Part shown: piece by piece, positions 1 through 64,000 of the stretch
How the letters are laid out: each line of letters opens with the position of its first letter
How positions within the stretch are numbered: position 1 is the first letter of the stretch
Source of the DNA: Candidatus Doudnabacteria bacterium RIFCSPHIGHO2_12_FULL_48_16
Lineage (GTDB): Bacteria; Patescibacteriota; Doudnabacteria; UBA920; O2-02-FULL-48-8
Assembly (NCBI GenBank): GCA_001780035.1
Contig: MFEY01000007.1
Location: 331,146-395,145 of the forward strand
Direction of reading: 5' to 3'
Length of the DNA: 64,000 nt
Notes under the pieces: generated by a model
Seen by the model: only the letters and a program-made list of their open reading frames with translations
Database searches by the model: none
Told to the model about the DNA's origin: nothing
Program-made: the position numbers and the translations under genes

Positions 1-56
1 GCTTGGGCCAGACGCTGGATCAGGGTTTGTAAAATATTATTCGACGGGTTATTCAT
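1..56 (-). CDS. hypothetical protein, N-terminal fragment (gene runs off left edge)
   Basis: ATG at 56-54 on minus strand opens a frame reading MNNPSNNILQTLIQRLAQ to the window edge; no motif, no clear SD. Confidence 0.25.
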   Translation of the reverse strand, partial: MNNPSNNILQTLIQRLAQ

Positions 57-121
57 ATTTGAAATAATCATAGTAATATAGTAGATTTTACTTCTTAAGT
101 CAACCTCGTTAAAATGACTCT

Positions 122-541
122 ATGGCCAGTTACAAAAACCTCGACCTAAAACAGCTCCACCGCCTGGCGGCCGCCCTGGCTCTAACGCTTAAGGGCCGTG
201 GCGCCACCATCGGCCTAACCGGAACCTTGGGCGCGGGCAAAACAACCTTTGTCCAAGGCTTTGCCAAAGCTCTGGGGATCAAAAAAATTTCCAGCCCGAC
301 ATTTGTGATTCGGCACGATCACCGGGCCAGACGATCCAATCTTTATCATCTGGATTTTTACCGGCTGACCAAAGCCAGCCAGCTTAAAAATTTGGGACTC
401 ATGGAACTGTTGGGCCGGAACAATTTGATTCTGATTGAGTGGGTGGAAAAATTTTCGAAAATTGAAAAGCTCTGCGACATTGTTGTTACGTTTAAGATTA
501 AACCCGGAAACGTCCGTGACATTACCATCAAAGCTAATTAA
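122..541 (+). CDS. tsaE: tRNA t6A37 biosynthesis ATPase TsaE (YjeE family)
   Basis: 139 aa; P-loop GTLGAGKTTF and length/sequence typical of TsaE. Confidence 0.85.
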   Translation: MASYKNLDLKQLHRLAAALALTLKGRGATIGLTGTLGAGKTTFVQGFAKALGIKKISSPTFVIRHDHRARRSNLYHLDFYRLTKASQLKNLGLMELLGRNNLILIEWVEKFSKIEKLCDIVVTFKIKPGNVRDITIKAN

Positions 542-1664
542 AGCCTGTTTGATCGCCGCACCCCTGTTTTTGGCGCCGATGTTTGCCCATGCCGCAACTT
601 TTGCCTTCAACAATCAAACCTGGGAGATTGCGGTCCAGGTCGACAACTACACGCCACAGCTTTTGACCCGCAATGACGGGGATCTGGCAATTTTGGCGCG
701 GGCCGTTTTGTTTGGGCAGACCAATTTGCCAACAGCCGGTCTATTTGCCCCCACCACCATTAAGGAAGTCATGAAACTCCCTGCCCAAATCAACCAGCAG
801 TCGGCCGGGGCCGAGCTGACGATTGAAAATAAACGGGCCACGCACTTTATCCCCGGACAAAACGGACAAGCGCTCGATCTCTATGCTCTGCGCCAGCAAC
901 TGCTCGCCGACGGGTCCCAGCCGCTGCCGGTCCTGATTTCGGAGCCAACTGTTAAGCTTGCCAGCACCAATATCCTTGGAATTAATGAACTCGTGGCGAT
1001 CGGCGAATCAAACTTCAGCGGCTCACCCAGAAACCGTATCCACAATATCGCCGTGGGCGCAGACAAATTTGACGGTTTGATTGTGGCGCCGGGGCAAGAA
1101 TTCTCATTCAATAAATATCTGGGCGACGTCGACGCGGAACACGGGTTCCTGCCGGAGCTGGTGATTAAACCGGGAGGGGTGACGCCGGAATTCGGCGGCG
1201 GGCTGTGCCAGGTCTCTTCCACCACCTTCCGCGCGGCCATGAATGCCGGCCTGCCGATCACCGCTAGGCGCAATCATTCATTCGCCGTCCAATACTATGC
1301 GCCCCAAGGCACCGATGCCACAATTTACCCCGGCTCGGCGGACTTAAAATTCATCAATGACCTGCCCACTAGCCTGCTGATCCACACCAAAATTGTAGGC
1401 CGCAAACTTTATTTTGAATTTTATGGTACCAAGGACAGCCGGACCATAACCTTTGACGGCCCCACACAATATGACAAAAAACCTGACGGCTCCATGAAAG
1501 CAACCTGGACCAAACATGTCACCAAAAACGGCCAGCTCGTCACCCAAGTCTTCAAAAGCACCTATCTGCCGCCTGCGCTGTTCCACCGTGACGCAGTCGA
1601 ACAACCCTCCACCCCCAACCCGGAAACGCCGACCACCCCTATCACCCCACCATTAACCCAATAA
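435..1664 (+). CDS. VanW domain-containing secreted protein
   Basis: GGGLCQVSSTTFRAAMNAGLPI core typical of VanW; signal-like LIAAPLFLAPMFAHA; tracked start overlaps tsaE, real start probably near 534-579. Confidence 0.75.
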   Translation: MSGWKNFRKLKSSATLLLRLRLNPETSVTLPSKLIKACLIAAPLFLAPMFAHAATFAFNNQTWEIAVQVDNYTPQLLTRNDGDLAILARAVLFGQTNLPTAGLFAPTTIKEVMKLPAQINQQSAGAELTIENKRATHFIPGQNGQALDLYALRQQLLADGSQPLPVLISEPTVKLASTNILGINELVAIGESNFSGSPRNRIHNIAVGADKFDGLIVAPGQEFSFNKYLGDVDAEHGFLPELVIKPGGVTPEFGGGLCQVSSTTFRAAMNAGLPITARRNHSFAVQYYAPQGTDATIYPGSADLKFINDLPTSLLIHTKIVGRKLYFEFYGTKDSRTITFDGPTQYDKKPDGSMKATWTKHVTKNGQLVTQVFKSTYLPPALFHRDAVEQPSTPNPETPTTPITPPLTQ

Positions 1665-1666
1665 CC

Positions 1667-2908
1667 ATGTTTACTTTTCACCCCGATCAAAAAATACTCA
1701 ACCGCTACGCGCAAGTTCTCGTCCGGTTTGCCCTCGGTGGCGGGAAGGGCATCAAACGCGGAGAAGTCGTCCGCGTCAGCGCCAACGAATCAGCCCGGCC
1801 GCTATTTTTGGCTGTGTGCAACGCTGTCGTCGACGCGGGTGGCCATGTCATCTCCCACTACGCGCCGGATGATGAACAAGGCGACAAGCGCCGCAATGAA
1901 AGCTATACCCGATATTTTTATGAACAAGCGGAACAGCATCAATTGGATTTTTTTCCGGACAAATATCTTAAAGGTTTGATGAACCAGATGGATCACTCAA
2001 TCTTCCTGCTCTCAACCAATGATCCCCATGCCCTCCGGGGAGTGGACCCGAAAAAAATTATGCGTCGTGGCGTCGCCCTCAAACCGTTTATGGATTGGCG
2101 AAATGAAAAAGAGTGGGCCGGGAAATTTACTTGGACCATTGCCTTGTATGGCACGGCCGCCATGGCCGCCGAAGCCGGGCTGTCAGAAAAAGCATATTGG
2201 AATCAAATCATCAAGGCGTGCTTCCTGGATCACCCCAATCCGGTCGCGAAATGGAAACAAATTTACCGCGAATTAGAAAAATATCGAACCAAGCTCAACA
2301 AGCTCGCACCCCAGACCGAATCGCTCCACGCGGTGGGGCCAGATATGGATTTATGGGTCAAGCTGGGCGAGAAACGCCAGTGGCTCGGCGGCAGCGGGCG
2401 CAATATTCCCAGTTTTGAGCTCTTTACTTCGCCGGATTGGCGCGGCACCGAGGGCTGGATTCGCTTCAACCAACCCCTCTATCGCTATAGCAATAAAATT
2501 ACCGGCATCCAACTGTGGTTTAAAAACGGCCGGGTGGTGAAAAGCTCCGCCAAGTCGAATGAAAAATTGTTAAAACAAATGATCGCGACTCCGGGCGCAG
2601 ACCGGATTGGTGAATACTCTTTGACTGACCGGCGGTTTTCCCGCATCACCAAATTTATGGCGGAAACCCTCTTCGATGAAAATATGGGCGGTCCTCAAGG
2701 CAACACCCACCTCGCTCTCGGCATGTCCTATCGGGACACCTATGCCGGCGACGCCGCGAAGCTGACCAAAAAACAAGCTCTGGCGCTGGGATTTAACGAC
2801 TCCTCGGTGCATACGGATATCATCTCCACCACCCCTCGTGTTGTCACCGCGCACCTCAAAAACGGCTCCCGCAAAATTATTTACGCCAATGGCCAATTTG
2901 TCTTGTAA
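1667..2908 (+). CDS. aminopeptidase, M29 (AmpS/PepS) family
   Basis: 413 aa; IPSFELFTSPD, IGEYSLTD, ETLFDENMGG, THLALG, SVHTDII motifs as in thermophilic metalloprotease M29. Confidence 0.8.
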   Translation: MFTFHPDQKILNRYAQVLVRFALGGGKGIKRGEVVRVSANESARPLFLAVCNAVVDAGGHVISHYAPDDEQGDKRRNESYTRYFYEQAEQHQLDFFPDKYLKGLMNQMDHSIFLLSTNDPHALRGVDPKKIMRRGVALKPFMDWRNEKEWAGKFTWTIALYGTAAMAAEAGLSEKAYWNQIIKACFLDHPNPVAKWKQIYRELEKYRTKLNKLAPQTESLHAVGPDMDLWVKLGEKRQWLGGSGRNIPSFELFTSPDWRGTEGWIRFNQPLYRYSNKITGIQLWFKNGRVVKSSAKSNEKLLKQMIATPGADRIGEYSLTDRRFSRITKFMAETLFDENMGGPQGNTHLALGMSYRDTYAGDAAKLTKKQALALGFNDSSVHTDIISTTPRVVTAHLKNGSRKIIYANGQFVL

Positions 2909-2943
2909 TTACCAGGCACGAGGACTAGTGCTATACTTAAATC

Positions 2944-3981
2944 ATGATTGAAACCAACGAAATAGAAACTGATATTATAAATCCCGTCTCAATGCCTGAC
3001 GAGAGCTTGTTTGAGGCAACTCTACGGCCCCAGAAACTCGCCGAATATGTGGGCCAGGAAAAAATCAAGGAAAATCTAAAAATTTTGATTGACGCTGCCC
3101 GCGGTCGCAAAGAAACTCTAGAGCATATTTTATTCTACGGCCCCCCAGGCTTGGGCAAAACCACGCTGGCCCACATCATCGGCCGGGAAGTCGGCGTCAA
3201 TGTCAAAGTCACCTCCGGCCCGGCCATCGAAAAAGCCGGAGATCTGGCCTCAATCCTGACCAATTTGGCGGAAAATGATATTTTGTTCATCGACGAAATC
3301 CACCGCCTGAACAAAACCGTGGAAGAAATTTTGTATCCCGCCATGGAAGATTATTGCCTCGACATTGTCCTCGGTAAGGGCGCGGGGGCGAAAGCAGTTC
3401 GCCTCGACATGCCCAAATTTACCCTGATTGGGGCGACCACCCGGATCGGCCTGCTGACCGGCCCGTTCCGCGACCGGTTCGGCATGACTTACCGCCTGGA
3501 TTATTACGAGGAACCGGAGATCGAGAGAATTATCGGCCGGGCCGCCAAAATTTTAAATATCGGCATTGATGACCCCGGCAAAAAAGAAATCGCCAAGCGC
3601 TCCCGCCGCACGCCGCGCATCGCCAACCGGCTGCTGAAGCGCGTGCGGGATTTTGCCCAGGTCAAAGCCGCAGGCAAGATTACCGAAGACATCGCCCATC
3701 AAGCCCTGTCCATGATGGAAGTGGATGAATTGGGTCTGGATCAAAACGACCGGCGGATTTTGGAAGCCTTGATCGAAAAATTCGGCGGCGGCCCCACCGG
3801 CATCTCATCCATCGCCGCGGCCACGTCGGAAGACCAAGGCACGATCGAAGATATTTACGAACCCTACCTACTCCGCTTGGGCCTGATTGAGCGCACCCCC
3901 AAGGGCCGGGTCGCCACCCCTGCCGCTTACGATCATCTCAAAAAACCGGTCAAGAAACCGGCCGGGCAAACTCTTTTATAA
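2944..3981 (+). CDS. ruvB: Holliday junction branch migration helicase RuvB
   Basis: 345 aa; Walker [10 protein letters not shown], Walker [11 protein letters not shown], full-length RuvB-like. Confidence 0.95.
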
Positions 3982-3988
3982 ATTTCTT

Positions 3989-4216
3989 ATGACTCCTGAC
4001 ATTTACCAACCCACCACTCTCGGCCATACGATTTTGGCTTTGGCGTTTTACGTTTTGATGGCTGGGTTTGTGATTTACAGCCTCGTGGCGCTTTATTCGC
4101 TGCTGCGGTTTGGTCGCTCCATGATTCTTGCCATTATCGTCGCGCTGCTCTACCTAATTATCTCGGCCAGCCTCTACGCGGCGGCCGTCGGCAATCTTAA
4201 CGGCATTAAGTTTTAG
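3989..4216 (+). CDS. small membrane protein (2 TM), unknown function
   Basis: ATG at 3989 just after ruvB stop; hydrophobic segments; tracked ORF start 3887 lies inside ruvB. Confidence 0.5.
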   Translation: MTPDIYQPTTLGHTILALAFYVLMAGFVIYSLVALYSLLRFGRSMILAIIVALLYLIISASLYAAAVGNLNGIKF

Positions 4217-4222
4217 AATCCT

Positions 4223-4792
4223 ATGTATTGGCCGAAGTTCAAACGAACCATTATGTTTCCGGGGCAGCAAGCCGACGAAGAAGTGCTGCTCGTGGTACGC
4301 GAGCACTGGCTGGTTTTTCTAACCAAGCTGCTGGCTTGGCTGATGTTCGCCGCTTTTTTAATGCTCGGTGATTGGGCGATCAATGTTTACGCCCCGGTCC
4401 TTAATACCGCCCCTTATCTTGGCTACGTCAATCTGCTTAAAAGCATCTACTTGATGTTTCTCGTACTCGGCCTGCTAATCCTCTGGGTCATGTATTATCT
4501 CAATATTCAGATTGTGACCAACCAGCGAATCGTGGATATTACCCAGCGCTCGCTCATCCACCATACGATTTCGGAATTGCATCTGAGCCGGATCGAGGAT
4601 GTGACGGCGGAAGTTTCCGGCATCTTTGGCACCTTCCTCGACTACGGCAACGTCTACATCCAGACCGCGGGCGAAACCGAACGGTTTACCTTTAACAAAG
4701 TCCCCAACCCGCAGCGGATCGAAAAAATGATCCTCGATCTTTACGAACAGCTGCCGGAAGACCTCAGGGGCCACCCCCACGAAAAAAAATAA
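4223..4792 (+). CDS. membrane protein with bacterial PH (bPH_2/YdbS-like) domain
   Basis: two TM helices followed by a segment resembling PF03703 PH domains. Confidence 0.6.
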   Translation: MYWPKFKRTIMFPGQQADEEVLLVVREHWLVFLTKLLAWLMFAAFLMLGDWAINVYAPVLNTAPYLGYVNLLKSIYLMFLVLGLLILWVMYYLNIQIVTNQRIVDITQRSLIHHTISELHLSRIEDVTAEVSGIFGTFLDYGNVYIQTAGETERFTFNKVPNPQRIEKMILDLYEQLPEDLRGHPHEKK

Positions 4793-4797
4793 AAAAC

Positions 4798-4818
4798 AAA
4801 CCGCCTCAACGGCGGTTT
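4798..4818. terminator. bidirectional intrinsic terminator
   Basis: AAACCGCC-TCAAC-GGCGGTTT hairpin with A-run upstream and T-run downstream between convergent genes. Confidence 0.7.
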
Positions 4819-5882
4819 TATTTTAGCTGGTTATTTTCAACCTTAAAGATCTGCACATCCTTGGCGAGTTTTGGCAAATGATGTTCTTCCGTAGTTGTGA
4901 TAAAAATTTGATGGCCGGTTAACGTTTCCAGCAATTTCGTCCGGCGAATTTCATCGAGTTCGGAAAACACATCGTCCAGTAGGATGACCGGCTTACTCTC
5001 ACCATTCGTTAAATATTCGGCCTGCAGTAACTTGAGTGCCAAAATCTGGGCGCGCAATTCGCCGCGGGAGGAATTATAAATATTCAGTTCCCCATTTTTT
5101 TTGATCAAAAAATCATCCCGATGCGGGCCCAGCAAATTTTTACCAGCCCGGATTTCCGCCGGCTCCAACCGGCCCAGTTCCGCCAAAAATTCATTCTCGT
5201 TCGCGAACCGGTTAGCGCTTACAAATTCAATCTGATATATATGATCAAAGTTGGTGAGGTCACGGTTGACCTGATTAAAGCGGCGGTTCAAAAACCCGAT
5301 CAGTTCTGTGCGCTTGACCCAAATAGTTAGGGCTGTTTTGGCCAATTCCAGGTTCCAATAATCAAGCTCGCTCCTTTGACCCTCCCCGCGCCCCAGCAGC
5401 TGCAGGAGCGCTCCACGCTGCTTCAAGACATGCTCTAGCGAAGACAGACTCAGCACATACAGGGAGTCCCGCTGGCCGAGCACCTCGTCCAGATATTTGC
5501 GGCGGAAGACGGGACCCAAAATGAACAAATTCAAATCATTGGGGACGAACAGCACGGTAGCGAAAGTTTGCCACAAGCTCCGTTTCGTTTTTTGGCCATC
5601 GAGTTTAAATGAGCGCTTAACCAAACCGGACTTTTGGACCACGGTTTCCATCTGCCGGTTGCCCGCTCGGCCCTGGAGAGCAAAATAATCTTCCCGGTGG
5701 TTGATCAGCAGCTCATCCGGAGCGCGGAATGACCTGAGGCGCGACAAAAAATAAATGCTTTCGAGCAGGTTGGTCTTGCCGGACGCATTGGCTCCCAATA
5801 TCAAAACGAGGTCAGAGTTGAAACTGACCTCAAGGTTTTGATAGTTACGGAAATTTTTTAAAACCAGATTGGTTAATCTCAT
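4818..5882 (-). CDS. recF: DNA replication and repair protein RecF
   Basis: 354 aa; N-terminal LVLKNFRNY...GANASGKTNLLE P-loop; position after dnaN. Confidence 0.93.
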   Translation of the reverse strand: MRLTNLVLKNFRNYQNLEVSFNSDLVLILGANASGKTNLLESIYFLSRLRSFRAPDELLINHREDYFALQGRAGNRQMETVVQKSGLVKRSFKLDGQKTKRSLWQTFATVLFVPNDLNLFILGPVFRRKYLDEVLGQRDSLYVLSLSSLEHVLKQRGALLQLLGRGEGQRSELDYWNLELAKTALTIWVKRTELIGFLNRRFNQVNRDLTNFDHIYQIEFVSANRFANENEFLAELGRLEPAEIRAGKNLLGPHRDDFLIKKNGELNIYNSSRGELRAQILALKLLQAEYLTNGESKPVILLDDVFSELDEIRRTKLLETLTGHQIFITTTEEHHLPKLAKDVQIFKVENNQLK

Positions 5883-6983
5883 TTACAGTTTAATCGGCAT
5901 CACGATATACAAATAATTATCGCGCTTAATCGGCACAATCGCCGCCGGCGAGGAATCATTAATCATTTTGAAAATCACACCTTCCTCGGACAGGTTATTA
6001 AGACAATCCAGCAGATAGCGGAAATTAAAAACAGCGGAGTTGTCGCCCCCGGTAACTTTGGCCTTAACCTGCGTGGTATTTTCGCCGGCGGCCATGGAGG
6101 AGGCGGTGACGGTCAGACCGCTGTCCGGCCGAACTTCGATCGTGATGTTGTTCGAGTCCGGAGCAAACAAGGCTGTGGCTTTTAACGCATGTAGCAGGTC
6201 TTCGCGGGGGACTTCCACCATGGTTTTAAATTCTTTGGGAATAATCTGCCGGTAATCCGGGTATTGGCCGTCGATCAGGCGCGAGATTAGTTCAGTATCA
6301 TCAAATTTGAATAGGACTTGGGATTCGGAAAAATAAATTTCCACCACGCCTTTGCCTAGCCCCAAAATCTTATATAGCTCGCCAACCGTGCGGGCCGGGA
6401 TGATAACCTCTTTCTGGCTGCGGGCCGGCTCCAGGAGAGTTGCGGTACGCTCAGCCAACCGATACCGGTCAGTGGTCGCAATCCGGACGCGATCATTCTC
6501 AAAAGCCATGAATACGCCGGAAATTTCCGGTTGGGTTTCGTTGGCGGCAGCAGCCCAGGCGGTTTCGGACAAGGCGTTTTTGAGCTCCTGACTGTCGATT
6601 TTGGCCAACGGCTCTTCGGTCACCTGCGGGATCAGCGGAAAATCTTCAGATGAAAGGCCTTTGATACTGGTGTGGTAGTTCTCCGATTCCAGCTTCAGGG
6701 TATTGTTTTCTGTCGTTTCGATCTCAACTTTCTCGGTCGGCAGGTTATTAATATATTCATTAATAATCCGGGCTGGCACGGTGATCGCGCCCTCTTCTTC
6801 AATTTTGCCGCCGACCCAAGTGTTAACCCCAATTTCCAGATTGGTCGAAGACAGTTTAACCCGGCCCTCATCTGTTTTTATTAAAATATTATTCAAAACC
6901 TGAAGCGGATTACCAGATCCGACAATCCGGCTAACCGCAAATAAACCTTTCTTTAAATTATCCCGCGTGCAAGTTATTTTCAT
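5883..6983 (-). CDS. dnaN: DNA polymerase III beta sliding clamp
   Basis: MKITCTRDNLKKGL start at 6983 (M43 of tracked ORF); full-length DnaN-like; between dnaA and recF. Confidence 0.93.
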   Translation of the reverse strand: MKITCTRDNLKKGLFAVSRIVGSGNPLQVLNNILIKTDEGRVKLSSTNLEIGVNTWVGGKIEEEGAITVPARIINEYINNLPTEKVEIETTENNTLKLESENYHTSIKGLSSEDFPLIPQVTEEPLAKIDSQELKNALSETAWAAAANETQPEISGVFMAFENDRVRIATTDRYRLAERTATLLEPARSQKEVIIPARTVGELYKILGLGKGVVEIYFSESQVLFKFDDTELISRLIDGQYPDYRQIIPKEFKTMVEVPREDLLHALKATALFAPDSNNITIEVRPDSGLTVTASSMAAGENTTQVKAKVTGGDNSAVFNFRYLLDCLNNLSEEGVIFKMINDSSPAAIVPIKRDNYLYIVMPIKL

Positions 6984-7199
6984 AAAGAGTTTATAAAAAC
7001 AATAATGATAATAGAAGTTGTGGTTTTGTGTAAAAGATTTATTTATCCGATTTTTGTTCGAGGTATTTGGTTTAAAAAATTTAACGAACTGTCTGTAAGC
7101 TGTGAACAAGATTCTGACAAGTTTTGTTTTTGGAAACTAAATATTTTTTTATTCAATTTCCTCCACAGCTTATTTGTTCTTACCCACAACATTTGAACA
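6984..7199. promoter_or_regulatory. dnaA-dnaN intergenic region with DnaA-box-like 9-mers (possible origin half)
   Basis: TTACCCACA 7180-7188 (8/9 to TTATCCACA), TCCTCCACA 7159-7167 (7/9), TGTGAACAA 7101-7109 (7/9 on minus strand); AT-rich. Confidence 0.5.
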
Positions 7200-8537
7200 T
7201 CATATCAGATACAACCGGTCGCGGATTAAATCAATTTCCTGTTTGGTTGAACTTTTTTCTTTAATGATCCTCTCAATTTTATCAATCGCATGGATAACCG
7301 TGGTGTGGTCGCGCCCGCCAAACAAATCGCCGATCGACGGCAGGGAGGTTTCCAGTTCCTTGCGGATAATATACATGGCAATCTGGCGCGGGTTGACGTA
7401 TTCTTTCTTGCGGGATTGTTTGACCATATCATCGGTGGTGACGTTGTAAAAATCCGCCACCGCCTCAATGATTTTTTTGGCGGAAACCCCGCGTTTTTTG
7501 GGCGGGGTGATGACATTGACCAAAACACCCTTGACTTGATCGAGCGTTGGTTTGGTGTTGTTGAGCTGGCAATAAACCATCAGGCGGTTAAGCGCCCCTT
7601 CCAGTTCGCGGATATTGCTTTGGATGTTTTCGGCAATGTAATTGAGCACATCCGGATCGATATTGTAGTTTTTCTCCCGGGCTTTGGTTTTCAAAATCGC
7701 CAACCGGGTTTCCAGATCCGGTGATTGGATATCTGCAATCATCCCCCACTCAAACCGCGAGACCAGCCGCTCTTCGATGGCTGGAATTTCCTTGGGCAGC
7801 CGGTCGGAAGTCATGACCACCTGCTTGTTGTTCTGGTGCAGGGCATTGAAGGTATGAAAAAACTCTTCCTGGGTCCCTTCCCGGCCGGCCAGAAACTGAA
7901 TATCGTCCACCAGCAAGACGTCCACGTTGCGATAAGTGGACTTGAACTGGTCGGCGCGCCCTTGGGACAGGGCGGTCACAAAGTCGTTAGTGAATCGCTC
8001 AGAGGTAACATATAAGATTTTGGCTTCCGGCTCGCGCTTTAACACTTCTGCCCCAACCGCTTGCATCAAATGGGTTTTGCCCAGGCCGACGCCGCCGTAA
8101 ATGAAAAGCGGATTATAGACTGAGCCCGGTTTTTTGCTGACGGCCAGGCTGGCCGCGTGCGCGAGTTGGTTGTGGGACCCAACGATAAAGGTATTAAAGA
8201 CGTATTTGGGGTTGAGAGTTTGATTTTCGGCCCGTCGGGGAGCCACACGCGATGCTTCCCGGGACATGGATGGAGTAGTGGGGGCCGGGAAATTGTTGGC
8301 GATCTGGTATTTAATTTCTTTGATTTCCGGCAGGAGGGTTTTGGCGGCCCTGAGGATTTCGGGATTATATTTGTTCTGCAGCCATTCCTTGGTGAAGGCA
8401 TTGGGAACGCCAACAATCAGGCTGGAGTCTGCTTTTTCGGTGATGGTGGTGTTCTTGAACCAGGTGGTGAAGTTGGCTTTTGAAAGGGTTAATTCGAGAT
8501 TTCCGAGAATGGCTTGCCAGAGCTGTTGATTAGTCAT
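7200..8537 (-). CDS. dnaA: chromosomal replication initiator DnaA
   Basis: 445 aa; GGVGLGKTHL Walker A, LLVDDIQF Walker B, C-terminal DNA-binding domain. Confidence 0.97.
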   Translation of the reverse strand: MTNQQLWQAILGNLELTLSKANFTTWFKNTTITEKADSSLIVGVPNAFTKEWLQNKYNPEILRAAKTLLPEIKEIKYQIANNFPAPTTPSMSREASRVAPRRAENQTLNPKYVFNTFIVGSHNQLAHAASLAVSKKPGSVYNPLFIYGGVGLGKTHLMQAVGAEVLKREPEAKILYVTSERFTNDFVTALSQGRADQFKSTYRNVDVLLVDDIQFLAGREGTQEEFFHTFNALHQNNKQVVMTSDRLPKEIPAIEERLVSRFEWGMIADIQSPDLETRLAILKTKAREKNYNIDPDVLNYIAENIQSNIRELEGALNRLMVYCQLNNTKPTLDQVKGVLVNVITPPKKRGVSAKKIIEAVADFYNVTTDDMVKQSRKKEYVNPRQIAMYIIRKELETSLPSIGDLFGGRDHTTVIHAIDKIERIIKEKSSTKQEIDLIRDRLYLI

Positions 8538-8749
8538 AAAGGGGATTCTGAATAGGGGCTAAAAGTAAATCTTTACCCATTTTAACAGATAAGTTATCCC
8601 CACGTCCATTGAAATTTTTTGGCTAACTTAAGCTAAAAATATAAGCCATTGTTTATAATATGTGGATTACCGGTGTATTAGTCTCACCTACTCGTCCATT
8701 CGTGACAAAAATTGGAAATTATATTATAATCATGGGGTCATTTTAATGT
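8538..8749. promoter_or_regulatory. candidate oriC segment / divergent promoters between dnaA and rpmH
   Basis: TTATCCCCA 8594-8602 and TGTGGATTA 8661-8669 (reverse complement TAATCCACA), each 8/9 to the DnaA box; AT-rich tract 8700-8730. Confidence 0.55.
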
Positions 8750-8884
8750 ATGCAACCAACTTATAACCCCAAAAAGCTCCATCGCAAACGGGTCCATGGC
8801 TTCCGCAAACGGATGCGCACCGGCAACGGCCGGGCTGTGCTGTCCCGCCGCCGGGCCAAGGGCCGCAAACGCCTGACGGTTTAA
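8750..8884 (+). CDS. rpmH: 50S ribosomal protein L34
   Basis: hand translation [44 protein letters not shown]; too short for the ORF track; stop overlaps rnpA ATG (TAATG). Confidence 0.93.
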
Positions 8885-9222
8885 TGCCGAAGTTAACTCT
8901 TCTTAAAACTGAAAAAGATTTTTCAGCTTTTCGCAAAAGCCAATCCTATCACTCAAAGCTCCTAACGCTTCGTGTTCACTTTGCGGCAAACCAAAACTTT
9001 CCACGTTTTGGTTTTATTGTCCCCAAAAAGGTTCTGGCCAAAGCCACGGCGCGCAATTTGGTCAAACGCCGGATCAAAAACCTGCTGGTTAAGGTCCAGC
9101 CCCGGCTCAAACCGGCCGACCTGCTGTTCTTCCCGAAAGCCGGCCTGGTCAAGATCAAATTCGGAGAGCTGGAAGAGATCGTGAATAAATTATTTACCGA
9201 CGCGCGATTATGGAAATCCTAA
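8884..9222 (+). CDS. rnpA: ribonuclease P protein component
   Basis: 112 aa basic protein; FGFIVPKKV...ARNLVKRRIK motif; follows rpmH. Confidence 0.9.
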   Translation: MPKLTLLKTEKDFSAFRKSQSYHSKLLTLRVHFAANQNFPRFGFIVPKKVLAKATARNLVKRRIKNLLVKVQPRLKPADLLFFPKAGLVKIKFGELEEIVNKLFTDARLWKS

Positions 9223-9437
9223 AATCTGTCAGCAAATTTTTGGCCCTGCCGCTGGTCGGCCTGGTCGTGGTTTATCAGAAAACACTTTCACCCGACCATG
9301 GACCGCAGCAAATTTTGTATCCGTATGGCTACTGTCAGTTTTATCCGTCCTGTTCGGAGTTTGCCCGGTTAAGTTTATTAAACGACGGCTTGCTGTCCCT
9401 GCCGCAAATAATTAACCGGCTCATTCGCTGCCGCTAA
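9210..9437 (+). CDS. yidD: membrane protein insertion efficiency factor YidD
   Basis: 75 aa; YQKTLSP...CQFYPSCSEFA motif. Confidence 0.88.
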   Translation: MEILKSVSKFLALPLVGLVVVYQKTLSPDHGPQQILYPYGYCQFYPSCSEFARLSLLNDGLLSLPQIINRLIRCR

Positions 9438-9441
9438 ATTT

Positions 9442-10140
9442 ATGTCATATTGGTTTAATTTAATTTTAGTTTATCCCCTGCTCAATCTGTTGGTCTTTTT
9501 TTATCACTATATTCCGGACATCGGGGTGGTGATTATTATTTTGACGGTGCTGACGCGGCTGTTGCTCCTGCCATCGTTTCACAAGCAGCTCAAAAGCCAG
9601 AAAGTCATGAATGAGCTGCAGCCAAGAATGACTGCTCTCAAAGAAAAACATAAGGACGACAAAGAAGCGCACGCTAAGGCCATGATGGAGCTTTACAAGG
9701 AACATAAAGTAAACCCCCTAAGCGCCTGCCTGCCGTTGCTTATTCAGCTGCCGATTTTAATTGCCCTCTACCAGGTCTTTATCCAGAGCCTCAATGGCAC
9801 CCAACTGCACGGTCTGTATTCCTTCATTGCCGATCCGGGCCAAATTAATCCCATGTTTTTGCACTGGATTAACCTCGGGGGCCGCAATGTCGCCATGGCG
9901 ATCGTTGCCGGTTTGCTCCAGTATTTTCAAAGCCGGCTGATGCTGCCCAAGCAGCAGAGCGCCGATACCACGACCAAGATGATGCAATACCAGACGCTCT
10001 ATTTCCTGCCAGCCGTGACGGTTTTTATCGGCATGCGGTTTCCGGCCGGTTTGACCCTCTACTGGATTGTTACCACCCTGTTTGGCATTGCCCAGCAATA
10101 TTATATTTTAAGAAGAGAAGTGCAACCGGTTAAGGTATGA
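9442..10140 (+). CDS. yidC: membrane protein insertase YidC/Oxa1
   Basis: 232 aa polytopic; short YidC type; synteny with yidD and jag. Confidence 0.88.
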   Translation: MSYWFNLILVYPLLNLLVFFYHYIPDIGVVIIILTVLTRLLLLPSFHKQLKSQKVMNELQPRMTALKEKHKDDKEAHAKAMMELYKEHKVNPLSACLPLLIQLPILIALYQVFIQSLNGTQLHGLYSFIADPGQINPMFLHWINLGGRNVAMAIVAGLLQYFQSRLMLPKQQSADTTTKMMQYQTLYFLPAVTVFIGMRFPAGLTLYWIVTTLFGIAQQYYILRREVQPVKV

Positions 10141-10244
10141 ATCCCGTTATAAATTTTGCGTGGTTAACTACTGGCAAAAGCTATATTTTACGGGTTGATA
10201 ATAAAAATTATATATTATATTAACTAATCACTATTTCTAACGGG

Positions 10245-10763
10245 ATGAACGAGATACTTAAAAAAATTATTTTAGACTTACTGCGGCAGATGGGTTTTGA
10301 GGCCGAAGTTTATGAGCGGATGGAAGAAGACCGCACGGTTTTTAATGTCAAAACTAGAGACGCTCAGCTGTTGATCGGCAAGCAGGGTGCGAATCTGCAG
10401 GCTCTGCAGCATCTGATCCGAATTTTGTTTCGCAAGCAAACCAATGATGACCCGTCTCGCCCGGCGCGAGCCGAGGCGGACCGGTTTCCGTTTGCCGTCG
10501 ATATCGATGACTACAAAGACCAGCGCAGTTTGTATCTGAAGGAGTTGGCGCGCAAGGCCGCCCACCACGTGCGCCAAACCCGTAAGCCGGTGTCACTCGA
10601 ACCTATGCCGGCGCATGAGCGCCGGGTGGTCCATTCTTATCTTTCACTTTATAATGATATCGGTTCCGAAAGTGTGGGGGTGGAACCGAATCGCAAATTG
10701 ATTATCAAGCCCAAACAAAAACCCAAGGACAAGGATGGGTTTAATTTCGTCGAAAATAGTTAA
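10245..10763 (+). CDS. jag: Jag/KhpB RNA-binding protein (KH + R3H domains)
   Basis: 172 aa; C-terminal R3H-like ERRVVHSYL; follows yidC. Confidence 0.8.
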   Translation: MNEILKKIILDLLRQMGFEAEVYERMEEDRTVFNVKTRDAQLLIGKQGANLQALQHLIRILFRKQTNDDPSRPARAEADRFPFAVDIDDYKDQRSLYLKELARKAAHHVRQTRKPVSLEPMPAHERRVVHSYLSLYNDIGSESVGVEPNRKLIIKPKQKPKDKDGFNFVENS

Positions 10764-11545
10764 GCCCGGATCTTTAGTGGTTTAGAAATTTGCCAGATCA
10801 ATTCAAATTGGCCCTTTAGCATTTCAGCCAATTCTTCACTTTCAATCAAAAACCCGAAATTTTCCCGTGAGGATGAGATAAACCTCACGGTATTTTTGTA
10901 TATGGCGTACCCCAGGGAAAAATTAATGTTTGTTTGCGCGATTCGGACTTCCCTTTTGAATTCTGGGCCGAAAGCTAAGAATTTATGAACTTTGATAGAC
11001 GGGATTTGGTTTTGTGGCCAAATCACCTTGATTTTGATGTTGTTGGCTAATCTTTTTTTGTTGAATTCTTCTATAAAGTCAGGACCCAAAGTCTCCAACA
11101 CGTTCAGTATCGGCCAATAAGCCAAGAGGGTTATGTTTTCGTAGAGCAATAAATCCTTCATCATTTGCCGAAGTTCTTCCTGAGTTTCGAATAGCTGCAC
11201 CCGGGGCTGAAACAATTTACCATTCTTAGTATGTATACTTTTTAATTCATTCAAGGCTTGGCGGGCTTCAATAAGTTTATTCTCTTTTTCTTGGATTAAG
11301 AGATTGATTTTTTCGTATGGTGAAATAGCGAATAGTTTAATTCCATTTTTGAGAGTCTCAAAGACCAGACCCAGTTTAGTCATCTGGTCTAAAGAATTAT
11401 ATACTGTCGTCCGATTGGACTTTATTTGCTTAGCCAGAGAACTGGCTTTTTGAGGGCCGGTTAGAAGCAGGACCTCAAAAATTTGTATCTGAGAAGGATC
11501 CAAAGCAAATACTGAATAGATTGATTTTAAGTTCATTGTTGTCAA
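10760..11545 (-). CDS. TrmB-like winged-helix transcriptional regulator (paralog 1 of 5)
   Basis: N-terminal wHTH (IQIFEVLLLTGPQKASSLAKQIKSNRTTVYNSLDQMTKLGLV), coiled linker, C-terminal domain ending FELIWQ; stop overlaps jag stop. Confidence 0.7.
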   Translation of the reverse strand: MTTMNLKSIYSVFALDPSQIQIFEVLLLTGPQKASSLAKQIKSNRTTVYNSLDQMTKLGLVFETLKNGIKLFAISPYEKINLLIQEKENKLIEARQALNELKSIHTKNGKLFQPRVQLFETQEELRQMMKDLLLYENITLLAYWPILNVLETLGPDFIEEFNKKRLANNIKIKVIWPQNQIPSIKVHKFLAFGPEFKREVRIAQTNINFSLGYAIYKNTVRFISSSRENFGFLIESEELAEMLKGQFELIWQISKPLKIRA

Positions 11546-11615
11546 ATTGTCTCAACAGTCTTTACAATATATTATATTATTTGCATAATGTCAAATCAAC
11601 TTGATGGAGGACAAC

Positions 11616-12263
11616 ATGAAAAAACGATTGTTGGTAGTCGATCTGGGTTACACGCAGGGCCAATCGGTTATCGGCCAATTCCCCGAGTCTACGGAATTGA
11701 AGGTCGTGTATACATTGGAAGAGGCACATGAGGAAGTTCGGCCCAAATATGGTCATACGTGGGAAGAACTGTGGGCGCAGTATAGGCCGAACCATGCAGG
11801 AGGCAATACTCAATGGTGGCATCATTTCAAAATAAGACGTGAGAAGTTACTCCAATCGCGCCTGCCATACTGGGACGCAGTGTTGACTGACTTGTGGGAG
11901 AACGACACAGATCAGATTCCCGTAGGGTTTGGAATAGCCACGATCGCTGTATTCTCCGGGGCCAAATACGTAGGGATTATGCAAAGGCGTAGTCGCAAAG
12001 ACTCCATCTTTCATTGGCTGCCAGGTTTAGGTTTTGATAACCCATCATGGTTGCAGATCGAAGAAAGAAAAGTTATCGTGTCTAACGACCAACCATATGG
12101 GAAGGGGTGGTGTGAGCAGTGGAACGATCTTTTGAGAACATCGGTGGTCTCCAATGAATTCCCCACGGATAGTTACACGAACCAGCGGGTAAAGATGGAG
12201 GAAATGGGCGGCTATGAGGCAGCTGTAAACCACTACTGGCCAGATCTCATCAAACCTAAATAA
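11616..12263 (+). CDS. hypothetical Trp-rich protein
   Basis: GGAGG SD 5 nt before ATG 11616 (M6 of tracked ORF); no family recognised. Confidence 0.55.
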   Translation: MKKRLLVVDLGYTQGQSVIGQFPESTELKVVYTLEEAHEEVRPKYGHTWEELWAQYRPNHAGGNTQWWHHFKIRREKLLQSRLPYWDAVLTDLWENDTDQIPVGFGIATIAVFSGAKYVGIMQRRSRKDSIFHWLPGLGFDNPSWLQIEERKVIVSNDQPYGKGWCEQWNDLLRTSVVSNEFPTDSYTNQRVKMEEMGGYEAAVNHYWPDLIKPK

Positions 12264-12276
12264 AGCCTAAATAAAA

Positions 12277-12305
12277 GCATGGCTCAGTCGCTGACTGAGC
12301 CATGC
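12277..12305 (+). terminator. intrinsic terminator (13-bp stem)
   Basis: GCATGGCTCAGTC-GCT-GACTGAGCCATGC followed by TAGTTTTT; 21-nt core is repeated at 13171. Confidence 0.75.
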
Positions 12306-12335
12306 TAGTTTTTATATAGCGTTGGCGATAAAGAT

Positions 12336-12428
12336 TTAATCTTGGATATAGAACAGACTGATCATGAACCAAAATAAGATCGCCAGATCGTTTTTGAAGT
12401 AAGGGACATCGACCAAGTCGTGCAGAAT
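12336..12428 (-). pseudogene. 3'-terminal remnant of an O-antigen-ligase-like gene (31 codons + stop)
   Basis: hand translation HDQLILHDLVDVPYFKNDLAILFWFMISLFYIQD* versus the C-terminus of the 14385-15587 gene ...ILHGLVDVPYFKNDLAVLFWFAISLFYLDN*. Confidence 0.8.
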
Positions 12429-12520
12429 CAGTTGGTCATGAACCCGCCCGCAAATTGGTGATCCGGCCCAAACAAAAACCCAAAGATAAAGATGGGTTTA
12501 ACTTTGTGGAAAACAGCTAG
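12425..12520 (+). pseudogene. 3'-terminal remnant of a jag gene (31 codons + stop)
   Basis: hand translation ESVGHEPARKLVIRPKQKPKDKDGFNFVENS* versus jag C-terminus ESVGVEPNRKLIIKPKQKPKDKDGFNFVENS*; all differences in the last 13 codons are synonymous. Confidence 0.8.
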
Positions 12521-12556
12521 AAATTAAATCGTCCCGATTAATCGGGACGATTTTAC

Positions 12557-12832
12557 TTAATCGCGCTTTGGCTGACCGTTTGAATATTGGTGGATCAGCG
12601 AAGCCATCAGAGTTTGATACGGAATACCTTTTTGTAGAGCCATCGCTTTTATCTTCAACAAGTCGCTTTCCGATAGGCGAATGTTAACATTTCTTGTTTT
12701 ATCTAAAGCAGCCTTCGCGTATGCTTGGTAACGCAATTTCTCAATTTTTTGATTAGAGACAGGCTTAACTTTACCCTTTTCATAGGATTTTATTATCTCT
12801 TTTTCGTAATCATCGAGTTCTAAATATTGCAT
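12557..12832 (-). CDS. brnA: BrnA-like (CopG/RHH) antitoxin
   Basis: 91 aa; downstream partner of the BrnT-like ORF; C-terminal NIRLSESDLLKIKAMALQKGIPYQTLMASLIHQY resembles BrnA RHH region. Confidence 0.65.
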   Translation of the reverse strand: MQYLELDDYEKEIIKSYEKGKVKPVSNQKIEKLRYQAYAKAALDKTRNVNIRLSESDLLKIKAMALQKGIPYQTLMASLIHQYSNGQPKRD

Positions 12833-12835
12833 AGT

Positions 12836-13111
12836 TTATTTATTAATTAAGTATTTCTTAGTCGCCTTACGGCTCGGGATAATAGTTTTTAAAAAGATTT
12901 TTTTATCATCTTCCACAAAAGGAACCAAGTAAGCGTAATGATTGATTTCAACCACAAAGATTTTTTGGTTGAGGTATTTTTTTGAGTTCGGGTGTTCTAG
13001 GATGTCGAGTAACCGACCCTCATTTAAGGCTATAATGATATACTCAAATCCTATACCGCGGCTATCTATTAGCTGAATATTTTTATCAACACTCCAGTCA
13101 AAATACTTCAT
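12836..13111 (-). CDS. brnT: BrnT-like (DUF497) ribonuclease toxin
   Basis: 91 aa; FDWSVDKN start and C-terminal IIPSRKATKKY resemble the BrnT family; 3-nt gap to antitoxin gene. Confidence 0.65.
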   Translation of the reverse strand: MKYFDWSVDKNIQLIDSRGIGFEYIIIALNEGRLLDILEHPNSKKYLNQKIFVVEINHYAYLVPFVEDDKKIFLKTIIPSRKATKKYLINK

Positions 13112-13170
13112 AAATATAGTTTATGACAAAGCATACTATTTGTCAATATATAGGTTCAAATAAAAAGGAA

Positions 13171-13193
13171 CGGCTCAGTCGCTGACTGAGCCG
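13171..13193 (-). terminator. terminator hairpin sharing a 21-nt core with 12281-12301
   Basis: CGGCTCAGTC-GCT-GACTGAGCCG; on minus strand followed by TTCCTTTTTA; just downstream of the 13207 stop. Confidence 0.65.
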
Positions 13194-13206
13194 TGCCGCC
13201 GACTTT

Positions 13207-13500
13207 TTAAGTTGGCGGCATTCGGAACGAATCCAAGAGCGCGGCAAGAAGCTTCGATTTACCCAATTTCTTGATAGGCCCACTTGCTGTAAAGCGTGTT
13301 CCTGTCCAACGCACTATTTTGTGTGCGATCCGGCCGATTACGATGCCCATTGGCAGAGATATCGCGAAGGACACGTACCACGCATGTAGCCATCTCGCAA
13401 CAAAATCGTCAACGAAACCCAAGTTCCGCCAGGTCGCCACGCCGGTCACGAGTAGGCTCATGAACAGCATCCGGAGCACTTGCTCTGCGTACCAGACCAT
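13207..13500 (-). CDS. small membrane protein, DUF2798-like
   Basis: strong SD AAGGAGGA before ATG 13500 (M22 of tracked ORF); two-TM pattern resembling DUF2798. Confidence 0.5.
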   Translation of the reverse strand: MVWYAEQVLRMLFMSLLVTGVATWRNLGFVDDFVARWLHAWYVSFAISLPMGIVIGRIAHKIVRWTGTRFTASGPIKKLGKSKLLAALLDSFRMPPT

Positions 13501-13629
13501 TATTCCTCCTTTGTGTTGCCAGAGTGCAACGATATAGATTATCAGTTCTAGGAATATATACAATAATTTGGGCAGTTATTTCGAGATATTGACAAAAAGC
13601 CAATAAATAAGGCATTATATAGGCAATTA

Positions 13630-14388
13630 ATGCCGCCAGTTTTTATGGCAGAATCCCAATTAGAGCGCATTCTTATCGAATATGGGCTTAGACAAAAACA
13701 AGCCAAGGTTTACTTGGCGTGTTTGGAAGTGGGTTCAGGCACCGTGCTGAAGATCGCCCAAGCCGCTGGCATGCCCCGTTCCACTACGGAACTGGAACTG
13801 AACCACTTGTTGGACAGCGGTCTGGTCTCCATGTATAAAAAGAAAAGCGTGAAGTATTTTAGTGCCGATGACCCTCATTCGCTTTTGAATTTACTGGAAG
13901 AAAAATCCGAACTAATCCAAAGAGCGCTGCCAAAATTTGTTTCTTTATATGGCAGCAATAAAACCAGGCCCTCAGTGCGATTTTACGAAGGCCGTCAGGG
14001 GTTGAAGCTAGTCTTAGGTGAAATACTTGTGGAAGCCAAGGAATTAATTTCACTTGGTTCAGCAGAGGATTTATTTAAAGTTTTGGAAGACTTTCCGGAA
14101 TTCGTAATGAAAAGAGTGGAACGTAAAATTCCTGTTAAAGTTATTCTTATAGATTCTCCGAAGGCCAGAGAGAGAAAGCTTCTGGGACCACAACAGCTTC
14201 GGCAGGTAAGACTGATACCGGAAACTTACAGTTATCACGGTCAATACAATGTTTGGAACAACAAGATCGCGATGTTTTCCTTTGGCCGTAATTTGTCAGC
14301 TGTGGTAATAGAAAGCCTAGAACTGGCGCAAATGCAAAAGGCTGCCTTTAATTTTATGTGGGACAGCCTGGAGGTCAAGAGAAATTAA
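13630..14388 (+). CDS. TrmB-like winged-helix transcriptional regulator (paralog 2)
   Basis: KQAKVYLACLEVGSGTVLKIAQAAGMPRSTTELELNHLLDSGLV wHTH; C-terminal AFNFMWD; stop overlaps ligase stop by 4 nt. Confidence 0.7.
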   Translation: MPPVFMAESQLERILIEYGLRQKQAKVYLACLEVGSGTVLKIAQAAGMPRSTTELELNHLLDSGLVSMYKKKSVKYFSADDPHSLLNLLEEKSELIQRALPKFVSLYGSNKTRPSVRFYEGRQGLKLVLGEILVEAKELISLGSAEDLFKVLEDFPEFVMKRVERKIPVKVILIDSPKARERKLLGPQQLRQVRLIPETYSYHGQYNVWNNKIAMFSFGRNLSAVVIESLELAQMQKAAFNFMWDSLEVKRN

Positions 14389-15587
14389 TTGTCTAAGTAA
14401 AATAGTGAAATCGCAAACCAAAACAGCACGGCTAAATCATTCTTGAAATAAGGGACATCGACCAAGCCGTGCAAAATCACAATCAGCAGGAATGCCGCGG
14501 CCGCCAGGCCCCACACCGTGGGGTGTTTTTTTTGCCGCTCGCCGACGGCACCTATGATCAGACCAAATGCCAGCAGCCCAAGCAAGCCGGTTTCGAGCCA
14601 GAAGTTCAGAAAAATATTGTGCGGATAATTGAGAATCTCTCCTTGAAAGTCGGCCGCGCTCAGAGTCGTGCGAAAACCGTGCAGTCCGTTGCCCAAAAAT
14701 GGTTCGTCTTGGATTTTTTGGATGCCAAGCCGCATGAGCTCCAGCCGGGCGTCACTGGAAGCATCGGAGACGGCGGAGACGAGCCGTTGCCGGATCGGAG
14801 CCACTCCCACTCCCAATGATCCGAGCAATACCAGGGTGACGATGGTCAGTACAGCCCGGCCGCTGTGGTTTTTGATCAGGAACAGAGTCAGGGTAATTGC
14901 AACCGCGAGCCAGGCGCCCCGGGAAAAGGTGAGAATCAAGGCCGCGGCCATGAGCAGGAGCCCCAGAATTTCCAGCCATTCGCGTTCAAATAACCGATAT
15001 TTTTTGTAAATTAAAATCGCAAACAGACCAAACAACGGCGCCAGGAACAAGGCCAGGGCATTCGGATAATCGAAAACCGAAGTTATGCGCTCCGGTTCTA
15101 TCCCCGTGCCCCAAAATCGGATTGGCAAGCCGGACAGGGTAAAATATTGGACGACGCCGAACAGCGAGATTAATCCGGAGCTCACAAACAATCCCTGCAG
15201 CGCCAATCTGATATTTGATTTTTCTTCCCATAGCAACACTAGCGCGTAAAATACCAAGACTGGTTCGATAAAGAAAGCCTTCAGTTCTCCCAGGGCCTTA
15301 AGTTTTTCCGGCGAGAGATAGGCGGCCACAGACGCGGCCAGTAAAAATAACCCGATGATCCAATTGAGCCGGCCGAGTTTGCGAAGCGGCCGGAAGTCCG
15401 GCTGTTGGGCCAGCAATCCGACAAGAAAAGCCAGGATTAAAACTTCAAGCAGAGTGGTTGGCAATCCCAGCAGCGTGAATCGGACTTGATAAGCCGGCAG
15501 CAAAAACAGCAGGACGGCCAAAGCCCAGCCAGGTTTTTTGAAAGCCAGATATAAGAAACAGACACTGATGACAAAAATGATCGTCAT
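14385..15587 (-). CDS. O-antigen ligase-like (Wzy_C) polytopic membrane protein
   Basis: 400 aa, about 10 TM; FSRGAWLAVAITL motif typical of Wzy_C/O-antigen ligase family. Confidence 0.7.
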   Translation of the reverse strand: MTIIFVISVCFLYLAFKKPGWALAVLLFLLPAYQVRFTLLGLPTTLLEVLILAFLVGLLAQQPDFRPLRKLGRLNWIIGLFLLAASVAAYLSPEKLKALGELKAFFIEPVLVFYALVLLWEEKSNIRLALQGLFVSSGLISLFGVVQYFTLSGLPIRFWGTGIEPERITSVFDYPNALALFLAPLFGLFAILIYKKYRLFEREWLEILGLLLMAAALILTFSRGAWLAVAITLTLFLIKNHSGRAVLTIVTLVLLGSLGVGVAPIRQRLVSAVSDASSDARLELMRLGIQKIQDEPFLGNGLHGFRTTLSAADFQGEILNYPHNIFLNFWLETGLLGLLAFGLIIGAVGERQKKHPTVWGLAAAAFLLIVILHGLVDVPYFKNDLAVLFWFAISLFYLDN

Positions 15588-15590
15588 TTA

Positions 15591-18170
15591 TTATTTGGCG
15601 ACATTGATTGATATGCTGTTTTGAATTGTCCCCTGGCCGGGCACATGGGCAAATGCCGAGAGCCGGTGGGCACCGTTATCAATATGCGGAATGGTGAAAC
15701 TAAAGGGCGAATTATTTTTGGTTCCAATCTGCTGATCATCCAGATAAAGTTCGACTGACGTCGGTACGAACCCCGTAACGTCAACCTGCACGGTCAGCGG
15801 CAGCTTATTGATGATCTGATTATTGACCGGCGCGACAAAGCTCACCAGCTTGTCATTGCTGCCCGGCGTTCCATCCAAGCCGCCGCTCCCGGCTGACCCA
15901 TCATCCTCTTCAGTCGGCGGGTAGGCAAAGCCGGCGGCCAGGGCCCAAGCCCGAACCGGGTTTTCCCAGTTGGGATTATTGGGCATTTCCGAATGCAGCA
16001 CGGTGTAGACCCGGTTTTCCAGCGCATCCGGCGGGGTCAGGCTGGAGGCTTTTAAGCCGTTGTATTTGTTGATGGCCACGGAGATGTGGACGTCGTCGAA
16101 ATCTTTGGGCAGGGCGAAGCTGGCAAAAACTTCGCTCTTGGTCGACGGGGTCAATTCGGTCGGCAATTTACCGGAAATAGCATCCACCACCACGCGCTGG
16201 ATGCCCGGCGGCTCAGCAAAGGTTTCCGCCGGCGTTCCTTTGAGCGCATTGAGCATAAACTGACGCCAGATCGGAGCGGCCACGATGACGCCGTCCGCAC
16301 CGCGGCGCATGACGGAAGAATCGTTGTTGCCCACCCAGACGCCGGCTACCAGCGAGGGAGTAAAGCCCAGGGCCCAGCCGTCCTTCCATTCTTGGGTCGT
16401 GCCGGTTTTGGCGGCCACCACCCGACCGGGCAAAGTTAACGGCGAGTTGGGCCCGAAGACAAATGCGCGCGCGTCGTTGTCAGTCATGACGCTGTCAACT
16501 TCGTAGGCGACTTGGGGGTCAATCACTTCGCGGCCCTCGCCCGGCTTGTATTCTTCCAAGACGTTGCCCTGGCCGTCCTCCACTTTCAGAATCGGTGTTG
16601 CCTCGTGCCGGATTCCCATATTGGCAAAGACCCCCATGGCTGAGACGTGGTCCAACAGTTTAAGTTCACAGCCGCCCAAAACCAGGGCCAAGCCACAGCG
16701 ATCGGCGCTGATGTCCGAGGTAATGCCCATGTCTTTGGCCGTATCAATGGCATTTTGGACGCCGACCAGGGCCAGGGTTTTAACCGCCGGGATGTTTAAC
16801 GATCCGGCAAACCCTTTGCGGATATTCACGATCCCGTGGTTGGCGCCGTCATAATTGCCCGGGGCGTATTCCTTGCCGCCGTAGGTGCCAAACACGGTTC
16901 GCACATCCACCAGCATCGTAGCCGGGCTCAATCCCTGTTTGAAGGCGGTGGCGTAAATGTAAGGTTTGATTGAGGATCCGGGCTGGCGTTCGCGCAGGGC
17001 GACATTGACCTGGCCGTCGTGTTCATCGTCAAAATAATTGCGTGAGCCGACCATGGCCAGAATCTCGCCGGTCTTTGGATCAATTGCAACCAGCGAGGCA
17101 TTGGAGGCGTTGTTTCGTTTTTCATTGATGGTCACACCATCGGTAACCGCTTTTTCCGCTATTTGCTGCAGGTTCCAGTCCAGCGAGGTCGTAACTTTGA
17201 GGCCGCCCACTTCCAAAGTTTGTTCGCCGTATTTTTCCGCCAGCAAGCTTTCCACGTAGAGCACGAAGTGCGGGGCCAGGATCGCGTCGCGGACTTTGTT
17301 GAAGGTCACTTTTTCCGCCTTGGCGGTCTCTGCCTGATCATGAGTGATGTATCCTTGCTCGGCCATTTGATCGAGCACGTAATTTTTTCGGCCATCGAGC
17401 CGGTCGCGGTTCGGCCCGCTCGGGTTATAAAAACTTGGCGCCTGGGGCAGGGCCGCGACATAAGCGGATTCGGCCAGGGTCAGATCGTGGGCGTGTTTGT
17501 CGAAGTAAGTCTGTGCGGCCGCTTCGATCCCGTAGGCATTCTGGCCGTAAGGAATTTCGTTTAAATAAAAACCGAGAATCTGGTCTTTGGAATAGCGCTG
17601 ATCCAGTTCGACGGCCAATACAATCTCTTTGATTTTCCTGACCCAGGTTTTTTCCCGCGTCAGAATGGCGTTGCGCACAAATTGCTGGGTGATGGTGGAG
17701 CCGCCCTGGCTGAGACTGCCGGAGGTTAAATCCACCCAAATCGAACGAAGAATTCCGGTCCAGCTGACCCCGGAGTTTTTATAAAAATTTTTATCCTCGA
17801 TTGCGATCGCGGCCTGCTTGGCATAATCGGGAATCTCGCTTAAGTCAATCAAAGTCCGCTTGGCCTCGCCATGAACTTCATACAACAGCGTCGTGCCGTC
17901 GCGGGCGTAAATTTTGGTCGATTGGGGAATCAGCCGCGTATCCAGTTTGGCCGGGTCAGGCAGGGTCAGGGCGATGACGGTAAACGAGACGCTGACAAAG
18001 AGCAGGCAGAACCCGCCGAAGTAAAGGACGAACCGGGTGATTTTTTGGCGATAAGCCTTGTCGCTGCGGAATCGTTCCACGAACCGGCGCGGCCAGGCGG
18101 TGGCCAAACCCCAGATTTTTTTGATCGAAAATTTGCGGTGTTTGTTCCAATTGGATTGGATGTAAGCCAT
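15591..18170 (-). CDS. class A penicillin-binding protein (glycosyltransferase + transpeptidase)
   Basis: 859 aa; GT51 motifs IEDKNFY, GGSTITQQ; transpeptidase SSIKP and KTGTT; extra C-terminal beta-rich domain. Confidence 0.92.
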   Translation of the reverse strand: MAYIQSNWNKHRKFSIKKIWGLATAWPRRFVERFRSDKAYRQKITRFVLYFGGFCLLFVSVSFTVIALTLPDPAKLDTRLIPQSTKIYARDGTTLLYEVHGEAKRTLIDLSEIPDYAKQAAIAIEDKNFYKNSGVSWTGILRSIWVDLTSGSLSQGGSTITQQFVRNAILTREKTWVRKIKEIVLAVELDQRYSKDQILGFYLNEIPYGQNAYGIEAAAQTYFDKHAHDLTLAESAYVAALPQAPSFYNPSGPNRDRLDGRKNYVLDQMAEQGYITHDQAETAKAEKVTFNKVRDAILAPHFVLYVESLLAEKYGEQTLEVGGLKVTTSLDWNLQQIAEKAVTDGVTINEKRNNASNASLVAIDPKTGEILAMVGSRNYFDDEHDGQVNVALRERQPGSSIKPYIYATAFKQGLSPATMLVDVRTVFGTYGGKEYAPGNYDGANHGIVNIRKGFAGSLNIPAVKTLALVGVQNAIDTAKDMGITSDISADRCGLALVLGGCELKLLDHVSAMGVFANMGIRHEATPILKVEDGQGNVLEEYKPGEGREVIDPQVAYEVDSVMTDNDARAFVFGPNSPLTLPGRVVAAKTGTTQEWKDGWALGFTPSLVAGVWVGNNDSSVMRRGADGVIVAAPIWRQFMLNALKGTPAETFAEPPGIQRVVVDAISGKLPTELTPSTKSEVFASFALPKDFDDVHISVAINKYNGLKASSLTPPDALENRVYTVLHSEMPNNPNWENPVRAWALAAGFAYPPTEEDDGSAGSGGLDGTPGSNDKLVSFVAPVNNQIINKLPLTVQVDVTGFVPTSVELYLDDQQIGTKNNSPFSFTIPHIDNGAHRLSAFAHVPGQGTIQNSISINVAK

Positions 18171-18210
18171 GTTTTTAATTGTATCAAAAAATTGCTATAA
18201 TGTCTTTACT

Positions 18211-19362
18211 ATGAATGAATTACTCACCCGCTCGATTTCCGAAATTATTGACCGGAAGCATTTGGAAGATAATTTGAATTCCGGCCAAAAACTCCGGGTA
18301 AAATTGGGCATTGATCCCACGGCCGCCAAGCTTCATTTGGGTCACGCCGTCGTGCTGCGGATTTTGCGGCGTTTTCAAGACGAAGGACACACGGCGGTCT
18401 TAATCATTGGCGACACCACCGCGTCCATCGGTGACCCCTCGGGGAAAAACGAAACGCGGCCGGCGCTTACTGCCGAACAAATTGCCAAAAATTTTGCTAC
18501 GTATGAAAAACAAGCCTTGAGGATTTTGGACAAGTCTCGGCTGGAAGTCCGCTGGCAATCCGAGTGGTTCAAAAATTTCAATCTTAGCGATGTGATCAGG
18601 GAAGCAGCCCAACTTTCCGCCGGTTGGATTCTTTCCCACGAAACTTTCCGCAATCGTTTGCAGCACGGTCAGCCCTTGGCTTTTCATGAATTATTGTATC
18701 CGTTGGTCCAGGCCTATGACTCGGTGGCGGTGCAGGCGAATGTCGAACTGGGCGGGCCGGATCAAAAATTTAATTTGTTAACCGGTCGGGAGCTGATGCG
18801 GTCACACAAAATGGAGCCCCAAGACATTGTCTTGGGGAAATATTTGATCGGTACCGATGGTCAGAAGATGGGGAAAACCACCGGTAATTTTATCGCTCTG
18901 GAAGAAGAGCCATTTGAAATGTTTGGTAAAGTTATGGCCTTGGTGGACGAGGTTGTGATTGATTATTTTGAGAACGCGACCACTGTGCCGGTGGATGAAA
19001 TTAAAACAATTGAAAAAGAACTGAAAAAAGGGACCAATCCCCGTGACATTAAAAAACGGCTGGCGGCGGAGATTGTTACTTTGTATCATGGCGAGCAGGC
19101 CGCCAGTGTAGCCTCGGATGAATGGCAGAAAGTTTTTAGCAACAAAGAAAAACCCACGGAGATTGAAGAGGTCAAGGTGAAATCAGAAAATATAGTTGAT
19201 GTTCTTGTTGAAACAAAACTAGCCTCAAGCAAAAGCGAGGCCAAGAGATTGATTGAGCAGGATGGTGTAAGGATTGATGATCAGATTGCTTCCGAGGAAT
19301 CAGACACAAGTTCTGGTAATTTAATTCAAGTTGGAAAAAGAAGGTTTATAAAAATTAAGTAA
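18211..19362 (+). CDS. tyrS: tyrosine--tRNA ligase
   Basis: HLGH (HIGH) and KMGKT (KMSKS) motifs, C-terminal S4-like domain; start at MNELLTRS (M15 of tracked ORF). Confidence 0.9.
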   Translation: MNELLTRSISEIIDRKHLEDNLNSGQKLRVKLGIDPTAAKLHLGHAVVLRILRRFQDEGHTAVLIIGDTTASIGDPSGKNETRPALTAEQIAKNFATYEKQALRILDKSRLEVRWQSEWFKNFNLSDVIREAAQLSAGWILSHETFRNRLQHGQPLAFHELLYPLVQAYDSVAVQANVELGGPDQKFNLLTGRELMRSHKMEPQDIVLGKYLIGTDGQKMGKTTGNFIALEEEPFEMFGKVMALVDEVVIDYFENATTVPVDEIKTIEKELKKGTNPRDIKKRLAAEIVTLYHGEQAASVASDEWQKVFSNKEKPTEIEEVKVKSENIVDVLVETKLASSKSEAKRLIEQDGVRIDDQIASEESDTSSGNLIQVGKRRFIKIK

Positions 19363-19471
19363 TTACTCCCCCGTTGACTCTCTTCTGACGCACCCCCTCT
19401 TATATTAAGAGGGGGTTTTAGATTGCTTATTTACTCCTCCCCTTAGAATAAGGGGAGGGTGGGAGGGGTTA

Positions 19472-19500
19472 TTGACCTTGGGTCTTAAAACTGCTATCTT
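19472..19500 (+). promoter_or_regulatory. putative sigma70-type promoter of the GC-rich small ORF
   Basis: TTGACC (19472-77), 17-nt spacer, TATCTT (19495-500). Confidence 0.4.
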
Positions 19501-19562
19501 AATGAGCTTACTTGACCGGGCGAATCCGGTCCGTATGGCGACGAAAGGCAGCAGGGGGAAAA

Positions 19563-19826
19563 ATGAAGAACGCAGGAGCAAAGCGACAGACCGGTGGCGA
19601 GAGCGGAACCGATCGGCCATCGCGTCGCCGCACGCCGACCGAGCGCATGCCGACGCGGGAGCCGGGCACGGGCGGCGACGCGGATGACCAGGGCGGTCAG
19701 TCCGATCGCCCGGCGTGGGACACGCCGACCGACCGCTTGCCCACGAGCGACCCGCCGCCGGCCGATGAAGCGGATACGGCCGACGCGGCGCCCGATCGCG
19801 GACAGGCCACCACGGCGATCGCGTAG
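19563..19826 (+). CDS. hypothetical low-complexity Pro/Thr/Asp/Arg-rich protein (87 aa) in a very GC-rich patch
   Basis: SD GGGGG 4 nt before ATG 19563; internal repeat TPTERMPT / TPTDRLPT; strong terminator follows; every frame is open here, so coding status is uncertain. Confidence 0.35.
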   Translation: MKNAGAKRQTGGESGTDRPSRRRTPTERMPTREPGTGGDADDQGGQSDRPAWDTPTDRLPTSDPPPADEADTADAAPDRGQATTAIA

Positions 19827-19849
19827 AACGCGACGCGGACAACCAGATG

Positions 19850-19890
19850 GACCGGGTGTGCAGTGACAGTGCACATCCCGGTCTTTTTTT
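19850..19890 (+). terminator. strong intrinsic terminator
   Basis: GACCGGGTGTGCA-GTGACAG-TGCACATCCCGGTC followed by T7. Confidence 0.8.
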
Positions 19891-19891
19891 A

Positions 19892-19941
19892 TTCCGACCT
19901 CGACAAAGTCGAGCGTCGGAACTCCGACCGAAGCGTCGGAG
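19892..19941. repeat. two-hairpin TTCCGAC/GTCGGAA module (copy 1)
   Basis: TTCCGAC-CTCGAC-AAA-GTCGAG-C-GTCGGAA then CTCCGAC-CGAAGC-GTCGGAG; shares TTCCGACC, GCGTCGGAAC and (opposite strand) CCGACGCTTCGG with 32170-32304. Confidence 0.75.
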
Positions 19942-19946
19942 TTTTC

Positions 19947-20411
19947 TTATCGTCCGATTCCAGACCAGGCGATCGCGCACGCATCTGCGGCATCATCGGG
20001 TTTGGGAATTTTTTTCAGTTTCAAAAGTTTGACGATCATGGTCTGCACTTGTTTTTTGTCCGCCTTGCCATAGCCGGTCGTGGACATTTTGACTTGCAAC
20101 GGCGTGACTTCAATCATTTTGAGTCCGGCTTCAGCCAAAGTTACCATGACCATGCCCCGCGCCTGCCCGACGGTCATCGCGGTTTTGACATTGGTTTCGA
20201 AAAACAACGATTCGATGCAGGCGCTGTCCGGTTTTAATTTTTTGATTAAGGTGGTTAAATCTTTTTTGATTTCCAAAAGCCGGGCCGGCTCGGCCGTCCC
20301 CGCCTTGGTCGTGATACAGCCGCATTCCAGCAAAGAAGTTTCCTTGCCAGTATGTTTGAGGAATGCATAGCCGGTGCGCGCTATCCCTGGATCAATTCCT
20401 AGTATGATCAT
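19947..20411 (-). CDS. ruvC: crossover junction endodeoxyribonuclease RuvC
   Basis: 154 aa; MIILGIDPGIARTGYA start typical of RuvC. Confidence 0.92.
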   Translation of the reverse strand: MIILGIDPGIARTGYAFLKHTGKETSLLECGCITTKAGTAEPARLLEIKKDLTTLIKKLKPDSACIESLFFETNVKTAMTVGQARGMVMVTLAEAGLKMIEVTPLQVKMSTTGYGKADKKQVQTMIVKLLKLKKIPKPDDAADACAIAWSGIGR

Positions 20412-21124
20412 AAATTTACGTTACTATGAACCGCCACGACATCATCGTCTTCATTCAGCGCATCGAGTAGAGTTTGAATTTTGATAGCATCATCCAGAGC
20501 GACTTCCACTGATTGCTGCGGGCGCATAATAAGCTCGCTCGAAAGCGTTTTTATCCCCTTGGCCTCGATAAACTTTTTGGTTTTTTCCAGGTCCATCGGC
20601 AGAGTGTAAATTTCCAATCCTTCTGGCGTTTCTTTCACGTCTTCGACTCCTTGGTCAATCAATTCCAGAGGTAAATCCTCGGCGCCCTTCTGCTTCTCCA
20701 CCAGGATCTGGCCTTTGGACTCAAACATCCAAGCGACGCTGCCCTGCTCCCCCAGGCGGCCGTTATTTTTCGTAAAGATGTTGCGAACGCTTTGGAGTGT
20801 GCGATTGGTGTTATCAGTCACGGTTTCTACAATCAGGGCCGAGCCGGCGGGTCCATATCCTTCATAGGTAGCTTGCTGGATGCTTTCTTTGCCTTCGCCT
20901 TTGCCGCGCGCAATCGCGCGTTCCACATTTTCCTTGGGCATGCCGACTTCCTTGGCTTTATCCATGGCCATACGCAACTGAAAATTAAACGTCGGGTCAG
21001 CCCCGCCTCCGGTGCGCACCGCCACCGTGATGTTTTTGGCAATTTTAGTAAAAGCCTTGCCCTTGCGAGCATCCGTGATTGTCTTGGCCCGTTTGATTGT
21101 ATTCCATTTACTGTGTCCACTCAT
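20408..21124 (-). CDS. yebC: YebC/PmpR family DNA-binding regulator
   Basis: 238 aa; MSGHSKWNTIKRAK start is diagnostic of the family. Confidence 0.92.
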   Translation of the reverse strand: MSGHSKWNTIKRAKTITDARKGKAFTKIAKNITVAVRTGGGADPTFNFQLRMAMDKAKEVGMPKENVERAIARGKGEGKESIQQATYEGYGPAGSALIVETVTDNTNRTLQSVRNIFTKNNGRLGEQGSVAWMFESKGQILVEKQKGAEDLPLELIDQGVEDVKETPEGLEIYTLPMDLEKTKKFIEAKGIKTLSSELIMRPQQSVEVALDDAIKIQTLLDALNEDDDVVAVHSNVNL

Positions 21125-21129
21125 AAAAA

Positions 21130-21876
21130 TTATTTTATAATCTTATCATACGGCTCCGCTTGTTTCCAAGCAAACTCAAATAATGTCCGAAGCGACTGAT
21201 GAATGGTTTTGCTTTGAATTAATACAGCAAAAATATGCGGTTGATAGGAAAAAAACACCACGTTGCCATCGAATAAGCAATTATCTGTGAGAAATTCTTC
21301 TCCGGGTTTGGTAAATCGTTGTTGGTAATATTCAGTATGAGTTACATTTTCCGCGAATTTGAGGTCCGCGGGATTTTGAGTCAAAATCTCCAAGACTTTA
21401 GTTTTTTTGGCCAGTGTGTTGGCAACTAACTTTTTTTCATAATCCGGATAGATGGTGACAAAATCTCGGATAGTGCCGAAAAAAATAACCTCTTTGGCAT
21501 TTAAAATTTTATCATATAAATCTTTTATCGCTTCTTTGCCTTCAAACAATAAAACCTGTGGTTTATTTTTTGGTTCATTATAGACGGCCAGTAGGTTAGG
21601 CATGAACCTTTTGACTAGCTCTTGTTTGCGATTCAGATCCGAGAGGATTTTGTCCGGCGACTCTGGCATGTATAAAATCTTCTTCGCTCGCGGTACTAGA
21701 GCGGCCAATCCCTTCTTCTGTAGCTCGTCGAGGATCAGATAAGTCGTGGGGCGCTTAGTCCCCGCTTTCTTGGCGATCCCTTCAACTGAAGAGGTACCCA
21801 ATTCCAATAAAGCCATATAGACCATGGCTTCTTTTTGGTTTAATCCGATTTTCTCCAGTATTTCTGCGATTTCCAT
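21130..21876 (-). CDS. TrmB-like winged-helix transcriptional regulator (paralog 3)
   Basis: QKEAMVYMALLELGTSSVEGIAKKAGTKRPTTYLILDELQKKGL wHTH; C-terminal LFEFAWKQ; divergent from ABC operon. Confidence 0.72.
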   Translation of the reverse strand: MEIAEILEKIGLNQKEAMVYMALLELGTSSVEGIAKKAGTKRPTTYLILDELQKKGLAALVPRAKKILYMPESPDKILSDLNRKQELVKRFMPNLLAVYNEPKNKPQVLLFEGKEAIKDLYDKILNAKEVIFFGTIRDFVTIYPDYEKKLVANTLAKKTKVLEILTQNPADLKFAENVTHTEYYQQRFTKPGEEFLTDNCLFDGNVVFFSYQPHIFAVLIQSKTIHQSLRTLFEFAWKQAEPYDKIIK

Positions 21877-21899
21877 TTGGTTCTCTTCAGATTAGATCT

Positions 21900-21936
21900 C
21901 CCCTCTCCTGACTAGGAGAGGGGCCGGGGGTGAGGT
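21900..21936 (-). repeat. REP-like element (CCCCTCTCC hairpin + GGTGAGGT tail), copy A
   Basis: its reverse complement matches 56380-56416 at 33 of 37 positions by hand alignment. Confidence 0.7.
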
Positions 21937-21970
21937 TAGCCCAGTCAACTTATCAGCATTTTGCTCTTTT

Positions 21971-22059
21971 GTCAATAATTCTGACAACATAACAACTAAA
22001 GATAAAAAAAGCTTTATATAAGCTATTATTTGACTATTATATAAGTCAGAATTATTGAC
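21971..22059. promoter_or_regulatory. candidate operator: perfect 15-bp inverted repeat pair
   Basis: GTCAATAATTCTGAC (21971-85) and GTCAGAATTATTGAC (22045-59), 59 nt apart, in the divergent TrmB-like/ABC intergenic region. Confidence 0.5.
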
Positions 22060-22113
22060 CTAAGGATTAATAAATGGTATTATTACCCGTTAAAACAGTA
22101 TTAATCATTATTT

Positions 22114-23097
22114 ATGAAAAAACTATATGCGGGGTTTGGGGTTGTGGTATTGCTTGTTGTTTTAATCATGGGATTGAAAGGTTTAAACCATTCTCAGGAC
22201 AGTAAGTCAGCCACTCTAAAGATCGGACTTAATCCGTGGATCGGCAATGGGCTGTATTTTATCGCTCAGGAAAAAGGATTCTTCGAGGCAAATAATATCA
22301 ACGTTAAGCTCGAGAGCTTTGACGATGGCGCAATCGGCAAGCAATTGTTAAATAGTGGGAAAGTGGATGTGCTTCCTATTACGCCTGAAACCGTAGTGAT
22401 AATTAAAGATTCGGGTCTGGGCATTAAAATTATTGGAATGACGGTTGCCAGTAAAGGCGCTGATGGCATAATTGCGACTAGAGATGTTCAGAATCTTACC
22501 GATCTTCGCGGTAAAAAAGTTGCATTCGAAGTTGGCTCCCCTTCTCATTTCCTGCTGTCTTATTTTTTAGATCAGCAGAATTTAGATACCAGTATTTTGG
22601 ATGTGGTTAATACCACAGCCCCTGATGCCGGAGCTGCTTTCGTGGCGGGTCAGGTGGACGCCGCTGTAACTTGGGAGCCGTGGCTGTCCAAAGCAAGCGA
22701 ACGACCAGGTGGGCATGTCTTGCTGAGTTCTAAAACCATGGAATTATTTCCTGACATGATGATTATCAGGAACGATGTACTCGAAAGCAACCCAGAAGCA
22801 GCCGCGGCTCTATTGCGCTCTTTGTTTGCTGCGATTGATTGGATAAATGCCAACAATGACGAAGCGGCTGAAATTATCGGGAAAAATTTTCAAATCTCCC
22901 CGGAAGAAGTTAAGGCACAGCTTGCGACCATCCAGTGGTTAACTTATGACGATAACATTGTCAGCTTCAAATCTGGCCAGCCTCAGGACTTGCTGCAAAA
23001 AGCCGGGGATCTCTGGCTTAGACTGGATTTGATCCGGAATCCTATTAGTGGCACTAATTTGGTTGATGACTCTATATTAATTAATCTCTATAAATGA
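22114..23097 (+). CDS. ABC transporter substrate-binding protein (NitT/TauT, NMT1-like)
   Basis: 327 aa with signal/anchor; resembles sulfonate/nitrate/taurine-type binding proteins; operon with permease and ATPase. Confidence 0.75.
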   Translation: MKKLYAGFGVVVLLVVLIMGLKGLNHSQDSKSATLKIGLNPWIGNGLYFIAQEKGFFEANNINVKLESFDDGAIGKQLLNSGKVDVLPITPETVVIIKDSGLGIKIIGMTVASKGADGIIATRDVQNLTDLRGKKVAFEVGSPSHFLLSYFLDQQNLDTSILDVVNTTAPDAGAAFVAGQVDAAVTWEPWLSKASERPGGHVLLSSKTMELFPDMMIIRNDVLESNPEAAAALLRSLFAAIDWINANNDEAAEIIGKNFQISPEEVKAQLATIQWLTYDDNIVSFKSGQPQDLLQKAGDLWLRLDLIRNPISGTNLVDDSILINLYK

Positions 23098-23876
23098 AAT
23101 TAGAAAGGAAAATCAGCAGGAATAAATATATACTCTTCGGATCCGCAGGATTGCTGGTTTTCCTTTCTGTTTGGTCGTTACTGACGTATACAGGATTAGT
23201 GCCAGCGTTCTTTCTACCGCCACCGAGCAAGGTATTATCGGCTATTGCAGATTTGCTAATCAAAGGGAATTTGTTGGGCGATATCTTCGCCAGCTCTTCC
23301 AGGATTTTTTTTGGTTTCCTTTTGTCTCTAGTGGTAGCTTTGCCTATTGGAATTGCCCTCGGTATATCACGGAAGTTTGAGGCGTTCATAGAACCCATTA
23401 TCGCCTTTATTCGATATATTCCGCCCTCTGCATTTATACCATTAGCAATCATTTGGTTTGGGATTGGGGAGCTTGAAAAAGTCACGATATTGTTTATGGG
23501 GATAGCGCCTTACTTGACATTATTGATCGCTGACGTTGTCATAAACAGCCGTAGGGATTTGGTTGAGGCTGCCTTAACTCTCGGAGCTGATCATCAAAGC
23601 GTGATCCTTAAAGTCATACTGCCAAACTGTTTTCCTGGGATTTGGGACTCGTTACGGATCATGATGGGGGCAGCTTGGACTTTTGTGATTATCGCAGAAA
23701 TTGTCGGAGCAAGTGCCGGCTTGGGACATTTGATGATTGAATCGCAGAGATTTTTAAGAACTGACAATATTTTTGGCGGGATTGTTGTGATTGGGTTTTT
23801 GGGACTGACTACGGATTATTTTTTTAAAGTAACTTACAAGTCGTTATTTAAGTGGACCGAGAAATCCAATGCTTGA
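23094..23876 (+). CDS. ABC transporter permease (NitT/TauT family)
   Basis: 260 aa, about 6 TM, BPD_transp_1-like; 4-nt overlaps with both neighbours. Confidence 0.8.
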   Translation: MKLERKISRNKYILFGSAGLLVFLSVWSLLTYTGLVPAFFLPPPSKVLSAIADLLIKGNLLGDIFASSSRIFFGFLLSLVVALPIGIALGISRKFEAFIEPIIAFIRYIPPSAFIPLAIIWFGIGELEKVTILFMGIAPYLTLLIADVVINSRRDLVEAALTLGADHQSVILKVILPNCFPGIWDSLRIMMGAAWTFVIIAEIVGASAGLGHLMIESQRFLRTDNIFGGIVVIGFLGLTTDYFFKVTYKSLFKWTEKSNA

Positions 23877-24615
23877 AATATCAAATATTTCTAAATTATA
23901 TAAACATAACGACCAGTGGTCGGAAGTTATCAAAGATGTCACCTTGCCGATTGCAGACCGGGAGTTCATTGCGATTGTAGGACCGAGCGGTTGCGGTAAA
24001 ACAACACTACTCAAGATTCTTGCGGGGTTGCTGGAACCTTCAAGCGGCAAAATTTTACTGGACGGCAAAGAGATCACCGCACCGGGAAAGGACTTGGGGT
24101 TGGTGTTCCAGGGCTTCACGCTTTTCCCCTGGTTGAACGTCTGGGAAAACATTGCCTTCGGATTAAATATAAGAAACTTGAAGCAAGAAGAAGTGGTAAA
24201 GACCGTGAATCATTATTTAACCGTAACTGGCCTAAAAGACTTTGCTGAATATTTTCCCAAGGATTTGTCCGGAGGCATGCAGCAAAGGGTTGCCATTGCG
24301 CGTACTTTGGCCAATAATCCCAAGATATTGTTGATGGATGAGCCGTTTGGCGCTCTCGACTCCCAGACCCGTTCGCAGATGCAGGAGTTCTTGACCCGTC
24401 TATGGGAAGCAGAACATAAAACAGTTGTTTTTGTTACTCACGATGTAAATGAAGCGGTTTTTTTGGCTGATAAGGTCTATGTTTTTAGCCCCCAACCCAC
24501 TGAGATAAAAAAAGTTTTTAACGTGCCTTTCCCCCGCCCACGTACTCACGCGCTTAAACGTACTAAGGAATTTTTTGACTTCAGTAATCAAGTCGCACAC
24601 GAGTTCGAGCAATAG
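23869..24615 (+). CDS. ABC transporter ATP-binding protein (NitT/TauT family)
   Basis: Walker A GPSGCGKTT, signature LSGGMQQR, Walker B LLMDEPF. Confidence 0.9.
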   Translation: MLEISNISKLYKHNDQWSEVIKDVTLPIADREFIAIVGPSGCGKTTLLKILAGLLEPSSGKILLDGKEITAPGKDLGLVFQGFTLFPWLNVWENIAFGLNIRNLKQEEVVKTVNHYLTVTGLKDFAEYFPKDLSGGMQQRVAIARTLANNPKILLMDEPFGALDSQTRSQMQEFLTRLWEAEHKTVVFVTHDVNEAVFLADKVYVFSPQPTEIKKVFNVPFPRPRTHALKRTKEFFDFSNQVAHEFEQ

Positions 24616-24688
24616 AAATTAATTTGTTGAACAGAGTTAAATTAAGGTATAAATAATACAAGTATTAATACACCGAAAGGAAGATTAT

Positions 24689-25420
24689 ATGGGCAGAGGA
24701 GATACTACTAACAGGCCATCCGATCCAAGCAATCCAGAGGCGCAATCAAGTTCGCTGGAAATCTTACAAAGGAGAATGGCACAATTACAAGAACAGACAG
24801 CTTCTGCGCAGAGAGAGAAAGAGGCAGCCGTAGGCAGAAAACAGGCAGATTTGGCTAGGACTCTAACTGCACACCAAGGTGCCCAATTGGAAAAGCAAAG
24901 AGTGGCTGCTGGGATAGAACAGACTAAAGCAGAATTAATACAGTTTGAGGCGGTAAAGCAACAAGCCAAAGCCGCAGGGATTGCAGTAGAGGACGACGAA
25001 GGATTTACGGCTGCTTTTCAGGCAGAAAAGAATAGGTTGGCAGAATTAGAACAAAGTCAAAGGGAATTAACAATAAGGATCAATGTTCTGGCAAGTGATC
25101 CTGAAGCTGTGGCAGGAATAAAGACTGAAATCGAGGCAAATAACAAGAAAGAATTGGAAGAAACAGAAACAGATATGCGCATGGCTTTACTTGAATTCGC
25201 ACTTAATTTACGGAATAGATTTATTGATTCTGATCATAGACCAGGCGACGTAGCAGAAGAAATGAGGCAAGCACTCGAATCCTCTGAAACACTCGACTCC
25301 CTTACTGCTCAGGGTGAAGTTTTTAGGCAGCATGAATATAATATCGGGCAAGATCGAGTTGCAATAAGATATCTTGAACTTAAGGCAAAAGCACAAAGTC
25401 TTAGGGAATCAGGGAAGTAA
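24689..25420 (+). CDS. hypothetical coiled-coil protein
   Basis: 243 aa, Gln/Glu/Ala-rich heptad-like sequence, no signal peptide; promoter/5' region paralogous to the next gene. Confidence 0.55.
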   Translation: MGRGDTTNRPSDPSNPEAQSSSLEILQRRMAQLQEQTASAQREKEAAVGRKQADLARTLTAHQGAQLEKQRVAAGIEQTKAELIQFEAVKQQAKAAGIAVEDDEGFTAAFQAEKNRLAELEQSQRELTIRINVLASDPEAVAGIKTEIEANNKKELEETETDMRMALLEFALNLRNRFIDSDHRPGDVAEEMRQALESSETLDSLTAQGEVFRQHEYNIGQDRVAIRYLELKAKAQSLRESGK

Positions 25421-25440
25421 AAGAATTTACCGGTTAAAGA

Positions 25441-25467
25441 AAACTGCCTCGAATTGAGGCGGTTTTG
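25441..25467 (+). terminator. intrinsic terminator
   Basis: CTGCCTC-GAATT-GAGGCGG followed by TTTT. Confidence 0.65.
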
Positions 25468-25658
25468 AAATTTATTTATACAAATTGCTGTGCGTGTGGG
25501 TTAAAATTAACTCCCCCGCAACCCCTCCCTGTCGGGTTAGAATAGACAGGAGTTTTTTCCAGCAGATTTAATAAGTTAGTCTGTTGAAAAGAATTAAATT
25601 AGGTATATAATAAGGTTAGAAAAAGTAACTAGCTTTGTTGTAAAAAGAAAGGAAAAAT

Positions 25659-26312
25659 ATGGGGACAGAAACTGAAGATGATGAGCAGGCAAAAGCAAAT
25701 TTTAAATTTCCTGAAAATCGTGTAGAAGATCCTAGCCCAGTAGCCGTTGAATCCAGAGACAGTCAAGCCGAAAAAGCAGAAGCAAAAATAGAGCAGAGTC
25801 TGACCGAGTGCCTGAATTTGGCACAAAACGATACTGACAGAGAAGATGTAAAGTATCTTTTCAGACAATTTTTAACAGGGTCTAGTTCGGTAGATAAGAC
25901 AGAAAGGTTACGAGGACTAACCCCTGACAACATACAGATTCTGGAAGCGAGAATAAACCGGGTTAGTGAATACGCAAAACTTCACATGGCGGTTTCGCAT
26001 ACAGGTGAAGCTTGGCAAGAAGCGAAAGGTAAATTTACTGAAGATTCAAAAGAATATCAAGCCGCACAAAAAGCTTATAAAGATACCCTTGAATCATACA
26101 ATGTTGCCAGAGCAATGGTCGCCGCTTCCGATGTTGAAGTTATTAAATACAATGATCCGAATCTTGAAGACGACGAAAACTTGCGAAGAACAGCATTTGA
26201 ACTTGATACCGCCACAAAGTATACGGATTCAGTGGATAGCCTGCCTTATTCCCAGCAGGAAATTAGGGCTATCCGGGCCAGAAGTGAAGCCAAGAATAAA
26301 TTAAGTTCTTAA
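25659..26312 (+). CDS. hypothetical acidic helical protein
   Basis: 217 aa, acidic; starts MG like its upstream neighbour; no family recognised. Confidence 0.55.
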   Translation: MGTETEDDEQAKANFKFPENRVEDPSPVAVESRDSQAEKAEAKIEQSLTECLNLAQNDTDREDVKYLFRQFLTGSSSVDKTERLRGLTPDNIQILEARINRVSEYAKLHMAVSHTGEAWQEAKGKFTEDSKEYQAAQKAYKDTLESYNVARAMVAASDVEVIKYNDPNLEDDENLRRTAFELDTATKYTDSVDSLPYSQQEIRAIRARSEAKNKLSS

Positions 26313-26330
26313 ATCTAAATCGAGATAACT

Positions 26331-26358
26331 AAAACCCGCCAGGCTTGGGCGGGTTTTT
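26331..26358. terminator. bidirectional intrinsic terminator
   Basis: AAAACCCGCC-AGGCTTG-GGCGGGTTTTTT between convergent genes. Confidence 0.8.
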
Positions 26359-26362
26359 TATT

Positions 26363-28846
26363 TTATATCAATGCGGTGGAGGCAACTTTGTCGCCGGCAT
26401 CCAGAGTCATAATTTTGACGCCCTGGGTGGCGCGGCCGAGGGTGGAGATCTTACCCACCGGCGTGCGCAGCGCCTGGCCGAGTTTGGACAGCACCACCAG
26501 GTCATGCTCTTCGGATTTGTCGATCACATGCAGGCTGACAATTTTGCCGGTCTTAGGGGTGACTTTCAGCGTCTTGATGCCGGAGCCGCCGCGGTGTTGT
26601 TTTTTGTAGAATTTCAAGTCGGTTTTTTTGCCCAGGCCGTTTTCCGTCACAATCAGCAGCTGGATGTTGTCGAGGCTTTCTTTCTTGCTGACTAGGTCCA
26701 TGCTGATCACGACGTCGTCCTTTTTAAGGCGCATGCCTTTGACCCCGGAGGCGGTGCGGCCCATGGGCCGGGCATCTTTTTCGTCGAAGCGGATGGCCTG
26801 GCCGTTGGCCGTGGTGAAAATCACGTCATCTGTGCCGGCGGAAGATTTGACCCAGCGCAGCTCGTCGCCGGGTTTGATTTTGATGGCAATCAGGCCGCTG
26901 CGGCGGACTTTGACGAACTCCTCAATTGGCGTTTTTTTGATCAAGCCTTTTTTCGTGGCCAGGACCAGGAATTTGGCCGCGGTTTTTTTGGAAATCGTCA
27001 GTACGGCCGAGACCAGCTCGTCGCTGGGCAGATCGAGGAAATTGACCAAAGCCTGGCCGCGCGCGGTGCGCGAGGCTTCTGGCAGCTCATATACTTTGGT
27101 GGCAAAAACTCGGCCCTTGGTTGTAAAGAACAGGATGTCGTCGTGGGTGTTGGTGGTCTTGAGCCATTCAACCACGTCCTCTTCTTTGGTCGCCATGCCG
27201 ATCACGCCCTTGCCGCCGCGGCCCTGGGATTTGTAAGTATCCGTCGGCAGGCGCTTGACATAGCCGGATTTAGTGATAATCACAATCGCCTGCTCTTCCG
27301 GAATCAGGTCTTCCGCCTTGAATTCGCCGATCGGCTGTTTGACCAAGACGGTCTTGCGCGGGTTGCCATATTTGTCCTTCAGTTCCAGCAGTTCGGTTTT
27401 GACCACGCCGCGGATCTTTTTCTCGCTTTTGAGCAGCGTTTCCAGCTCTTCGATCAGCTTCATTTTTTCTTTCAGTTCGTCATCAACTTTTTTGCGCTCC
27501 AGACCCGCTAACGCGCGCAGCTGCATTTGTAAAATTGCCGTCGCCTGTTTGTCCGACAGCTTGAATTTGCTCATCAGGCTGGCGTGGGCCTCTTCGGTCG
27601 TGTCGGATTTGCGGATGGTGGCAATGACGGCGTCGATATGGTCGAGGGCTTTTTTCAACCCCTCCAGAATATGCGCCCGGTCTTTGGCCTTGTTCAGATC
27701 GAACACGGTCCGGCGCGTAATAATCTGGATCCGATGTTTAATGTAATATTCCAAAGTGTTCTTCAGATTCAAAACCTGGGGCTCAATGCCATCCACCAGG
27801 GCCAGCATGTTGACGTGGAATGTTTCCTGCAGCTGGGAGAATTTAAACAGTTGGTTGAGAATTTTGTTCGGCAGGGCTTCTTTTTTCATTTCGACCACGA
27901 TCCGGACGCCGTCCTTGTCGGATTCGTCGCGCAGGTCCCGGATACCTTCGATTTTTTTGTCCTTGACCAGTTCGGCGAATTTTTCCAGCAGCGTGGCTTT
28001 GTTGACCTGGTAAGGAATTTCAGTAATTAAAATTTTGTGCATCCCCTTTTCTTCCACGATTTCGGTTTTGGCCCGCATGACGATCGGCCCCTTGCCCGTG
28101 GCATAGACTTGCTTGATCGTATTCCAGTCATAGATAAAGCCGCCGGTTGGGAAATCCGGGCCCTTTACAAATTCCAGCAATTCTTCGGTGGTGGTCGCCG
28201 GCTCTTCGATCAGTTTGACGGTGGCATCCACGATTTCACCTAAATTGTGCGGCGGGATATTGGTGGCCATGCCGACCGCGATCCCCAGGGTGCCGTTAAG
28301 CAGCAAGTTTGGGGCTTTGGCCGGCAGCACGCGCGGCTCCTGCCTGGTAGCGTCATAGTTTTCCATCCAGTCCACGGTGTCTTTGTCGAGGTCGGAGAGC
28401 ATCTCTTCGGCCAGGGCCATCATCCGCGCTTCGGTGTAACGCATGGCTGCGGGCGCGTCGCCATCCATGGAGCCGAAGTTGCCTTGGCCGTCGATCAGCG
28501 GATAGCGCATGGCAAACTCTTGGGCGAGGCGCACCAAAGAATCATATACGGCCACGTCGCCGTGCGGATGGTATTTGGCCAGCACTTCGCCAACAACTGC
28601 CGCGGATTTGCGGAATTTGGCGTTGTTGCGCAGGCCTAGCTCGTTCATGGCATAGAGAATCCGCCGGTGCACCGGCTTTAACCCATCCCGGACATCGGGC
28701 AGGGCGCGGGAAACGATCACGCTCATCGCGTAATCGAGATAAGATTCTTCCATTTCGCGTTCGATAGAGCGCGAGTTGACAGAGCCGATATTGGTGTTGG
28801 CCGCGGTTTTAATTTCGGACATTGGGGGATTGGTTAAGTTTGTCAA
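26363..28846 (-). CDS. gyrA: DNA gyrase subunit A
   Basis: 827 aa; AAMRYTE active-site region, C-terminal beta-pinwheel repeats; start could be M9 at 28822. Confidence 0.96.
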
Positions 28847-29357
28847 AATCCAAATCTAATTCCTGCCTGAAAATTTTATCAGGATTTTTTTCCAAAAATA
28901 GATTGTCAAAACTGAGCACCCCGGTTTTGTCGTTGGTGGCTTTGAAATTCATGATCCCGAAAATCTGGGTGTGGGACAGGACTTTTTGGGCCAGAGGCTG
29001 GCCTTGCCGGTCCAGCAAGCTGCCGGGATGCAGGCTGCCTTCGTCAACCGTCAAAGAGATGTCATCTGTTTTGGAAACGTTCAGGATATCATTGGTCTCA
29101 TTTTTGAGGGTAAAGTAGATTTTTAAGCTGCCCGCGATGCGCTCGACCCGCTCCACTCCCAAAAACTGATTGGTCAGTTCGCTGCTCGCCGGCTCCTGGG
29201 GCGGTGCGCTTTGGCCGTCGCTGTTTTTAATCGTTGATTTGAGGTTTACTGTCCAGATGATGAGCAGGCCTATGGCGATGACCACGGTGGTTATCCAGAG
29301 AATTTTAACCCGGGTCTCGTATGGTTGGTTTTGGAGGCGTTCAAGCAAGCGGCGCAT
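28809..29357 (-). CDS. hypothetical membrane-anchored protein
   Basis: 182 aa; single N-terminal TM ([17 protein letters not shown]) then soluble domain. Confidence 0.5.
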
Positions 29358-29360
29358 AAT

Positions 29361-29990
29361 TTACCTTTGCGGAGTTAGGACGACCAGGGATGTCGCCTCG
29401 CCGACCAAATCTTTTTTCTTAAGGCTGAGCTTTTCCTCTTCGGTGTGTTTGCCGCCCATTTCCTGTAAAAACTTATCCAGCTTATCCAGGTTAAGAGCCA
29501 GGCCGGAGGTTTTGTAGCTATGCGGCACGATAATGAAGGGTTCCAGCTGCGTGGCGATTTTGGCGCCGACCTCAAAGTCCAAAATTTGCCGGCCGCCGAC
29601 CGGCACCAAGGCGATGTCGGATCCTTCCAGCACTTCCTTCTGTTCATCGGTTAGCTGCGCTTGTTTGATTGGGCCCAAAAAAGCAATCCGGATCCCTTCT
29701 AGCTCAATGCTGTAAATCGTGGTGGCGCCCAGCTCCTTGTTTTCGGCGCCCGTTCCGATGATAAAGGCTTCTTTGATGTCGTATTCGCCTGGGCCCGTGA
29801 TTATAAACGGCGCGCCAGAGATGGACGAAAAATTATTGCACCAATCCAAGGCGGGATTGGAACAAACAACGACGTCAGCGCCGCCCCGCACCGCGGTTAA
29901 TCCGCTGCTGGAGCCAAACGGGTCGGTAATGATGGTGATGTCTTTGCCGGTAATTTTAAAGCTGCTGAGTCCGAACCAGGAAATAGTCAT
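29361..29990 (-). CDS. metal-dependent hydrolase (MBL fold, UPF0173-like)
   Basis: 209 aa; ISWFGLSSFKITGKDITIITDPF start typical of UPF0173 hydrolases. Confidence 0.65.
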   Translation of the reverse strand: MTISWFGLSSFKITGKDITIITDPFGSSSGLTAVRGGADVVVCSNPALDWCNNFSSISGAPFIITGPGEYDIKEAFIIGTGAENKELGATTIYSIELEGIRIAFLGPIKQAQLTDEQKEVLEGSDIALVPVGGRQILDFEVGAKIATQLEPFIIVPHSYKTSGLALNLDKLDKFLQEMGGKHTEEEKLSLKKKDLVGEATSLVVLTPQR

Positions 29991-30156
29991 TTGGGGATAA
30001 GATTATGAAATTCTGCCTTTGTATTTTAGCAAATTTCGGGCAATTTTGGAAGTCCAGCAGCCCTTGATTTTTCTGCCCCAAAAGCGTATAATTCTCACAG
30101 TTATAGAAGGGGTTTGGATCATCGCAGCGTCGAATGGCCAGACCCAAATTTAAGCA

Positions 30157-31278
30157 ATGAGCAACACAGCAACCATGGACGCCAAAACCATGCAAGAGCT
30201 TTTGGCAGCCGACGGCGGGGAAATCAAAGTCCCCAAAGCCGGCGATGTGATTGAAGGCACGGTTTTAACCGTCGCCAAGAATGAAGTTTATGTCGACATC
30301 GAAGGCATCGGCCTGGGTGTGGTGCGGGGCCGCGAACTTTATGACGAATCCGTGCGTCTCGGGCAACTGAAAGCCGGCGATACGGTTTTGGCCCAGGTCC
30401 TTGAGCCGGAAAACAAGGACGGCAACATCGAATTGTCGTTCCGGGCCGCCGGCCAGGAACGCGTTTGGCAAACTCTGGCCGAACGGCTCAAAGCCAAGGA
30501 AATTATCCAGACCAAAATCATCGAAGCCAATAAGGGCGGGCTCATGGTCGAACTCAACGGCGTGGTTGGATTTTTACCGGTGTCGCAGTTAGCGACTGAG
30601 CATTATCCACGCGTGGAAGAGGGTGACAAAAACAAGATTTTGGAAATTCTCAAAAGCTATGTCGGCCAAACTTTTGACGTACAGATCATTACCGCCGATC
30701 CCCAGGAAGAAAAATTGATCGTCTCCGAAAAAGCTGTCGGCGAGGGCGCCCTCCGCGAAAAGATGGGCAAGCTGCATATCGGTGACGTGGTCGAAGGTGA
30801 AGTTTCTGGCATTGTTGACTTTGGTATCTTCATGAAATTTGGCGAAGGCCTGGAAGGTCTGGTCCATATTTCAGAATTGGCCTGGTCGCGGATTGAACAC
30901 CCCAAAGACCTCTATAAGGTCAGCCAAAAAGTCCAGGCCCAGATTATTTCGATTGACCGGGACCGCATTTCGCTGTCAATCAAGCGCTTGCTGGCTGACC
31001 CGTGGCTCGAATCAATCAAGAAATACCAGGTTGGGCAGATCGTGACCGGCAAAATCACAAAAGTCACGCCTTACGGCGCTTTTGTGGAACTGGATCCGGA
31101 AATTTCCGGGTTGGTACACTCCGTGGAATTATCAGCCGAAGAAGGCAAAGAGCCCGGCGAAATTGTCGCCGTGGGTGATGAGAAACAATTCAAAATCATT
31201 TCCATCGATCCAGCCGATCACCGCTTGGGATTATCTCTTCGAGCCGTGATCGCATCAGCTCCAGCCGAAGCCAAATAA
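30157..31278 (+). CDS. rpsA: 30S ribosomal protein S1 (four S1 domains)
   Basis: 373 aa with repeated S1 motifs (G..V.G.V....GAFV/GIFM, GLVHISE). Confidence 0.85.
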   Translation: MSNTATMDAKTMQELLAADGGEIKVPKAGDVIEGTVLTVAKNEVYVDIEGIGLGVVRGRELYDESVRLGQLKAGDTVLAQVLEPENKDGNIELSFRAAGQERVWQTLAERLKAKEIIQTKIIEANKGGLMVELNGVVGFLPVSQLATEHYPRVEEGDKNKILEILKSYVGQTFDVQIITADPQEEKLIVSEKAVGEGALREKMGKLHIGDVVEGEVSGIVDFGIFMKFGEGLEGLVHISELAWSRIEHPKDLYKVSQKVQAQIISIDRDRISLSIKRLLADPWLESIKKYQVGQIVTGKITKVTPYGAFVELDPEISGLVHSVELSAEEGKEPGEIVAVGDEKQFKIISIDPADHRLGLSLRAVIASAPAEAK

Positions 31279-31293
31279 TTCTCAATAAAAAAA

Positions 31294-31320
31294 CTCTCCC
31301 GGTATGCCGGGAGAGTTTTT
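31294..31320. terminator. bidirectional intrinsic terminator
   Basis: CTCTCCCGG-TATG-CCGGGAGAG flanked by an A-run and a T-run. Confidence 0.8.
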
Positions 31321-31322
31321 TG

Positions 31323-32006
31323 TTATTCAATGCTACTTTCGATGGCGACCAGATCGTTGTAAACGGATTTGTTATTGTTAACCCAATGATCACCCGGCGG
31401 TTGCTTGTAGAGCCCATTCATGCGTTCAAAACTCATTTGGGAATATTTGACCGTAGACCGCAGTGGATATTTGTTTAAGAACCGATTCATGGCGATGACG
31501 CCTTCGCCCAAGTTGTCGCCCATGTCCCAGAGGTCTGAGCCCCCCACCCCCCAGCAATTGGCTTTGTCCAAAGGGTAGCGCCGACAGAGCGTGCTTTCGG
31601 CATTGGCCAGAGCGGTGATTTTTTTCCAGTTGCGCAGGCTGACCAAAGTCGAAGCATAAGGCGCGAGTGGCGAGCGCTGGGAGGCCAGGTAAGCGCCGAC
31701 TGCCGTAGCGAGCTTCTGCTGCCGGATCGCCTGCTGCACCGCCTGCCGCTGATAATACTCGTCGGTTAAGTCTTGGTTTAGCTGGGAGAGGTAATCTTCA
31801 TAGTCGGAAATCCCGGATTCAAAAACCAGGGCCGGACCCAATTCGGGCGCTAGCAACGGCGGCTGGGCATAAGTGACATGCGGCACCAGCGTTGCCAAAA
31901 GCCCCAGCAAAAAGAGGGTAAGTGAAAACTTATGGCGCAGGGCCAGTGTGTTAAAGCTGGCTTTCAGCGGATAATTTTTTATTTTACGAACAATGTCTAT
32001 GTCCAT
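31323..32006 (-). CDS. hypothetical secreted protein
   Basis: 227 aa; N-terminal TM/signal (FSLTLFLLGLLATLVPHVTYA). Confidence 0.5.
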   Translation of the reverse strand: MDIDIVRKIKNYPLKASFNTLALRHKFSLTLFLLGLLATLVPHVTYAQPPLLAPELGPALVFESGISDYEDYLSQLNQDLTDEYYQRQAVQQAIRQQKLATAVGAYLASQRSPLAPYASTLVSLRNWKKITALANAESTLCRRYPLDKANCWGVGGSDLWDMGDNLGEGVIAMNRFLNKYPLRSTVKYSQMSFERMNGLYKQPPGDHWVNNNKSVYNDLVAIESSIE

Positions 32007-32169
32007 TTAGGATTTGTGGGGGTAATCTCAGCAGAACCGTATCAAATTTAAACTGTCGGGTCAATGCTAACATGTGGATTGTCTGTGCAGAATAAGATAT
32101 AATATTTGGAGTTTGCGGTTCAATATGGGATGGCGTCATGGCCGAGCGGTTAGGCAGAGGTTAAGTCTG

Positions 32170-32304
32170 CCCCGACGCTTCGGCCGGGGTTCCGACCCAA
32201 AATTTTGGACTTGGTCTGGTGGCCGAGCGGTTAGGCAGAGGTCTGCAAAACCTCGTACACCGGTTCAACTCCGGTCCAGACCTCCAAAATTTTGGCGTCG
32301 GAAC
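32170..32304 (+). repeat. two-hairpin TTCCGAC/GTCGGAA module (copy 2) carrying a tRNA as cargo
   Basis: UUCG-capped hairpin 32170-32189; stem TTCCGAC 32190-96 / GTCGGAA 32297-303; 12-nt palindrome CCAAAATTTTGG at 32197-208 and 32284-95 flanks the inner tRNA. Confidence 0.75.
32213..32286 (+). tRNA. tRNA-Cys (GCA), intact, CCA encoded
   Basis: hand fold: GGTCTGG/CCAGACC acceptor, GAGGT-CTGCAAA-ACCTC anticodon arm, ACCGG-TTCAACT-CCGGT T arm, U73, CCA. Confidence 0.88.
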
Positions 32305-32416
32305 AAAACCTCGTACACCGGTTCAACTCCGGTTGACGCCTCCAGAATAATAAAATGTAGGTAAACGTAGGAGGATAGAGATTGTCTTTGTCTTTACCAT
32401 CAGATATACTTTTGTT

Positions 32417-32899
32417 ATGAGTAAAGACAGAAAAAAGAAGTGGACAGGAGACCAGTTAAAGAAAGCGGCACAGGAATCCTTTAGTATACGACAGGTAATC
32501 TTTAAGCTGGGTTTAATTCCTGCTGGAGGCAATTATGTTCAAATTCAAAATTATTTAAGGTCGCTTCATATTGATACATCTCATTTTAAAGGGAAGAGTT
32601 GGAATAAAGGGCTAACGGGATTAGTGCGAGCGAGTATGCCCATAGAGCAGATTCTTGTTAAAGAAAGTTATTATCAGAGTTATAAACTAAAAAAGCGTTT
32701 GTTTTCCCTCGGATTGAAGGCCAGGAAATGCGAAGAATGCGGTTGGGCAAAAACTACACCAGAAGGTCGGCTGCCACTAGAGCTAGATCATATTAATGGT
32801 AACCGTAACGACAATAGGTTAGAGAACCTAAGAGTTCTTTGTCCCAACTGCCATAGCTTGCAACCAACTCATAGAGCTAGGAACAAGAAGAAAAAATAG
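32417..32899 (+). CDS. HNH endonuclease (free-standing, homing-type)
   Basis: 160 aa; CEECGW...LELDHINGNRNDNRLENLRVLCPNCHS HNH/zinc motif. Confidence 0.85.
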   Translation: MSKDRKKKWTGDQLKKAAQESFSIRQVIFKLGLIPAGGNYVQIQNYLRSLHIDTSHFKGKSWNKGLTGLVRASMPIEQILVKESYYQSYKLKKRLFSLGLKARKCEECGWAKTTPEGRLPLELDHINGNRNDNRLENLRVLCPNCHSLQPTHRARNKKKK

Positions 32900-32907
32900 T
32901 TTTATTT

Positions 32908-32993
32908 GCCCGGGTGGTGGAATGGTATACACGCAGCACTTAAAATGCTGTGGGCGTAAGCTCTTGAGAGTTCGAATCTCTCCCCGGGCACCA
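32908..32993 (+). tRNA. tRNA-Leu (TAA)
   Basis: hand fold: GCCCGGG/CCCGGGC acceptor, CAGCA-CTTAAAA-TGCTG, long variable arm, GAGAG-TTCGAAT-CTCTC, A73 CCA. Confidence 0.88.
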
Positions 32994-33071
32994 GAAAGGA
33001 AAAGTCAAAGAGTTTTGGGGGAAGAAATTTTTTTAATCACAAAGTCGAAAAAATAATTTACGAATAACCAT

Positions 33072-33695
33072 ATGAATCAAAAAGGATTTGCAAATATAGT
33101 TTTGATAGTAGTAATTATTGCCATTGTCGCTGTTGGTGGATATTTTGTTTTTTCCAAAAAATCAAATCAATTTAGTAAAAGTCCGATACCTACCTCGACT
33201 CAAAATTTCGGTCCAATCGCAGATTGGGAAACATACACCTTGCCGACTACGGACGAATTTTTAAGTCCAGCCCCAGCACTTGGTTTTAGTTTTCGCTACC
33301 CTAGTATTTTTCGGGCTCCAATACTTAGTTTTAATCGGGTTACGCCAGGGGATTCGCCGCGTCGTCAGATTAATATTTCTACGGGTAGCGGGTCATTTCT
33401 AGTAGATATTACCGTTAACGCTCGTAGTTACGGTGGAACAATAGTTCCTGAGTTAAAAAATACTTCGTCAGGTACTGTTGTATCCGGAGATAATCGTACA
33501 CTTACTTACCAGACTGGCCGATTCACTCCTCTAGGAGGTCCTGTGAGGATGTGGTATGTTGGCACTAGAGTTAATGAGGACGCTTACTTCATGATTAACG
33601 GAGATGTCTATTCCATTAGATTCTCGGCCAATGACGATAGTGATCAAACACAACTTGTCCGCCAGATCCTCTCTACAATCAAATTTACGAATTAG
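33072..33695 (+). CDS. hypothetical membrane-anchored/secreted protein
   Basis: 207 aa; N-terminal MNQKGFANIVLIVVIIAIVAVGGYFVF anchor. Confidence 0.5.
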   Translation: MNQKGFANIVLIVVIIAIVAVGGYFVFSKKSNQFSKSPIPTSTQNFGPIADWETYTLPTTDEFLSPAPALGFSFRYPSIFRAPILSFNRVTPGDSPRRQINISTGSGSFLVDITVNARSYGGTIVPELKNTSSGTVVSGDNRTLTYQTGRFTPLGGPVRMWYVGTRVNEDAYFMINGDVYSIRFSANDDSDQTQLVRQILSTIKFTN

Positions 33696-33786
33696 TTTTC
33701 AAAGAATTTGCCGCTAAAGAAAAACTTGCCTGTCCGCCGAAACTTTAGTGCAGGCGAAAAATTGTCAGCGGTGCGGCTCCGCCGCC

Positions 33787-33844
33787 TTTCCGAATTTTCG
33801 CGGGGTGAATTCCCCGCCGCCGCAGGCGGCGAAATGCGTTCGGA
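33787..33844. repeat. compact three-way-junction palindromic element (TTCCGAA/TTCGGAC arms)
   Basis: TCCGAA/TTCGGA and TTTCG/CGAAA outer stem enclosing CGGGG-TGAATT-CCCCG and CCGCC-GCA-GGCGG hairpins with no unpaired junction nucleotides. Confidence 0.6.
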
Positions 33845-33992
33845 CTAATTCAAGAATACTGCACCATAATTTATAGAAGAGTTATTGGAAATAAATAAGC
33901 GGGTAAAACCGCTTATTTTTCAATATGAGCCCTGTAACATTTAACCTGCTTGGGGCATTATATTACTGTGATCACATTATTAACTTCACGAT

Positions 33993-34511
33993 ATGAACTC
34001 GGCGGATGAGCGGTTGTTAGTGGTTAAAGCACAAGGAGGCGACCGCGAAGCCATAGGGCAGCTTTGGGATCTTTTGACCCCCAAGCTTTACGGATATTTG
34101 TTAAACACCCTACGCCACCGTCCCCTCGCTGAAGATATTTTACAGTCGACCTGGCTAAAAGCGATCGAGGCACTCCCCAAATTTCAGCAGAAACATATCC
34201 GTGTCGGCTCTTGGCTGTTTGCGATTGCCCGGAATGAATGCCGGCAACATTGGCGTAAATCAAACCGAGAGGTTGGGTTGAATGCGTCCCTAAACGAATT
34301 GCCAAGCAATACCTATATCGATTCAGAGAATCAAATTTTAGTTGAACAAATGCTGGCCCCTTTATCTGAAGATGATCGGGAATTGATTCGTCTTCGATAC
34401 ATTGCCGATTTGCCCTTGAATGAAATAGCCAAAATTTTGAATCTTAATTTTGTGGCCGTCCGAGTCCGCCTCCACCGAGCTCTCACTCGGGCCAAAAGTA
34501 GCCTTAACTAA
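33993..34511 (+). CDS. ECF-type RNA polymerase sigma-70 family factor
   Basis: 172 aa; region 2 (DILQSTWLKAIE) and region 4 (LPLNEIAKILNLNFVAVRVRLHRA). Confidence 0.88.
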   Translation: MNSADERLLVVKAQGGDREAIGQLWDLLTPKLYGYLLNTLRHRPLAEDILQSTWLKAIEALPKFQQKHIRVGSWLFAIARNECRQHWRKSNREVGLNASLNELPSNTYIDSENQILVEQMLAPLSEDDRELIRLRYIADLPLNEIAKILNLNFVAVRVRLHRALTRAKSSLN

Positions 34512-34516
34512 TACGT

Positions 34517-35632
34517 ATGAATAACCAGCACGATATAGAAGATGTTTTAACTTCCTGGGGTAAAAATTCCCGGCAGGAGCCGGTCAATAATCAGATTTTA
34601 AAATCTGAAATTTTATCGAAAGAATTTGCGACCGCGAAAAAGATTGCTCCGACCAGGGCTTGGCCATTGTGGTTTTCTCTGAGCCTTACTGGTGTTGCCG
34701 TAATTCTATTTTTCGTTAATTTGTTTCCTACGGTTAATTTTTCCTCTCCTAAATTATGGGCACCGTCCGAGAGCAGTCCTACTGCCGGTGTGAGCGCTCC
34801 CCAAAATAGCATCATTGCTCCAGATTATTATCCCAGAGATGTCACGCCTGTTTCCGACAACCGCGAGTTCTTGAAAAAAGATTACAATGCCACTCTTCGC
34901 TCCCGTGACGTTTCAGAATTAGTAGATCGAATTCAAATTACGGTCCGTGGGTTCAATGGCCGCGTAGATGGTTCGAGTGGCTCTGTCAAAAATGGATATG
35001 TTAGCTTTGTAATACCGGCGAGTTCATTGGAGACTTTCCGAGCTCAGATTAAGACATTGGTTCCTGGCAAATTTTATGCAGAGCAAATTTATACGCAAAA
35101 TCTTCTGCCCCAAAAACAATCAATCGAACAAAGCCGAACGGAAGCCGAAAAAACTCTGGCCCAGCTTCAGGCCAGCCGCCAACAGTTAATCACTGCGCAT
35201 TCGTCAGCTGTTAATTCCCTGCAGCAGCGGCTGAATGCTGTGGCCAAAGAACAGACGGCTCTACAGTCGGAAGTAACGTTTGACCCAGCCCGGCAAGCTC
35301 AAATCAACGCTCGCCTGGACCAGCTGGCCAAGCAGAAAATAAGCCTGCAGAGTCAGCTGGTCAGCGAAAACAATTCATACAGCCAGAAACTTGGCTCTTG
35401 GGACAGCCAAATCTCCTATACTCAGACTAACCTGGAAAACATTCAGAAACAGGATCAGAGCCTGGTGGATAATGTTGCCACAGTTCAAGGCTACATTGCC
35501 ATCAATTGGATTAGTCTTTGGGAAGCGGCAGACCTATACATGTCTGGACCGTTAGTCGCTTGGTTATTTTTAGCTGCTGCGCTTGCCGTGTATTTATGGC
35601 AGCGTCGAACGCCAGAAATTTTACTGCCGTAA
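34517..35632 (+). CDS. DUF4349-like membrane protein (possible anti-sigma partner)
   Basis: 371 aa; TM near residue 50, coiled-coil middle, C-terminal TM; 5 nt after the sigma gene. Confidence 0.55.
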   Translation: MNNQHDIEDVLTSWGKNSRQEPVNNQILKSEILSKEFATAKKIAPTRAWPLWFSLSLTGVAVILFFVNLFPTVNFSSPKLWAPSESSPTAGVSAPQNSIIAPDYYPRDVTPVSDNREFLKKDYNATLRSRDVSELVDRIQITVRGFNGRVDGSSGSVKNGYVSFVIPASSLETFRAQIKTLVPGKFYAEQIYTQNLLPQKQSIEQSRTEAEKTLAQLQASRQQLITAHSSAVNSLQQRLNAVAKEQTALQSEVTFDPARQAQINARLDQLAKQKISLQSQLVSENNSYSQKLGSWDSQISYTQTNLENIQKQDQSLVDNVATVQGYIAINWISLWEAADLYMSGPLVAWLFLAAALAVYLWQRRTPEILLP

Positions 35633-35670
35633 GAATTTTAAAAGCCCCCGATATTCGGGGGCTTTATTTT

Positions 35671-36399
35671 TTATTCGATTGTTTTAGCCACTGGAGCCAC
35701 AGCCACGGGTTTCAAAAACTTTTTGTAAGTACCTTTGGTGTAAGCATACCAGGGTTGGAATCCGCGAGCCTTATATTTGAGCAAGGCAATGTCGAGGTTG
35801 AATTTGCAATCCCGCAATTGCTCAACGCTGTAAGGCGGGTGGTATTTGGGATTCCAGTTGATCTGAGCCAATCCGACGTCGAGCGAACCATTGCGGTTCA
35901 CGCCGCGGTTGTCGCGGGTACATTCATGGGTCCCATTTTCACCCTTTAGCACTGCGATAAAGATTTCACACTGGGCCAGACCCATCTTCGGACAGACATA
36001 AGCGCGGATTTCTGGCTCATGCATGTAAACTCGGTCATCGCCCAAAATCTTGGGCGGGAAGGAGTAAGAAGATTTGGTGACCGCAATTGTTTTCTTCGGT
36101 GCAATCACAACTGGAGCGGGCGCGGGATCAACGATCGGTTCCGGTTCAGCCACAGTTTCATCATTATCATTGTTATCAATGAAGTCAGAAATCTGTTGGA
36201 TGTTGGGAATTGTAATTGTTTGAAAGTTTTTTATTTCAAGGACTTGTCGTGTTTTGTTTTCCGCCTTCGCTAAAGCTATGGCGGACAAGTCAGTTGAGGC
36301 CATCGCTGCCTGGGGTAACAACAGGGTTGGCAGGATGGTTAGCAAACTGATCAAGATGATCCGGTTTGCTAAGGTCAACCGTTCAAAACGGCTAGTCAT
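35671..36399 (-). CDS. secreted lytic transglycosylase-like (SLT/lysozyme-like) protein
   Basis: 242 aa; signal anchor; C-terminal GENGTHECTRDNRGVNRNGSLDVGLAQINW resembles the SLT catalytic region. Confidence 0.6.
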   Translation of the reverse strand: MTSRFERLTLANRIILISLLTILPTLLLPQAAMASTDLSAIALAKAENKTRQVLEIKNFQTITIPNIQQISDFIDNNDNDETVAEPEPIVDPAPAPVVIAPKKTIAVTKSSYSFPPKILGDDRVYMHEPEIRAYVCPKMGLAQCEIFIAVLKGENGTHECTRDNRGVNRNGSLDVGLAQINWNPKYHPPYSVEQLRDCKFNLDIALLKYKARGFQPWYAYTKGTYKKFLKPVAVAPVAKTIE

Positions 36400-36605
36400 G
36401 AAATATGTCCTTGCCGATTATGAACCTGGAACCTGAGACCGCCGGCCGAGGTTGAAATTCGGCCAGACTCCATTCAAGGAAGATCAGGTAAGGACCATAA
36501 AACGGTTTGGTTGAGACCTTATAAAAGAGCTTTGATTGCGTGGTAACATAGGGGTTCCTATGTTGCCTGCCCCCGCCTGGCACAAGGCCAGGACGGGGTA
36601 CGCAA
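36400..36605 (-). promoter_or_regulatory. long structured 5' leader (about 205 nt) of the lytic transglycosylase gene
   Basis: at least three stable hairpins (36571-98, 36545-64, 36444-64) between the predicted TSS and the ATG. Confidence 0.45.
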
Positions 36606-36611
36606 CTATCA

Positions 36612-36640
36612 ATATTAGCATAAAACCGGGGTTTTGTCAA
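36612..36640 (-). promoter_or_regulatory. sigma70-type promoter (minus strand)
   Basis: TTGACA (36640-35), 17-nt spacer, TAATAT (36617-12). Confidence 0.55.
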
Positions 36641-36664
36641 GGGTTAAGTCAAAGTGTGCTAGAA

Positions 36665-36693
36665 TTGACCTAGAGGCGATTTTGGCCTATAAT
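36665..36693 (+). promoter_or_regulatory. sigma70-type promoter of the four-tRNA cluster
   Basis: TTGACC (36665-70), 17-nt spacer, TATAAT (36688-93), 17 nt before tRNA-Leu. Confidence 0.65.
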
Positions 36694-36710
36694 TGATAGG
36701 ATTTTTGTTG

Positions 36711-36796
36711 GCGCGGGTGGCGAAATGGCAGACGCACTACCTTGAGGTGGTAGCGCCCGCAAGGGCATGGAGGTTCGACTCCTCTCCCGCGCACCA
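36711..36796 (+). tRNA. tRNA-Leu (GAG)
   Basis: hand fold: GCGCGGG/CCCGCGC acceptor, CTACC-TTGAGGT-GGTAG, long variable arm, CCA encoded. Confidence 0.88.
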
Positions 36797-36798
36797 GA

Positions 36799-36875
36799 GG
36801 ACGCTTAGCTCAGTTGGTTAGAGCGTCTCGTTTACACCGAGAAGGTCGAAGGTTCGAATCCTTCAGCGTCCACCA
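36799..36875 (+). tRNA. tRNA-Val (TAC)
   Basis: hand fold: GGACGCT/AGCGTCC acceptor, TCTCG-TTTACAC-CGAGA, GAAGG-TTCGAAT-CCTTC, CCA. Confidence 0.9.
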
Positions 36876-36903
36876 GAAAAATTGCTATAATAAGAATCCG
36901 CGA

Positions 36904-36978
36904 GCCTCGGTAGCTCAGTGGTAGAGCGCAGCCCTGAAGAGGCTGGCGTCGTCAGTTCGATTCTGACCCGAGGCACCA
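36904..36978 (+). tRNA. tRNA-Phe (GAA)
   Basis: hand fold: GCCTCGG/CCGAGGC acceptor, CAGCC-CTGAAGA-GGCTG, GTCAG-TTCGATT-CTGAC, CCA. Confidence 0.9.
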
Positions 36979-36987
36979 AAATAACGA

Positions 36988-37061
36988 GCAGGTATGGTTT
37001 AATGGTAGAACGCTTCCTTGCCAAGGAAGGGGTGGGGGTTCGATTCCCCCTACCTGCTCCA
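36988..37061 (+). tRNA. tRNA-Gly (GCC)
   Basis: hand fold: GCAGGTA/TACCTGC acceptor, CTTCC-TTGCCAA-GGAAG, GGGGG-TTCGATT-CCCCC, CCA. Confidence 0.88.
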
Positions 37062-37063
37062 AG

Positions 37064-37095
37064 AAAACACCCGATTATTCGGGTGTTTTCTTTTG
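37064..37095 (+). terminator. intrinsic terminator of the tRNA cluster
   Basis: ACACCCG-ATTATT-CGGGTGT followed by TTTTCTTTT. Confidence 0.8.
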
Positions 37096-37159
37096 AAAAG
37101 ATAAATTTAAGGTTACCGGAACGTGGAATAGAATTCTAAATGCAGCAAAAGCTTAAGCT

Positions 37160-37519
37160 CTAGTGTCTATAGTTGGAGTAAATAAGACTAACAATTTTGA
37201 CCAAGTTAATTGCAATTAACCCTGCAAGCAACCAGTAGTCTAAAGCGTGATTAAACAACTGCACCAACACGCCGATTGATAGAATAACGGTTCCAGCGAT
37301 TAATGCTAACCGGTTGGATGTATATCTGTGCTGCATATCTCTTTCATCTATGATCTTACCTTCACCAACCAAAGATATAGCGACCACATAAACCCCTAAT
37401 AATAATGAAACCGAAATTATTTGCTCCATGCTCATTGAATCAGGGGTTCCTTGCACCAAAAATCCTGTAAGTAAAGCTATTAAAATTAACAGTACCAGGT
37501 AATATATAATAATCTTCAT
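37160..37519 (-). CDS. small polytopic membrane protein (DUF2178-like)
   Basis: 119 aa, 4 TM; usual partner of YozG-type XRE regulators. Confidence 0.5.
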   Translation of the reverse strand: MKIIIYYLVLLILIALLTGFLVQGTPDSMSMEQIISVSLLLGVYVVAISLVGEGKIIDERDMQHRYTSNRLALIAGTVILSIGVLVQLFNHALDYWLLAGLIAINLVKIVSLIYSNYRH

Positions 37520-37523
37520 ATAG

Positions 37524-37721
37524 TTATTTTACGCTAAAAAGTTTTTCTACGGAAACATCAAAAAAACTAGCAAGATTTATAGCCAGTAAAAGCGATGGGG
37601 TATAGTTGCCTTTTTCAATGGCGACTATCGTTTGTCTCGATACTCCCACGGCTTCTGACAATTGCTCTTGGGTCACGTTTTTTTTGATTCTTAATTCTTT
37701 AATATTGTTTTGAATTGTCAT
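37524..37721 (-). CDS. XRE-family helix-turn-helix regulator (YozG-like)
   Basis: 65 aa; IKELRIKKNVTQEQLSEAVGVSRQTIVAIEKGNYTPS HTH_3 pattern. Confidence 0.85.
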   Translation of the reverse strand: MTIQNNIKELRIKKNVTQEQLSEAVGVSRQTIVAIEKGNYTPSLLLAINLASFFDVSVEKLFSVK

Positions 37722-37726
37722 TAATA

Positions 37727-38767
37727 TTATCCGAAGGTGAAGGTAAAGGCTTCAAAACCAGCCCCTTCAATTTGCAACTCTAAAATCCGCTGTTTGGAAT
37801 CCGTACCTTCAACAAGAGTATAAAGGCTGGAATCTTGAATCTTTGTTGTTTTAATTAGCTTGCCATCAATTAATACTTTAACGTTAATTTCACTATCGCC
37901 CTTGGCTACTATATGAACATCTTTGGAATAAAAATTAAGCCTGATTTTGCCCGAAGTGCCGACAAGTTTGACGCCTTCATCATTAAATGACCACTGGCCT
38001 TCCAGAGCAAAATTATTCAAAGGAAGCTCAGAAGGAAAATTATATTGTTGATTCGCTTCTGATGGTTTCTGGTTTTTTGAAAGCAGCTCCAGACGCTTTA
38101 ATCCAAAATATATTTCGGGAGTCTCAACCACTTTCTGGATATTTTCTTCCGCCATCTCATTTTCATCACCAAGTCCAATCAGCTGCTGAATGGCTTGTTC
38201 GGTTTCTTGATATTTTCCTTCGCCAAAATGGGTATAAACAATCTTTCCAGATTGATCTATCAAATAATGTGCTGGCCAGTAGCGATTGCTATAGGCTTGC
38301 CAAGTGCCATAGTCATTATCTTGGGCTACAGGATAATTTATCCCATGTCTTTTCAAAGCGGTTTGAACGTTTGATGTGTCTTTTTCAAACGCAAATTCCG
38401 GCGTATGGACGCCGACGACCACAAAACCTTTGTCTTTATATTTCTCATACCATCCTGTGACATAAGGCAGCGTCCTGATACAGTTGATGCATGAGTATGT
38501 CCAAAAATCGATCAACACAACTTTGCCGCGTAATTGCTGCATGGTTAATGGATCTGAACCTGCCTGACCGGCAGGCAGGTTAAGCCAATTTGCAATACCG
38601 GTAAATTCGGGCGCTACGCCATAATTTTCTAATTTAACATCATCCATGGAATCATTTTTAAATAAGGACAAGCTAGTATCAGACCCATCTTTGGTTCTAT
38701 CCAGATAAAATCCGCCAACAACTAGAAAAATTGCGACTATTAAAATGTAGAGATAAGTTTTTTTCAT
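37727..38767 (-). CDS. membrane-anchored thioredoxin-like redoxin (DipZ C-terminal-like)
   Basis: 346 aa; VVLIDFWTYSCINCIRTLP CxxC motif, followed by a beta-rich C-terminal domain. Confidence 0.75.
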   Translation of the reverse strand: MKKTYLYILIVAIFLVVGGFYLDRTKDGSDTSLSLFKNDSMDDVKLENYGVAPEFTGIANWLNLPAGQAGSDPLTMQQLRGKVVLIDFWTYSCINCIRTLPYVTGWYEKYKDKGFVVVGVHTPEFAFEKDTSNVQTALKRHGINYPVAQDNDYGTWQAYSNRYWPAHYLIDQSGKIVYTHFGEGKYQETEQAIQQLIGLGDENEMAEENIQKVVETPEIYFGLKRLELLSKNQKPSEANQQYNFPSELPLNNFALEGQWSFNDEGVKLVGTSGKIRLNFYSKDVHIVAKGDSEINVKVLIDGKLIKTTKIQDSSLYTLVEGTDSKQRILELQIEGAGFEAFTFTFG

Positions 38768-38769
38768 GT

Positions 38770-39471
38770 CTAGAACTTTGGGTTTAATGCCGGGATAAAT
38801 TCCAAAAGTTTGGCTTGGAGCAAGGTATCATATTGAAAATATATGGCTACAGCCAGAAGTAAAATAATAATACCGAATACCTGCTGTAATCTGTGGGCAT
38901 AGGGTGCAATACCTTTGACTTTAGTAGTCAACGCTTGGCCGCCATAGGCAATGGCCAGCATTGGAAGCCCTGCCCCTACCGCATAGGCAATAAGTAATAT
39001 TCCGGCTCTGGTTATATCCTGCTGCTGTGCGACTAAAGTTAAAATTGAACCAAGAATTGGGCCAGCGCAAGGAGCCCAGACAATTCCAATCACCACTCCG
39101 ATTATGAACCCTCCCAAATTTCCCTTGCCCGCACTTCGGCCGGTTTGACTGGCTTTGTTAATCAACCCAGACAAGTGCATTGTCATCCTCTCAAATGGAG
39201 TCGGCCAGATCATGAACAAGGCAAAAATTGCCAGGACAATAGCCGCGCTATTTCTTAAGGCATTTGGGGACAACCCCAAATTTTGGATTATGAAGTTAAG
39301 GGTCAATCCTAGAACCGCAAAGGTCAGAACAAATCCTAATGTTATAAATATCGGTCGGGTTTTGCTTTGCTGGCCTACGGAACTGCCTAAAATAATCGGC
39401 AACGGCAAAAGAATACAAGGAGCGGCAATAGTTAAAATTCCAGCTAAAATTGCAAGTAATACTTCAATCAT
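38770..39471 (-). CDS. ccdA: cytochrome c biogenesis/thiol-disulfide transporter CcdA (DsbD TM domain)
   Basis: 233 aa, 6 TM, conserved Cys in TM1 (AAPCILLPLP) and TM4 (WAPCAGP). Confidence 0.85.
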   Translation of the reverse strand: MIEVLLAILAGILTIAAPCILLPLPIILGSSVGQQSKTRPIFITLGFVLTFAVLGLTLNFIIQNLGLSPNALRNSAAIVLAIFALFMIWPTPFERMTMHLSGLINKASQTGRSAGKGNLGGFIIGVVIGIVWAPCAGPILGSILTLVAQQQDITRAGILLIAYAVGAGLPMLAIAYGGQALTTKVKGIAPYAHRLQQVFGIIILLLAVAIYFQYDTLLQAKLLEFIPALNPKF

Positions 39472-39472
39472 T

Positions 39473-39991
39473 TTATTTTAAATATTTCTTGAGATTATCT
39501 ATGTCGCCACCATTCCATTTGCTGACTTGATTTTCATTATTGTCGATCTGAACGAAAGTGTGCTGATAAGTAACTCCATATTTTTGTTTCAATTCTGTAT
39601 TGGAATCATAATTGGTTTTAAGTACAGTTACACCAGCTGGAATTTCATTGGCGCGGGATATAAATTCAGCATTAGCGGCTTTGCAGAAAGGACACCATGG
39701 AGCGTGGAAAAACAACACGACCTTGTTTCCAGCTTTCTGTTCAGCCTCAACCGTAGCAATAGAATAATCCTTATACGATCCAGCTTTTTGCATCATAGTA
39801 TCGGAATCATCCATCATTTTATCATCTTTCATGATACTCTCGTCAGATTTATCCTCCATCATTGCGTTTTCAGATTTATTATTATTTTGAACTAAAGCCC
39901 AAACTAGCCCAACGCCGATCAATAGAATCACAACAATTGATATTACCAAGGTTTGTGAAAATCCTTTTTGTTTATTCATAAAATTGGACAT
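39473..39991 (-). CDS. membrane-anchored thioredoxin
   Basis: 172 aa; N-terminal TM; VVLFFHAPWCPFCKA active site. Confidence 0.8.
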   Translation of the reverse strand: MSNFMNKQKGFSQTLVISIVVILLIGVGLVWALVQNNNKSENAMMEDKSDESIMKDDKMMDDSDTMMQKAGSYKDYSIATVEAEQKAGNKVVLFFHAPWCPFCKAANAEFISRANEIPAGVTVLKTNYDSNTELKQKYGVTYQHTFVQIDNNENQVSKWNGGDIDNLKKYLK

Positions 39992-40028
39992 TACTTATAT
40001 ATTTTTTAGTTTACGCTTATAACAAATT

Positions 40029-40048
40029 AATGTCAAGTTGACTTGACA
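40029..40048. promoter_or_regulatory. palindrome upstream of the thioredoxin/CcdA operon (candidate operator)
   Basis: ATGTCAAGT-TG-ACTTGACAT, 9-bp arms, about 40 nt upstream of the 39991 start. Confidence 0.35.
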
Positions 40049-40113
40049 TTAAGCAAAAATATTAGAGTCAATATTTATAATTGCGACACGGTCGGGTTTT
40101 TTCTTAGAAGTAT

Positions 40114-40959
40114 TTAGAATTTACGATCGCGACCGACAATGATTTTGAGCGCCTGGGGCAGGACGGAAATCTGCGCCGGGGTGCGGGCTACGATTTTGCC
40201 GTCCACCCGCAGGGGTAGGCCGGCCGGCGTCGTGATTTCCATTTGCCGCACATGGATCAGGGAGCTGCCGGGGATGGCTTCAAAACGGCCGGTGAGAATT
40301 TCGCGACGGTAGCGGAAGGTGCGAAATCGGTTTAGCTTTGGCAACAGCACGACATCGAGCACGCCGTCGGTCGGATTGAACATTTGGGACGATTCCGAGC
40401 CAGTGGCCCGGCTGTTGACCACAATCCCGCCCACGGCGCTGAGCGTGGCGCTAAAGTCATTGTTGTCCGCCGTGAATTTAATCTGAAACGTGGGCATGCC
40501 GAATAAATTTTTCAGGGTTTTGTAGCCCAATCCGCTCAACGGTCCGGCCGGTAGCGCGCCAAAGGTCAGGTTCGACAAAAAAAAGTTACTGTTCACTTGC
40601 GCCAGATCCAGTTCCGCCACGCGGCGCAGGCCGATGGTTTTGGCCGAGTGCTCGATATCGCCCAGCCCCAATATTTCCCCCAGCTCGGTGCGCAGGAGCG
40701 GGATAAAGCCGATAATCACCTCTCGGCCTTTGACCGCGTTGATAACTTCGTGCAAAGTTTCATCCGTGCCGACCGCGACCAGGGTTTTGACCCCGCGCGC
40801 AAGCGCCGTTTCGACCAGCTGGTTGATGGTGCGCAGGCCGGTGACCCGGGCGGTTTCGCCGCTGATCCGATACTCAGACACAGACGAGTACAAAATATTT
40901 TGTACTTGGTCGAAATGCCGTTGTGAAATTTTTTGGGGATCGACGATGTAGTAATACAT
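40114..40959 (-). CDS. diacylglycerol/lipid kinase family protein (YegS-like)
   Basis: 281 aa; LVAVGTDETLHEVINAV is a degenerate GGDGT motif region. Confidence 0.55.
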   Translation of the reverse strand: MYYYIVDPQKISQRHFDQVQNILYSSVSEYRISGETARVTGLRTINQLVETALARGVKTLVAVGTDETLHEVINAVKGREVIIGFIPLLRTELGEILGLGDIEHSAKTIGLRRVAELDLAQVNSNFFLSNLTFGALPAGPLSGLGYKTLKNLFGMPTFQIKFTADNNDFSATLSAVGGIVVNSRATGSESSQMFNPTDGVLDVVLLPKLNRFRTFRYRREILTGRFEAIPGSSLIHVRQMEITTPAGLPLRVDGKIVARTPAQISVLPQALKIIVGRDRKF

Positions 40960-41027
40960 GGGGAGGAAGAACGAATAATGAATTAGGAATTAGGGGAAAC
41001 GCGGCCGTAATTCATAATTCTTAATTC

Positions 41028-41393
41028 CTAATTCGACTCGGAAGCGTTTATCGGGCTCTTGGGTTCGGCCATCTTACAGGCGCCGGAAAAGTAAGCGCCT
41101 TCGCGTATGCCTAAGGAAGCGCAGCTGACATTGCCGACAATTTTGCCGGTTTCCAAAATTACCAGCGCGCCTTTGACCATGACGTTGCCTTTGACTGCGC
41201 CAGCCACGGTGGCATTGCCCGCAATCAAATCGGCATCAATCTGGGCGTTGGGGCCGATGATCAGATCCTGCGCGGTCTGGACTTTGCCGTTGACGATCCC
41301 GTCGATTTTGATATTGCCGGCGCTTTTGAGTTCCCCCTCGATCCGCATGGAGGAGGAAACAATGGTCTCGGCGAATTCTTGTATCTTGGCCAT
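41028..41393 (-). CDS. bactofilin (polymer-forming cytoskeletal protein)
   Basis: 121 aa; repetitive beta-helix pattern IEGELKSAGNIKIDGIVNGKV... Confidence 0.85.
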   Translation of the reverse strand: MAKIQEFAETIVSSSMRIEGELKSAGNIKIDGIVNGKVQTAQDLIIGPNAQIDADLIAGNATVAGAVKGNVMVKGALVILETGKIVGNVSCASLGIREGAYFSGACKMAEPKSPINASESN

Positions 41394-41428
41394 TTTAATT
41401 TATAATTTATAATCTAAAATTTATAATT

Positions 41429-41893
41429 CTATTTGGCGTCCTTTATTGCCTGCATTTCTTCTTCCGTCAGCTGGGTTTCGCTGCGGCCGGCCTTAACGGC
41501 CTTGGCATAAACGCGCGTCCCGTCCCGCCCATGGAGCGAGGACATGACAACGCCTTCATCCTTGGCATTCAGGAGCGCGAGCGTAAAACTGATATTGCCA
41601 CCGGCATCGTCAAACGGGTTGAATCGTACAAAGCCGACTTTCTGGATGTTATTCCGGTTACCGGTAAAAATTGTATCCAGGCTTTCGTCAATCTCTTTGA
41701 TTTGCTGGGTAATTTTGCTGATTGAGCGGTTCTGATCGATCAGGATTTGTTCCAGATCTTTTTTGAGGCCGGAAGAGAAAAATTCCCGCCGCATCCGATC
41801 CAGCCGGTGGAGCTTTAACGCCTGCCAAAAGACGATAATCAAAAGAGCTACGCTTAAAATAGTGCTGATTAAAGCTAAATATTGAGAATCCAT
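41429..41893 (-). CDS. DUF4446 family protein
   Basis: N-terminal TM, FVRFNPFDDAGGNISFTLALLN motif; start moved to M5 because the tracked start overlaps the tRNA. Confidence 0.65.
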   Translation of the reverse strand: MDSQYLALISTILSVALLIIVFWQALKLHRLDRMRREFFSSGLKKDLEQILIDQNRSISKITQQIKEIDESLDTIFTGNRNNIQKVGFVRFNPFDDAGGNISFTLALLNAKDEGVVMSSLHGRDGTRVYAKAVKAGRSETQLTEEEMQAIKDAK

Positions 41894-41904
41894 AAAAATT
41901 TCCA

Positions 41905-41978
41905 TGGTGGACCCGGGGAGAATCGAACTCCCGCCTCAGCAATGCGAATGCCGCGTAATACCACTTTACTACGGGCCC
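41905..41978 (-). tRNA. tRNA-Ala (CGC)
   Basis: hand fold of minus strand: GGGCCCG acceptor with G3:U70, CGGCA-TTCGCAT-TGCTG, GGGAG-TTCGATT-CTCCC, A73 CCA. Confidence 0.82.
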
Positions 41979-41988
41979 ACGTCAACCT

Positions 41989-42171
41989 TTAAAATTTCAG
42001 TAGGTGAGCAAAGAAGGCATCAACCTGGCCCGTAGCGTGGTTGAAAAAATATAGTCCAATCAATGCGGCGAAAAAAACGACATTGAGTGTGACCACAAAA
42101 ATCAAATCTCGGCGGACTTGGGCGGTTTCTTCTTGCTCGTTGCGGATTAAAACAGGGTTATTTTTTATCAT
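41989..42171 (-). CDS. small membrane protein
   Basis: 60 aa with one TM (LIFVVTLNVVFFAALIGLYFF). Confidence 0.4.
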   Translation of the reverse strand: MIKNNPVLIRNEQEETAQVRRDLIFVVTLNVVFFAALIGLYFFNHATGQVDAFFAHLLKF

Positions 42172-42204
42172 AAGTAGCTTGATTATAAAGATAAATTGGT
42201 TTTT

Positions 42205-42432
42205 TTACAAACCGTTGATGGTTTCGTCGATCCGGGTTTGCACGCGCCGCAGCTCGTCGCGGATAAAGCCGCGCTCTTCCCGTTCGTAAATGTTGTCGGC
42301 GGGCACCCGCTCATAGTAGCGGTTAATGATGGCTCTAATTTCGTTGTAGACATCCGAGCGCAGCGTTTCCAGCCGGCCCATGGTTTCATAATGTCGGTCT
42401 TTGGCTTGTTGCTGTTCTTGTTCATCGGCCAT
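42205..42432 (-). CDS. hypothetical small charged helical protein
   Basis: 75 aa; downstream of TrmB-like paralog 4, 10-nt gap. Confidence 0.45.
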   Translation of the reverse strand: MADEQEQQQAKDRHYETMGRLETLRSDVYNEIRAIINRYYERVPADNIYEREERGFIRDELRRVQTRIDETINGL

Positions 42433-42442
42433 ATATTTTGGA

Positions 42443-43192
42443 TTAATTCACTCTTTTCCCTATTTTACCAACTTCCCAGGTAATCTCAAAGAAATTATTT
42501 AAAGTCTGAAACAAATCTTCGGATTCGATAATGATGCCGAAGTTTTCTTTTTTCGTGCCAATGATCGAAACCTTGCGATCATACAAATAAATGGTCATGG
42601 GGAAAATCATTTTTTGCGGCGCGTAGCGCAACTCGCGGAACTCTTTTTGGCTGCTCGGCCAGGTTTCTTCCACCTCTTTGATCTCGGAGCGGATGACCCG
42701 CAGCTTGATCTGGGCCGCAATCCGCTTGGCAACGTATTCGTCCATAAATTGTTTCCCGGGGGTTTTGTATAAGTCCTCCATGGATAGAATGCCGCGTAGC
42801 GTTTTGTTGTTCACGGTCAGAGTGTCTTTGAAAACTTCTTTCATACCCTCGACGCCCTCATAAAATTTAATCCGGGGCCGAAAACCGGCCGAATTAAACA
42901 ACAACTTTAGTTCGGGCAACGCCTCGTCGAGCTTGTGTTCCTGCTCTTTAAGCAACAATTTGAGCTGGATGGGGGGTTCGGCCTCGAAGATCAAGGTCCG
43001 GCCGCGTTGGATTTTCCGGATCAATCCCCGATGGGCCAAGTGTTCCAAGATTTCATTGGCCGTGGTGCGCGGAACCCCGGCTTTATCCGCAATGGTCCGA
43101 ACTTTGGCGCGGCCCAATTCCAAGGCCGCCAGATAAACCTCGGCTTTGGTTTTATGGATTCCTAATTCCCCCAGAACCAGTTTAATATCCAT
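42443..43192 (-). CDS. TrmB-like winged-helix transcriptional regulator (paralog 4)
   Basis: KTKAEVYLAALELGRAKVRTIADKAGVPRTTANEILEHLAHRGL wHTH; C-terminal FFEITWEV. Confidence 0.72.
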   Translation of the reverse strand: MDIKLVLGELGIHKTKAEVYLAALELGRAKVRTIADKAGVPRTTANEILEHLAHRGLIRKIQRGRTLIFEAEPPIQLKLLLKEQEHKLDEALPELKLLFNSAGFRPRIKFYEGVEGMKEVFKDTLTVNNKTLRGILSMEDLYKTPGKQFMDEYVAKRIAAQIKLRVIRSEIKEVEETWPSSQKEFRELRYAPQKMIFPMTIYLYDRKVSIIGTKKENFGIIIESEDLFQTLNNFFEITWEVGKIGKRVN

Positions 43193-43356
43193 TTTGTCGG
43201 AAAATTACGACGACAATAATTAGTTAATTTTGGCTTAGCAAAAGCAAAATTTAAATCTAGATCAATGTGTATATACAACTATTATAGACCAAATATCCAA
43301 ATTCGTCTAAGCTTACCGGTCAACCTTAATTTCGGGTTGATCAGCAGGAGGAAACA

Positions 43357-43551
43357 ATGAAAGCCAGATTTTTCTTCGTCAGATCCGCGACCAGGCCGGA
43401 TCGCCTCAACAAGTTCCTGGCCTCGGTCAAAGTCACCCAGGTTCTTCAGAGTTCGGCCGCGCATACCAATTTCAATTTGGCGTCCGCGGTAATTCCCAAC
43501 CCCTTGGACATGTTGACTCAGATCACGGTTCTTTACGAACCAAAGGAGTAG
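43357..43551 (+). CDS. hypothetical small protein (64 aa), first of three coupled ORFs
   Basis: SD AGGAGG 5 nt upstream of the ATG; no family recognised. Confidence 0.4.
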   Translation: MKARFFFVRSATRPDRLNKFLASVKVTQVLQSSAAHTNFNLASAVIPNPLDMLTQITVLYEPKE

Positions 43552-43553
43552 TT

Positions 43554-43682
43554 GTGCAGAACAAGCAAATTGCGGCGAGAGTGCGGCGTGAACTGCGGAT
43601 CTGGTGGCTGCAGCAGTCCATTGAGGACTTGTTGTCCGGCCGCCGCCCGGTCAGCTTCCAGAAGTTCCTGGGAGGTGCGTAA
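43554..43682 (+). CDS. hypothetical small basic protein (42 aa, GTG start)
   Basis: GGAG 5 nt before GTG 43554; hand translation VQNKQIAARVRRELRIWWLQQSIEDLLSGRRPVSFQKFLGGA; stop overlaps the next ATG (TAATG). Confidence 0.3.
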   Translation: MQNKQIAARVRRELRIWWLQQSIEDLLSGRRPVSFQKFLGGA

Positions 43683-44008
43683 TGGATCCCGGAATTACGC
43701 AGGCATTGCTCAGGCGGCATTTGCGCCTGAACGTTCCGCAGCAGCAGGTCAGCTATCACATCGAAGAGCAGATCCGAAATACTGCCGCTGACATTCCGGT
43801 GATGATTTTTACCGATGGCATCTTGATCCGTGTTGATAAGGCCGACCACCAGATCCGCGAAGCGAGGGTTTCGTTCCAGAGCCTGATTGAGGCCCTGGTG
43901 AAGGACGGCGCGGCGGTTAAGCAGCACGCCAAGTTTCACGGGATGGAGATCGACGAGATCTGCCACATCGTCATCGACGGCGAGGAGGTGCAGCTCTGGC
44001 TCACCTGA
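43682..44008 (+). CDS. hypothetical protein (108 aa), third coupled ORF
   Basis: ATG overlaps the upstream stop; followed by a 10-bp-stem terminator. Confidence 0.4.
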   Translation: MDPGITQALLRRHLRLNVPQQQVSYHIEEQIRNTAADIPVMIFTDGILIRVDKADHQIREARVSFQSLIEALVKDGAAVKQHAKFHGMEIDEICHIVIDGEEVQLWLT

Positions 44009-44020
44009 ACACAAAACTAA

Positions 44021-44062
44021 ACCGGCTGATAGCTTTGACGAACGTCATAGCAATCAGCCGGT
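44021..44062. terminator. terminator hairpin between convergent genes
   Basis: ACCGGCTGAT ... ATCAGCCGGT 10-bp stem with inner TGACG-AA-CGTCA, then a T-rich run. Confidence 0.65.
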
Positions 44063-44065
44063 CGT

Positions 44066-45385
44066 TTATTTTTGCAAAATCTTTTTGAGTTCTTCTCTGG
44101 CCACAGTCCGGTCATCCCACGGGATATAACCGCCCCGGACTGCCATTTTTTGTTCCGCGCCTTTGCCGGTGATCAGAATTAAATCATTGGCTTGCGCCAG
44201 GGCGAAAGCTTTGGCCATGGCTGCGCGCCGGTCCGGAATTTTATATAAATTTTGATTGAGGAGTTTGCCCTGTGCCATGCTGCCTGCCGCCATCTCATCC
44301 ATAATTGTTTGCGGGTCGTCGTCATACGGATCGTCGGTCGTCAGAATCACCACGTTCGCATTTTCTGCCGCGAGTCTTCCCAGCACCGGCCGGCGCGCCT
44401 GATCGCGGCCCCCGCCGGTTGACCCGAGGATTTGAATAATATTTTTTTCGCTCCAATTTTTGATTGTGGCGTAAACTTGCTTCAGGGCTGCGGGTTCGTA
44501 GGCATAGTCAACCAGGACTTGGAATGCCTGGCCCTCATCAACGAGCTCCATCCGGCCCGGGACATTGGGAATTTTTTCCAAGGCGTGCCTGGCCAGGCTC
44601 AGATCAATCCCTAAGCGCGAGGTTATGGCAATCGCAGCTAGGGCATTGTAAAGATCAAAAATTCCTTTTAAATTCAGGCTAAAATCCACGTCGGCCACGC
44701 GGAACGCCACTCCCCGTTCGCTGGCTTTCAAATCCATGCCGCGGATGTTGGCGACTTCTGCTTGGCCGTAAGTTATTTTTTGATCCACGCTGAAGTTCAA
44801 AAATTCCGCGGCCGCACGATCGTCAATGTTAGCCGCAATTATTTTGGGCACGCGCTGCTTGGCGATCGTCTTGTGCGGCAGATTTTGCAAAGTTTCAAAA
44901 TACTTTAATTTTGATTGTTTGTAATTTTTAAATCCCCCGTGCGCTTCCAGATGCTCCGGCGTTAAGTTAGTAAAGACCAGGCAATCATAATGAAGGCCAA
45001 CCTGGCGGTGCTGCAGGATTCCTTCTGAGGACGATTCAATCACAGCAAAGCCGGCGCCGTTTCGCACTCCCTGCGCCAGCAGGCGCTGCAGGAAGAATCG
45101 TCCCGGCATGGTCATCTTTAGATTATTGAGCCATTCGTTTTTGCCGTCGCTGAAACTGACGGTCGACGAGACCACGACTTTGTGCCGGGCCTCGCGTAAA
45201 ATTTCCGCGATCAAATTAACGGTCGTAGATTTGCCGTTGGTGCCAGTCACTCCGATCACGATCAGATTTTCCGACGGCCGGCCATAAATAAAATTGGCTA
45301 AGTGAGCCAGCATTAAATGATACCAGCCAAGCAAGAATTTCGGAATAAATTTTTTAATAAAGTTTTTCAATTTATAATTTATCAT
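44066..45385 (-). CDS. murE: Mur ligase, MurE-like (UDP-MurNAc-tripeptide synthetase)
   Basis: 439 aa; IGVTGTNGKSTT P-loop, VDYAYEPAAL (compare DYAHTPDAL), C-terminal Mur ligase domain. Confidence 0.75.
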   Translation of the reverse strand: MINYKLKNFIKKFIPKFLLGWYHLMLAHLANFIYGRPSENLIVIGVTGTNGKSTTVNLIAEILREARHKVVVSSTVSFSDGKNEWLNNLKMTMPGRFFLQRLLAQGVRNGAGFAVIESSSEGILQHRQVGLHYDCLVFTNLTPEHLEAHGGFKNYKQSKLKYFETLQNLPHKTIAKQRVPKIIAANIDDRAAAEFLNFSVDQKITYGQAEVANIRGMDLKASERGVAFRVADVDFSLNLKGIFDLYNALAAIAITSRLGIDLSLARHALEKIPNVPGRMELVDEGQAFQVLVDYAYEPAALKQVYATIKNWSEKNIIQILGSTGGGRDQARRPVLGRLAAENANVVILTTDDPYDDDPQTIMDEMAAGSMAQGKLLNQNLYKIPDRRAAMAKAFALAQANDLILITGKGAEQKMAVRGGYIPWDDRTVAREELKKILQK

Positions 45386-46709
45386 TTAAAATTTCATGCT
45401 GTAGGTTTGGCAAAGCCGCGAGTAATCCCAGCACGACAAACAGCATGAGTCTCCCCTGCTGAATTGTAACAAAATAATGATCAAACTGTCCCAGGATCAA
45501 AAAAATCAATCCTAGAAAGATCAGGGAAAATTTAAGCGGCCCAACTGGGCCATGCCGCGCGCCGCGGAAAATTTGGATGATGATCAGGACAAAAATAGCC
45601 AAAGCTCCGACACCGGATTCCGCCGCAATGAAAATAAAAATATTATGGGCCGGTTGGTATTGCCAGGCCTTCAAAGCATACAGATCCCGCAGTGCCGGCA
45701 CGTAGTTCCCTACCCCTACCCCCAGCCAGGGATGTTGGGCCACCAAGTTTAACCCTAGGTCATTGAAGAATCCACGGTCTGTAATGGAGGTTTGATTCTG
45801 ATCCAAAACCCGGGTTTTGAGTAGCTCAAAATAAGTTCCATCCGCCTTCGTTAAAACTCCGGCGGACAGGCATGAAACAATGCCAATAATGGCTAAGATA
45901 AGCGATTTTTTCCATTGTTTGTGCCAGAGCCAATAGATGCCAAAGCCCAAATATCCGATGGCCGTGGCCAACCAGGCTAGCCGGGAAAAAGTCACAAAGA
46001 TTCCGAGCGTGATTAAGATCGTTCCACATGAAACCAAGAATAGCCTTAGTTTTGTTTCACGCCTGCCCGCCGAAGCCTCGGCGAAGGCGGATGAAACCAA
46101 AAAAAAGCCCATAAATAAGGCAAAAATCAGGAAAGACGCTAAAACATTGGGGTGTGGGAATGTTCCGTAAGCCCGAATAACCTTCCCTCCCAGAGTATCG
46201 ATCGTGGCTAATCCCGTCGTTCCCAGCGGCGGGATATATTCCCCAAGGAATTTCAGGCCAAGCATATGTTGCACGTGAAACTGCCAGAGAGCCAAAATCG
46301 CCTGGGTAACCCCTAATATAAATAGTATAGTGGCTGAAAGCCGGAACTGAATTGTTTCACGGAATGTTTCACGGAGGTAAATTAGCAGTAATAATAGCTC
46401 AAACCATTTAAAAACCCCGTAAATCCCCAGTTTTATTTGTTTCACGTGGAACACCGAGACTACAACCCAGAGAAATAACCCCAATAATAGCCAGAGTTTG
46501 CTGGTCAGGCTAATTCGAGGGCGCTCAAAAACCAGCCAGCTTAAGAAACACAAAATTAAGATTAAATCAGTCAGATAAACAAAGATGGCCAGGTGGTAAT
46601 TGAAATACCAGGAGATATATGATTGGGCCGGATTATAAAGCATCCGGGTTTGAATGGGCAGCAATAATAGGAATAAATAAAAGAAAACTTCATGAAACCG
46701 AAGTTTCAT
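45372..46709 (-). CDS. O-antigen ligase-like (Wzy_C) membrane protein, second copy
   Basis: FSRLAWLATAIGYL motif, many TM; tracked ORF extends to 46847 but that extension is made of parS-type repeats, so start set at MKLRFHEVFFYLF (46709). Confidence 0.65.
   Translation of the reverse strand: MKLRFHEVFFYLFLLLLPIQTRMLYNPAQSYISWYFNYHLAIFVYLTDLILILCFLSWLVFERPRISLTSKLWLLLGLFLWVVVSVFHVKQIKLGIYGVFKWFELLLLLIYLRETFRETIQFRLSATILFILGVTQAILALWQFHVQHMLGLKFLGEYIPPLGTTGLATIDTLGGKVIRAYGTFPHPNVLASFLIFALFMGFFLVSSAFAEASAGRRETKLRLFLVSCGTILITLGIFVTFSRLAWLATAIGYLGFGIYWLWHKQWKKSLILAIIGIVSCLSAGVLTKADGTYFELLKTRVLDQNQTSITDRGFFNDLGLNLVAQHPWLGVGVGNYVPALRDLYALKAWQYQPAHNIFIFIAAESGVGALAIFVLIIIQIFRGARHGPVGPLKFSLIFLGLIFLILGQFDHYFVTIQQGRLMLFVVLGLLAALPNLQHEILNDKL
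46053..46098. repeat. imperfect palindromic element bounded by parS half-sites, inside the ligase CDS
   Basis: TGTTTCAC-GCCTGCCCGCC-GAAGCCTC-GGCGAAGGCGG-ATGAAACC; encodes the in-frame insert-like AEASAGRRETK. Confidence 0.55.
46438..46453. promoter_or_regulatory. parS centromere-like site
   Basis: TGTTTCACGTGGAACA; its reverse complement TGTTCCACGTGAAACA is the Bacillus-type parS as I recall it. Confidence 0.8.
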
Positions 46710-46773
46710 AAGCCAAGCTGATAAATGTTTCACGCCTGCCCGCCACGCCGCATTTTCTAGAAAATTTAAAAAT

Positions 46774-46789
46774 TGTTTCACGTGAAACA
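46774..46789. promoter_or_regulatory. parS centromere-like site (perfect palindrome)
   Basis: TGTTTCACGTGAAACA, 16/16 palindromic parS consensus. Confidence 0.85.
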
Positions 46790-46938
46790 TAAATTTTTGG
46801 CTAATATTATTGATAAAAGGCAAGGCAGGCGGGTGAAACATTGACATATTGAATAATTTATTTTTTAATAAAAATATGAATTTACATTTTGAGTTTCTGC
46901 TTTTTCAAGATATCATGGAACGTAAGAGGAGGTAACCC

Positions 46939-47187
46939 ATGACGCCAAGAATCGTCGTGGCCAAGGGAGCGGGGTTGATCCGGCAATACGCGCAGCTGCG
47001 TTCCCGCTGGGATCGTGAAGCCTGGCTTGCCAAGGCTGAGCGGGCCGTCAGCTTGTGCACAAGAGATGAAGAAGAAAGGCTCCTGGCCATGATCCGTCTC
47101 ACGCAATATGCGCTGGGACAGGGGAGCCCTTACCCGGATAATAAAGAAGGAGGAGACCATGGGACGAAGGGAGGAGGTTCTCGCTGA
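46939..47187 (+). CDS. hypothetical small protein (82 aa) in a GC-rich islet
   Basis: SD GAGGAGG 6 nt upstream of the ATG; no family recognised. Confidence 0.4.
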   Translation: MTPRIVVAKGAGLIRQYAQLRSRWDREAWLAKAERAVSLCTRDEEERLLAMIRLTQYALGQGSPYPDNKEGGDHGTKGGGSR

Positions 47188-47413
47188 TGCAATTGCGGCG
47201 CTTAATCGAGCCGCCTGGGCTCTGAATGAGCCTTGGTCAGAGCAGAGTGCGCGCCGCAATCAGGACACTCTCGCCGCCATTTGTCGCGCCTTGCCGTATT
47301 GTCAAGGGCAGTGGTCGAGCCGCTTGCCTGGCCATTTCCAGGCCGCGGCCGAGGCTATGAAACAAAAGCTTCTGGCGCGCTTGGCCCAGCCGGGGACACT
47401 CAAGGAGCGTTGA
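47159..47413 (+). CDS. hypothetical small helical protein (84 aa) in a GC-rich islet
   Basis: SD AAGGAGGAG 3 nt upstream of ATG 47159 (M18 of tracked ORF); overlaps the previous ORF by 29 nt. Confidence 0.4.
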   Translation: MGRREEVLADAIAALNRAAWALNEPWSEQSARRNQDTLAAICRALPYCQGQWSSRLPGHFQAAAEAMKQKLLARLAQPGTLKER

Positions 47414-47560
47414 ATGGTCCACCCAATCGTCGATTGAACGCCAGGTAGTCGGGCCGATAGCCAGATAATAAGGCTATCATCCAACACTGGCGTTCGTTCC
47501 TGCTCTAGAAAACATACGGAGATAAATGTATAATATATGAACTTGAAAATTGTTGAAATA

Positions 47561-47590
47561 CGGGGTGTCGTATACCGGTAGTATGCACGC
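47561..47590 (+). pseudogene. duplicated 5' half of a tRNA-Pro gene (fragment)
   Basis: CGGGGTGTCGTATACCGGTAGTATGCACGC matches 25/30 positions of the intact tRNA-Pro 5' half that starts 53 nt downstream. Confidence 0.65.
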
Positions 47591-47613
47591 CACGCCCCCC
47601 ACACCAGTTTTAT

Positions 47614-47687
47614 CGGGATGTAGTATACCGGTAGTACACGCGCTTCGGGTGCGTGAAGACCGGGTTCGATTCCCGGCATCCCGACCA
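47614..47687 (+). tRNA. tRNA-Pro (CGG)
   Basis: hand fold: CGGGATG/CATCCCG acceptor, CGCGC-TTCGGGT-GCGTG, CCGGG-TTCGATT-CCCGG, A73 CCA. Confidence 0.85.
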
Positions 47688-47697
47688 AAAGACGCTC

Positions 47698-47799
47698 GGA
47701 CCTTGCAAAATTACCGGTTGTCGAAATTTAATTAAATTTCGCAACCTGCGTTCTCGACCCGCTTAAAGCGGGTCTGCGAAGGCTAATTTTGCAAGGTCC
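47698..47799. repeat. 102-nt element with perfect 16-bp terminal inverted repeats and two internal hairpins
   Basis: GGACCTTGCAAAATTA (47698-713) / TAATTTTGCAAGGTCC (47784-799); inner GGTTGTCGAAATTT-AATT-AAATTTCGCAACC and GACCCGCT-TAA-AGCGGGTC. Confidence 0.6.
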
Positions 47800-47816
47800 T
47801 CGCTGAAAGCAATTAT

Positions 47817-48416
47817 ATGAAACCTTTAATACTCGGCATTAACGGCTCGCCGAACCAAAACGGCCGCGTGGAACAATATTTAAAACTGGTTTTGAAAGAG
47901 ATCGGCATAGCGGGCGGGACAACCCGGCTTTTAAATTTGCGGAAATACAAGATCTTGCCGCACCGGGGTGCGTTGAATGCCAAAAGTTATTTGGAAAAGA
48001 GCCAAGACGACATGGCTGAACTGGTAAAACAGATTTTAAGGGCCGACGGCGTCATTTTTGCCACTCCCACACACTGGTTCCATGTTTCATCGCTCATGAA
48101 ATTATTTATTGATCGACTGACTAGCCTGGAGCATTACAATTTTTTGTTGGAAGGCAAAACAGCCGGCGTGATCACTTACGGTCCGCAGGGCGGGGCGCTC
48201 AATAGCGCTATGAATCTGCTGATGATCCTGAATCAATGGGGCATGAGTGTCCCGCCATACGGAACGTTGTTTGATGAGGGCCGGCAGGACAAATGGTTTG
48301 CTAGGGACTTGAAGCTCCTAGCTAAAAACATTTTGACCCAAATAAAAATATCCCGGCAGACGAATTGGGGATACAAGGGGGCCAAGTATAAATACCGGCC
48401 GACCGAGCTGATATGA
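47817..48416 (+). CDS. NAD(P)H-dependent FMN reductase / flavodoxin-like fold protein
   Basis: 199 aa; MKPLILGINGSPN start and VIFATPTHWF motif. Confidence 0.75.
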   Translation: MKPLILGINGSPNQNGRVEQYLKLVLKEIGIAGGTTRLLNLRKYKILPHRGALNAKSYLEKSQDDMAELVKQILRADGVIFATPTHWFHVSSLMKLFIDRLTSLEHYNFLLEGKTAGVITYGPQGGALNSAMNLLMILNQWGMSVPPYGTLFDEGRQDKWFARDLKLLAKNILTQIKISRQTNWGYKGAKYKYRPTELI

Positions 48417-48507
48417 GCAGAATTTTTTTCGTAGAGCCGTTATAAGTATTTACAAATCCGCCAAAAATCTATAAAATAAAGTGCAAGTTCACTCGGTGAG
48501 GATTGTA

Positions 48508-48582
48508 GCCCTCGTAGCTCAACGGATAGAGCCGGCGCGTCCTAAGCGCACGATGGGGGTTCAATTCCCTCCGGGGGCACCA
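48508..48582 (+). tRNA. tRNA-Arg (CCT)
   Basis: hand fold: GCCCTCG/CGGGGGC acceptor, GGCGC-GTCCTAA-GCGCA (27:43 mismatch), GGGGG-TTCAATT-CCCTC, A73 CCA. Confidence 0.78.
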
Positions 48583-48601
48583 CAAGGAAAATATTATTTT
48601 A

Positions 48602-48677
48602 GGGCCCATAGCTCATTTGGTAGAGCGCTTCCATGGCATGGAAGAGGTGACCGGTTCGAGCCCGGTTGGGTCCACCA
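48602..48677 (+). tRNA. tRNA-Ala (GGC)
   Basis: hand fold: GGGCCCA acceptor with G3:U70, CTTCC-ATGGCAT-GGAAG, ACCGG-TTCGAGC-CCGGT, A73 CCA. Confidence 0.85.
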
Positions 48678-48698
48678 AAATAATAAGTTAACAAACTT

Positions 48699-48869
48699 AT
48701 GAAGAAGTTATTTTACGGTTCGATGTTCTTGACGATTGCGTCACTGGTTATTGGCATGTTTAGTTTCGATAACTTTCGGGATCGAGTATATTTAGCTGCG
48801 ATGTTGTTGGGTTTTATATCAATTTTTGCCGGGCTGGAATATTTAATCAGAAATGCAAATAAGAAATAG
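48699..48869 (+). CDS. small membrane protein (56 aa)
   Basis: hand translation MKKLFYGSMFLTIASLVIGMFSFDNFRDRVYLAAMLLGFISIFAGLEYLIRNANKK, two TM; preferred over the antisense 69-aa tracked ORF. Confidence 0.4.
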   Translation: MKKLFYGSMFLTIASLVIGMFSFDNFRDRVYLAAMLLGFISIFAGLEYLIRNANKK

Positions 48870-48922
48870 TCAGAGAAAAACAACCCAATTACGGGCTGTT
48901 TTTTAAATGCTAAAATAGTCAT

Positions 48923-49564
48923 ATGAAATTCCCGACGTTCGTTTATGAAACCAAAAAATATAAAGAGGGGCTTTTCTTTGTTGCCGGGTGCGATGAAGTC
49001 GGGCGGGGGCCATTAGCTGGACCAGTCGTGGCCGCGACCGTGATCCTGGATCCGCTCTCGATCGGCAAGCAGCGGTCCAAAACCAAATGGTGGTATCGGG
49101 TGCGCGATTCCAAGACCGTGAATGAGCGGGAGCGCAGCGAACTGGAGCGGTTTATCAAAGATCATTGTCTGGATTTTGCCATTGCCGAAGTCTCGCATGA
49201 AACAATTGATGAAATCAACATTCACCAGGCTGGGATGCTGGCCATGCGCAAATCGGTTGATGGCCTGAAACCAAAACCGGATTTTTTATTTCTCGACGGC
49301 CGGCATACGATCAGGGGTTTGGATATGAAACAGGAAGCAGTGATTCAGGGCGATACAAAAATTTTGTCGATCGCGGCCGCCTCGATAATCGCCAAAGTCG
49401 CCCGGGACAAAATTCTTGGACAGCTTCATGCGATTTACCCACAGTATGGTTTTGGCAAGCACAAAGGCTACCCGACGCGGCAACACCGCGAGGCGATTCT
49501 AAAATTTGGCGTCCTGCCCGTGCATCGCCGCAGCTTTGCCTTCGTGAAACAATGTTTGCGATGA
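48923..49564 (+). CDS. rnhB: ribonuclease HII
   Basis: 213 aa; GCDEVGRGPLAGPVVAA and SIIAKV motifs. Confidence 0.93.
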   Translation: MKFPTFVYETKKYKEGLFFVAGCDEVGRGPLAGPVVAATVILDPLSIGKQRSKTKWWYRVRDSKTVNERERSELERFIKDHCLDFAIAEVSHETIDEINIHQAGMLAMRKSVDGLKPKPDFLFLDGRHTIRGLDMKQEAVIQGDTKILSIAAASIIAKVARDKILGQLHAIYPQYGFGKHKGYPTRQHREAILKFGVLPVHRRSFAFVKQCLR

Positions 49565-49743
49565 AACTTGCCAATCATTGAAACAAGAGCAATTTTCGGC
49601 TATCATTTATGGGCTTGGAGAGGTCGCAGATGCCGCCTCCGGCGGCACCCCGCCTTCATTAGAATTAATCGAGGTGGCGGTGGGTGGCCACCGCATTATG
49701 CGGGGTCCCGCCTACGTCTAATAAATAGTAATGGCGGGATCGA

Positions 49744-49989
49744 ATGAGATTTTACGCATATATTCTCAAAAGCCAGAAGCACGGCAGATATTATGTTGGA
49801 TCAACAAATGATCTTCAAGATCGATTGAAAAGACATAACGCCGGTTATAATAAATCAACCAAGGATGGCGTTCCTTGGGAACTAGTCTATAGTGAAACTT
49901 TTTTGACGAAGCAAGAAGCATACAAAAGAGAATTAAAAATAAAAAGTTATAAGGGCGGTGAAGCCTTTAAGCGCTTGATAAATTTATAA
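49744..49989 (+). CDS. GIY-YIG nuclease family protein (small, stand-alone)
   Basis: 81 aa; FYAYILKS...GRYYVGSTNDLQDRLKRHN GIY-YIG motif. Confidence 0.85.
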   Translation: MRFYAYILKSQKHGRYYVGSTNDLQDRLKRHNAGYNKSTKDGVPWELVYSETFLTKQEAYKRELKIKSYKGGEAFKRLINL

Positions 49990-49993
49990 ATAC

Positions 49994-50083
49994 GGAAGCG
50001 TGGCCGAGTGGTTGAAGGCACGGCTCTCGAAAAGCCGCAGAGGTGAAAGCCTCTCGTGAGTTCGAATCTCACCGCTTCCGCCA
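49994..50083 (+). tRNA. tRNA-Ser (CGA)
   Basis: hand fold: GGAAGCG/CGCTTCC acceptor, CGGCT-CTCGAAA-AGCCG, long variable arm, GTGAG-TTCGAAT-CTCAC, G73 CCA. Confidence 0.88.
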
Positions 50084-50091
50084 AGAAATCA

Positions 50092-50166
50092 AGCTAGTTC
50101 GTCCGGTCGAATGACCGGACGCCCGATCGGATGATCGGGCGACTCCCACCCTCTCCGCCAAGAAAT
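50092..50166 (+). repeat. twin-hairpin insert plus a second copy of the tRNA-Ser 3' end
   Basis: GTCCGGTC-GAAT-GACCGGAC and GCCCGATC-GGAT-GATCGGGC, then CCCACCCTCTCCGCCAAGAAAT, which matches the tRNA 3' end + flank (last 13 nt identical). Confidence 0.65.
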
Positions 50167-50168
50167 TT

Positions 50169-50510
50169 ATGATTATTACTTACGAAGATTTTCAGAAAGT
50201 GGATATCAGACTCGGCAAAATTATTGACGTCCAAGATTTTCCGGAAGCGAAAAAACCGGCATTTAAGCTTCGGATAGATTTCGGGACTGATGTGGGCATC
50301 AAAAATTCCAGCGTCCAAGCCGTCGGCGCCCATACTAAAGAAGAGTTGTTGGGGATGCCAGTGATGTGCGTAGTTAACTTTCCTGTTAGAAAAATTGGCC
50401 CGTTTGAATCCGAAGTTTTAACTCTCGGTTTCAAAAATAATTCAGGAACTGGTTGGATCCTGGCAACTCCAGCCAAAAATTCAGTAAACATTGGTGATCG
50501 ACTGCAATAA
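50169..50510 (+). CDS. tRNA-binding domain protein (CsaA-like)
   Basis: 113 aa; FQKVDIRLGKIIDVQDFPEAKKPAFKLRIDFG typical of CsaA/EMAP-type tRNA-binding domains. Confidence 0.8.
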   Translation: MIITYEDFQKVDIRLGKIIDVQDFPEAKKPAFKLRIDFGTDVGIKNSSVQAVGAHTKEELLGMPVMCVVNFPVRKIGPFESEVLTLGFKNNSGTGWILATPAKNSVNIGDRLQ

Positions 50511-50512
50511 GT

Positions 50513-50968
50513 ATGGACAACGTGCAAGAGAAATTTATGCGGGTCGCTTTGGCAGAAGCCAAGGCTGCCCAAGCCGCGGGCGACTTGCCGTTTGGCGCAG
50601 TCATAGTTTGTGACGACAAAGTTGTTGGCGCAGGCCGTGCGCAAAATAACACGGTCGGCGATGTCACCGACCACGCAGAATTATTGGCCATTCGACAGGC
50701 CTGTCAGACTTTGAGTAAGAACAATTTGTCCGATTGTGTCATTTATTGCAGCAATGAACCGTGTATTATGTGTGCGGCCGGAATCTTTCAAGCCAACATA
50801 CCCAAAGTCGTGATCGGTGTTTCACGGGATGATCTGCCTAATTTTTTACGCCCGCGCCGGATAAAGATTGAACATCTGGCTGAAGATTCCAGTTATAAAA
50901 TTGAAATTATACGGGGTGTTTTGAAAGATCAAATTTTGTCATTGTTTGAAAATATTAAAAATAATTAA
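50513..50968 (+). CDS. CMP/dCMP-type zinc deaminase (TadA/guanine deaminase-like)
   Basis: 151 aa; HAELLAI and PCIMCAAGI zinc-binding motifs. Confidence 0.8.
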   Translation: MDNVQEKFMRVALAEAKAAQAAGDLPFGAVIVCDDKVVGAGRAQNNTVGDVTDHAELLAIRQACQTLSKNNLSDCVIYCSNEPCIMCAAGIFQANIPKVVIGVSRDDLPNFLRPRRIKIEHLAEDSSYKIEIIRGVLKDQILSLFENIKNN

Positions 50969-50977
50969 GCAAAATTT

Positions 50978-51136
50978 ATGGACAACATCAAAGTCAAAGT
51001 TGTCGAGCATGGGGCCAAGGGCGGGGTTTGGTTCATCGGCTGGTTATTTACCATCGGTTTCGTGCATCTCTCATTTGGGCAGGGGGTGCTGGCCATTATT
51101 ATCTGGCCCTACTATCTGGGCAACGCGCTTAGCTAA
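50978..51136 (+). CDS. small membrane protein (52 aa)
   Basis: hand translation MDNIKVKVVEHGAKGGVWFIGWLFTIGFVHLSFGQGVLAIIIWPYYLGNALS; terminator follows; preferred over the tracked 50946-51176 frame. Confidence 0.4.
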   Translation: MDNIKVKVVEHGAKGGVWFIGWLFTIGFVHLSFGQGVLAIIIWPYYLGNALS

Positions 51137-51142
51137 GTTCTC

Positions 51143-51169
51143 AAAAAGTCGCCTCGTCAGCGACTTTTT
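51143..51169 (+). terminator. intrinsic terminator
   Basis: AAAAAGTCGC-CTCGTCA-GCGACTTTTT. Confidence 0.75.
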
Positions 51170-51197
51170 GATATGATTAAGCTAGAGAATTAAAGAA

Positions 51198-51575
51198 ATG
51201 AATATGGGAAGTTTTATTGAGCTCAATGATACGCTACAAATAACGAGAGACCAGGGATTTCCGAAGGAACTGGATCTGACTAGGCATATGAGTAAGCCCT
51301 TTCAAGCGGCAGATTTTGCGGGTCAGGTTTTTGAATTTCGTGATAAGAAAGATCCGCGGGTTTACCATATGCCGCCGGTCAGAGTTTTTTTTGCCGAGAA
51401 CATTGACGGCAAATGGCTTTACTGGGGCCACGCAGAAATTTTGGAAATTAATATCGATACGGTTAAACGCATGACCAGCGGTAAGTATCGAATTACTAAA
51501 ATATTTACTTTCGAAGAAATGAAATCCGCATTTAACTTTCTTGATAATAGATCAGAGATAGACTACTTAAAATAA
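51198..51575 (+). CDS. hypothetical protein
   Basis: 125 aa; no family recognised; abuts the cyclase gene. Confidence 0.5.
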   Translation: MNMGSFIELNDTLQITRDQGFPKELDLTRHMSKPFQAADFAGQVFEFRDKKDPRVYHMPPVRVFFAENIDGKWLYWGHAEILEINIDTVKRMTSGKYRITKIFTFEEMKSAFNFLDNRSEIDYLK

Positions 51576-52178
51576 ATGTATATTGACCTGACACAAACTT
51601 TTGGTCCAGTAATGCCAGTATATCCCGGTGATCCGGCTCCGGAATTGAAACAAATTACCACCATTGAAAAAGACGGTTTTACCGATCATCAGCTCAACAC
51701 AGCGATGCATGTGGGGACGCATATGGATGCGCCGTGGCACATGATTGCTGGCGGCAAACGGATTTCGGAAATTAGCCCTGAGAAATTTTTTGGCCGCGGA
51801 ATCCTGATCGACGTCCGCGGCCGGGACCAAATCGGCCCGGAACTTCTGGCCGGAGCGCAAGCCGGGGATATGGTTTTGGTACTGACCGGTTTTGGTGCGA
51901 AGTTCCACAAGGCGGATTATTATGACACCTATCCGGAACTCACTGTCGAGTTTGCGCAAAAAGCCGCGGAGCTCCAAGTGAACCTGATTGGTCTGGATAC
52001 GCCGAGCCCGGATCGCACGCCGTTTGCGGTCCATAAGATTTTACTGGGCGCGGGTATTTTAATTGTTGAAAATTTAACTAATTTAGAACAATTGTTAAAT
52101 CAAAAGTTTGAAGTCGTCGCCCTGCCGGCTAAGCTGGAAACCGATGCCGCCCCTACCAGAGTGATCGCCATGCTTTAA
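51576..52178 (+). CDS. cyclase family protein (kynurenine formamidase-like)
   Basis: 200 aa; HVGTHMDAPWH motif of the putative cyclase family. Confidence 0.8.
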   Translation: MYIDLTQTFGPVMPVYPGDPAPELKQITTIEKDGFTDHQLNTAMHVGTHMDAPWHMIAGGKRISEISPEKFFGRGILIDVRGRDQIGPELLAGAQAGDMVLVLTGFGAKFHKADYYDTYPELTVEFAQKAAELQVNLIGLDTPSPDRTPFAVHKILLGAGILIVENLTNLEQLLNQKFEVVALPAKLETDAAPTRVIAML

Positions 52179-52191
52179 GCTATTTGGCATA

Positions 52192-52767
52192 TTGACATAT
52201 ACTACCATATTAGCTATGATGATAGTAATTTGTCGTATATATACATATATAAACGTGAAGACTGTAAAAAATCGATTAACCAAACAGCAGCAAGAAGGGC
52301 TCTTGATCAAGCTGGCGCGGGCCGTGGCTTCAGTTAATCGTGCCGAGGAAGGCGCCAAATTCCTTAGGGATTTATTGTCTGAGCCCGAGGTATTTATGTT
52401 AGCTCGTCGGCTGCAAATTGCTGAATTGTTGATGGACGGTTTAACTTATGAACAGATTCGAGAAGAATTAAACGTAGGCTATAATACCATTGCTAAGGTT
52501 CAAACTTGGCTGGAGCTTTATGGCGACGGATATAGGACGGTGATTAACCGGACAATTAAGAATAAAGTAGAAAAAAATATTAATGAACCATTTACAAAGT
52601 TGAAGCGAAAATACCCGATATCGTTTTGGCCGCAGTTGTTGCTCGAAGAGATGATTAGAAACGCCAATCAACGGGAGAAACAAAGATTACGGAATGTGGT
52701 GGAAGGGTTACGGAACAAAACGCAACTCTCGCGTGAGCTAACAAAATTATTAGCTAAAATAAATTAA
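52192..52767 (+). CDS. TrpR-related YerC/YecD family protein
   Basis: RLQIAELLMDGLTYEQIREELNVGYNTIAKV motif; real start may be the GTG near 52255. Confidence 0.65.
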   Translation: MTYTTILAMMIVICRIYTYINVKTVKNRLTKQQQEGLLIKLARAVASVNRAEEGAKFLRDLLSEPEVFMLARRLQIAELLMDGLTYEQIREELNVGYNTIAKVQTWLELYGDGYRTVINRTIKNKVEKNINEPFTKLKRKYPISFWPQLLLEEMIRNANQREKQRLRNVVEGLRNKTQLSRELTKLLAKIN

Positions 52768-53885
52768 TGAAAACCAAAATTTTGGTTTTATGCACCTCGG
52801 TGGGCGGTGGGATCAAATCCACGGCTGACAATGTCGCCGAGCAGCTCAATTTGTCCGGCCGTTATGAGACGCGGGTCGAAGACGTGGAAAAAGTTGAACG
52901 CGGAGTCGTCACTTCCATCATCCGCTCCGGCACGGTTGGCATGTTAAATCACATGCCTTGGCTGTGGGGATTTTTGTATGACGCCCAAATTATTCTGAGC
53001 CTGAGTCTGCCGCTGCGCAAAGTATTGGCTTCGTTTAAATCCAAGCACGTATTGGAGCTGCTGCGCTCCTGGCAGCCGGCAATCGTGATCTCCACCGGCG
53101 TCAACCCGTCCGCCATTATGGCGTATTTGAAATCCAAGGGTCTATATCGCGGCAAATTCGTGACTGTGTTTTCGGATTACCATGTCCAGAGGTTTTGGCT
53201 GCATCGCGAAACGGATTTGTTTGTCTGCAACGTCCCAGAGCAGATTTCCGAGCTAAAACGCTTGGGATATGGCGAAGTGCCAGCCGTCCTAACCGGCACC
53301 CTGATTGCCCAAAAGTTCCACCGGCCGCTTAGCCGGGATCTCGCCCGCGATCAACTGGGCCTGCTCAAGAGTATGCCCCTGGTCCTGGTCGGCGGAGCGG
53401 GCAAAACCCGATCCAGCATGCGAGAAGTGTTCCATCAGCTGCTGCGGAGCTCTCAATCGTTCCAGGTCGTAGCGCTGTGCGGCAGTAATCAGACGTTGAA
53501 GGAGGAGTTGGCCCAAATTTCCGCGCCGGATCGGCACCCGGTAAAAATTTTGGGCTTCATCGGTAACATGGATGTCTGGATGGCGGCCAGTGAAGTTTTG
53601 GTTTACAAAACCGGCGGGCCGAGCATGGCCGAAGCTGTGGCCAAAAAGCTGCCGATTGTTTTCGTCGATGTCCGGCCCGGCCACGAACAGAAAAATTTGG
53701 AATATTTGACAGACCATGGCATTGGGGTTTATGCTCGCAGCCCGCGGGAAGCCCAGCATTGGGTCGAGGAAATTTTGGCTCATCGGCTGAAATTTAACCA
53801 TGAAAAAAGTTTCCAGACCATTGTGCGGCCGCCCGGCGCGATTGCCTTAATCGAGGCGATTGACAGGTTGCATCCGAAAGATTAG
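52767..53885 (+). CDS. glycosyltransferase (MGDG synthase/GT28-like)
   Basis: 372 aa; N-terminal MKTKILVLCTSVGGG and C-terminal GT-B pattern. Confidence 0.6.
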   Translation: MKTKILVLCTSVGGGIKSTADNVAEQLNLSGRYETRVEDVEKVERGVVTSIIRSGTVGMLNHMPWLWGFLYDAQIILSLSLPLRKVLASFKSKHVLELLRSWQPAIVISTGVNPSAIMAYLKSKGLYRGKFVTVFSDYHVQRFWLHRETDLFVCNVPEQISELKRLGYGEVPAVLTGTLIAQKFHRPLSRDLARDQLGLLKSMPLVLVGGAGKTRSSMREVFHQLLRSSQSFQVVALCGSNQTLKEELAQISAPDRHPVKILGFIGNMDVWMAASEVLVYKTGGPSMAEAVAKKLPIVFVDVRPGHEQKNLEYLTDHGIGVYARSPREAQHWVEEILAHRLKFNHEKSFQTIVRPPGAIALIEAIDRLHPKD

Positions 53886-53912
53886 TATTTAGATACTTAA
53901 TGAGTAATCACT

Positions 53913-54386
53913 ATGGCTAAAGAAAAACTTATCAACAAACTTATGGGTTCTCAAACCACCACGGAGGATAGTGACGACGAAATTGCAACCCCGGAAGAAA
54001 CCGAAACCGCAGCTGCCGCTCCGGCCTCTCAGGAAGATTGGCTGTCGGAATACGAAGGCCAATTAACGATTGATATGTATCAGACCAAGGACAACGTGAT
54101 TATCAAATCGACCATTGCCGGCGTGCGGCCGGAAGACATCGACGTCACGATCGCTAATGACATGGTGACGATCCGCGGCGAACGCAAGCGCGATTTTGAA
54201 GCCTCAAGTGAAGATTATTTTTATCAGGAATGTTACTGGGGTTCATTCTCCCGTTCCGTGGTTCTGCCGGTCGATGTCGACATCGAACAGGTCAACGCCG
54301 ATTTGAAGGATGGCATCCTGACCGTGATTCTGCCGAAAGCCGCCAAAGCCAAGGCCAAAAAAGTCAAAGTCGGCGCCAGAGTGTAA
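53913..54386 (+). CDS. Hsp20/alpha-crystallin small heat shock protein
   Basis: 157 aa; alpha-crystallin domain ending GILTVILPKA. Confidence 0.85.
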   Translation: MAKEKLINKLMGSQTTTEDSDDEIATPEETETAAAAPASQEDWLSEYEGQLTIDMYQTKDNVIIKSTIAGVRPEDIDVTIANDMVTIRGERKRDFEASSEDYFYQECYWGSFSRSVVLPVDVDIEQVNADLKDGILTVILPKAAKAKAKKVKVGARV

Positions 54387-54523
54387 GGCAGGTATCAGAT
54401 AATACTAAACAGATAACAAAGAGAAGAAGCAGGCCTGTTGCAGGTCTGCTTCTTTAGTTACGTAATTGCCACGCCACGGCCGGCGCAAATTTGAGCGGCC
54501 CGATGAGCCGGCGGGCCGGAAGG

Positions 54524-54808
54524 TCATTGCGACTTGCTTTGATAGAAGTTATCCACTATTTCGGCGGCGCCAAAAAGATCACCAATTAGAGATCTCACCT
54601 TATAGTCGTTAAGTTGTTGTCCTTCGAGGTCCATCTTCCGTAGAATCAATTGAACGTAGTCCAGCAGTTTTTCTCTTGCTTCGGGGCTGAGATTCCTAAT
54701 TGCCCAGCTCGGAATATCCTCGTCCGTAAGTGTAATTATTCTTTTCAATTGAACCTCCAAAAAAGATAGGGCAAGCCTTGCGACTCGCCCTGGTCCCCAT
54801 TCAATCAC
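54524..54808 (-). CDS. hypothetical protein (94 aa), downstream member of a two-gene unit
   Basis: 4-nt start/stop overlap with the upstream gene; no family recognised. Confidence 0.4.
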   Translation of the reverse strand: MIEWGPGRVARLALSFLEVQLKRIITLTDEDIPSWAIRNLSPEAREKLLDYVQLILRKMDLEGQQLNDYKVRSLIGDLFGAAEIVDNFYQSKSQ

Positions 54809-55398
54809 TTGCCGGGCTTATACACGACATAGGTCCGGACCACGACGTTGCCATGGATATTCTTGAAGGCCGTCGTGGCAATGTTCGTGCCCTTAAGCTT
54901 GGGAACTTTGACGCTGGCGCGCAGGCCGACCCCTGTAGTGGTTTTGGCCGGCTTGCCGTGAGCCTTGTCCTCAAACACCACGACCTGCTCGTATTCAACT
55001 CCGACGCGCCAGCCCAGGGTGTCCGAGGTTACTGGGACCGTCACGAACCCGCTCATCAGCGCTAGATTGCTCCGTAGCTGAAACTCGGTGTAGAGATCGG
55101 TGCGCCGGCTTTTGGCGTAAGACCGGAAGTTGGCCACGGGTTTGACCACACCGTCAGTGCCGATCACGGAGCCGAACATGACTTCTTTCCAGCCCCGGTC
55201 GTCGCGGGTAAGGTACCCCGCGACCAAAAGCAGTTGCCGCGGCGTGCGCGTGGCGTCAGGCACAATGACCCAGCCGGCCAAGTGGCCCGCCTGCCAGTGG
55301 AGCAGGGGTCGGAACTGATAATCATTCGGCGGCGTCTGCGCGGTAACAAGAGAGGGGAGAACGAGCACGGCACATGCGGCCAGAATCAGGTGCTTCAT
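54805..55398 (-). CDS. hypothetical secreted beta-rich protein
   Basis: SD GGAGG 5 nt before ATG 55398 (M8 of tracked ORF); signal peptide MKHLILAACAVLVLPSLVTAQ; alternating beta-strand-like pattern. Confidence 0.5.
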   Translation of the reverse strand: MKHLILAACAVLVLPSLVTAQTPPNDYQFRPLLHWQAGHLAGWVIVPDATRTPRQLLLVAGYLTRDDRGWKEVMFGSVIGTDGVVKPVANFRSYAKSRRTDLYTEFQLRSNLALMSGFVTVPVTSDTLGWRVGVEYEQVVVFEDKAHGKPAKTTTGVGLRASVKVPKLKGTNIATTAFKNIHGNVVVRTYVVYKPGK

Positions 55399-55508
55399 GG
55401 TTTCCTCCATGGAAATCATTAGGGCCGCAATTGGCCGCTAGTTAACAGGTCTTGCCTGTTAACGTCAAAGCATATATTATATAGTTGGAGTGGCCAATAC
55501 CACCACGA

Positions 55509-55524
55509 GGTGATAATTATCACC
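55509..55524. promoter_or_regulatory. perfect 16-bp palindrome just upstream of TrmB-like paralog 5 (candidate auto-operator)
   Basis: GGTGATAATTATCACC, 8 nt before ATG 55533. Confidence 0.4.
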
Positions 55525-55532
55525 ACAAAAAT

Positions 55533-56330
55533 ATGTATCAAGAAACTCTACAATCCTTGGGATTAAGCCCAAATGAGGCGAAAATTTATGAAACCCTGGT
55601 CGGGACTGGGGAGACGACTATTGGGGACATTGCCGTGGCCGCCAAAGTTCACCGGCGGAATGTTTATGATTCCGTTCAACGCTTGATTGAAAAAGGCCTG
55701 TGTTTTGAGGTTTTTTCGAGCGGCGGGAATTTATATAGCGCAGTCGATCCAGGTAAACTTTCCGAATTGGTGGCGGAAAAACAACAAAAATTAGAATTGA
55801 TTTTACCAGAATTGCAAAAGAAATTTCGGAAAGGAACTGAGAAGGAAGAAGCTTACATTTATAGAGGCTTTGAAGGTCAGAAAAATGTTTGGCGTGATAT
55901 ATTGCGAGTTGGTAAAGACAGTTATTTTATTGGAGCCAAAGGAGGTTGGTTTGATCCGCGGATTGATAAAACTGCCCGTGATGTTTTTTTCCGCGAAGCT
56001 AATCGAAAAAAAATAAAATTTACTCAACTATTTGATTATGAAGTTAAGGAGCAAATGCCGGACTTTCCGCGTTATTTTCCAGGAGACTTAAAATATCGCT
56101 TTCTCCCAAAAAAATATTCCACTACTTCCGGGGTTGGGATATTTGGGGATTATGTGATTACTTACACCGGGTTAGGGGTTATTGGCCGAATGGAGGAGAA
56201 TACTGTATTTTTTATTTTACACAGCAAAGATTTGGCAGAATCCTACCGGACTTGGTTTTGGTATATGTGGGAGCAGTCGGAGGAAGATAAAAAGCCACGT
56301 AGCGCGAATCACGAAACACGTAACAAATAA
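55533..56330 (+). CDS. TrmB-like winged-helix transcriptional regulator (paralog 5)
   Basis: start at MYQETLQSLGLSPNEAKIYETL (M17 of tracked ORF); wHTH; C-terminal WFWYMWEQ. Confidence 0.7.
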   Translation: MYQETLQSLGLSPNEAKIYETLVGTGETTIGDIAVAAKVHRRNVYDSVQRLIEKGLCFEVFSSGGNLYSAVDPGKLSELVAEKQQKLELILPELQKKFRKGTEKEEAYIYRGFEGQKNVWRDILRVGKDSYFIGAKGGWFDPRIDKTARDVFFREANRKKIKFTQLFDYEVKEQMPDFPRYFPGDLKYRFLPKKYSTTSGVGIFGDYVITYTGLGVIGRMEENTVFFILHSKDLAESYRTWFWYMWEQSEEDKKPRSANHETRNK

Positions 56331-56379
56331 GCTTGATTTTTATCTGAAATTTTGTCATAATAGTTTGATTCTAGTGACG

Positions 56380-56416
56380 ACCTCACCCCTGGCCCCTCTC
56401 CTCGCCAGGAGAGGGG
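56380..56416 (+). repeat. REP-like element (copy B) in the infB 5' region
   Basis: ACCTCACCCCTGGCCCCTCTCCTCGCCAGGAGAGGGG; 33/37 identical to the reverse complement of 21900-21936. Confidence 0.7.
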
Positions 56417-56437
56417 AATCTAAATTGAAATAAGTAA

Positions 56438-58360
56438 ATGGATATCTCAACTTTATCGAAGCAACTGAATATGTCCTCGCAGCAGCTGCGCTACAAGATC
56501 CGCGAAGCGGGATTTTTCGTCTCGCCCAAGGCCAACAAAATCGACAACCAGCTGGCGAAACAGATTTTGAATTCCTTAAGCCAGAAGAAGCCCGAAACCG
56601 GCGTTCCCGCTGAACCCAAGGACGTGTCCCTCCCTAAGGTCCTGTCAGTCAAAGAGCTGGCCGCCAAATTGGGACTCGACATTACGGTCGTGATCAAAAA
56701 ATTGATCCAAAACGGCGTCATGGCCACGATTAACGAAGAAATCGACTATGATACGGCCGCCATCGTGGCCGGGGATTTGGGATTCAATGTTTCGGAAGTG
56801 CAGGAAGCCACGACGCGGTTGGGGCTGGGCTATATTGCCGATGAAATGAAAAAAGAGCAGGCCGTCAATCCGGAAACTTTTATTGTCCGGCCGCCGATTG
56901 TAGCCATCATGGGCCACGTCGACCACGGTAAAACGACATTACTCGATACGATGCGCAACACCAAGGTGGTCGACACAGAAGCCGGCCGGATTACCCAGCA
57001 TATCGGTGCCTATCAAGTGGCGCACAACGGCAAGTTTGTCACCTTTTTGGATACGCCGGGCCATGAGGCTTTTTCCGCCATGCGCGCCCGCGGCGCCAAT
57101 GTCACGGACATGATAGTTTTGGTTGTGGCTGCGGATGACGGCGTCAAGCCGCAGACGATCGAAGTCATCAACCGGGCCAAATTGACCGCGACGCCCTTGA
57201 TCGTGGCAATTAACAAGATCGACAAGCCGGATGCCAATCTCGAGCGCGTCAAAAAAGAACTGGCGGACTTTGGTGTCTTGATTGAAGAATGGGGCGGCAC
57301 CACTCCGGTGGCCAAAATTTCCGCCCTAACCGGCCAAGGCGTGGATGATCTGTTGGATTTGATTTTGCTCCAGGCCGAAGTCATGGATTTGAAAGCCAAT
57401 CCAACGGGCCAAACTATGGGCACCGTGATCGAGGCGCATTTGTCCCGAACTTTGGGGCCGGTGGCCACCGTGATTGTCCAGAACGGGACTCTGAGCCTGT
57501 CCGATATTGTGGCGGCCGGCAAGGCCTTTGGGAAAATCCGATCAATGATCGACGCGCGGGGCGCTAAGCTCAAAACCGCGCCGCCGTCGCGCGCGCTGCG
57601 AATCAGCGGAATTTCCGACGTACCGCAGGCCGGTGACATTTTGAAGACTTACGCGACTTTGGATGAAGCCAAAATCCAGGCCACGGCCGTGGCCCGGGGC
57701 GAGCGCGCGAAAAAATTTGCGACCACGAAGCAGCTGGCCTTTGCCGGCAAGGATCTGAATTTGATTATCAAAGTCGACGTGCTCGGCAGCCTCGAGGCAA
57801 TCAATGATGCCTTATCCAAACTTAAAAATACGGAAGTCAAAATCAATGTTTTGGATGAAGGCGCCGGCGAAGTCAACGAAAACGACGTGTTGCGGGCCGA
57901 TTCGGCCAGCGGCGTGATCATCGGTTTCCATACCAAAGTCAGCAGCCAAGCGGCGAAACTCGCCCAGGCCAAAGGCGTGACAATTCAGACTTACGATGTG
58001 ATTTACGAACTGATTGAAGACATCACCCGCCAGGTCGTGGACATGCTGACGCCGGAAGTGTTGCGCACGGATCTGGGTCGGGCCAAAATTTTGGCCATTT
58101 TCCGCACGGAAAAAGACAGCATGATTATCGGCGGCAATGTCGCGGAAGGCAAAATCAAGGACGGGGCGGAATTTGAAATCAAACGCGGGGACGAAATCGT
58201 CGGCAAGGGTCTCGTCACCCAGCTGCAGCAAAATAAGATCAAAACCAAAGAAGTCCTCCATGGCTCGGAATTTGGCGCCAACGTCAAAACCGCGACCAAA
58301 ATCGAGGCCGGGGACGTGCTGGTATTGTTTGAGGAAAGCGTCCGCAAGAAAACTTTATAG
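56438..58360 (+). CDS. infB: translation initiation factor IF-2
   Basis: 640 aa; G domain GHVDHGKTTLLD, DTPGH, NKID. Confidence 0.96.
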   Translation: MDISTLSKQLNMSSQQLRYKIREAGFFVSPKANKIDNQLAKQILNSLSQKKPETGVPAEPKDVSLPKVLSVKELAAKLGLDITVVIKKLIQNGVMATINEEIDYDTAAIVAGDLGFNVSEVQEATTRLGLGYIADEMKKEQAVNPETFIVRPPIVAIMGHVDHGKTTLLDTMRNTKVVDTEAGRITQHIGAYQVAHNGKFVTFLDTPGHEAFSAMRARGANVTDMIVLVVAADDGVKPQTIEVINRAKLTATPLIVAINKIDKPDANLERVKKELADFGVLIEEWGGTTPVAKISALTGQGVDDLLDLILLQAEVMDLKANPTGQTMGTVIEAHLSRTLGPVATVIVQNGTLSLSDIVAAGKAFGKIRSMIDARGAKLKTAPPSRALRISGISDVPQAGDILKTYATLDEAKIQATAVARGERAKKFATTKQLAFAGKDLNLIIKVDVLGSLEAINDALSKLKNTEVKINVLDEGAGEVNENDVLRADSASGVIIGFHTKVSSQAAKLAQAKGVTIQTYDVIYELIEDITRQVVDMLTPEVLRTDLGRAKILAIFRTEKDSMIIGGNVAEGKIKDGAEFEIKRGDEIVGKGLVTQLQQNKIKTKEVLHGSEFGANVKTATKIEAGDVLVLFEESVRKKTL

Positions 58361-58362
58361 CC

Positions 58363-58698
58363 ATGAGCCGAAGAACCGAAAAAGTTGCTTCGTTGCTGCA
58401 CCATGAAGTGGGAGAGTATTTGCTTCATTTCGAGCTGCCGGCAATTACCACGATCAGCAAAGTGGAAGTGACGCCGGATCTTAAATGGTGCAAAATTTGG
58501 GTCACAATCCTCGGCGATGCCAGTAAGCAGCAGGCCGTGCTCGCTCAGATCAAAGAGAATTTGCCGGAAATGCAGCGCTCAATCAATCATAAAATGAGCA
58601 TGAAGATCGTGCCGCGGATTTCGTTCGTGATCGACCACGGGGAAGAATATGCTTCCCATATCAACGAGCTCTTAAAGAAAACCCACGATGAGTATTAA
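58363..58698 (+). CDS. rbfA: ribosome-binding factor A
   Basis: 111 aa; follows infB; RbfA-like KH fold pattern. Confidence 0.85.
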   Translation: MSRRTEKVASLLHHEVGEYLLHFELPAITTISKVEVTPDLKWCKIWVTILGDASKQQAVLAQIKENLPEMQRSINHKMSMKIVPRISFVIDHGEEYASHINELLKKTHDEY

Positions 58699-59638
58699 AC
58701 TCCAGTTCAAAAAAGCCCAGGAATTGATTGACCAGTCCACGGTAATCTTTTTGACCACGCATGAGGGCACGGACGGCGACGATTTGGGCAGCTGCCTTGC
58801 CATCTATCAGTATCTAAAAAAGTTGGGCAAAACTCCCCTGATTGGAATTAAAGGAGGCGTGCCGACTAACTTGCTGTTTTTGCCGTTTGTGTCCGAAGTT
58901 GCCGGACCGTTTGAAACGACCGAGGCGGATTTGTTAATTACCTTTGGTTGCTCGCGGATCGAGCGCACCGGCCAGCGGCTGCTGCAAAGTTTCAAGGGGC
59001 CGATTATCAATTTTGACCACCATCCGGACAACACTAACTTTGGCACGGTCAATGTCGTCGACGAGAAACTGGCGGCGGTGGCGCAACTGATCTATTATTT
59101 TTTGCAGTATAAGGAAGCGGCGATTGATCAAAAAACCGCCAACTGTCTGCTGACCGGGCTGTTTACGGATACCGGGGGGTTTAAGCACGTCAACACGTCG
59201 GCCGAAGTGCTTGAGGTCGCGGCGGAACTTTTAAAGCGCGGCGGCCGGATCGATAAGATCGCGTTTGAGACCATGGGCAAGAAGCGGCCGCAGGCGCTTC
59301 GGGCCTGGTCCAAGGGCTTGGAGAATGCGCGGTTTGACGGCGACAAGCGGATGGTGTTTTCGGTGTTAACGGAAGAGGATCTGCGCGAAATCGGCGCCAG
59401 CGACGAAGATCTGGACGGTTTCGTGGAGCTGTTAAACAATTTGCCGCAAGCGAAATTCGCCTTGTTGTTGCGCCAGGACGGCGACGTGGTCCGGGGCAGT
59501 TTGCGATCCGAACCCGACAAGAAAGTGGATGTCTCCAAAATCGCCAAATCGTTCGGCGGCGGCGGCCATAAACTGGCAGCCGGATTCAAAGTCAAGGGTC
59601 GGCTCAAGCGCGCCGGCAGCGCATGGCAGATTGAATAA
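58688..59638 (+). CDS. DHH/DHHA1 phosphoesterase (NrnA-like)
   Basis: 316 aa; HEGTDGDDLGS, FDHHPDN and GGGGHKLAAG motifs. Confidence 0.85.
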   Translation: MSIKLQFKKAQELIDQSTVIFLTTHEGTDGDDLGSCLAIYQYLKKLGKTPLIGIKGGVPTNLLFLPFVSEVAGPFETTEADLLITFGCSRIERTGQRLLQSFKGPIINFDHHPDNTNFGTVNVVDEKLAAVAQLIYYFLQYKEAAIDQKTANCLLTGLFTDTGGFKHVNTSAEVLEVAAELLKRGGRIDKIAFETMGKKRPQALRAWSKGLENARFDGDKRMVFSVLTEEDLREIGASDEDLDGFVELLNNLPQAKFALLLRQDGDVVRGSLRSEPDKKVDVSKIAKSFGGGGHKLAAGFKVKGRLKRAGSAWQIE

Positions 59639-59662
59639 GCTTTATGTTAAAATAAACCCATT

Positions 59663-61879
59663 ATGGCCCGCAAACGAAACCAAGATTCAAACGACTTTCC
59701 CTCATTCAAAAGACCGCAGCTCAATTTAAAGCACGAAACCCGCAAGGGCGTGCTGATTGTGCTGTTTTTGGTCTTGGCGATTGTGTTTGTGCTCAGTTTA
59801 GTTGGCCTCGCCGGCCCGTTTGGCAGCATCACCAACCGGGTTTTGAAGCTGGCGTTTGGATGGGTCGCCTATCTGGTGCCGCTGATTTTTATGTTTGTGG
59901 CCTTTGCGCTGTTTCGGCAGAAGAGCGAAGATGATGCGTCTTCGGTTTCAACCCATGCTTATGTCGGTGCCGTGCTGATTACCTTGACCTTGACCGGTTT
60001 TTTGCATCTGCTAATGCTGCGGTCGAATATTAACCGCGCGTTTGATTTGGTCAAAGAGGGGGCCGGCGGCGGTTATTTGGGAGTACTGACCAGCTATCCC
60101 TTGATGCACTTTATGGGATTCGTCGCCTCGCTGGTGATTTTGCTCGCCGGTATCATTGTTTCATTTCTCGTGACCTTCAATGTTTCCTTCTCCGATTTGT
60201 TTGGCGGCCCGGCCGACGCGCCAGCGCCAAAACCTCTAAATGGCAAGCTGAAAATCAATAATGCCGCCAATGCCGGTTTTACCAAAGAGCCGGTGGGTGA
60301 GCCGAACAGAGTTGCGCTGCGCGAAAAAGTGGAGTTTACGGTCAACGGTCTGGATGATCTGGACAAAGGGATTGCGAAAAAATCCAAAGCCGTGCTAGCC
60401 GCGGATAAAAATTGGAAATTTCCGCCGCTGGATTTGCTGGAGGAATCCAAGACCAAAGTTGATTCCGGCAATATCGAAGCCAACGTCGCGATCATCCAAA
60501 AAACTTTGAATGATTTTGGCATTGACGTCGAGATGGGCGAAGTCAACGTCGGCCCCACCGTCACCCAATATACTTTCCGGCCGGCCGTCGGGGTCAAACT
60601 GTCTCAAATTGCCGGTTTGCAAAATGACCTGGCCTTGTCCTTGGCGGCTTCATCGTTGCGTATGGAGCTGCCGATTCCCGGCAAGGCTCTGGTCGGCGTC
60701 GAAATTCCCAATAAATCTGCGGCATTGGTGCGCGTTAAGGACATTATTGGCAATGCCGCGTTAAGTGAAAATCCGTCGAAGGTGGCATTTGCCCTGGGTC
60801 GCGATGTGGCGGGCCATCCAATGGTCGCTGATTTGGCCAAGATGCCGCATTTACTGATTGCGGGCGCGACCGGCACTGGGAAATCGGTGGCGATCAATTC
60901 AATCCTGATCAGTTTTCTGTATCGGGCGACGCCCTCGGAAGTGAAATTTATTGTCATTGATCCCAAGCGGGTGGAGCTCAATCTTTACAACGATCTGCCG
61001 CATCTTCTGACTGGCGTGATCACTGATCACCAAAAAGCGGTCAATTCTTTAAAGTGGGCCGTGGCGGAAATGGACCGTCGGTATAAGTTGCTGTCCGAAG
61101 TGCATAAGCGCAACATCGGGGAATTTAATAACTCATCTTTGATCAAACTGCCCTACATCATAGTGGTGGTGGATGAGTTGGCTGATTTGATGAGTGTGGC
61201 CCAAAATGAAGTGGAAGCGACCATTGTGCGTTTGGCCCAAATGGCGCGCGCCGTGGGGATTCATTTGGTTTTGGCCACGCAACGGCCGTCAGTTGATGTC
61301 ATCACGGGATTGATCAAAGCCAATGTTACGGCCCGCATGGCGTTTGCGGTGGCTTCTCAGGTGGACTCGCGAACAATTTTGGATATGGCCGGGGCGGAAA
61401 AACTGTTAGGCTCCGGGGATATGCTTTACGTGACTTCGGATTTGCCTAAACCAAAACGCGTGCAGGGTGCCTATGTGAGCGAGAGGGAAATCAAAAAAGT
61501 CGTAGAATTTATCAAAGAGCAAGCCGGCAGCATTATTTATGACGAGCAGATTACAGAGAAGCCGCAGCGGGGTGTGAGCATTCCCGGGTTCGAAGGCGGC
61601 AACGATGATGAAGATGAATTGTTGAACGAAGCGATGGAAATTGTAAAAGCCGCGGGTAAAGCATCGGCGTCATTGTTGCAACGAAGGTTGCGCGTCGGTT
61701 ATGCGCGCGCTGCCCGTCTTTTGGACATTTTGGAAGACAAGGGAATCATCGGCCCCGGCGAAGGCGCCAAGCCGCGGGAAGTCTATATGTCAAATGATTC
61801 ACCGCGCGAACAAGGTTTTGGTGAGTCTGACGAAGCGGCCGAATTTGAAAAGTCTCAAAAGAGCGAAGAGGAAGAATAA
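59663..61879 (+). CDS. ftsK: DNA translocase FtsK
   Basis: 738 aa; N-terminal TMs, motor domain Walker A GATGTGKS, VVVDELADLM, C-terminal gamma wHTH. Confidence 0.95.
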   Translation: MARKRNQDSNDFPSFKRPQLNLKHETRKGVLIVLFLVLAIVFVLSLVGLAGPFGSITNRVLKLAFGWVAYLVPLIFMFVAFALFRQKSEDDASSVSTHAYVGAVLITLTLTGFLHLLMLRSNINRAFDLVKEGAGGGYLGVLTSYPLMHFMGFVASLVILLAGIIVSFLVTFNVSFSDLFGGPADAPAPKPLNGKLKINNAANAGFTKEPVGEPNRVALREKVEFTVNGLDDLDKGIAKKSKAVLAADKNWKFPPLDLLEESKTKVDSGNIEANVAIIQKTLNDFGIDVEMGEVNVGPTVTQYTFRPAVGVKLSQIAGLQNDLALSLAASSLRMELPIPGKALVGVEIPNKSAALVRVKDIIGNAALSENPSKVAFALGRDVAGHPMVADLAKMPHLLIAGATGTGKSVAINSILISFLYRATPSEVKFIVIDPKRVELNLYNDLPHLLTGVITDHQKAVNSLKWAVAEMDRRYKLLSEVHKRNIGEFNNSSLIKLPYIIVVVDELADLMSVAQNEVEATIVRLAQMARAVGIHLVLATQRPSVDVITGLIKANVTARMAFAVASQVDSRTILDMAGAEKLLGSGDMLYVTSDLPKPKRVQGAYVSEREIKKVVEFIKEQAGSIIYDEQITEKPQRGVSIPGFEGGNDDEDELLNEAMEIVKAAGKASASLLQRRLRVGYARAARLLDILEDKGIIGPGEGAKPREVYMSNDSPREQGFGESDEAAEFEKSQKSEEEE

Positions 61880-61961
61880 TAATAGTTGTAATAGTAAGTT
61901 GAAACTCGCAAATTTGCGTGTCGGAATAAATTATTCTATAATAGTATAAATTACCTAAAAT

Positions 61962-62519
61962 ATGATCGAACTCAGAGATAAATCTAGGTTTGACGCTTCA
62001 AAATATGACTCTAGTGAAAAGGCTGACAAAGCCTTTGAAAGGTTGTCATTAGACGAAATTGAACGCCAAAAAGCCGAGCATAGATTTTTAGACGAGAGGC
62101 AGCATGAGCTATATAAGTTTCAGACTGGAATTGGTACAGACATTAGACTTATTAGCCACGAACTTCAATCCAATAGTCCACCAACAGAAATTTCTCGACA
62201 ACGATTGGATGAGTTACAACGTCAATTTAATGGGCTTAAGATAAAAGCTGAAAGATTTTTTCAAGACCAAAAGGAAAAATTTAGAGGAGGTGTGTATCCT
62301 CTGAAAACTGATTTTAGTGTAGTGACTAAAGGGACTGATGTAGGTCATCACTACGATACTGCTTTACATGCAGAACGAGCATCTTTAATAGAACAATACC
62401 AAATTTTAATAATGGCTATTGGTAATTATCAAATAGTTCTTGAGGATCTGGATATACCCAGTATTCAGAGGAGACTGAATGAACGAAAGCAAGCAGGAGC
62501 TGCTAAGGAAGCAAAATAA
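61962..62519 (+). CDS. hypothetical helical protein
   Basis: 185 aa, charged/coiled; no family recognised. Confidence 0.5.
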   Translation: MIELRDKSRFDASKYDSSEKADKAFERLSLDEIERQKAEHRFLDERQHELYKFQTGIGTDIRLISHELQSNSPPTEISRQRLDELQRQFNGLKIKAERFFQDQKEKFRGGVYPLKTDFSVVTKGTDVGHHYDTALHAERASLIEQYQILIMAIGNYQIVLEDLDIPSIQRRLNERKQAGAAKEAK

Positions 62520-62575
62520 TTTAAGTGGGCTTAAGACAAGATTCAAAATGAAATTGCAGAACAAGATTAATTAGT

Positions 62576-62604
62576 TTGACAAAATAATTTAGCGGGAGCA
62601 TAAT
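62576..62604 (+). promoter_or_regulatory. sigma70-type promoter of a candidate small RNA
   Basis: TTGACA (62576-81), 17-nt spacer, CATAAT (62599-604). Confidence 0.55.
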
Positions 62605-62610
62605 TTATTT

Positions 62611-62714
62611 ATTAGAGCGGCCATAGTCCGTCAGAAGTCCGATGCGTTCTCGCATCGGCAGTCGCCAAAAGGCGACTTACTTCTAACGGGCTGAAGAGCC
62701 GTTTTTGTTTTTTG
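62611..62714 (+). ncRNA. candidate small structured RNA (about 100 nt), class unknown
   Basis: own promoter; outer helix CCGTCAGAAG/CTTCTAACGG (1 mismatch) enclosing CCGATGCG-TTCT-CGCATCGG and AGTCGCC-AAAA-GGCGACT; ends in GGCT-GAAG-AGCC + GTTTTTGTTTTTT. Confidence 0.4.
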
Positions 62715-62809
62715 TGATATCATTTAGGCATTAATTGAATTGTTGCATTTTTTGCAACAGCTGAACTTACCGGAATTTCCGGGCAGTTGGGCGGTTTAGG
62801 AGGTATTTT

Positions 62810-63799
62810 ATGGAAATTCAGGAAAATAAGGGCGAAATTATCATTTATAAGGCTGAATCAGGCCCAGAACTTCAAGTTAAACTTGAAGACGAAACTATTT
62901 GGCTTAATCAAGCCGAAATTGCCAGCCTTTTTGACACTGACCGTAGTTCTATAGCAAAACACATAAAAAATCTAATAAAATCAGGGGAATTAGAAGAAAA
63001 AAGCAATGTGCAAAATTTGCACATTGCAAATTCAGACAAACCGGTTAAGTTTTATAATCTAGATTTTATCTTATCCGTTGGTTATCGAGTAAATTCAAAG
63101 AGAGCTACCCAATTCCGTATTTGGGCCACTAAACACCTTCGGGATTATCTTTTGAAAGGCTATCTTGTCAATGAAAAGCGGCTAAAAGAGAATGAGGAAA
63201 TTAAGCTCAAGGAACTCCAGGCGGCTGTGGGACTCATGCAGCAGGCGCTGGAAGTCAAAAGACTTGAAGGTTATGAGAAAGAATTACTCAATATCATTAC
63301 GGATTATGCCAATACCTGGCTGACGTTTTATCAATTTGATGCCGGTCAGTTGCCGCTTCAGGGCAGCAAGAAGTCGGCAAAGTATTTGGAATACGATCAA
63401 ATCAAAAAAGCGATTATACGATTCAAACAACGGTTGCTGAAAAACGAAGAGGCCAGCGAATTGTTTGCTCAGGAAGTTTCGGAAAAATTGCTTTCACTGC
63501 TCGGTAATATCAAGCAGAGCTTGGGCGGGCAGGATGTTTATCCGACGCTGGAAGAAAAAGCCGCCCATCTGTTATACTTCGCGGTCAAAAATCATCCGTT
63601 CGTGGACGGCAACAAGCGGATCGGAGCGCTGCTGTTTATCTTGTTTCTGGTCGAGAATAATTATCTGCACAACAAAAAAGGCGAACGCAAGATCAATGAC
63701 GCGGCGCTGACTGCCGTTACTTTGTTGGTGGCGGAATCCAAACCGCAGCAGAAAGAGGTTATGATCAAGCTGATCGTTAACTTGATCAATAAAAAATAA
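62810..63799 (+). CDS. RhuM-like N-terminal domain fused to a Fic/DOC domain protein
   Basis: 329 aa; N-terminal RhuM-type region (WLNQAEIASLFDTDRSSIAKHIKN, SVGYRVNSKRATQFRIWAT); C-terminal Fic motif HPFVDGNKRIG. Confidence 0.8.
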   Translation: MEIQENKGEIIIYKAESGPELQVKLEDETIWLNQAEIASLFDTDRSSIAKHIKNLIKSGELEEKSNVQNLHIANSDKPVKFYNLDFILSVGYRVNSKRATQFRIWATKHLRDYLLKGYLVNEKRLKENEEIKLKELQAAVGLMQQALEVKRLEGYEKELLNIITDYANTWLTFYQFDAGQLPLQGSKKSAKYLEYDQIKKAIIRFKQRLLKNEEASELFAQEVSEKLLSLLGNIKQSLGGQDVYPTLEEKAAHLLYFAVKNHPFVDGNKRIGALLFILFLVENNYLHNKKGERKINDAALTAVTLLVAESKPQQKEVMIKLIVNLINKK

Positions 63800-64000
63800 T
63801 GCCGACCCCGTTATTTAAAACCAAGACAGTAAAGATCGATACGCTCGGAGAATATTTGGCTTCTGTTCGCAACCAGTTTAATTTCGATATTAAAACTGTC
63901 AGCACCCTAACTCAGATCAAGCCGGCATACCTGGAGCATTTGGAAGCCGGAAGGTTCGCCGCTCTGCCGGCCGATGTTTACGTCCGGGGGTTTTTGAAGA
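63799..64000 (+). CDS. RodZ-like helix-turn-helix protein, N-terminal part (runs off right edge)
   Basis: ATG overlaps the upstream stop (TAATG); LGEYLASVRNQ...YLEHLEAGRFAALPADVYVRGFLK resembles the HTH_25/RodZ N-terminus. Confidence 0.6.
   Translation, partial: MPTPLFKTKTVKIDTLGEYLASVRNQFNFDIKTVSTLTQIKPAYLEHLEAGRFAALPADVYVRGFLK

Follow-up and report, generated by a model that had tools for sequence, protein, structure and literature searches.

How do five regulators of one type come to lie within 64 kb of a bacterial genome, and what do they control? The question is raised by the replication-origin region of a Candidatus Doudnabacteria (CPR/Patescibacteria) genome, analyzed here over a stretch of 64 kb (hereafter the window). 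A preliminary description listed five ORFs, here W1 to W5, all of which are present as described, and proposed that such regulators travel with, or police, horizontally acquired modules.

Five Members of a Known Regulator Family

W1 to W5 are the sole ORFs of the window above the Pfam threshold for the TrmB winged helix-turn-helix (wHTH; PF01978, gathering score 25.6 bits). They score 31.3 to 52.6 bits, so that their earlier assignment to one TrmB-like family holds, and they are further members of an already known regulator family. A hidden Markov model built from the five sequences recovers exactly these five from the 458 window ORFs that are 40 aa or longer; the next match has E = 1e-4. No further paralog is found in the approximately 8 kb flanking the window on each side, and the count is therefore five per ~80 kb. 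Mutual identity is 21–29% in the alignment of the five (A1), and 10 columns are invariant, including F247 and W251 (W1 numbering).

The common architecture consists of the wHTH, a long helix, and a C-terminal domain of ~130 aa ending in F-x3-W, formed by the invariant F247 and W251, which agrees with the F/W-x-x-x-W ending reported previously. The "coiled linker" of that report corresponds to a predicted 25-residue helix, which would be the dimerization helix, and the C-terminal part is predicted to be a compact alpha/beta domain. AlphaFold (AF2) models of W3 (pLDDT 90) and W5 (pLDDT 87.8) have TrmBL2 as their top fold match (E = 5e-15 and 3e-13, respectively, over about 265 aligned columns), although pTM values of 0.55–0.57 leave it uncertain how the domains are placed relative to each other. 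TrmB (3qph) comes next, followed by the phospholipase D (PLD) nucleases NucT, Nuc, and Zucchini, whose fold matches the C-terminal domain (E = 7e-7 to 1e-4, target-normalised TM about 0.6). The A1 profile likewise matches the TrmBL2 chains over positions 5–243 of 250 and the TrmB structure 3qph with E = 3e-10.

The C-terminal domain is a single catalytically dead PLD fold without the sugar-binding half of TrmB. PLD nucleases are catalytic via HxK(x4)D, whereas in W1 to W5 these positions are occupied by V/I/G, F/M/I, and R/P/K/E, the H, K, and D of the motif being absent. Hence, the domain is a non-catalytic scaffold, as in TrmB; the Ser capping the last helix is conserved between the nucleases and W1 to W5. 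A search with PF11495, suggested together with that for PF01978, takes none of the five to its threshold of 22.2 bits. Matches below this threshold occur for W4 (16.1 bits) and W2 (12.1 bits) alone and are confined to the first half of the model (profile positions 33–134 of 233), and the domain falls short of a full TrmB effector domain.

TrmBL2 of Thermococcales (PF0496/TK0471; PDB 5bpd, 5box, 5bqt) has the same order of wHTH, long helix, and single PLD-like domain, is of similar length (264 aa vs 248–265 aa), and equally lacks the ~70-aa sugar-binding part (PMC4158304). W5 even shares with it a Tyr-Asp pair in the recognition helix. However, identity is only 16–22%, TrmBL2 is archaeal whereas W1 to W5 are bacterial, and it is one abundant protein whereas the family studied here comprises several divergent paralogs per genome. 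TrmBL2 represses genes globally and is also a chromatin protein (PMC4158304). Being the best full-length match in both structure and sequence, it raises the possibility that W1 to W5 are nucleoid-associated proteins of low sequence preference that repress globally and reach high dosage near the origin, and there are indeed multiple copies beside oriC. On the other hand, the NCBIfam equivalog model for TrmBL2, whose cut-off is 530 bits, gives 24 bits, and the recognition helices differ strongly among the five paralogs. Moreover, each of the orthogroups described in the next section has a distinct, position-fixed, and phylogenetically conserved palindrome, which is the signature of sequence-specific factors, whereas TrmBL2 reportedly binds coding and intergenic DNA broadly. 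We thus regard a chromatin-like nature of the five as very unlikely.

Conserved Orthogroups and Their Putative Operators

W3, W4, and W5 belong to orthogroups that are 45–92% identical across distant lineages of Patescibacteria, and these three at least have each their own conserved palindromic element at their own promoter.

W3 (248 aa; 21130..21876, minus strand; PF01978 50.8 bits; recognition helix KRPTTYLILDEL) has at least 117 orthologs among the matches listed, at 51–100% identity. It is the first gene of a W3-yebC-ruvC string: yebC (20408–21124) and ruvC (19947–20411), identified by Pfam and together spanning 19947..21124 on the same strand, begin 5 bp past its stop. This order is kept in L003 (the closest relative), L004, L044, and L053. 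The putative operator O1, TGTCA-N7-TGACA (21970..21986), overlaps the -35 box (TTGACA) of the W3 promoter. In a sample of W3 loci that is biased, since it was retrieved by the W3 recognition-helix pattern, 34 of the 36 orthologs are preceded by O1, for the most part at position -46. Every one of its 71 exact copies across loci totaling 1.22 Mb is at the start of a TrmB-like gene, and the window contains a single one. A putative auxiliary operator, O2 (AGTCAGAATTATTGACC; 22044..22060), with a GTCA-N7-TGAC core, is found 74 bp from O1. With at most one mismatch it occurs 72–76 bp upstream of O1 at 36/70 sites (background 0.005 per offset), and it is degenerate or missing at about half of the O1 sites. 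W3 would bind O1, over its own -35, and O2, seven helical turns upstream, a geometry that suggests a dimer of dimers holding a DNA loop between the two.

Divergent from W3 is an ABC transporter composed of an NMT1-type SBP, a permease, and an ATPase (22114..24615, plus strand; Pfam NMT1_2, BPD_transp_1, ABC_tran). The promoter scan predicts its promoter as TTGACC-17-TATTAT at 22055–22083, and the TTGACC half of O2 is the -35 of this promoter. Because of this coincidence, W3 probably co-represses the transporter, which is probably its local target. The pairing invites comparison with TrmB and TrmBL1 (Tgr), sugar-sensing regulators of Thermococcales, which, like VNG1451C of Halobacterium, share with W1 to W5 the N-terminal PF01978 wHTH and the coiled-coil linker. 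They have palindromic operators at promoters, like those predicted for W3 to W5, and their genes are sometimes found beside an ABC transporter under their control. Sugar relieves repression by TrmB; the transporter beside W3 is NMT1/THI5-like and not a sugar transporter. One could then see W1 to W5 as classical ligand-sensing regulators of adjacent transporters, relieved by an effector: a TrmB-like gene divergent from an NMT1-type transporter is also found in L009, L010, L042, L046, L153, and L171 (counting the window, with three TrmB subfamilies represented), and the TrmB effector domain has, in its first subdomain, a homolog of the C-terminal domain of W1 to W5. Yet W1 to W5 (about 250 aa) end after this subdomain, whereas TrmB and TrmBL1 (338–341 aa) have the full PF11495 domain, and the missing part includes the sugar-binding subdomain with G320 and E326 of TrmB (PMC4158304). 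In addition, the majority of W3, W4, and W5 orthologs lack an adjacent transporter, and O1 and O2 are found with or without one. As a general account ligand sensing is therefore very improbable; it may be partly true for W3 in this genome, where it is compatible, ligand identity excepted, with autorepression by a TrmBL2-like paralog.

W4 (249 aa; 42443..43192, minus strand; 52.6 bits; recognition helix PRTTANEILEHL) has at least 116 orthologs among the matches listed, at 45–84% identity, in Uhr-, Magasanik-, and Kerfeldbacteria, and its genomic context varies from locus to locus. Its leader element TTGTCGTCGTAATTTTCCGACAA (TTGTCG-N11-CGACAA; 23 bp; 43194..43216, minus strand) ends 1 nt before the ATG. 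A related TGTyGTCr-N7-8-..CGWCAA is present at the equal position in all W4-type genes compared (8/8, n = 8 sequences). W4 would bind this element, immediately before its own start codon.

W5 (265 aa, also in public gene calls; 55533..56330, plus strand; 51.8 bits) represents the most conserved orthogroup, with 1739 database matches at E <= 1e-10, the best 120 of which have 64–91% identity and come from many lineages of Patescibacteria. Its recognition helix, HRRNVYDSVQRL, retains the Tyr-Asp of TrmB/TrmBL2. Between the -10 (55475–55480, promoter scan) and the ATG lies a putative tandem operator, GAGTGGCCAATACCACC-ACGA-GGTGATAATTATCACCAC (55487..55530), which consists of two GTG-N8-CAC palindromes with centers 20 bp apart and would be crossed by an alternative, longer TTG start at 55485. 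Sixty distinct sequences of the element can be aligned gap-free. At least 53 of 80 loci carry it at the W5-type start, whereas control loci totaling 1.22 Mb contain a single instance; the window has it once. No RNA-type covariation is detected in it (in 59/500 and 397/500 shuffles the score is at least as high as observed). W5 would bind the two tandem sites, two helical turns apart. A second palindrome, GTTAACAGG-N5-CCTGTTAAC (55441..55463), covers the -35 of the W5 promoter, and TAACAG..CTGTTA around a TTGAC -35 box recurs in many W5 loci.

The gene divergent from W5 codes for p204, a secreted protein (54805..55419, minus strand; signal peptide starting MKHLIL at 55398) without matches in Pfam, NCBIfam, or PDB. 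Described earlier as secreted cargo, it is instead a conserved partner, as a divergent p204 homolog is found within 500 nt in 35/54 W5 loci and in none of the W3 loci. W5 probably also controls this gene. The assignment of operators to adjacent genes follows their co-occurrence, and within about 10 kb no other gene carries a copy of an operator. At least W3, W4, and W5 are most likely sequence-specific DNA binders and negative autoregulators.

A Variable Low-GC Island with W1 and W2

W1 and W2 evolve rapidly, are rare, and occupy a species-specific island. The island (10764..14384) lies between jag and a Wzy_C gene. It is 3.6 kb long, vs only about 750 bp at the corresponding position in L003, which lacks both W1 and W2, and has a GC content of 0.417, vs 0.508 for backbone genes. 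It contains W1, p220, CopG-antitoxin-like (12557–12832) and BrnT-like (12836–13111) genes forming a toxin-antitoxin-like pair, a DUF2798 membrane protein gene (13207–13563), and, divergent from the latter, W2 (assignments by Pfam).

W1 (10760..11545, minus strand; 31.3 bits; recognition helix NRTTVYNSLDQM) is a rare subtype with only four relatives, at 51–100% identity. The mechanical TTG start gives 261 aa, but the protein probably begins at the ATG at 11536, where gene callers place its start, and then has 258 aa. Directly before this ATG is a candidate element, CTGTTGAGACAA..GACAAC, common to L171 and L009 (n = 3 sequences). W2 (252 aa; 13630..14388, plus strand; 36 bits; recognition helix PRSTTELELNHL) is lineage-specific: it is on record in this species only, in identical context, with no close relatives among the matches listed. 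Since TrmBL2 binds DNA non-specifically, some paralogs, and W1 and W2 especially, may by analogy have a chromatin-like role.

Density, Composition, and Acquired DNA

Are these genes, then, accessory regulators that move with acquired modules or silence them, as xenogeneic silencers or island-borne local regulators? The adjacency to variable DNA noted in the preliminary description is real for W1 and W2, almost without relatives in their island with its toxin-antitoxin-like pair, and for W3, whose neighboring ABC cassette is absent in L003 and L004; in all, three of the five genes border on variable DNA of lower GC. Similarly, local GC contrast within the window is at the 97th percentile for W2 and the 94th for W3, but there is none for W4 and W5. 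The closest solved homolog, TrmBL2, being a global repressor, would also fit such a role. However, low GC belongs to the TrmB-like genes themselves, which are on average 2.9 points below their own locus; this also holds for W3 and W5, which are vertically inherited. When 90 members of the family from related loci are examined, the proposed enrichment at compositional boundaries is absent (P = 0.96; mean percentile 0.499), as is enrichment for AT-rich flanks (P = 0.53), and the loci tested already point against an excess of W3-type and W5-type genes in variable regions. W3 keeps its synteny with yebC and ruvC in relatives without the ABC cassette, and the neighbors of the five genes are mostly core genes (jag, PBP1A, yebC-ruvC, Mur ligase, infB). 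Together with the age of W3 to W5 and their self-operators, and with p204 being a partner rather than cargo, this argues against regulators that travel with or police acquired modules. The idea is only partly supported, and overall we consider it unlikely.

The density once thought far above expectation is unusual for bacteria generally but only modestly above the background of the lineage: related loci have one extra paralog per ~40–75 kb of flanking sequence, with as many as 6 within 20 kb in a Wolfebacteria locus.

Taken as a whole, the most plausible account, which we hold to be probable, is that W1 to W5 are old paralogs of a TrmBL2-like family that expanded across Patescibacteria, and that five of them in 64 kb reflect the high copy number of the family in this lineage plus one island, without a general link to foreign DNA. 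Family, fold, and synteny with its variability are observed, as are the conservation of the orthogroups and the conservation and placement of the operators. What we infer is the matching of proteins to sites, repression rather than activation, DNA looping or a tetramer, the roles of the transporter and of p204 as targets, and any effector. Each of W3, W4, and W5 would then repress its own promoter through its own recognition helix and operator.

Five TrmB-Like Genes in a Replication-Origin Region

The five TrmB-like paralogs, W1 (10760–11545, minus strand), W2 (13630–14388, plus strand), W3 (21130–21876, minus strand), W4 (42443–43192, minus strand), and W5 (55533–56330, plus strand), are present exactly where the preliminary description had placed them, and its observation is sound. 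Gene callers start W1 at the ATG at 11536, which gives a protein of 258 aa, and likewise give 265 aa for W5. The common architecture that had been proposed also holds, as the five proteins can be aligned end to end with 21–29% pairwise identity, and the C-terminal F-x-x-x-W motif is among the ten invariant columns of this alignment. A profile of the five members retrieves exactly five members among the 458 ORFs of at least 40 aa in the window, and no additional copy is found in the ~8 kb past either window edge. Proteins identical to those of the window are found in contigs of the Candidatus Doudnabacteria MAG GCA_001777855.1 and in a 231-kb scaffold.

The window is a replication-origin region, with recF-dnaN-dnaA on the minus strand and rpmH-rnpA-yidD-yidC-jag on the plus strand. 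This classical origin order occupies 4818–10763, and the minimum of the cumulative GC skew lies at ~5–7 kb. The neighbors of the paralogs are mostly housekeeping genes, coding for PBP1A, TyrRS, RuvC, YebC, GyrA, and ribosomal protein S1, and further for a Mur ligase, IF-2, RbfA, a DHH phosphoesterase, and FtsK.

Protein Family and Fold

All five proteins contain the TrmB winged helix-turn-helix (wHTH; PF01978, 31.3–52.6 bits for a gathering cut-off of 25.6), as had been anticipated. The expected TrmB effector domain (PF11495) is not recognized: the best scores are those of W4 (16.1 bits) and W2 (12.1 bits) for a cut-off of 22.2, these two matches span only positions 33–134 of 233, i.e., the first half of the profile, and W1, W3, and W5 have no match. 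The NCBIfam equivalog models of TrmB and TrmBL1 give 17–38 bits for cut-offs of 600–650, and that of TrmBL2 (NF041141) gives 24.3 bits for W3, for a cut-off of 530, and no match for the other four. Hence, for each of the three equivalogs, the bit scores stay below one-tenth of the cut-off.

TrmB and TrmBL1 have 338–341 aa and the sugar-binding residues G320/E326, whereas TrmBL2 has 264 aa and lacks the sugar-binding part (PMC4158304). The window proteins are shorter than TrmB and TrmBL1 (248–265 aa), and a complete PF11495 effector domain is a feature of the latter two; their length and the lack of a complete effector domain therefore indicate a TrmBL2 architecture. The profile of the five-paralog alignment covers the wHTH and linker of archaeal TrmB (3qph), and aligns with TrmBL2 (5bpd, 5box) almost from end to end (positions 5–243 of 250 for 5bpd). 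In the AlphaFold models of W3 (pLDDT 90) and W5 (pLDDT 87.8), the wHTH is followed by a helix of ~25 residues and then by an α/β domain. The top Foldseek matches of both models are TrmBL2 chains (E = 5e-15 for W3 and 3e-13 for W5, ~265 aligned columns), with TrmB in second place, and the C-terminal domain matches the phospholipase-D (PLD)-fold nucleases NucT, Nuc, and Zucchini. The HxK(x4)D catalytic motif of PLD/HKD enzymes is not present in W1–W5, where the motif positions −16/−14/−9 from the conserved Ser hold V/I/G, F/M/I, and R/P/K/E. The wHTH, the coiled-coil helix, the truncated PLD-like C-terminal domain, and the length of ~264 aa that characterize TrmBL2 are thus all found. The likeness is one of architecture and length, as the equivalog test at the sequence level fails. 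At the positions of Tyr50-Asp51 in the TrmBL2 recognition helix (alignments to 3qph and among the five paralogs), W5 has Y-D, W1 Y-N, W3 Y-L, W2 E-L, and W4 N-E, and the paralogs differ from each other in this helix. In conclusion, none of W1–W5 is orthologous to a named archaeal member of the TrmB family; they join the TrmB superfamily as new members that have TrmBL2 architecture, part of a Patescibacteria-wide expansion. The proteins as such remain ordinary representatives of a known regulator superfamily.

Distribution and Density of the Family

The entire family comprises 11,244 clusters (50% identity, E ≤ 1e-10), and several orthogroups are kept across distant Patescibacteria (Doudna-, Taylor-, Yanofsky-, Magasanik-, and Uhrbacteria). 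Among the matches listed, W3 has 117 orthologs (51–100% identity) and W4 has 116 (45–84% identity; Uhr-, Magasanik-, and Kerfeldbacteria). W5 has 1739 matches at E ≤ 1e-10, the best 120 of which have 64–91% identity and are spread over Doudna-, Taylor-, Yanofsky-, Zambryski-, and Brennerbacteria. W1 has only four relatives among the matches listed, its own cluster included, and W2 is recorded in the species of the window only. Some family members are much larger: 35 of the best 149 representatives have 370–1079 aa (e.g., P0358, P0359, P0362, P0369, P0378, and P0388), with a single wHTH and coiled coil followed by two to seven tandem PLD-like C-terminal domains, an architecture found in none of the window proteins.

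Related loci were gathered separately for each orthogroup, because the joint alignment of the five paralogs has no sufficiently conserved stretch. With the flanks of these loci as background, there is one extra TrmB-like gene per ~40 kb around W3-type genes and one per ~75 kb around W5-type genes. Under these rates, four extra copies in 63 kb have a Poisson probability of ~0.05–0.1, for a window that was chosen for its cluster. Clusters are found elsewhere: a Wolfebacteria locus has six TrmB-like genes in 20 kb, and a second paralog lies within 12.7 kb in four of seven W4 loci.

Variable DNA and Base Composition

The window backbone is collinear with L003 and L004, the loci of the closest relatives (proteins ~75% identical), from which three window segments are missing. 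The first (10764–14384) contains W1, the ORF p220 (no match in Pfam or NCBIfam), a BrnT/CopG-like pair, DUF2798, and W2. The pair consists of adjacent 91-aa ORFs (12557–12832 and 12836–13111, both on the minus strand) resembling a type II toxin-antitoxin system, with scores below the Pfam thresholds (26.8 bits for CopG-antitoxin, 19.2 bits for BrnT-toxin). The second (21877–26362) contains an ABC transporter and two unknown ORFs. The third (32007–35670) contains an HNH endonuclease gene flanked by tRNA-Cys (32213) and tRNA-Leu (32908), an ECF sigma factor gene (33993–34511), DUF4349, and a 207-aa unknown ORF, and is likely an insertion at a tRNA site. At the right window edge, a RhuM/Fic-domain gene (62810–63799) lies in a low-GC stretch (0.37–0.44).

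The preliminary description suggested that these regulators travel with, or police, horizontally acquired modules. An association with variable or atypical DNA is found for W1 and W2, whose island is absent in L003, and for one flank of W3, but not for W4 and W5. The GC content of the paralogs is 0.379 (W1), 0.435 (W2), 0.398 (W3), 0.479 (W4), and 0.409 (W5), for 0.508 ± 0.040 in backbone genes, and only W2 and W3 lie on GC boundaries. Among 90 family members of related loci, GC content averages 2.9 points below that of their own locus. The same 90 relatives are enriched neither at compositional boundaries (mean percentile 0.499, P = 0.96) nor next to AT-rich flanks (P = 0.53), so that the preferential siting in variable or compositionally atypical DNA that would mark island-borne regulators is not seen. 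At most W1, W2, and one flank of W3 thus fit the proposal of regulators that travel with or police acquired DNA, and low GC around such genes in these genomes should not be taken as evidence of horizontal transfer.

Candidate Operators

The palindrome TGTCA-N7-TGACA occurs upstream of 34 of 36 W3 orthologs, typically exactly 46 nt 5′ of the ATG, and overlaps the TTGACA −35 box of the W3-type promoter. All 71 exact copies in 1.22 Mb of related loci lie at starts of TrmB-like genes, and the sole exact copy in the window is O1 (21970–21986), at the −35 of W3. A second site with the core GTCA-N7-TGAC lies 72–76 bp 5′ of O1 in 36 of 70 O1 sites (background 0.005 per offset). This auxiliary site is O2 in the window (22044–22060), where the promoter predicted for the divergent ABC transporter has the TTGACC half of O2 as its −35. 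A role of O2 as an operator specific to the transporter was rejected, as the 74-bp distance is also found in transporter-less loci such as L003 and L004. The two W3 sites, 74 bp apart, may form a loop, and in the window's genome W3 may gate the divergent transporter too.

The linkage W3-yebC-ruvC is kept in L003 and L004; in other genomes, W3-type genes sit before infB or opposite an NMT1-type transporter. This NMT1/THI5-type transporter (substrate-binding protein, permease, and ATPase; window 22114–24615) is repeatedly divergent from a TrmB-like gene (L009, L010, L042, L046, L153, and L171), which belongs to one of three subfamilies according to lineage (W3-like, W5-like, or W1-like).

The W3 and infB leaders share a GC-rich hairpin, which was rejected as part of the system because this REP-like element is dispersed over numerous intergenic regions of relatives. 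This palindromic element, AACCTCACCC(n2-3)CCCTCTCC-loop-GGAGAGGG, has no Rfam entry. Its two window copies lie at 21901–21922 (W3 5′ leader) and 56394–56415 (infB 5′ leader), and copies are numerous in L005, L011, L013, L025, L031, L143, and others. Several relatives carry it as an insertion that separates the ATG from the W3-type operator/promoter and extends the leader from 46 nt to ~100–210 nt.

W5 has a different element of 44 nt, GAGTGGCCAAyAnCACC-N4-GGTG-N8-CACCAC, in a gapless alignment of 60 distinct sequences. Its GTG/CAC half-sites make up two palindromes with centers 20 bp apart, and the window copy (55487–55530) lies between the −10 box and the ATG. At least 53 of 80 W5 loci have this element at the gene start; the 1.22-Mb control set has one occurrence, as does the window. 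The alternative that this leader is an RNA element was rejected in favor of a DNA operator. An Rfam search of the window gives tRNAs only, neither candidate hairpin shows covariation beyond that of shuffles, and the variable positions are mainly unpaired; the element is therefore read as DNA operators. A perfect palindrome, GTTAACAGG-N5-CCTGTTAAC (55441–55463), sits over the −35 box of the W5 promoter, and a TAACAG..CTGTTA arrangement surrounds the TTGAC box in many W5 loci; a second regulator may bind at the palindrome.

The sole conserved partner of W5 is p204 (54805–55419, minus strand), a secreted protein with a signal peptide, whose gene is divergent from the W5-type gene in 35 of 54 loci across Patescibacteria. 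Searches of Pfam, NCBIfam, and PDB give no match for p204, whose gene, at 0.60, is unusually GC-rich for this genome. The tandem W5 site probably governs p204 as well. For infB, a role as conserved W5 target was rejected: it is downstream of the W5-type gene in close Doudnabacteria relatives only, other Doudnabacteria have a W3-type gene upstream of it, and it has a promoter-like site of its own.

In all eight W4-type genes examined, TGTyGTCr-N7-8-..CGWCAA is immediately 5′ of the ATG (43194–43216 in the window), and the contexts of these genes vary freely among loci. Three W1-type genes have in common CTGTyG...GACAAC directly 5′ of the ATG, which is suggestive of an operator (n = 3).

Autoregulation

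In W3, W4, and W5, a conserved predicted operator thus overlaps, or lies just 3′ of, the gene's own core promoter, as expected of negatively autoregulated bacterial repressors. TrmBL2 is characterized as an abundant protein of the chromosome whose DNA binding has little sequence preference; for W3, W4, and W5, the conserved specific palindromes at the promoters of their own genes point to sequence-specific binding, and the differing recognition helices are consistent with a distinct operator for each paralog. The best-supported mechanism, with binding and repression inferred from sequence, would be negative autoregulation via orthogroup-specific palindromic operators. No operator copies occur in the window beyond the self sites, and no regulon can be defined there for this reason.

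Implications

Very little has been charted of gene regulation in CPR/Patescibacteria, and no paper combining TrmB with the names of these groups was found in the searchable literature. The present analysis identifies one family of TrmBL2 architecture expanded in these bacteria, with recognizable candidate operators: TGTCA-N7-TGACA with a partner 74 bp off, tandem GTG-N8-CAC, and TTGTCG-N9-11-CGWCAA. Concrete predicted sites and gene pairs, W5 with p204 and W3 with the NMT1 transporter, can now be tested.

A broader reading, tentative and in our judgment rather unlikely, is that TrmBL2-like proteins are the dominant phylum-wide repertoire of transcription factors in Patescibacteria. They would form ancient orthogroups (W3-, W4-, W5-type, and others) with fixed operator “addresses,” acting as dimer-of-dimer loop or roadblock repressors, and the near-universal W5 type would control p204 as a conserved secreted surface protein. 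If this were true, the pairing of W5 with p204 could be one of the ways in which these episymbionts control their cell surface or their contact with the host, and the operators would provide an almost uncultured third of bacterial diversity with its first usable regulatory code.

Follow-up and report, generated by a model that had tools for sequence, protein, structure and literature searches.

The window, as we call the whole stretch of 64,000 nucleotides that was analysed, comes from the genome of a member of the Doudnabacteria (CPR/Patescibacteria), tiny groundwater bacteria, from the Rifle aquifer. The region described here is bounded by two conserved genes. The left flank is a jag/EloR-like gene (10245-10763, plus strand) with KH and R3H domains (Pfam R3H/KH; NCBIfam Jag_EloR), to the left of which gene order places dnaA (minus strand), rpmH, rnpA, yidD and yidC. 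The right flank is a Wzy_C/O-antigen-ligase-like gene (14385-15587, minus strand; Pfam Wzy_C), followed, again by gene order, by PBP1A; its product matches, at 100% identity, a protein recorded under the name 'Candidatus Doudnabacteria bacterium RIFCSPLOWO2_02_FULL...'. Between the flanks lie two cargo units, X1 (10760-12335) and X2 (12521-14384), and between these a 185-bp piece (12336-12520), referred to below as the scar.

Cargo unit X1 consists of a first TrmB-like gene (TrmB1; 10760-11545, minus strand; Pfam), a gene for a 215-aa protein (11616-12263, plus strand) and a hairpin (12268-12314) that resembles a terminator and includes the palindrome GGCTCAGTCGCTGACTGAGCC. The 215-aa protein matches no family in Pfam, NCBIfam, PHROGs or PADLOC, its exact copies are always found in the same genomic context, and neither the protein nor the island gave a meaningful match in phage, plasmid and IMG/VR collections. 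Cargo unit X2 starts with a hairpin (12521-12558), followed by genes for a CopG/BrnA-like antitoxin (12557-12832, minus strand) and a BrnT-like toxin (12836-13111, minus strand), a hairpin with the same palindrome as that of X1 (13164-13196), a gene for a DUF2798 protein (13207-13500, minus strand; Pfam) and the TrmB2 module, which comprises a promoter region from ~13552 and a second TrmB-like gene (TrmB2; 13630-14388, plus strand; Pfam). The stop codons of TrmB2 and the ligase gene overlap in TTAA. TrmB1 and TrmB2 share 28% identity, and X1 and X2 have no other homologous genes in common.

The identities of jag, the two TrmB-like genes, the DUF2798 gene and the ligase gene, proposed earlier from the sequence alone, were confirmed by Pfam. 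For the proposed BrnA/BrnT-like pair the two-gene architecture stands, and its 91 + 91 aa fit a type II toxin-antitoxin (TA) pair, whereas the scores remain below the Pfam gathering cut-offs (BrnT_toxin, 19.2 bits versus 34.5; CopG_antitoxin, 26.8 versus 28) and membership in the BrnT/BrnA families is only suggestive. The perfect 21-nt palindrome shared by the hairpins at 12268-12314 and 13164-13196 looks like an intrinsic terminator, in which a T run comes after the stem, and some gene boundaries lack it. An integron-like cassette array was considered and rejected, as there is no integrase and the shared palindrome is terminator-like and does not mark every gene boundary.

The sequence-only reading had taken the scar for two gene tails fused to each other, and the translations agree with this. 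The left part, L' (12336-12430, minus strand), represents the last ~31 codons and the stop of a putatively foreign Wzy_C/O-antigen-ligase-like gene; it is now non-coding, and its translation from 12336-12428 is ILHDLVDVPYFKNDLAILFWFMISLFYIQD, followed by the stop. The right part, J' (12425-12520, plus strand), represents the last 31 codons and the stop of a putatively foreign jag, with the translation ESVGHEPARKLVIRPKQKPKDKDGFNFVENS, again followed by the stop. When the 45-aa tails of both flanking genes were compared with the whole 64-kb window by tblastn, the jag tail matched J' with E = 1.1e-15 and the ligase tail matched L' with E = 1.3e-14; no further tail copies were found in the window, the next matches having E values of at least 0.2. 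The two largest direct repeats within 9000-17000 are the same pairs, with L' (12336-12430) repeating 14385-14479 over 95 nt at 72% identity and J' (12440-12519) repeating 10683-10762 over 80 nt at 80% identity. The similarity is not of the low-complexity kind, since it spans the conserved ligase motif LVDVPYFKNDL...LFWF and the jag terminus KPKDKDGFNFVENS. A candidate remnant of the TrmB2 3' end, ~16 nt long and left of L', was rejected because its match of 11/16 is not significant.

The remnants abut at 12425-12428, as had been described, and they do so head to head. At this novel joint L' and J', each truncated at its 5' end, overlap by 4-6 nt: the protein-level reading of L' reaches 12428-12430, J' begins at 12425, and the hexamer GAATCA (12425-12430) can be read in both. 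At the spot homologous to the joint, the resident ligase gene reads AAATCA. The shared hexamer suggests a microhomology at the joint; the parental sequences are not in hand.

Codon comparison of jag with J' gave 25 nucleotide differences over 32 codons, with 4 amino-acid changes; in the last 13 codons all nine differences are synonymous, TAA versus TAG included, exactly as counted before. The ligase tail and L' differ by 7 amino-acid changes over 31 homologous codons, and a serine swap between AGT and TCA is found in both pairs. Both remnants keep their frame with zero indels and have a stop codon at the homologous position. By the Nei-Gojobori method, synonymous sites are saturated in both pairs while pN is well below pS (jag and J', pS = 0.78, pN = 0.13; ligase and L', pS = 0.88, pN = 0.16). 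Hence, the remnants appear to have diverged as working genes in other lineages. Decay in place from an identical duplicate is excluded, as the synonymous distance is too large given the kept frames, stops and motifs; the sequence-only reading had come to the same view, namely divergence elsewhere under purifying selection.

No open reading frame of 30 aa or more arises from either remnant in the 185-bp piece, and a search of 10000-15000 against Rfam gave no match at gathering level. The scar sits between two convergent terminator hairpins (12268-12314 and 12521-12558). The sole obvious sign of decay is a Gly to Asp change in L', at a position (G374) that is invariant in an alignment of 19 ligase orthologues. 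Judged by these sequence features, the piece is a non-functional recombination joint, i.e. dead DNA. It also appears to be young, because frames and stops are intact in a transcriptionally silent spot and the Gly to Asp change is the only evident damage, and its parts appear phylogenetically distant from the resident genes.

The complete order, J-X1-L'/J'-X2-L (J and L, full jag and ligase genes; the slash marks the joint), recurs at 100% identity in many contigs produced by several assembly pipelines: ENA megahit contigs (up to 73 kb), a 231-kb scaffold of ANAN16, two MAGs from NCBI and a number of JGI assemblies. The region is also identical to contig MFFK01000038 of the NCBI assembly GCA_001777855.1.

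A scan with a ligase profile, covering one genome per GTDB species, together with additional look-ups yielded 33 related loci in which jag and the ligase gene are convergent. The gap between them, estimated from alignment ends, is ~120 bp or less in 24 loci, ~370-740 bp in six and 1.9-4.9 kb, filled with cargo, in three. Of the six intermediate loci, two contain one cargo gene each (L044, a 150-aa protein; L049, ORF6N alone) and four no clear cargo. About 26 of the 33 loci lack a cargo gene in the jag/ligase interval, and ~7 carry other cargo than the window. In the closest relatives, whose ligases are 70%, 61% and 59% identical to that of the window, the two genes overlap in TTAA or are separated by 48 bp that include a single terminator; they abut or overlap by TTAA in L021, L023, L027 and about 20 more species. 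The ancestral state in the Doudnabacteria is a convergent pair of jag and the ligase-like gene whose ends touch. A transposon target-site duplication as the source of TTAA was rejected, as the motif consists of the overlapping convergent stops and is present in cargo-free genomes, and a repeat search found no terminal inverted repeats. The cargo differs from locus to locus: a TrmB2-like gene and a decayed ORF6N in L039, a 151-aa ORF and an uncharacterised protein in L070, and a GAF/RHH protein, an ABC1 kinase, a membrane protein and an RHH/ParE pair in L110. Among the scanned cargo ORFs of the window species and L110, none matched a recombinase family in Pfam, PADLOC, PHROGs or NCBIfam.

The slot is also polymorphic within the species of the window, so that the invariable arrangement which would have spoken against the sequence-only reading is not what the contigs show. 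A second haplotype (H2; contigs L007, L013, L015 and L016) encodes jag and ligase proteins identical to those of the window haplotype (H1) and has a different interval without the L'/J' scar, containing ORF6N, a 58-aa ORF, a gene for an uncharacterised 400-aa protein and a TrmB2 variant (TrmB2v) that is 68% identical to the TrmB2 of the window. The ORF6N is listed by PADLOC as the candidate defence gene PDC-S05. H2 matches the window exactly as far as 10726 and again from 14353 onwards, and differs within 10727-14352. Its jag tail shows six synonymous variants of the J' type at 10727-10751 and a third ending, AAT TCA TAA. The left crossover between H1 and H2 lies in the block CCCAAACAAAAACCCAA (10709-10726), which is common to all alleles, and the right one within the last 36 nt of TrmB2; breakpoints in jag fall into a zone formed by its last ~37-55 nt. 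Both haplotypes coexist in JGI 3300025317 and in ERZ4903072. A recent transfer of TrmB2v between the window species and L039 was rejected, the nucleotide identity being just 72%. That the interval is a cargo-exchange hotspot without an integrase had been proposed from the window alone, and H2, the cargo-free loci, the loci with other cargo and the lack of recombinase matches all argue for it.

Exchange across species boundaries is indicated for the TrmB2 module. A co-occurring Doudnabacteria species, here called species B, is the source of the ligase P0092; its PBP, TyrRS, RuvC and YebC genes show 69-74% nucleotide identity to those of the window. Its TrmB2 module matches that of the window at 89% identity over 13556-14483, far above the core genes, and has thus moved between the two lineages. 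The module boundary at ~13552-13556 is common to the window, the H2 variant and species B. In two megahit contigs (L115 and L123, probably one sample assembled twice) the complete H1 island with the scar is joined to the species-B ligase gene. Over 10586-14373 both match the window at 100% identity, and L115 switches to the species-B ligase within a 30-nt block (14344-14373) that is identical in both species. The join may be a real crossover or a low-k assembly chimera, both being possible, and sharing of the whole island between species is unproven.

The affinities of the remnants were traced among the best 120 homologues of each gene. The jag tail nearest to J' is that of the P0190/L117 lineage, with 30/31 amino acids and 81/96 nt (84%) identical. 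The resident jag tail is nearest to that of L021, the nearest sampled relative (81/96 nt), to which J' has only 67/96 nt identical. For L', the species-B ligase P0092 has the same end, FMISLFYIQD and the stop; the 21 stop-proximal nucleotides are identical and the identity over 96 nt is 78%. Over a conserved 81-nt block L' is about equally distant (59-66/81) from all sampled ligases, the resident one included. It has the look of a mosaic, with the 44 nt next to the joint being 88.6% identical to the resident ligase and the 21 stop-proximal nucleotides fully identical to the species-B ligase. The P0092 and P0190 genomes themselves were rejected as donors, as the nucleotide identities are 78% and 84%, respectively, and in L117 the jag/ligase interval is free of cargo. 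A search with a 53-aa chimeric query scored a single candidate, which proved to be part of the window's own jag. In JGI metagenome contigs, a degenerate DNA pattern retrieved no full-length jag of the J' type and an exact pattern no species-B ligase tail. Cargo-free sites were found in related genomes, X1-only and X2-only forms were not, and exact look-ups of jag, the ligase and a 219-aa protein returned H1 and H2 contexts only. The parental alleles are therefore inferred rather than observed. On the basis of these comparisons, the donors are other, unsampled Doudnabacteria, with at least one of the remnants, and probably both, coming from a foreign species.

A second scar of the same topology is present in L110 (CAYPVQ010000010), a distant CPR bacterium with a ligase 33% identical to that of the window. 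The order there is ligase, GAF/RHH, ABC1, membrane protein, hairpin, J' (minus strand) directly joined to L' (plus strand), RHH/ParE and jag. The L110 J' (5679-5713) shares 88.6% identity with the jag tail and has lost its stop; the L110 L' (~5717-5985) is 83.6% identical to the ligase tail over 110 nt and originally comprised ~140 codons, of which an internal deletion has removed ~53. The joint is direct and head to head, as in the window, with breakpoints at ~20 and ~140 codons and more decay than in the window scar. As the two joints lie at different codons, the scars are independent of each other and not site-specific. L110 was the only locus with further tail duplicates among the 79 GTDB loci scanned, and such scars occur in 2 of the ~33 syntenic loci. 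Both scars adjoin a type II TA pair.

The arrangement in the window has the topology of a tandem duplication. Both tails in the scar keep the orientation of the full copies and directly abut, with their order reversed: natively, the jag tail is followed by the ligase tail, tail to tail, while in the scar the ligase tail comes first. The scar therefore corresponds to the novel joint of a tandem duplication, in line with the tandem-duplication or Campbell-type topology proposed before. The repeated units are not copies of each other, since X1 and X2 are unrelated and the tails are only 72-80% identical, and of the two origins that had been offered for the island, 'imported' fits better than 'duplicated'. 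We consider it likely that the scar is the novel joint of a heterologous recombination event of the tandem-duplication type, in a homologous-recombination hotspot that works without a recombinase.

According to this preferred reading, a left unit of jag, TrmB1, the 215-aa gene and the ligase tail stands in tandem with a right unit of the jag tail, the TA pair, DUF2798, TrmB2 and the ligase gene. The parent forms would have been one slot allele with its own jag, TrmB1, the 215-aa gene and a ligase gene ending in YIQD, and another with a jag ending in HEPARKLVIRPKQ, the TA pair and the subsequent genes up to its own ligase gene. A single illegitimate crossover, probably at the GAATCA microhomology, would have joined the units 30 codons from the ligase end of one lineage and 31 codons from the jag end of another. 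Cargo in the slot is normally exchanged through homologous recombination, the crossovers falling into short blocks of identity in the jag tail and at the TrmB2/ligase end; here, most likely, incoming DNA with a foreign slot allele was added instead of substituted.

Three routes could have led to this outcome: (a) homology-facilitated illegitimate recombination (HFIR), with one homologous crossover in a conserved flank and one illegitimate end, (b) Campbell insertion of a circularised foreign fragment, and (c) duplication in situ followed by replacement of a copy. They give the same topology and are not separable here. Routes (a) and (b) are favoured by the lack of relationship between X1 and X2 and by the synonymous saturation of both remnants; route (c) is kept alive by the apparently mosaic L'. 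Both remnants may stem from one donor, as with a circle and Campbell insertion, or one of them may be native, as with HFIR, and the data are compatible with either. Which unit arrived second and how the DNA entered are likewise at the level of inference. With the flanks differing from the remnants by 25-30%, anchoring of the RecA type would need very short identical blocks or another anchor, for example TrmB2.

The duplication route, in its full form, begins with an in-situ tandem duplication from the jag tail to the ligase tail, one or both copies of which were later overwritten by foreign alleles. It accounts for the topology equally well, it draws on a process demonstrated at this locus, allelic replacement with crossovers inside the tails, and it would explain the mosaic look of L'. 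However, it requires more events, it starts from identical tandem copies, which are unstable, and any subsequent replacement would call for crossovers within remnants no longer than 95 bp. As X1 and X2 share only distant TrmB paralogues and both remnants are saturated at synonymous sites relative to the resident genes, we regard this history as unlikely.

Another possibility is that, in the Doudnabacteria and further CPR bacteria, small flank-homing islands reach the jag/ligase slot by a dedicated mode of transfer independent of a recombinase, the joints in the window and in L110 being junctions of closed circles and not accidental illegitimate joins. If so, cargo would travel between species as fragments or circles with copies of both flanking gene ends, and the apparent sharing of the island in L115/L123 (3.8 kb including the scar, 100% identical against a background of ~70% in the core genes) would reflect a recent hop between species. 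We think this improbable.

Partial duplication of the 3' end of a target gene is the classic signature of site-specific integration, and many islands carry TA pairs, as does the cargo here. Integrase-type elements inserted at the 3' ends of jag and ligase, each restoring its target gene with its own copy of the tail and leaving the displaced native tail as an att repeat (attL/attR), would, however, predict the order J, cargo, J', L', cargo, L with the remnants tail to tail, while L' and J' are found head to head. The geometry thus excludes sequential insertion of such elements. Furthermore, the cargo ORFs have zero matches to recombinase families, the different breakpoints in L110 speak against a fixed att core, and remnants with 72-80% identity to the full tails are too diverged for att repeats, which makes this explanation very hard to sustain. 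An artefact, be it a chimera assembled from two strains that occur together or a similarity due to chance or low complexity, is effectively refuted: although the sources are metagenome assemblies with strain mixtures, in which contigs break at 10586 from strain variation, the joint reads the same in many contigs, some of them 73-231 kb long, from several assemblers and samples, the remnants differ by 20-28% from every full copy in the same assemblies and so are not mis-joined copies, and the repeats, with E values of ~1e-15, are not low-complexity.

The scar is a further example of known processes and represents neither a novel class of mobile element nor a new molecular machine; the joint is neutral, an additive fusion of two foreign-derived slot alleles. 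Replacement hotspots between core genes are known from the pneumococcal cps locus (dexB-aliA) and the O-antigen locus of E. coli (galF-gnd), and Oliveira et al. reportedly treated such 'hotspots' in 2017. The jag/ligase slot resembles them in its conserved core flanks, the alternative and unrelated contents in conspecifics, the cargo-free relatives, the lack of a recombinase and the mosaic, hyper-divergent ends of the flanking genes. It differs in being tiny (0-5 kb) and placed between convergent gene ends, next to the CPR cluster dnaA-rpmH-rnpA-yidD-yidC-jag, and in its cargo, which consists of regulators, TA pairs, ORF6N/PDC-S05 and uncharacterised proteins instead of a polysaccharide pathway. 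In addition, H1 has kept the old and the new cargo with the scar between them.

To our knowledge, CPR bacteria can be neither cultured nor genetically manipulated, and gene exchange among them is known mostly by inference. The literature that we searched contained nothing specific linking CPR bacteria with recombination hotspots. The locus, a conserved slot beside the origin-proximal cluster from dnaA to yidC and jag, preserves in a small space how a natural Doudnabacteria population has recombined, with several haplotypes coexisting in one aquifer; it resolves crossovers to blocks of 20-30 nt and shows flank alleles drawn from other species, and the scar indicates that illegitimate, additive recombination is at work in Doudnabacteria as well. 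The defined junctions can be tracked in read data to gauge gene flow within and between CPR species.

HFIR was reportedly described in 2002 by de Vries and Wackernagel and by Prudhomme et al., and we know of no experimental transformation system for the organisms studied here. As in HFIR, the old cargo was kept, a truncated 3' gene end was left behind and no recombinase was involved; foreign DNA may have been added next to a homologous anchor, and the illegitimate end may bear a short microhomology, for which GAATCA is the candidate. In contrast to HFIR, the scar holds remnants of both flanking genes, head to head. The process has also been invoked for 'orphan' displaced 3' ends and immunity arrays in Rhs/CDI/T6SS loci (PMC5361080).

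Merodiploids with novel joints arise through natural transformation (PMC3784515). The window shares with such tandem duplications the intact flanking genes and the internal joint between truncated right-flank and left-flank sequences. Its units of ~1.7-2 kb each are, in contrast, heterologous, with tails at synonymous saturation, which makes the structure stable and requires DNA from other lineages.

The slot between jag and the convergent O-antigen-ligase-like gene carries a scar in a second lineage. In a distant CPR genome (CAYPVQ010000010.1), a jag-tail remnant and a ligase-tail remnant lie head to head at positions 5660-5990. This scar is independent of the one in the window; the breakpoints of the two differ, and decay has gone further in the CAYPVQ010000010.1 copy, where a stop codon is gone and there is an internal deletion. 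An RHH/ParE toxin-antitoxin pair adjoins this copy.

Two metagenomic contigs, ERZ4903072 k141_59668 and ERZ27254763 k141_1051898, carry the entire island including the scar at 100% identity (equivalent to window 10586-14373), apparently fused to the ligase and PBP genes of another Doudnabacteria species, with ~70% identity to the window species in the core genes. The switch point falls within a 30-nt block common to both species, and the join may reflect either genuine transfer between the species or chimerism in the assembly.

At the right-hand end of the slot, the TrmB2 module with its promoter region (window 13556-14483) shares 89% identity with the loci of a co-occurring Doudnabacteria species (L119-L122), as compared with ~70% for the core genes, and its left edge (~13552-13556) falls at the same place in three haplotypes. 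On the basis of this elevated identity and the common boundary, the module behaves as a semi-conserved unit, able to serve as a right-hand recombination anchor.

At the jag/ligase locus, the overlapping stop codons of convergent pairs form the sequence TTAA, found at jag/TrmB1 (window 10760-10763) and TrmB2/ligase (14385-14388) and retained in the ligase-tail remnant of the scar (12336-12339). The same overlap occurs at jag/ligase in cargo-free genomes, as in the close relative L021 (4262-4265).

All three cargo modules of the window species contain the palindrome GGCTCAGTCGCTGACTGAGCC, in the window to the left (12281-12301) and right (13172-13192) of the scar and in the scar-free variant haplotype on contig L013 (13492-13512). 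There was no further copy across the 64-kb window, and it was absent from the loci of all other species compared. The palindrome is perfect over its 21 nt and lies within terminator-like hairpins of 33 nt.

The larger cargo proteins, of 215 aa (window 11616-12263), 400 and 58 aa (variant haplotype, L013 12092-13470) and 319+ aa (co-occurring species, L120 2300-3256), matched nothing in Pfam, NCBIfam, PHROGs or PADLOC and showed no detectable mutual relatedness. The ORF6N-domain protein of the variant haplotype (L007 10535-11092; L013 13699-14256) has a match at E = 6e-55 to PDC-S05, a candidate defence family in PADLOC. ORF6N genes also occupy the slot in two further species (L049 and L039), the L039 copy being decayed.

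What the first reader, a model, noticed from the sequence alone, without database searches (positions are those of the whole stretch)
19470..19890. A roughly 75-80% GC micro-island with its own promoter, SD and terminator, encoding at most a low-complexity 87-aa protein
**Seen directly.**
- Hand counts of two 60-nt lines (19621-19680 and 19681-19740) give 50/60 and 44/60 G+C. Flanking tyrS and ruvC are about 45-50%.
- The patch is framed by hairpins after tyrS, a TTGACC-17-TATCTT promoter, an SD + ATG at 19563, and a very strong terminator at 19850-19890.
- The plus-frame product is MKNAGAKRQTGGESGTDRPSRRRTPTERMPTREPGTGGDADDQGGQSDRPAWDTPTDRLPTSDPPPADEADTADAAPDRGQATTAIA. It contains an internal repeat, TPT(E/D)R(M/L)PT.
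- Several frames on both strands are open, as expected for such high GC.

**Inference.** This is a foreign or fast-evolving insert. It could encode a disordered secreted or interaction peptide, or it could be a GC-rich non-coding RNA. I cannot decide which from the sequence alone.
Basis: partly seen in the sequence, partly recalled or inferred. Interest (0 to 1): 0.5.

Follow-up and report, generated by a model that had tools for sequence, protein, structure and literature searches.

The report
GC-rich orphan small-protein gene, variable slot
The GC-rich patch is a real, self-contained little gene for an 87-residue, probably unstructured protein found only in a few uncultivated Doudnabacteria; it sits in a gap between two housekeeping genes that holds a different small unknown gene in almost every related lineage.

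Summary
Positions 19590-19840 are 75.7% G+C in a 47.9% genome, and this is the strongest GC peak in the 64 kb. The promoter, Shine-Dalgarno site, ATG at 19563, internal repeat and terminator are all present. The patch is identical in more than 20 independent assemblies, so it is not an artefact.

The window comes from a Candidatus Doudnabacteria (CPR) genome. No Rfam family matches, and the 87-aa product has no homologue among billions of proteins.

One other Doudnabacteria lineage (L076) has the same cassette at the same tyrS-ruvC position:
- The -10 box, leader hairpin, SD and ATG are 91% identical, although silent sites in tyrS are saturated.
- The stop codon and terminator are conserved.
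- An in-frame ADEADTA block differs only by synonymous changes.
- The spacing differences between conserved blocks are 81 and 69 nt, both multiples of 3.

The L076 ORF (137 aa, GC3 0.93) is clearly coding.

Best reading: a fast-evolving orphan small-protein gene, here reduced to a disordered acidic protein, in a recombination-prone variable slot whose genes are all GC-enriched. The ncRNA reading is not supported. A foreign origin is unproven because no donor was found. Function is unknown. Interest is moderate.

The parts
19392..19416 (+). First hairpin after tyrS (CCCCCTCTTA-loop-TAAGAGGGGG followed by TTTT). It is probably the tyrS terminator.
   Evidence: Terminator scan. Folds at -18.4 kcal/mol, z = -5.0. 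A 98% identical copy follows a tyrS that is only 72% identical in L089.
19432..19461 (+). Second C-rich/G-rich hairpin, lying between tyrS and the cassette promoter.
   Evidence: Folds at -19.3 kcal/mol. The same hairpin type occurs at 21900 and 56393.
19472..19500 (+). Sigma-70-type promoter: -35 TTGACC, 17-nt spacer, TG-extended -10 TATCTT.
   Evidence: Promoter scan. The TATCTT -10 box is identical in L076 and L008.
19492..19570 (+). Conserved 5' block: -10 box, transcription start region, leader, SD and the first codons (ATG AAG AA).
   Evidence: 91% identical over 79 nt to L076 3704-3781. By contrast, tyrS four-fold sites are only 37% identical.
19514..19531 (+). Leader hairpin, which is also a DNA palindrome: GACCGG-N6-CCGGTC.
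   Evidence: The fold centroid keeps this stem. L076 has the same stem with a different loop. L008 has TGCCGGC-N6-GCCGGCA at the same place, which is a compensatory change.
19553..19558 (+). Shine-Dalgarno sequence AGGGGG, 4 nt before the ATG.
   Evidence: Read directly from the sequence. Conserved in L076.
19563..19826 (+). 87-aa ORF (P0001) for an acidic, Ala/Thr/Asp/Pro/Gly/Arg-rich product predicted to be disordered. It is annotated in GenBank as a hypothetical protein.
   Evidence: Five of six gene-call sets called this ORF.
19631..19685 (+). Internal direct repeat, copy 1 (TPTERMPTREPGTGGDAD).
   Evidence: the repeat finder family D1; translation.
19721..19775 (+). Internal direct repeat, copy 2 (TPTDRLPTSDPPPADEAD). 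It is 90 nt (30 codons) downstream of copy 1.
19748..19781 (+). In-frame block conserved with L076a. It encodes ADEADTA, and the only differences are three synonymous third-position changes.
   Evidence: blastn block, same frame in both loci; codons read.
19804..19828 (+). Conserved ORF end and stop codon: ..TTAIA* here against ..DTAVV* in L076.
19849..19891 (+). Intrinsic terminator of the cassette: a 14-bp stem followed by T7.
   Evidence: L076 has a homologous terminator with the same inner stem (GTGTGCA/TGCAC) and a covarying outer stem.
19895..19944 (+). Two further stable hairpins between the cassette terminator and the ruvC stop codon.
   Evidence: Fold at -29 kcal/mol together, z = -4.95.

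Best explanation
The island is a monocistronic gene for a lineage-restricted (orphan) small protein. It lies in the gap between the convergent genes tyrS and ruvC of a Candidatus Doudnabacteria genome.

**Shown**
- It has its own extended -10 promoter, a 5' leader hairpin, an SD and ATG, and a strong intrinsic terminator.
- These signals, the start and stop codons and the reading frame are conserved in a second Doudnabacteria lineage (L076).
- The L076 ORF shows an unmistakable coding signature.
- The interior changes at least as fast as silent sites.
- The gap is a mosaic, recombination-prone slot. Almost every related lineage holds a different small orphan gene there, and all of them are GC-enriched.

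**Inferred**
- The window's version has lost the four-helix N-terminal domain seen in L076a.
- What remains is an 87-residue acidic, intrinsically disordered protein. It carries five [T/S/P][D/E]R motifs, a conserved ADEADTA motif and a conserved non-polar C-terminal tail (TAIA/TAVV).
- It most likely acts, if at all, by binding partners through these short motifs.
- The extreme GC reflects a locus-specific push towards G+C. In L076a that push is confined to third codon positions by protein constraint. Here it has spread to all three positions because the protein sequence is barely constrained. High GC in turn yields a disordered, low-complexity product.
For: **A real feature**
- Identical in more than 20 contigs from independent assemblies.

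**Signals present**
-.

**Orthology with L076**
- 79-nt 5' block is 91% identical.
- ADEADTA block is 76% identical, in the same frame, with 3 synonymous and 0 non-synonymous changes in 7 codons.
- ORF end plus terminator is 70% identical, and the outer stem of the terminator covaries.
- Spacing differences are 81 and 69 nt.
- For comparison, tyrS is 69% identical at nucleotide level, with four-fold sites at 37%.

**L076a is coding**
- GC1/2/3 = 0.65/0.50/0.93, periodicity p < 5e-5.
- It contains a four-helix domain with pLDDT 71-85.

**Sense strand**
- A greatly exceeds T on the + strand in both loci.

**Disorder**
-.

**Orphan status**
-.

**Slot variability and GC enrichment**
- Of 10 loci with the tyrS-ruvC arrangement, 8 have inserts.
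- All 11 plus-strand slot ORFs have GC3 above both flanking genes.

**Mosaicism**
- Between the window and L076, RuvC is 86% identical but TyrS only 74%.
- In L089, tyrS is about 90-100% like L076, then the post-tyrS hairpins are 98% like the window.
Against: - Within the window itself the coding signal is not significant. GC1/2/3 is 0.72/0.69/0.81 (periodicity p = 0.18). A frame of this composition stays open by chance with P = 0.33.
- Protein-level similarity to L076a is marginal (shuffle p = 0.035, uncorrected).
- Only one clear orthologue exists, and there are no polymorphisms within the species, so selection on the protein cannot be measured.
- The most conserved part is the non-coding leader, not the protein.
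- No expression data were available.
- The cause of the high GC is not demonstrated.
Confidence: 0.62

Rival explanations
1. The unit is a decaying remnant. An L076a-like gene lost its folded domain through deletions and an internal duplication. The remaining ORF is open only because GC-rich DNA has few stop codons. It is still transcribed from an intact promoter, but the product has no function.
For: - The window ORF has no significant codon periodicity, and P(open by chance) = 0.33.
- The helical domain of L076a and L008a is missing.
- The product has no predicted structure.
- The interior cannot be aligned.
Against: - Promoter, SD, ATG, stop codon and terminator are all intact, and the 5' block is 91% conserved.
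- Both spacing differences relative to L076 are multiples of 3, and the ADEADTA block shows only synonymous changes.
- The sequence is invariant across many samples, even in a strain with a recombinant tract nearby.
Confidence: 0.2
2. The functional product is an RNA. This would be a transcript of about 385 nt (or its conserved 5' leader) acting as a regulatory RNA, with the GC-rich interior a structured or merely tolerated body and the ORF incidental.
For: - The strongest conservation lies in the non-coding 5' leader and the terminator, not in the ORF interior.
- The leader hairpin is kept through compensatory changes in L008.
- Folding is slightly more stable than in shuffles (z = -2.1).
Against: - No Rfam family matches, even at E <= 10.
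- The interior is not conserved, so it has no conserved structure.
- The conserved block includes an SD and ATG at the correct spacing, and the stop codon is conserved.
- The orthologue's interior shows strong three-base periodicity (GC3 0.93) and encodes a confidently helical domain.
- The z-score is weak and is larger on the opposite strand.
Confidence: 0.1
3. The ORF is a recent capture from a high-GC donor, such as an actinobacterial host or its phage. It was inserted between tyrS and ruvC and has not yet ameliorated.
For: - G+C is 26 points above the genome, and L076a has GC3 0.93, typical of a genome of about 70% G+C.
- Relatives show presence/absence (L007 and L090 have empty gaps).
- The locus is mosaic, which shows that DNA is exchanged here.
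Against: - No donor or homologue was found in 5.8 billion protein clusters, 1.84 billion representatives, phage genomes, plasmids or viral contigs.
- There are no mobility genes, tRNA or flanking direct repeats.
- The high-GC zone starts a few codons after the ATG and ends at the stop. It sits inside native-looking, conserved regulatory flanks.
- The window ORF uses GAT as often as GAC, which is not high-GC codon usage.
- All unrelated slot genes in relatives are also GC-enriched, which points to a property of the locus.
Confidence: 0.15

Closest known systems
Species- or lineage-specific orphan genes of prokaryotes (taxonomically restricted small ORFs; e.g. the survey in PMC11293555)
   Same: The ORF is short and the product is predicted to be more disordered than conserved proteins. 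It has no homologues outside a narrow lineage and no viral match, and it lies between conserved core genes.
   Different: That survey reports that orphan GC content closely tracks the genome's (PMC11293555). Here the ORF is 26 points above the genome. The regulatory flanks are also far better conserved than the protein.
High-GC orphan or de novo proteins being intrinsically disordered (PMC5389847)
   Same: A GC-rich ORF encodes an Ala/Pro/Gly/Arg/Asp/Thr-rich protein with no predicted structure.
   Different: That relationship was described genome-wide, mostly in eukaryotes. Here the high GC is confined to a single 260-nt ORF in a genome of moderate GC. The gene also has an orthologue with a folded domain, so it did not simply arise from non-coding DNA.
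Type II antitoxins (folded N-terminal DNA-binding domain, disordered C-terminal tail, palindromic operator at the promoter, unstable protein)
   Same: - L076a has a small basic helical domain plus an acidic disordered tail.
- The leader carries an 18-bp palindrome just after the promoter.
- In L008 and L073 the slot holds two overlapping small genes.
- The C-terminal tail is non-polar and conserved.
   Different: - The window has no second gene and no helical domain.
- No Pfam, NCBI-style, PADLOC or PHROG toxin or antitoxin family matches any slot protein.
- No structural match was found for the L076a domain.
- This is a resemblance in architecture only.
Flexible genomic islets or hypervariable slots between conserved core genes
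   Same: The same chromosomal position (PBP1A-tyrS | slot | ruvC-yebC) carries different accessory content in each lineage. Recombination breakpoints lie at its edges.
   Different: The slot is very small (0.3-1.7 kb) and holds only tiny orphan ORFs. It has no integrase or mobility genes, and its genes are GC-enriched, whereas acquired islets are usually AT-enriched.

Membership tests
Any Rfam non-coding RNA family | Match to a covariance model at or near the gathering score | tested here: not met
   The best hits in 18800-20500 have E of 0.3 or worse and scores far below gathering. They are miRNA or sRNA models that land on the terminators. Across the whole window only tRNAs pass.
Protein-coding gene (general) | Start and stop codons and reading frame conserved in an orthologue; indels in multiples of 3 | tested here: met
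   The ATG context and the TAG position are conserved with L076. The three colinear blocks keep the frame, and the length differences are 81 and 69 nt.
Protein-coding gene (general) | Codon-position periodicity in the ORF itself | tested here: inconclusive
   Window ORF p = 0.18; orthologue L076a p < 5e-5.
Protein-coding gene (general) | Evidence of transcription and translation | not testable with these tools
   No RNA-seq, Ribo-seq or proteomics data were available.
Orphan / taxonomically restricted gene | No detectable homologue outside a narrow lineage | tested here: met
   Only self-hits were found for P0001 and P0122. phmmer against 1.84 billion representatives returned only a low-complexity repeat protein. 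There were no hits in Pfam, PADLOC or PHROGs.
De novo gene (born from non-coding DNA) | A homologous non-genic sequence at the syntenic site in outgroups | tested here: not met
   The outgroup gaps (L007, L090) are only 87-120 nt and show no similarity to the island. The orthologue L076a has a folded domain.
Horizontally acquired islet | Atypical composition together with an identifiable donor or mobility signature | tested here: not met
   The composition is atypical. However, no donor was found, and there are no integrase, tRNA or flanking direct repeats.
Type II toxin-antitoxin module | Two adjacent small genes with recognisable toxin or antitoxin domains | tested here: not met
   The window has a single gene, and there are no Pfam or PADLOC hits.
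Diversity-generating retroelement target (VR/TR) | Repeat pair differing at adenines of the template; reverse transcriptase nearby | tested here: not met
   Only 2 of the 14 differences between the internal repeat copies fall at an adenine of copy 1, so they are not adenine-specific. No second copy of the island or leader exists in the window. No reverse transcriptase ORF was seen near the locus.

The most novel reading that the evidence does not exclude
The tyrS-ruvC gap of this Doudnabacteria clade could be a dedicated hypervariable locus for small proteins.
- Cassettes have conserved regulatory ends. There are two promoter/leader types, A and B.
- The coding interiors are swapped by recombination between divergent lineages and diverge faster than silent sites.
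- A locus-specific GC-driving process, for example GC-biased gene conversion at a recombination hotspot, pushes the ORFs towards G+C and so towards disordered, motif-based proteins.

Such a locus would work as a contingency or 'nursery' site for host- or phage-interaction proteins in an episymbiotic bacterium.
Probability: 0.2. Interest if true: 0.6.

Novelty: new member of a known kind. Interest (0 to 1): 0.35.

Why it matters
As it stands this is one more uncharacterised orphan small gene, already deposited as a hypothetical protein.

It is slightly more than routine for three reasons:
- It runs against the usual rule that prokaryotic orphan and acquired genes match or fall below the genome's GC.
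- Its regulatory flanks are much better conserved than its protein.
- The whole tyrS-ruvC slot in this CPR clade carries GC-enriched, unrelated small proteins and shows recombination mosaicism.

If the slot-wide pattern holds up, it would offer a compact natural case for studying two questions. One is how local base-composition pressure turns a folded small protein into a disordered one. The other is how episymbiotic CPR bacteria turn over small accessory proteins.

Tried and rejected
**RNA families**
- Rfam at permissive E-values on the locus and at gathering threshold on the whole window gave nothing but tRNAs.
- No tmRNA was found.

**Searches for homologues of the proteins**
- Homologues of the 87-aa protein and of its orthologue L076a: only self-hits.
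- Exhaustive phmmer: only a low-complexity giant repeat protein, P0123.
- Pfam, PADLOC and PHROGs for ten slot proteins: nothing below E = 0.06.
- Foldseek of the L076a model against the PDB: no hit with E < 0.6.

**Searches for a donor or further copies**
- blastn of the island against phages and plasmids: one 52-nt chance hit in a Streptomyces dnaE.
- tblastn of L076a against phages and plasmids, and a viral-contig scan: nothing.
- Leader-pattern scan of metagenome contigs: one unrelated promoter-like hit, L077. The same scan of viral contigs gave 11 chance hits in high-GC phage genes and a tRNA.
- A second copy of the leader or island in the window or in other fetched loci: none except L076.

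**Alternative frames and population data**
- I tested whether another frame of the island encodes the helical domain of L076a or L008a, as a frameshifted pseudogene would. No support.
- The minus-strand 191-aa and 126-aa ORFs are Arg-rich, run through the hairpins and terminators, and were called by only one pipeline. I treat them as by-products of high GC.
- No population polymorphism is available for a selection test. The island has zero differences in all near-identical contigs, and no TyrS relatives fall between 79% and 99% identity.
- Three contigs of relatives (L089, L093, L104) end just after tyrS, so those slots could not be read.

**Rejected explanations**
- DGR, T-box, RiPP precursor and assembly chimera do not fit the evidence.
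- A Sec signal peptide was looked for only by reading the N-terminus, which shows no hydrophobic stretch.

Full report
**1. The observation**

- The two hand-counted lines are exactly 50/60 and 44/60 G+C.
- Positions 19590-19840 are 75.7% G+C, against 47.9% for the window.
- The best 100-nt window reaches 0.79, the maximum of the whole 64 kb. The next peak is 0.72, and the 99.9th percentile is 0.77 (profile).
- tyrS (18211-19362, +) is 46% and ruvC (19947-20411, -) is 50% G+C.
- The scan finds one promoter, TTGACC-17-TATCTT at 19472-19500, preceded by TG. It also finds terminator-like hairpins after tyrS and at the end of the island.
- The island's terminator folds at -24.4 kcal/mol (z = -5.3). 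The two post-tyrS hairpins fold at -18.4 and -19.3 kcal/mol.
- AGGGGG lies 4 nt before the ATG at 19563, and the 87-aa translation is as given.
- The internal repeat is 55 nt, 75% identical and 90 nt apart, which is in frame.

The patch is not an assembly artefact. It is 100% identical in contigs from NCBI, ENA, JGI and Logan assemblies of many samples.

**2. Organism and context**

The window is from Candidatus Doudnabacteria bacterium RIFCSPLOWO2_02_FULL_49_13, a CPR/Patescibacteria genome. The local gene order is PBP1A (-), tyrS (+), the island (+), ruvC (-), yebC (-) and a TrmB-like regulator (-). The island therefore lies between the 3' ends of two convergent housekeeping genes.

**3. Not a known RNA and not a known protein**

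- Rfam gives nothing near the gathering score.
- The 87-aa product (P0001, deposited as a hypothetical protein) finds only itself among 5.8 billion clusters.
- Exhaustive phmmer against 1.84 billion representatives adds only a 4917-aa low-complexity repeat protein.
- DNA and protein searches of phages, plasmids and viral contigs are empty or give chance hits.

**4. Relatives**

No TyrS in the database falls between 99% and 79% identity to the window's, so there are no sister strains. The convergent tyrS-ruvC arrangement occurs in ten loci of the Doudnabacteria clade with TyrS of 74% identity or more.
- Two loci (L007, L090) have an empty gap of about 90-120 nt.
- Eight have inserts of 283-1737 nt.
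- Each insert carries one or two small plus-strand ORFs with no Pfam, PADLOC or PHROG match.
- All 11 plus-strand slot ORFs have GC3 above both flanking genes. The window ORF (0.81 against 0.51 and 0.59) and L076a (0.93 against 0.52 and 0.53) are the extremes.

By promoter and leader sequence there are two cassette types.
- Type A (window, L076, and more weakly L008) has a TATCTT -10 box followed by a palindromic hairpin.
- Type B (L073, L009, L075, L092) has GTTGTTTTT...TG-TAAAGT.

**5. The orthologue**

L076 (GCA_034680565.1) carries the same cassette at the same place. Three colinear blocks are conserved:

| Window block | Content | Identity to L076 |
|---|---|---|
| 19492-19570 | -10 box, leader hairpin, SD, ATG AAG AA | 91% |
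| 19748-19781 | in-frame ADEADTA block | 76% |
| 19804-19893 | ORF end, TAG, terminator | 70% |

- The blocks are in the same frame relative to each ATG. The distances between them differ by 81 and 69 nt, both multiples of 3.
- In the ADEADTA block the seven shared codons differ by three third-position synonymous changes and no replacement.
- The terminators share the inner stem, and the outer stem covaries.
- For scale, tyrS of the two genomes is 69% identical, with four-fold sites at 37%, which is saturated. ruvC is 80.5% identical.
- The leader is therefore conserved like first and second codon positions of a core gene, while the ORF interior cannot be aligned at all.

**6. Coding or not**

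L076a (137 aa) is clearly coding.
- GC1/2/3 is 0.65/0.50/0.93, with periodicity p < 5e-5.
- A single-sequence AlphaFold model gives a four-helix domain (residues 12-76, pLDDT 71-85) followed by a disordered acidic tail.
- L008a resembles this domain (TAxLxxR...E..I, RF, DAxxIxxxACGxxA; shuffle p = 0.01).

The window ORF on its own is not demonstrably coding.
- Periodicity is p = 0.18, and a frame of this composition stays open by chance one time in three.
- It has only 5 hydrophobic residues in 87. AlphaFold gives no secondary structure and pTM 0.12.
- No other frame of the island encodes the missing helical domain.
- The A-over-T excess on the + strand, in both loci, fits a sense strand of a GC-rich ORF.

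Taken together, the conserved start, stop and frame and the coding orthologue favour a gene over an RNA. The window's version is a shortened, disordered derivative.

Its recognisable features are:
- five [T/S/P][D/E]R motifs, three of which account for the CGATCG excess (4 observed against 0.76 expected, P = 0.003);
- the ADEADTA motif;
- a non-polar C-terminus, TAIA, conserved as TAVV in L076a.

**7. The slot is mosaic**

- Between the window and L076, RuvC is 86% identical, the highest of all relatives. TyrS is 74%, which is not the highest.
- L089 has a tyrS that is 90-100% identical to L076 over most of its length and then diverges from both. Right after the stop codon its hairpin region is 98% identical to the window's, and the contig ends there.
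- Within the window's own species, one strain (L003) carries a roughly 15% divergent tract at 21053-21688.

Recombination between divergent lineages therefore happens at and around this slot.

**8. Why so GC-rich**

This is not resolved.
- A foreign origin is possible, but no donor was found. The GC-rich zone coincides with the ORF inside native-looking, conserved flanks. The window ORF uses GAT as often as GAC. Unrelated slot genes are GC-enriched too.
- I favour, as an inference only, a locus-level push towards G+C. In L076a it is visible at third positions only, where the protein is constrained. In the window it is visible at all three positions, where the protein is not.
- GC-biased gene conversion at a recombination hotspot would fit the mosaicism. 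The lack of any GC gradient into tyrS and ruvC argues against a simple version of that idea.
- The link from high GC to disorder is established for orphan proteins (PMC5389847). Prokaryotic orphans normally match their genome's GC (PMC11293555), so this locus is atypical.

**9. Verdict**

This is a real, self-contained, fast-evolving orphan small-protein gene in a variable, recombination-prone slot.
- Its 'fast-evolving, disordered peptide' reading is supported.
- Its ncRNA alternative is not supported.
- Its 'foreign' reading is unproven.
- Function is unknown. The architecture of the orthologue is reminiscent of antitoxin-like autoregulators: a basic helical domain, an acidic tail, a palindrome at the promoter and, in two lineages, overlapping gene pairs. 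None of the membership tests for that family is met.

Interest is moderate.

Noticed in passing
window 21053-21688 (compared with L003, and 21053-21082 with L004): One strain of the same species (ERZ27254845) differs at about 100 positions, mostly third codon positions, inside the TrmB-like gene and the start of yebC. It is identical elsewhere. This looks like a recombination tract imported from a divergent lineage.
   Followed up: partly
window 19491/19492 (L003): The same strain has a 9-nt tandem duplication, TGCTATCTT, that duplicates the -10 box of the cassette promoter. This is a natural promoter variant.
   Followed up: no
L089 4183-4271; L093 3671-3727; L104 1545-1574: Three independent assemblies of related Doudnabacteria break within 30-90 nt after tyrS. 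This may be because the slot is strain-variable or because the repeated hairpins or high GC hinder assembly.
   Followed up: no
L008 5345-5826; L073 3799-4297: In two lineages the slot holds two small orphan ORFs that overlap by 4 and 8 nt (78+82 aa and 74+93 aa). This is the layout of a toxin-antitoxin-like pair, but no family matches either protein.
   Followed up: partly
L074 3709-3948 and L092 1537-2088: Two slot proteins of different lineages share a clear N-terminal motif (M.LN....IIREE...ELE; shuffle p = 0.0005). In both it is followed by acidic or proline-rich disordered tails. This is a second orphan family in the same slot.
   Followed up: partly
window 19610, 19703, 19793, 19816 (also GCGATCGC at 17803, 19815, 19969): CGATCG occurs 4 times in the island, against 0.76 expected from dinucleotide-preserving shuffles (P = 0.003). 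Three of the four encode the Asp-Arg of the repeated [T/S/P]DR peptide motif.
   Followed up: partly
window 19394-19414, 19439-19455, 21900-21923, 56393-56416: C-rich/G-rich hairpins of the form CCCCT...AGGGG recur at gene ends, 4 against 0.64 expected. Similar ones follow tyrS in L073, L075 and L076. They look like the clade's standard terminator type.
   Followed up: no
L076 4337-5341: In L076 the cassette is followed by a second orphan gene of 334 aa with its own promoter. It has a hydrophobic N-terminal part and no family match.
   Followed up: no
L077 13547-13575: The only metagenome hit to the leader pattern is an unrelated TTGACC-16-TATAAT promoter whose spacer forms the same GACCGG...CCGGTC hairpin. 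In the window the same stretch reads TTGACC-16-TATGGC, so the leader hairpin could double as a weak second promoter.
   Followed up: no
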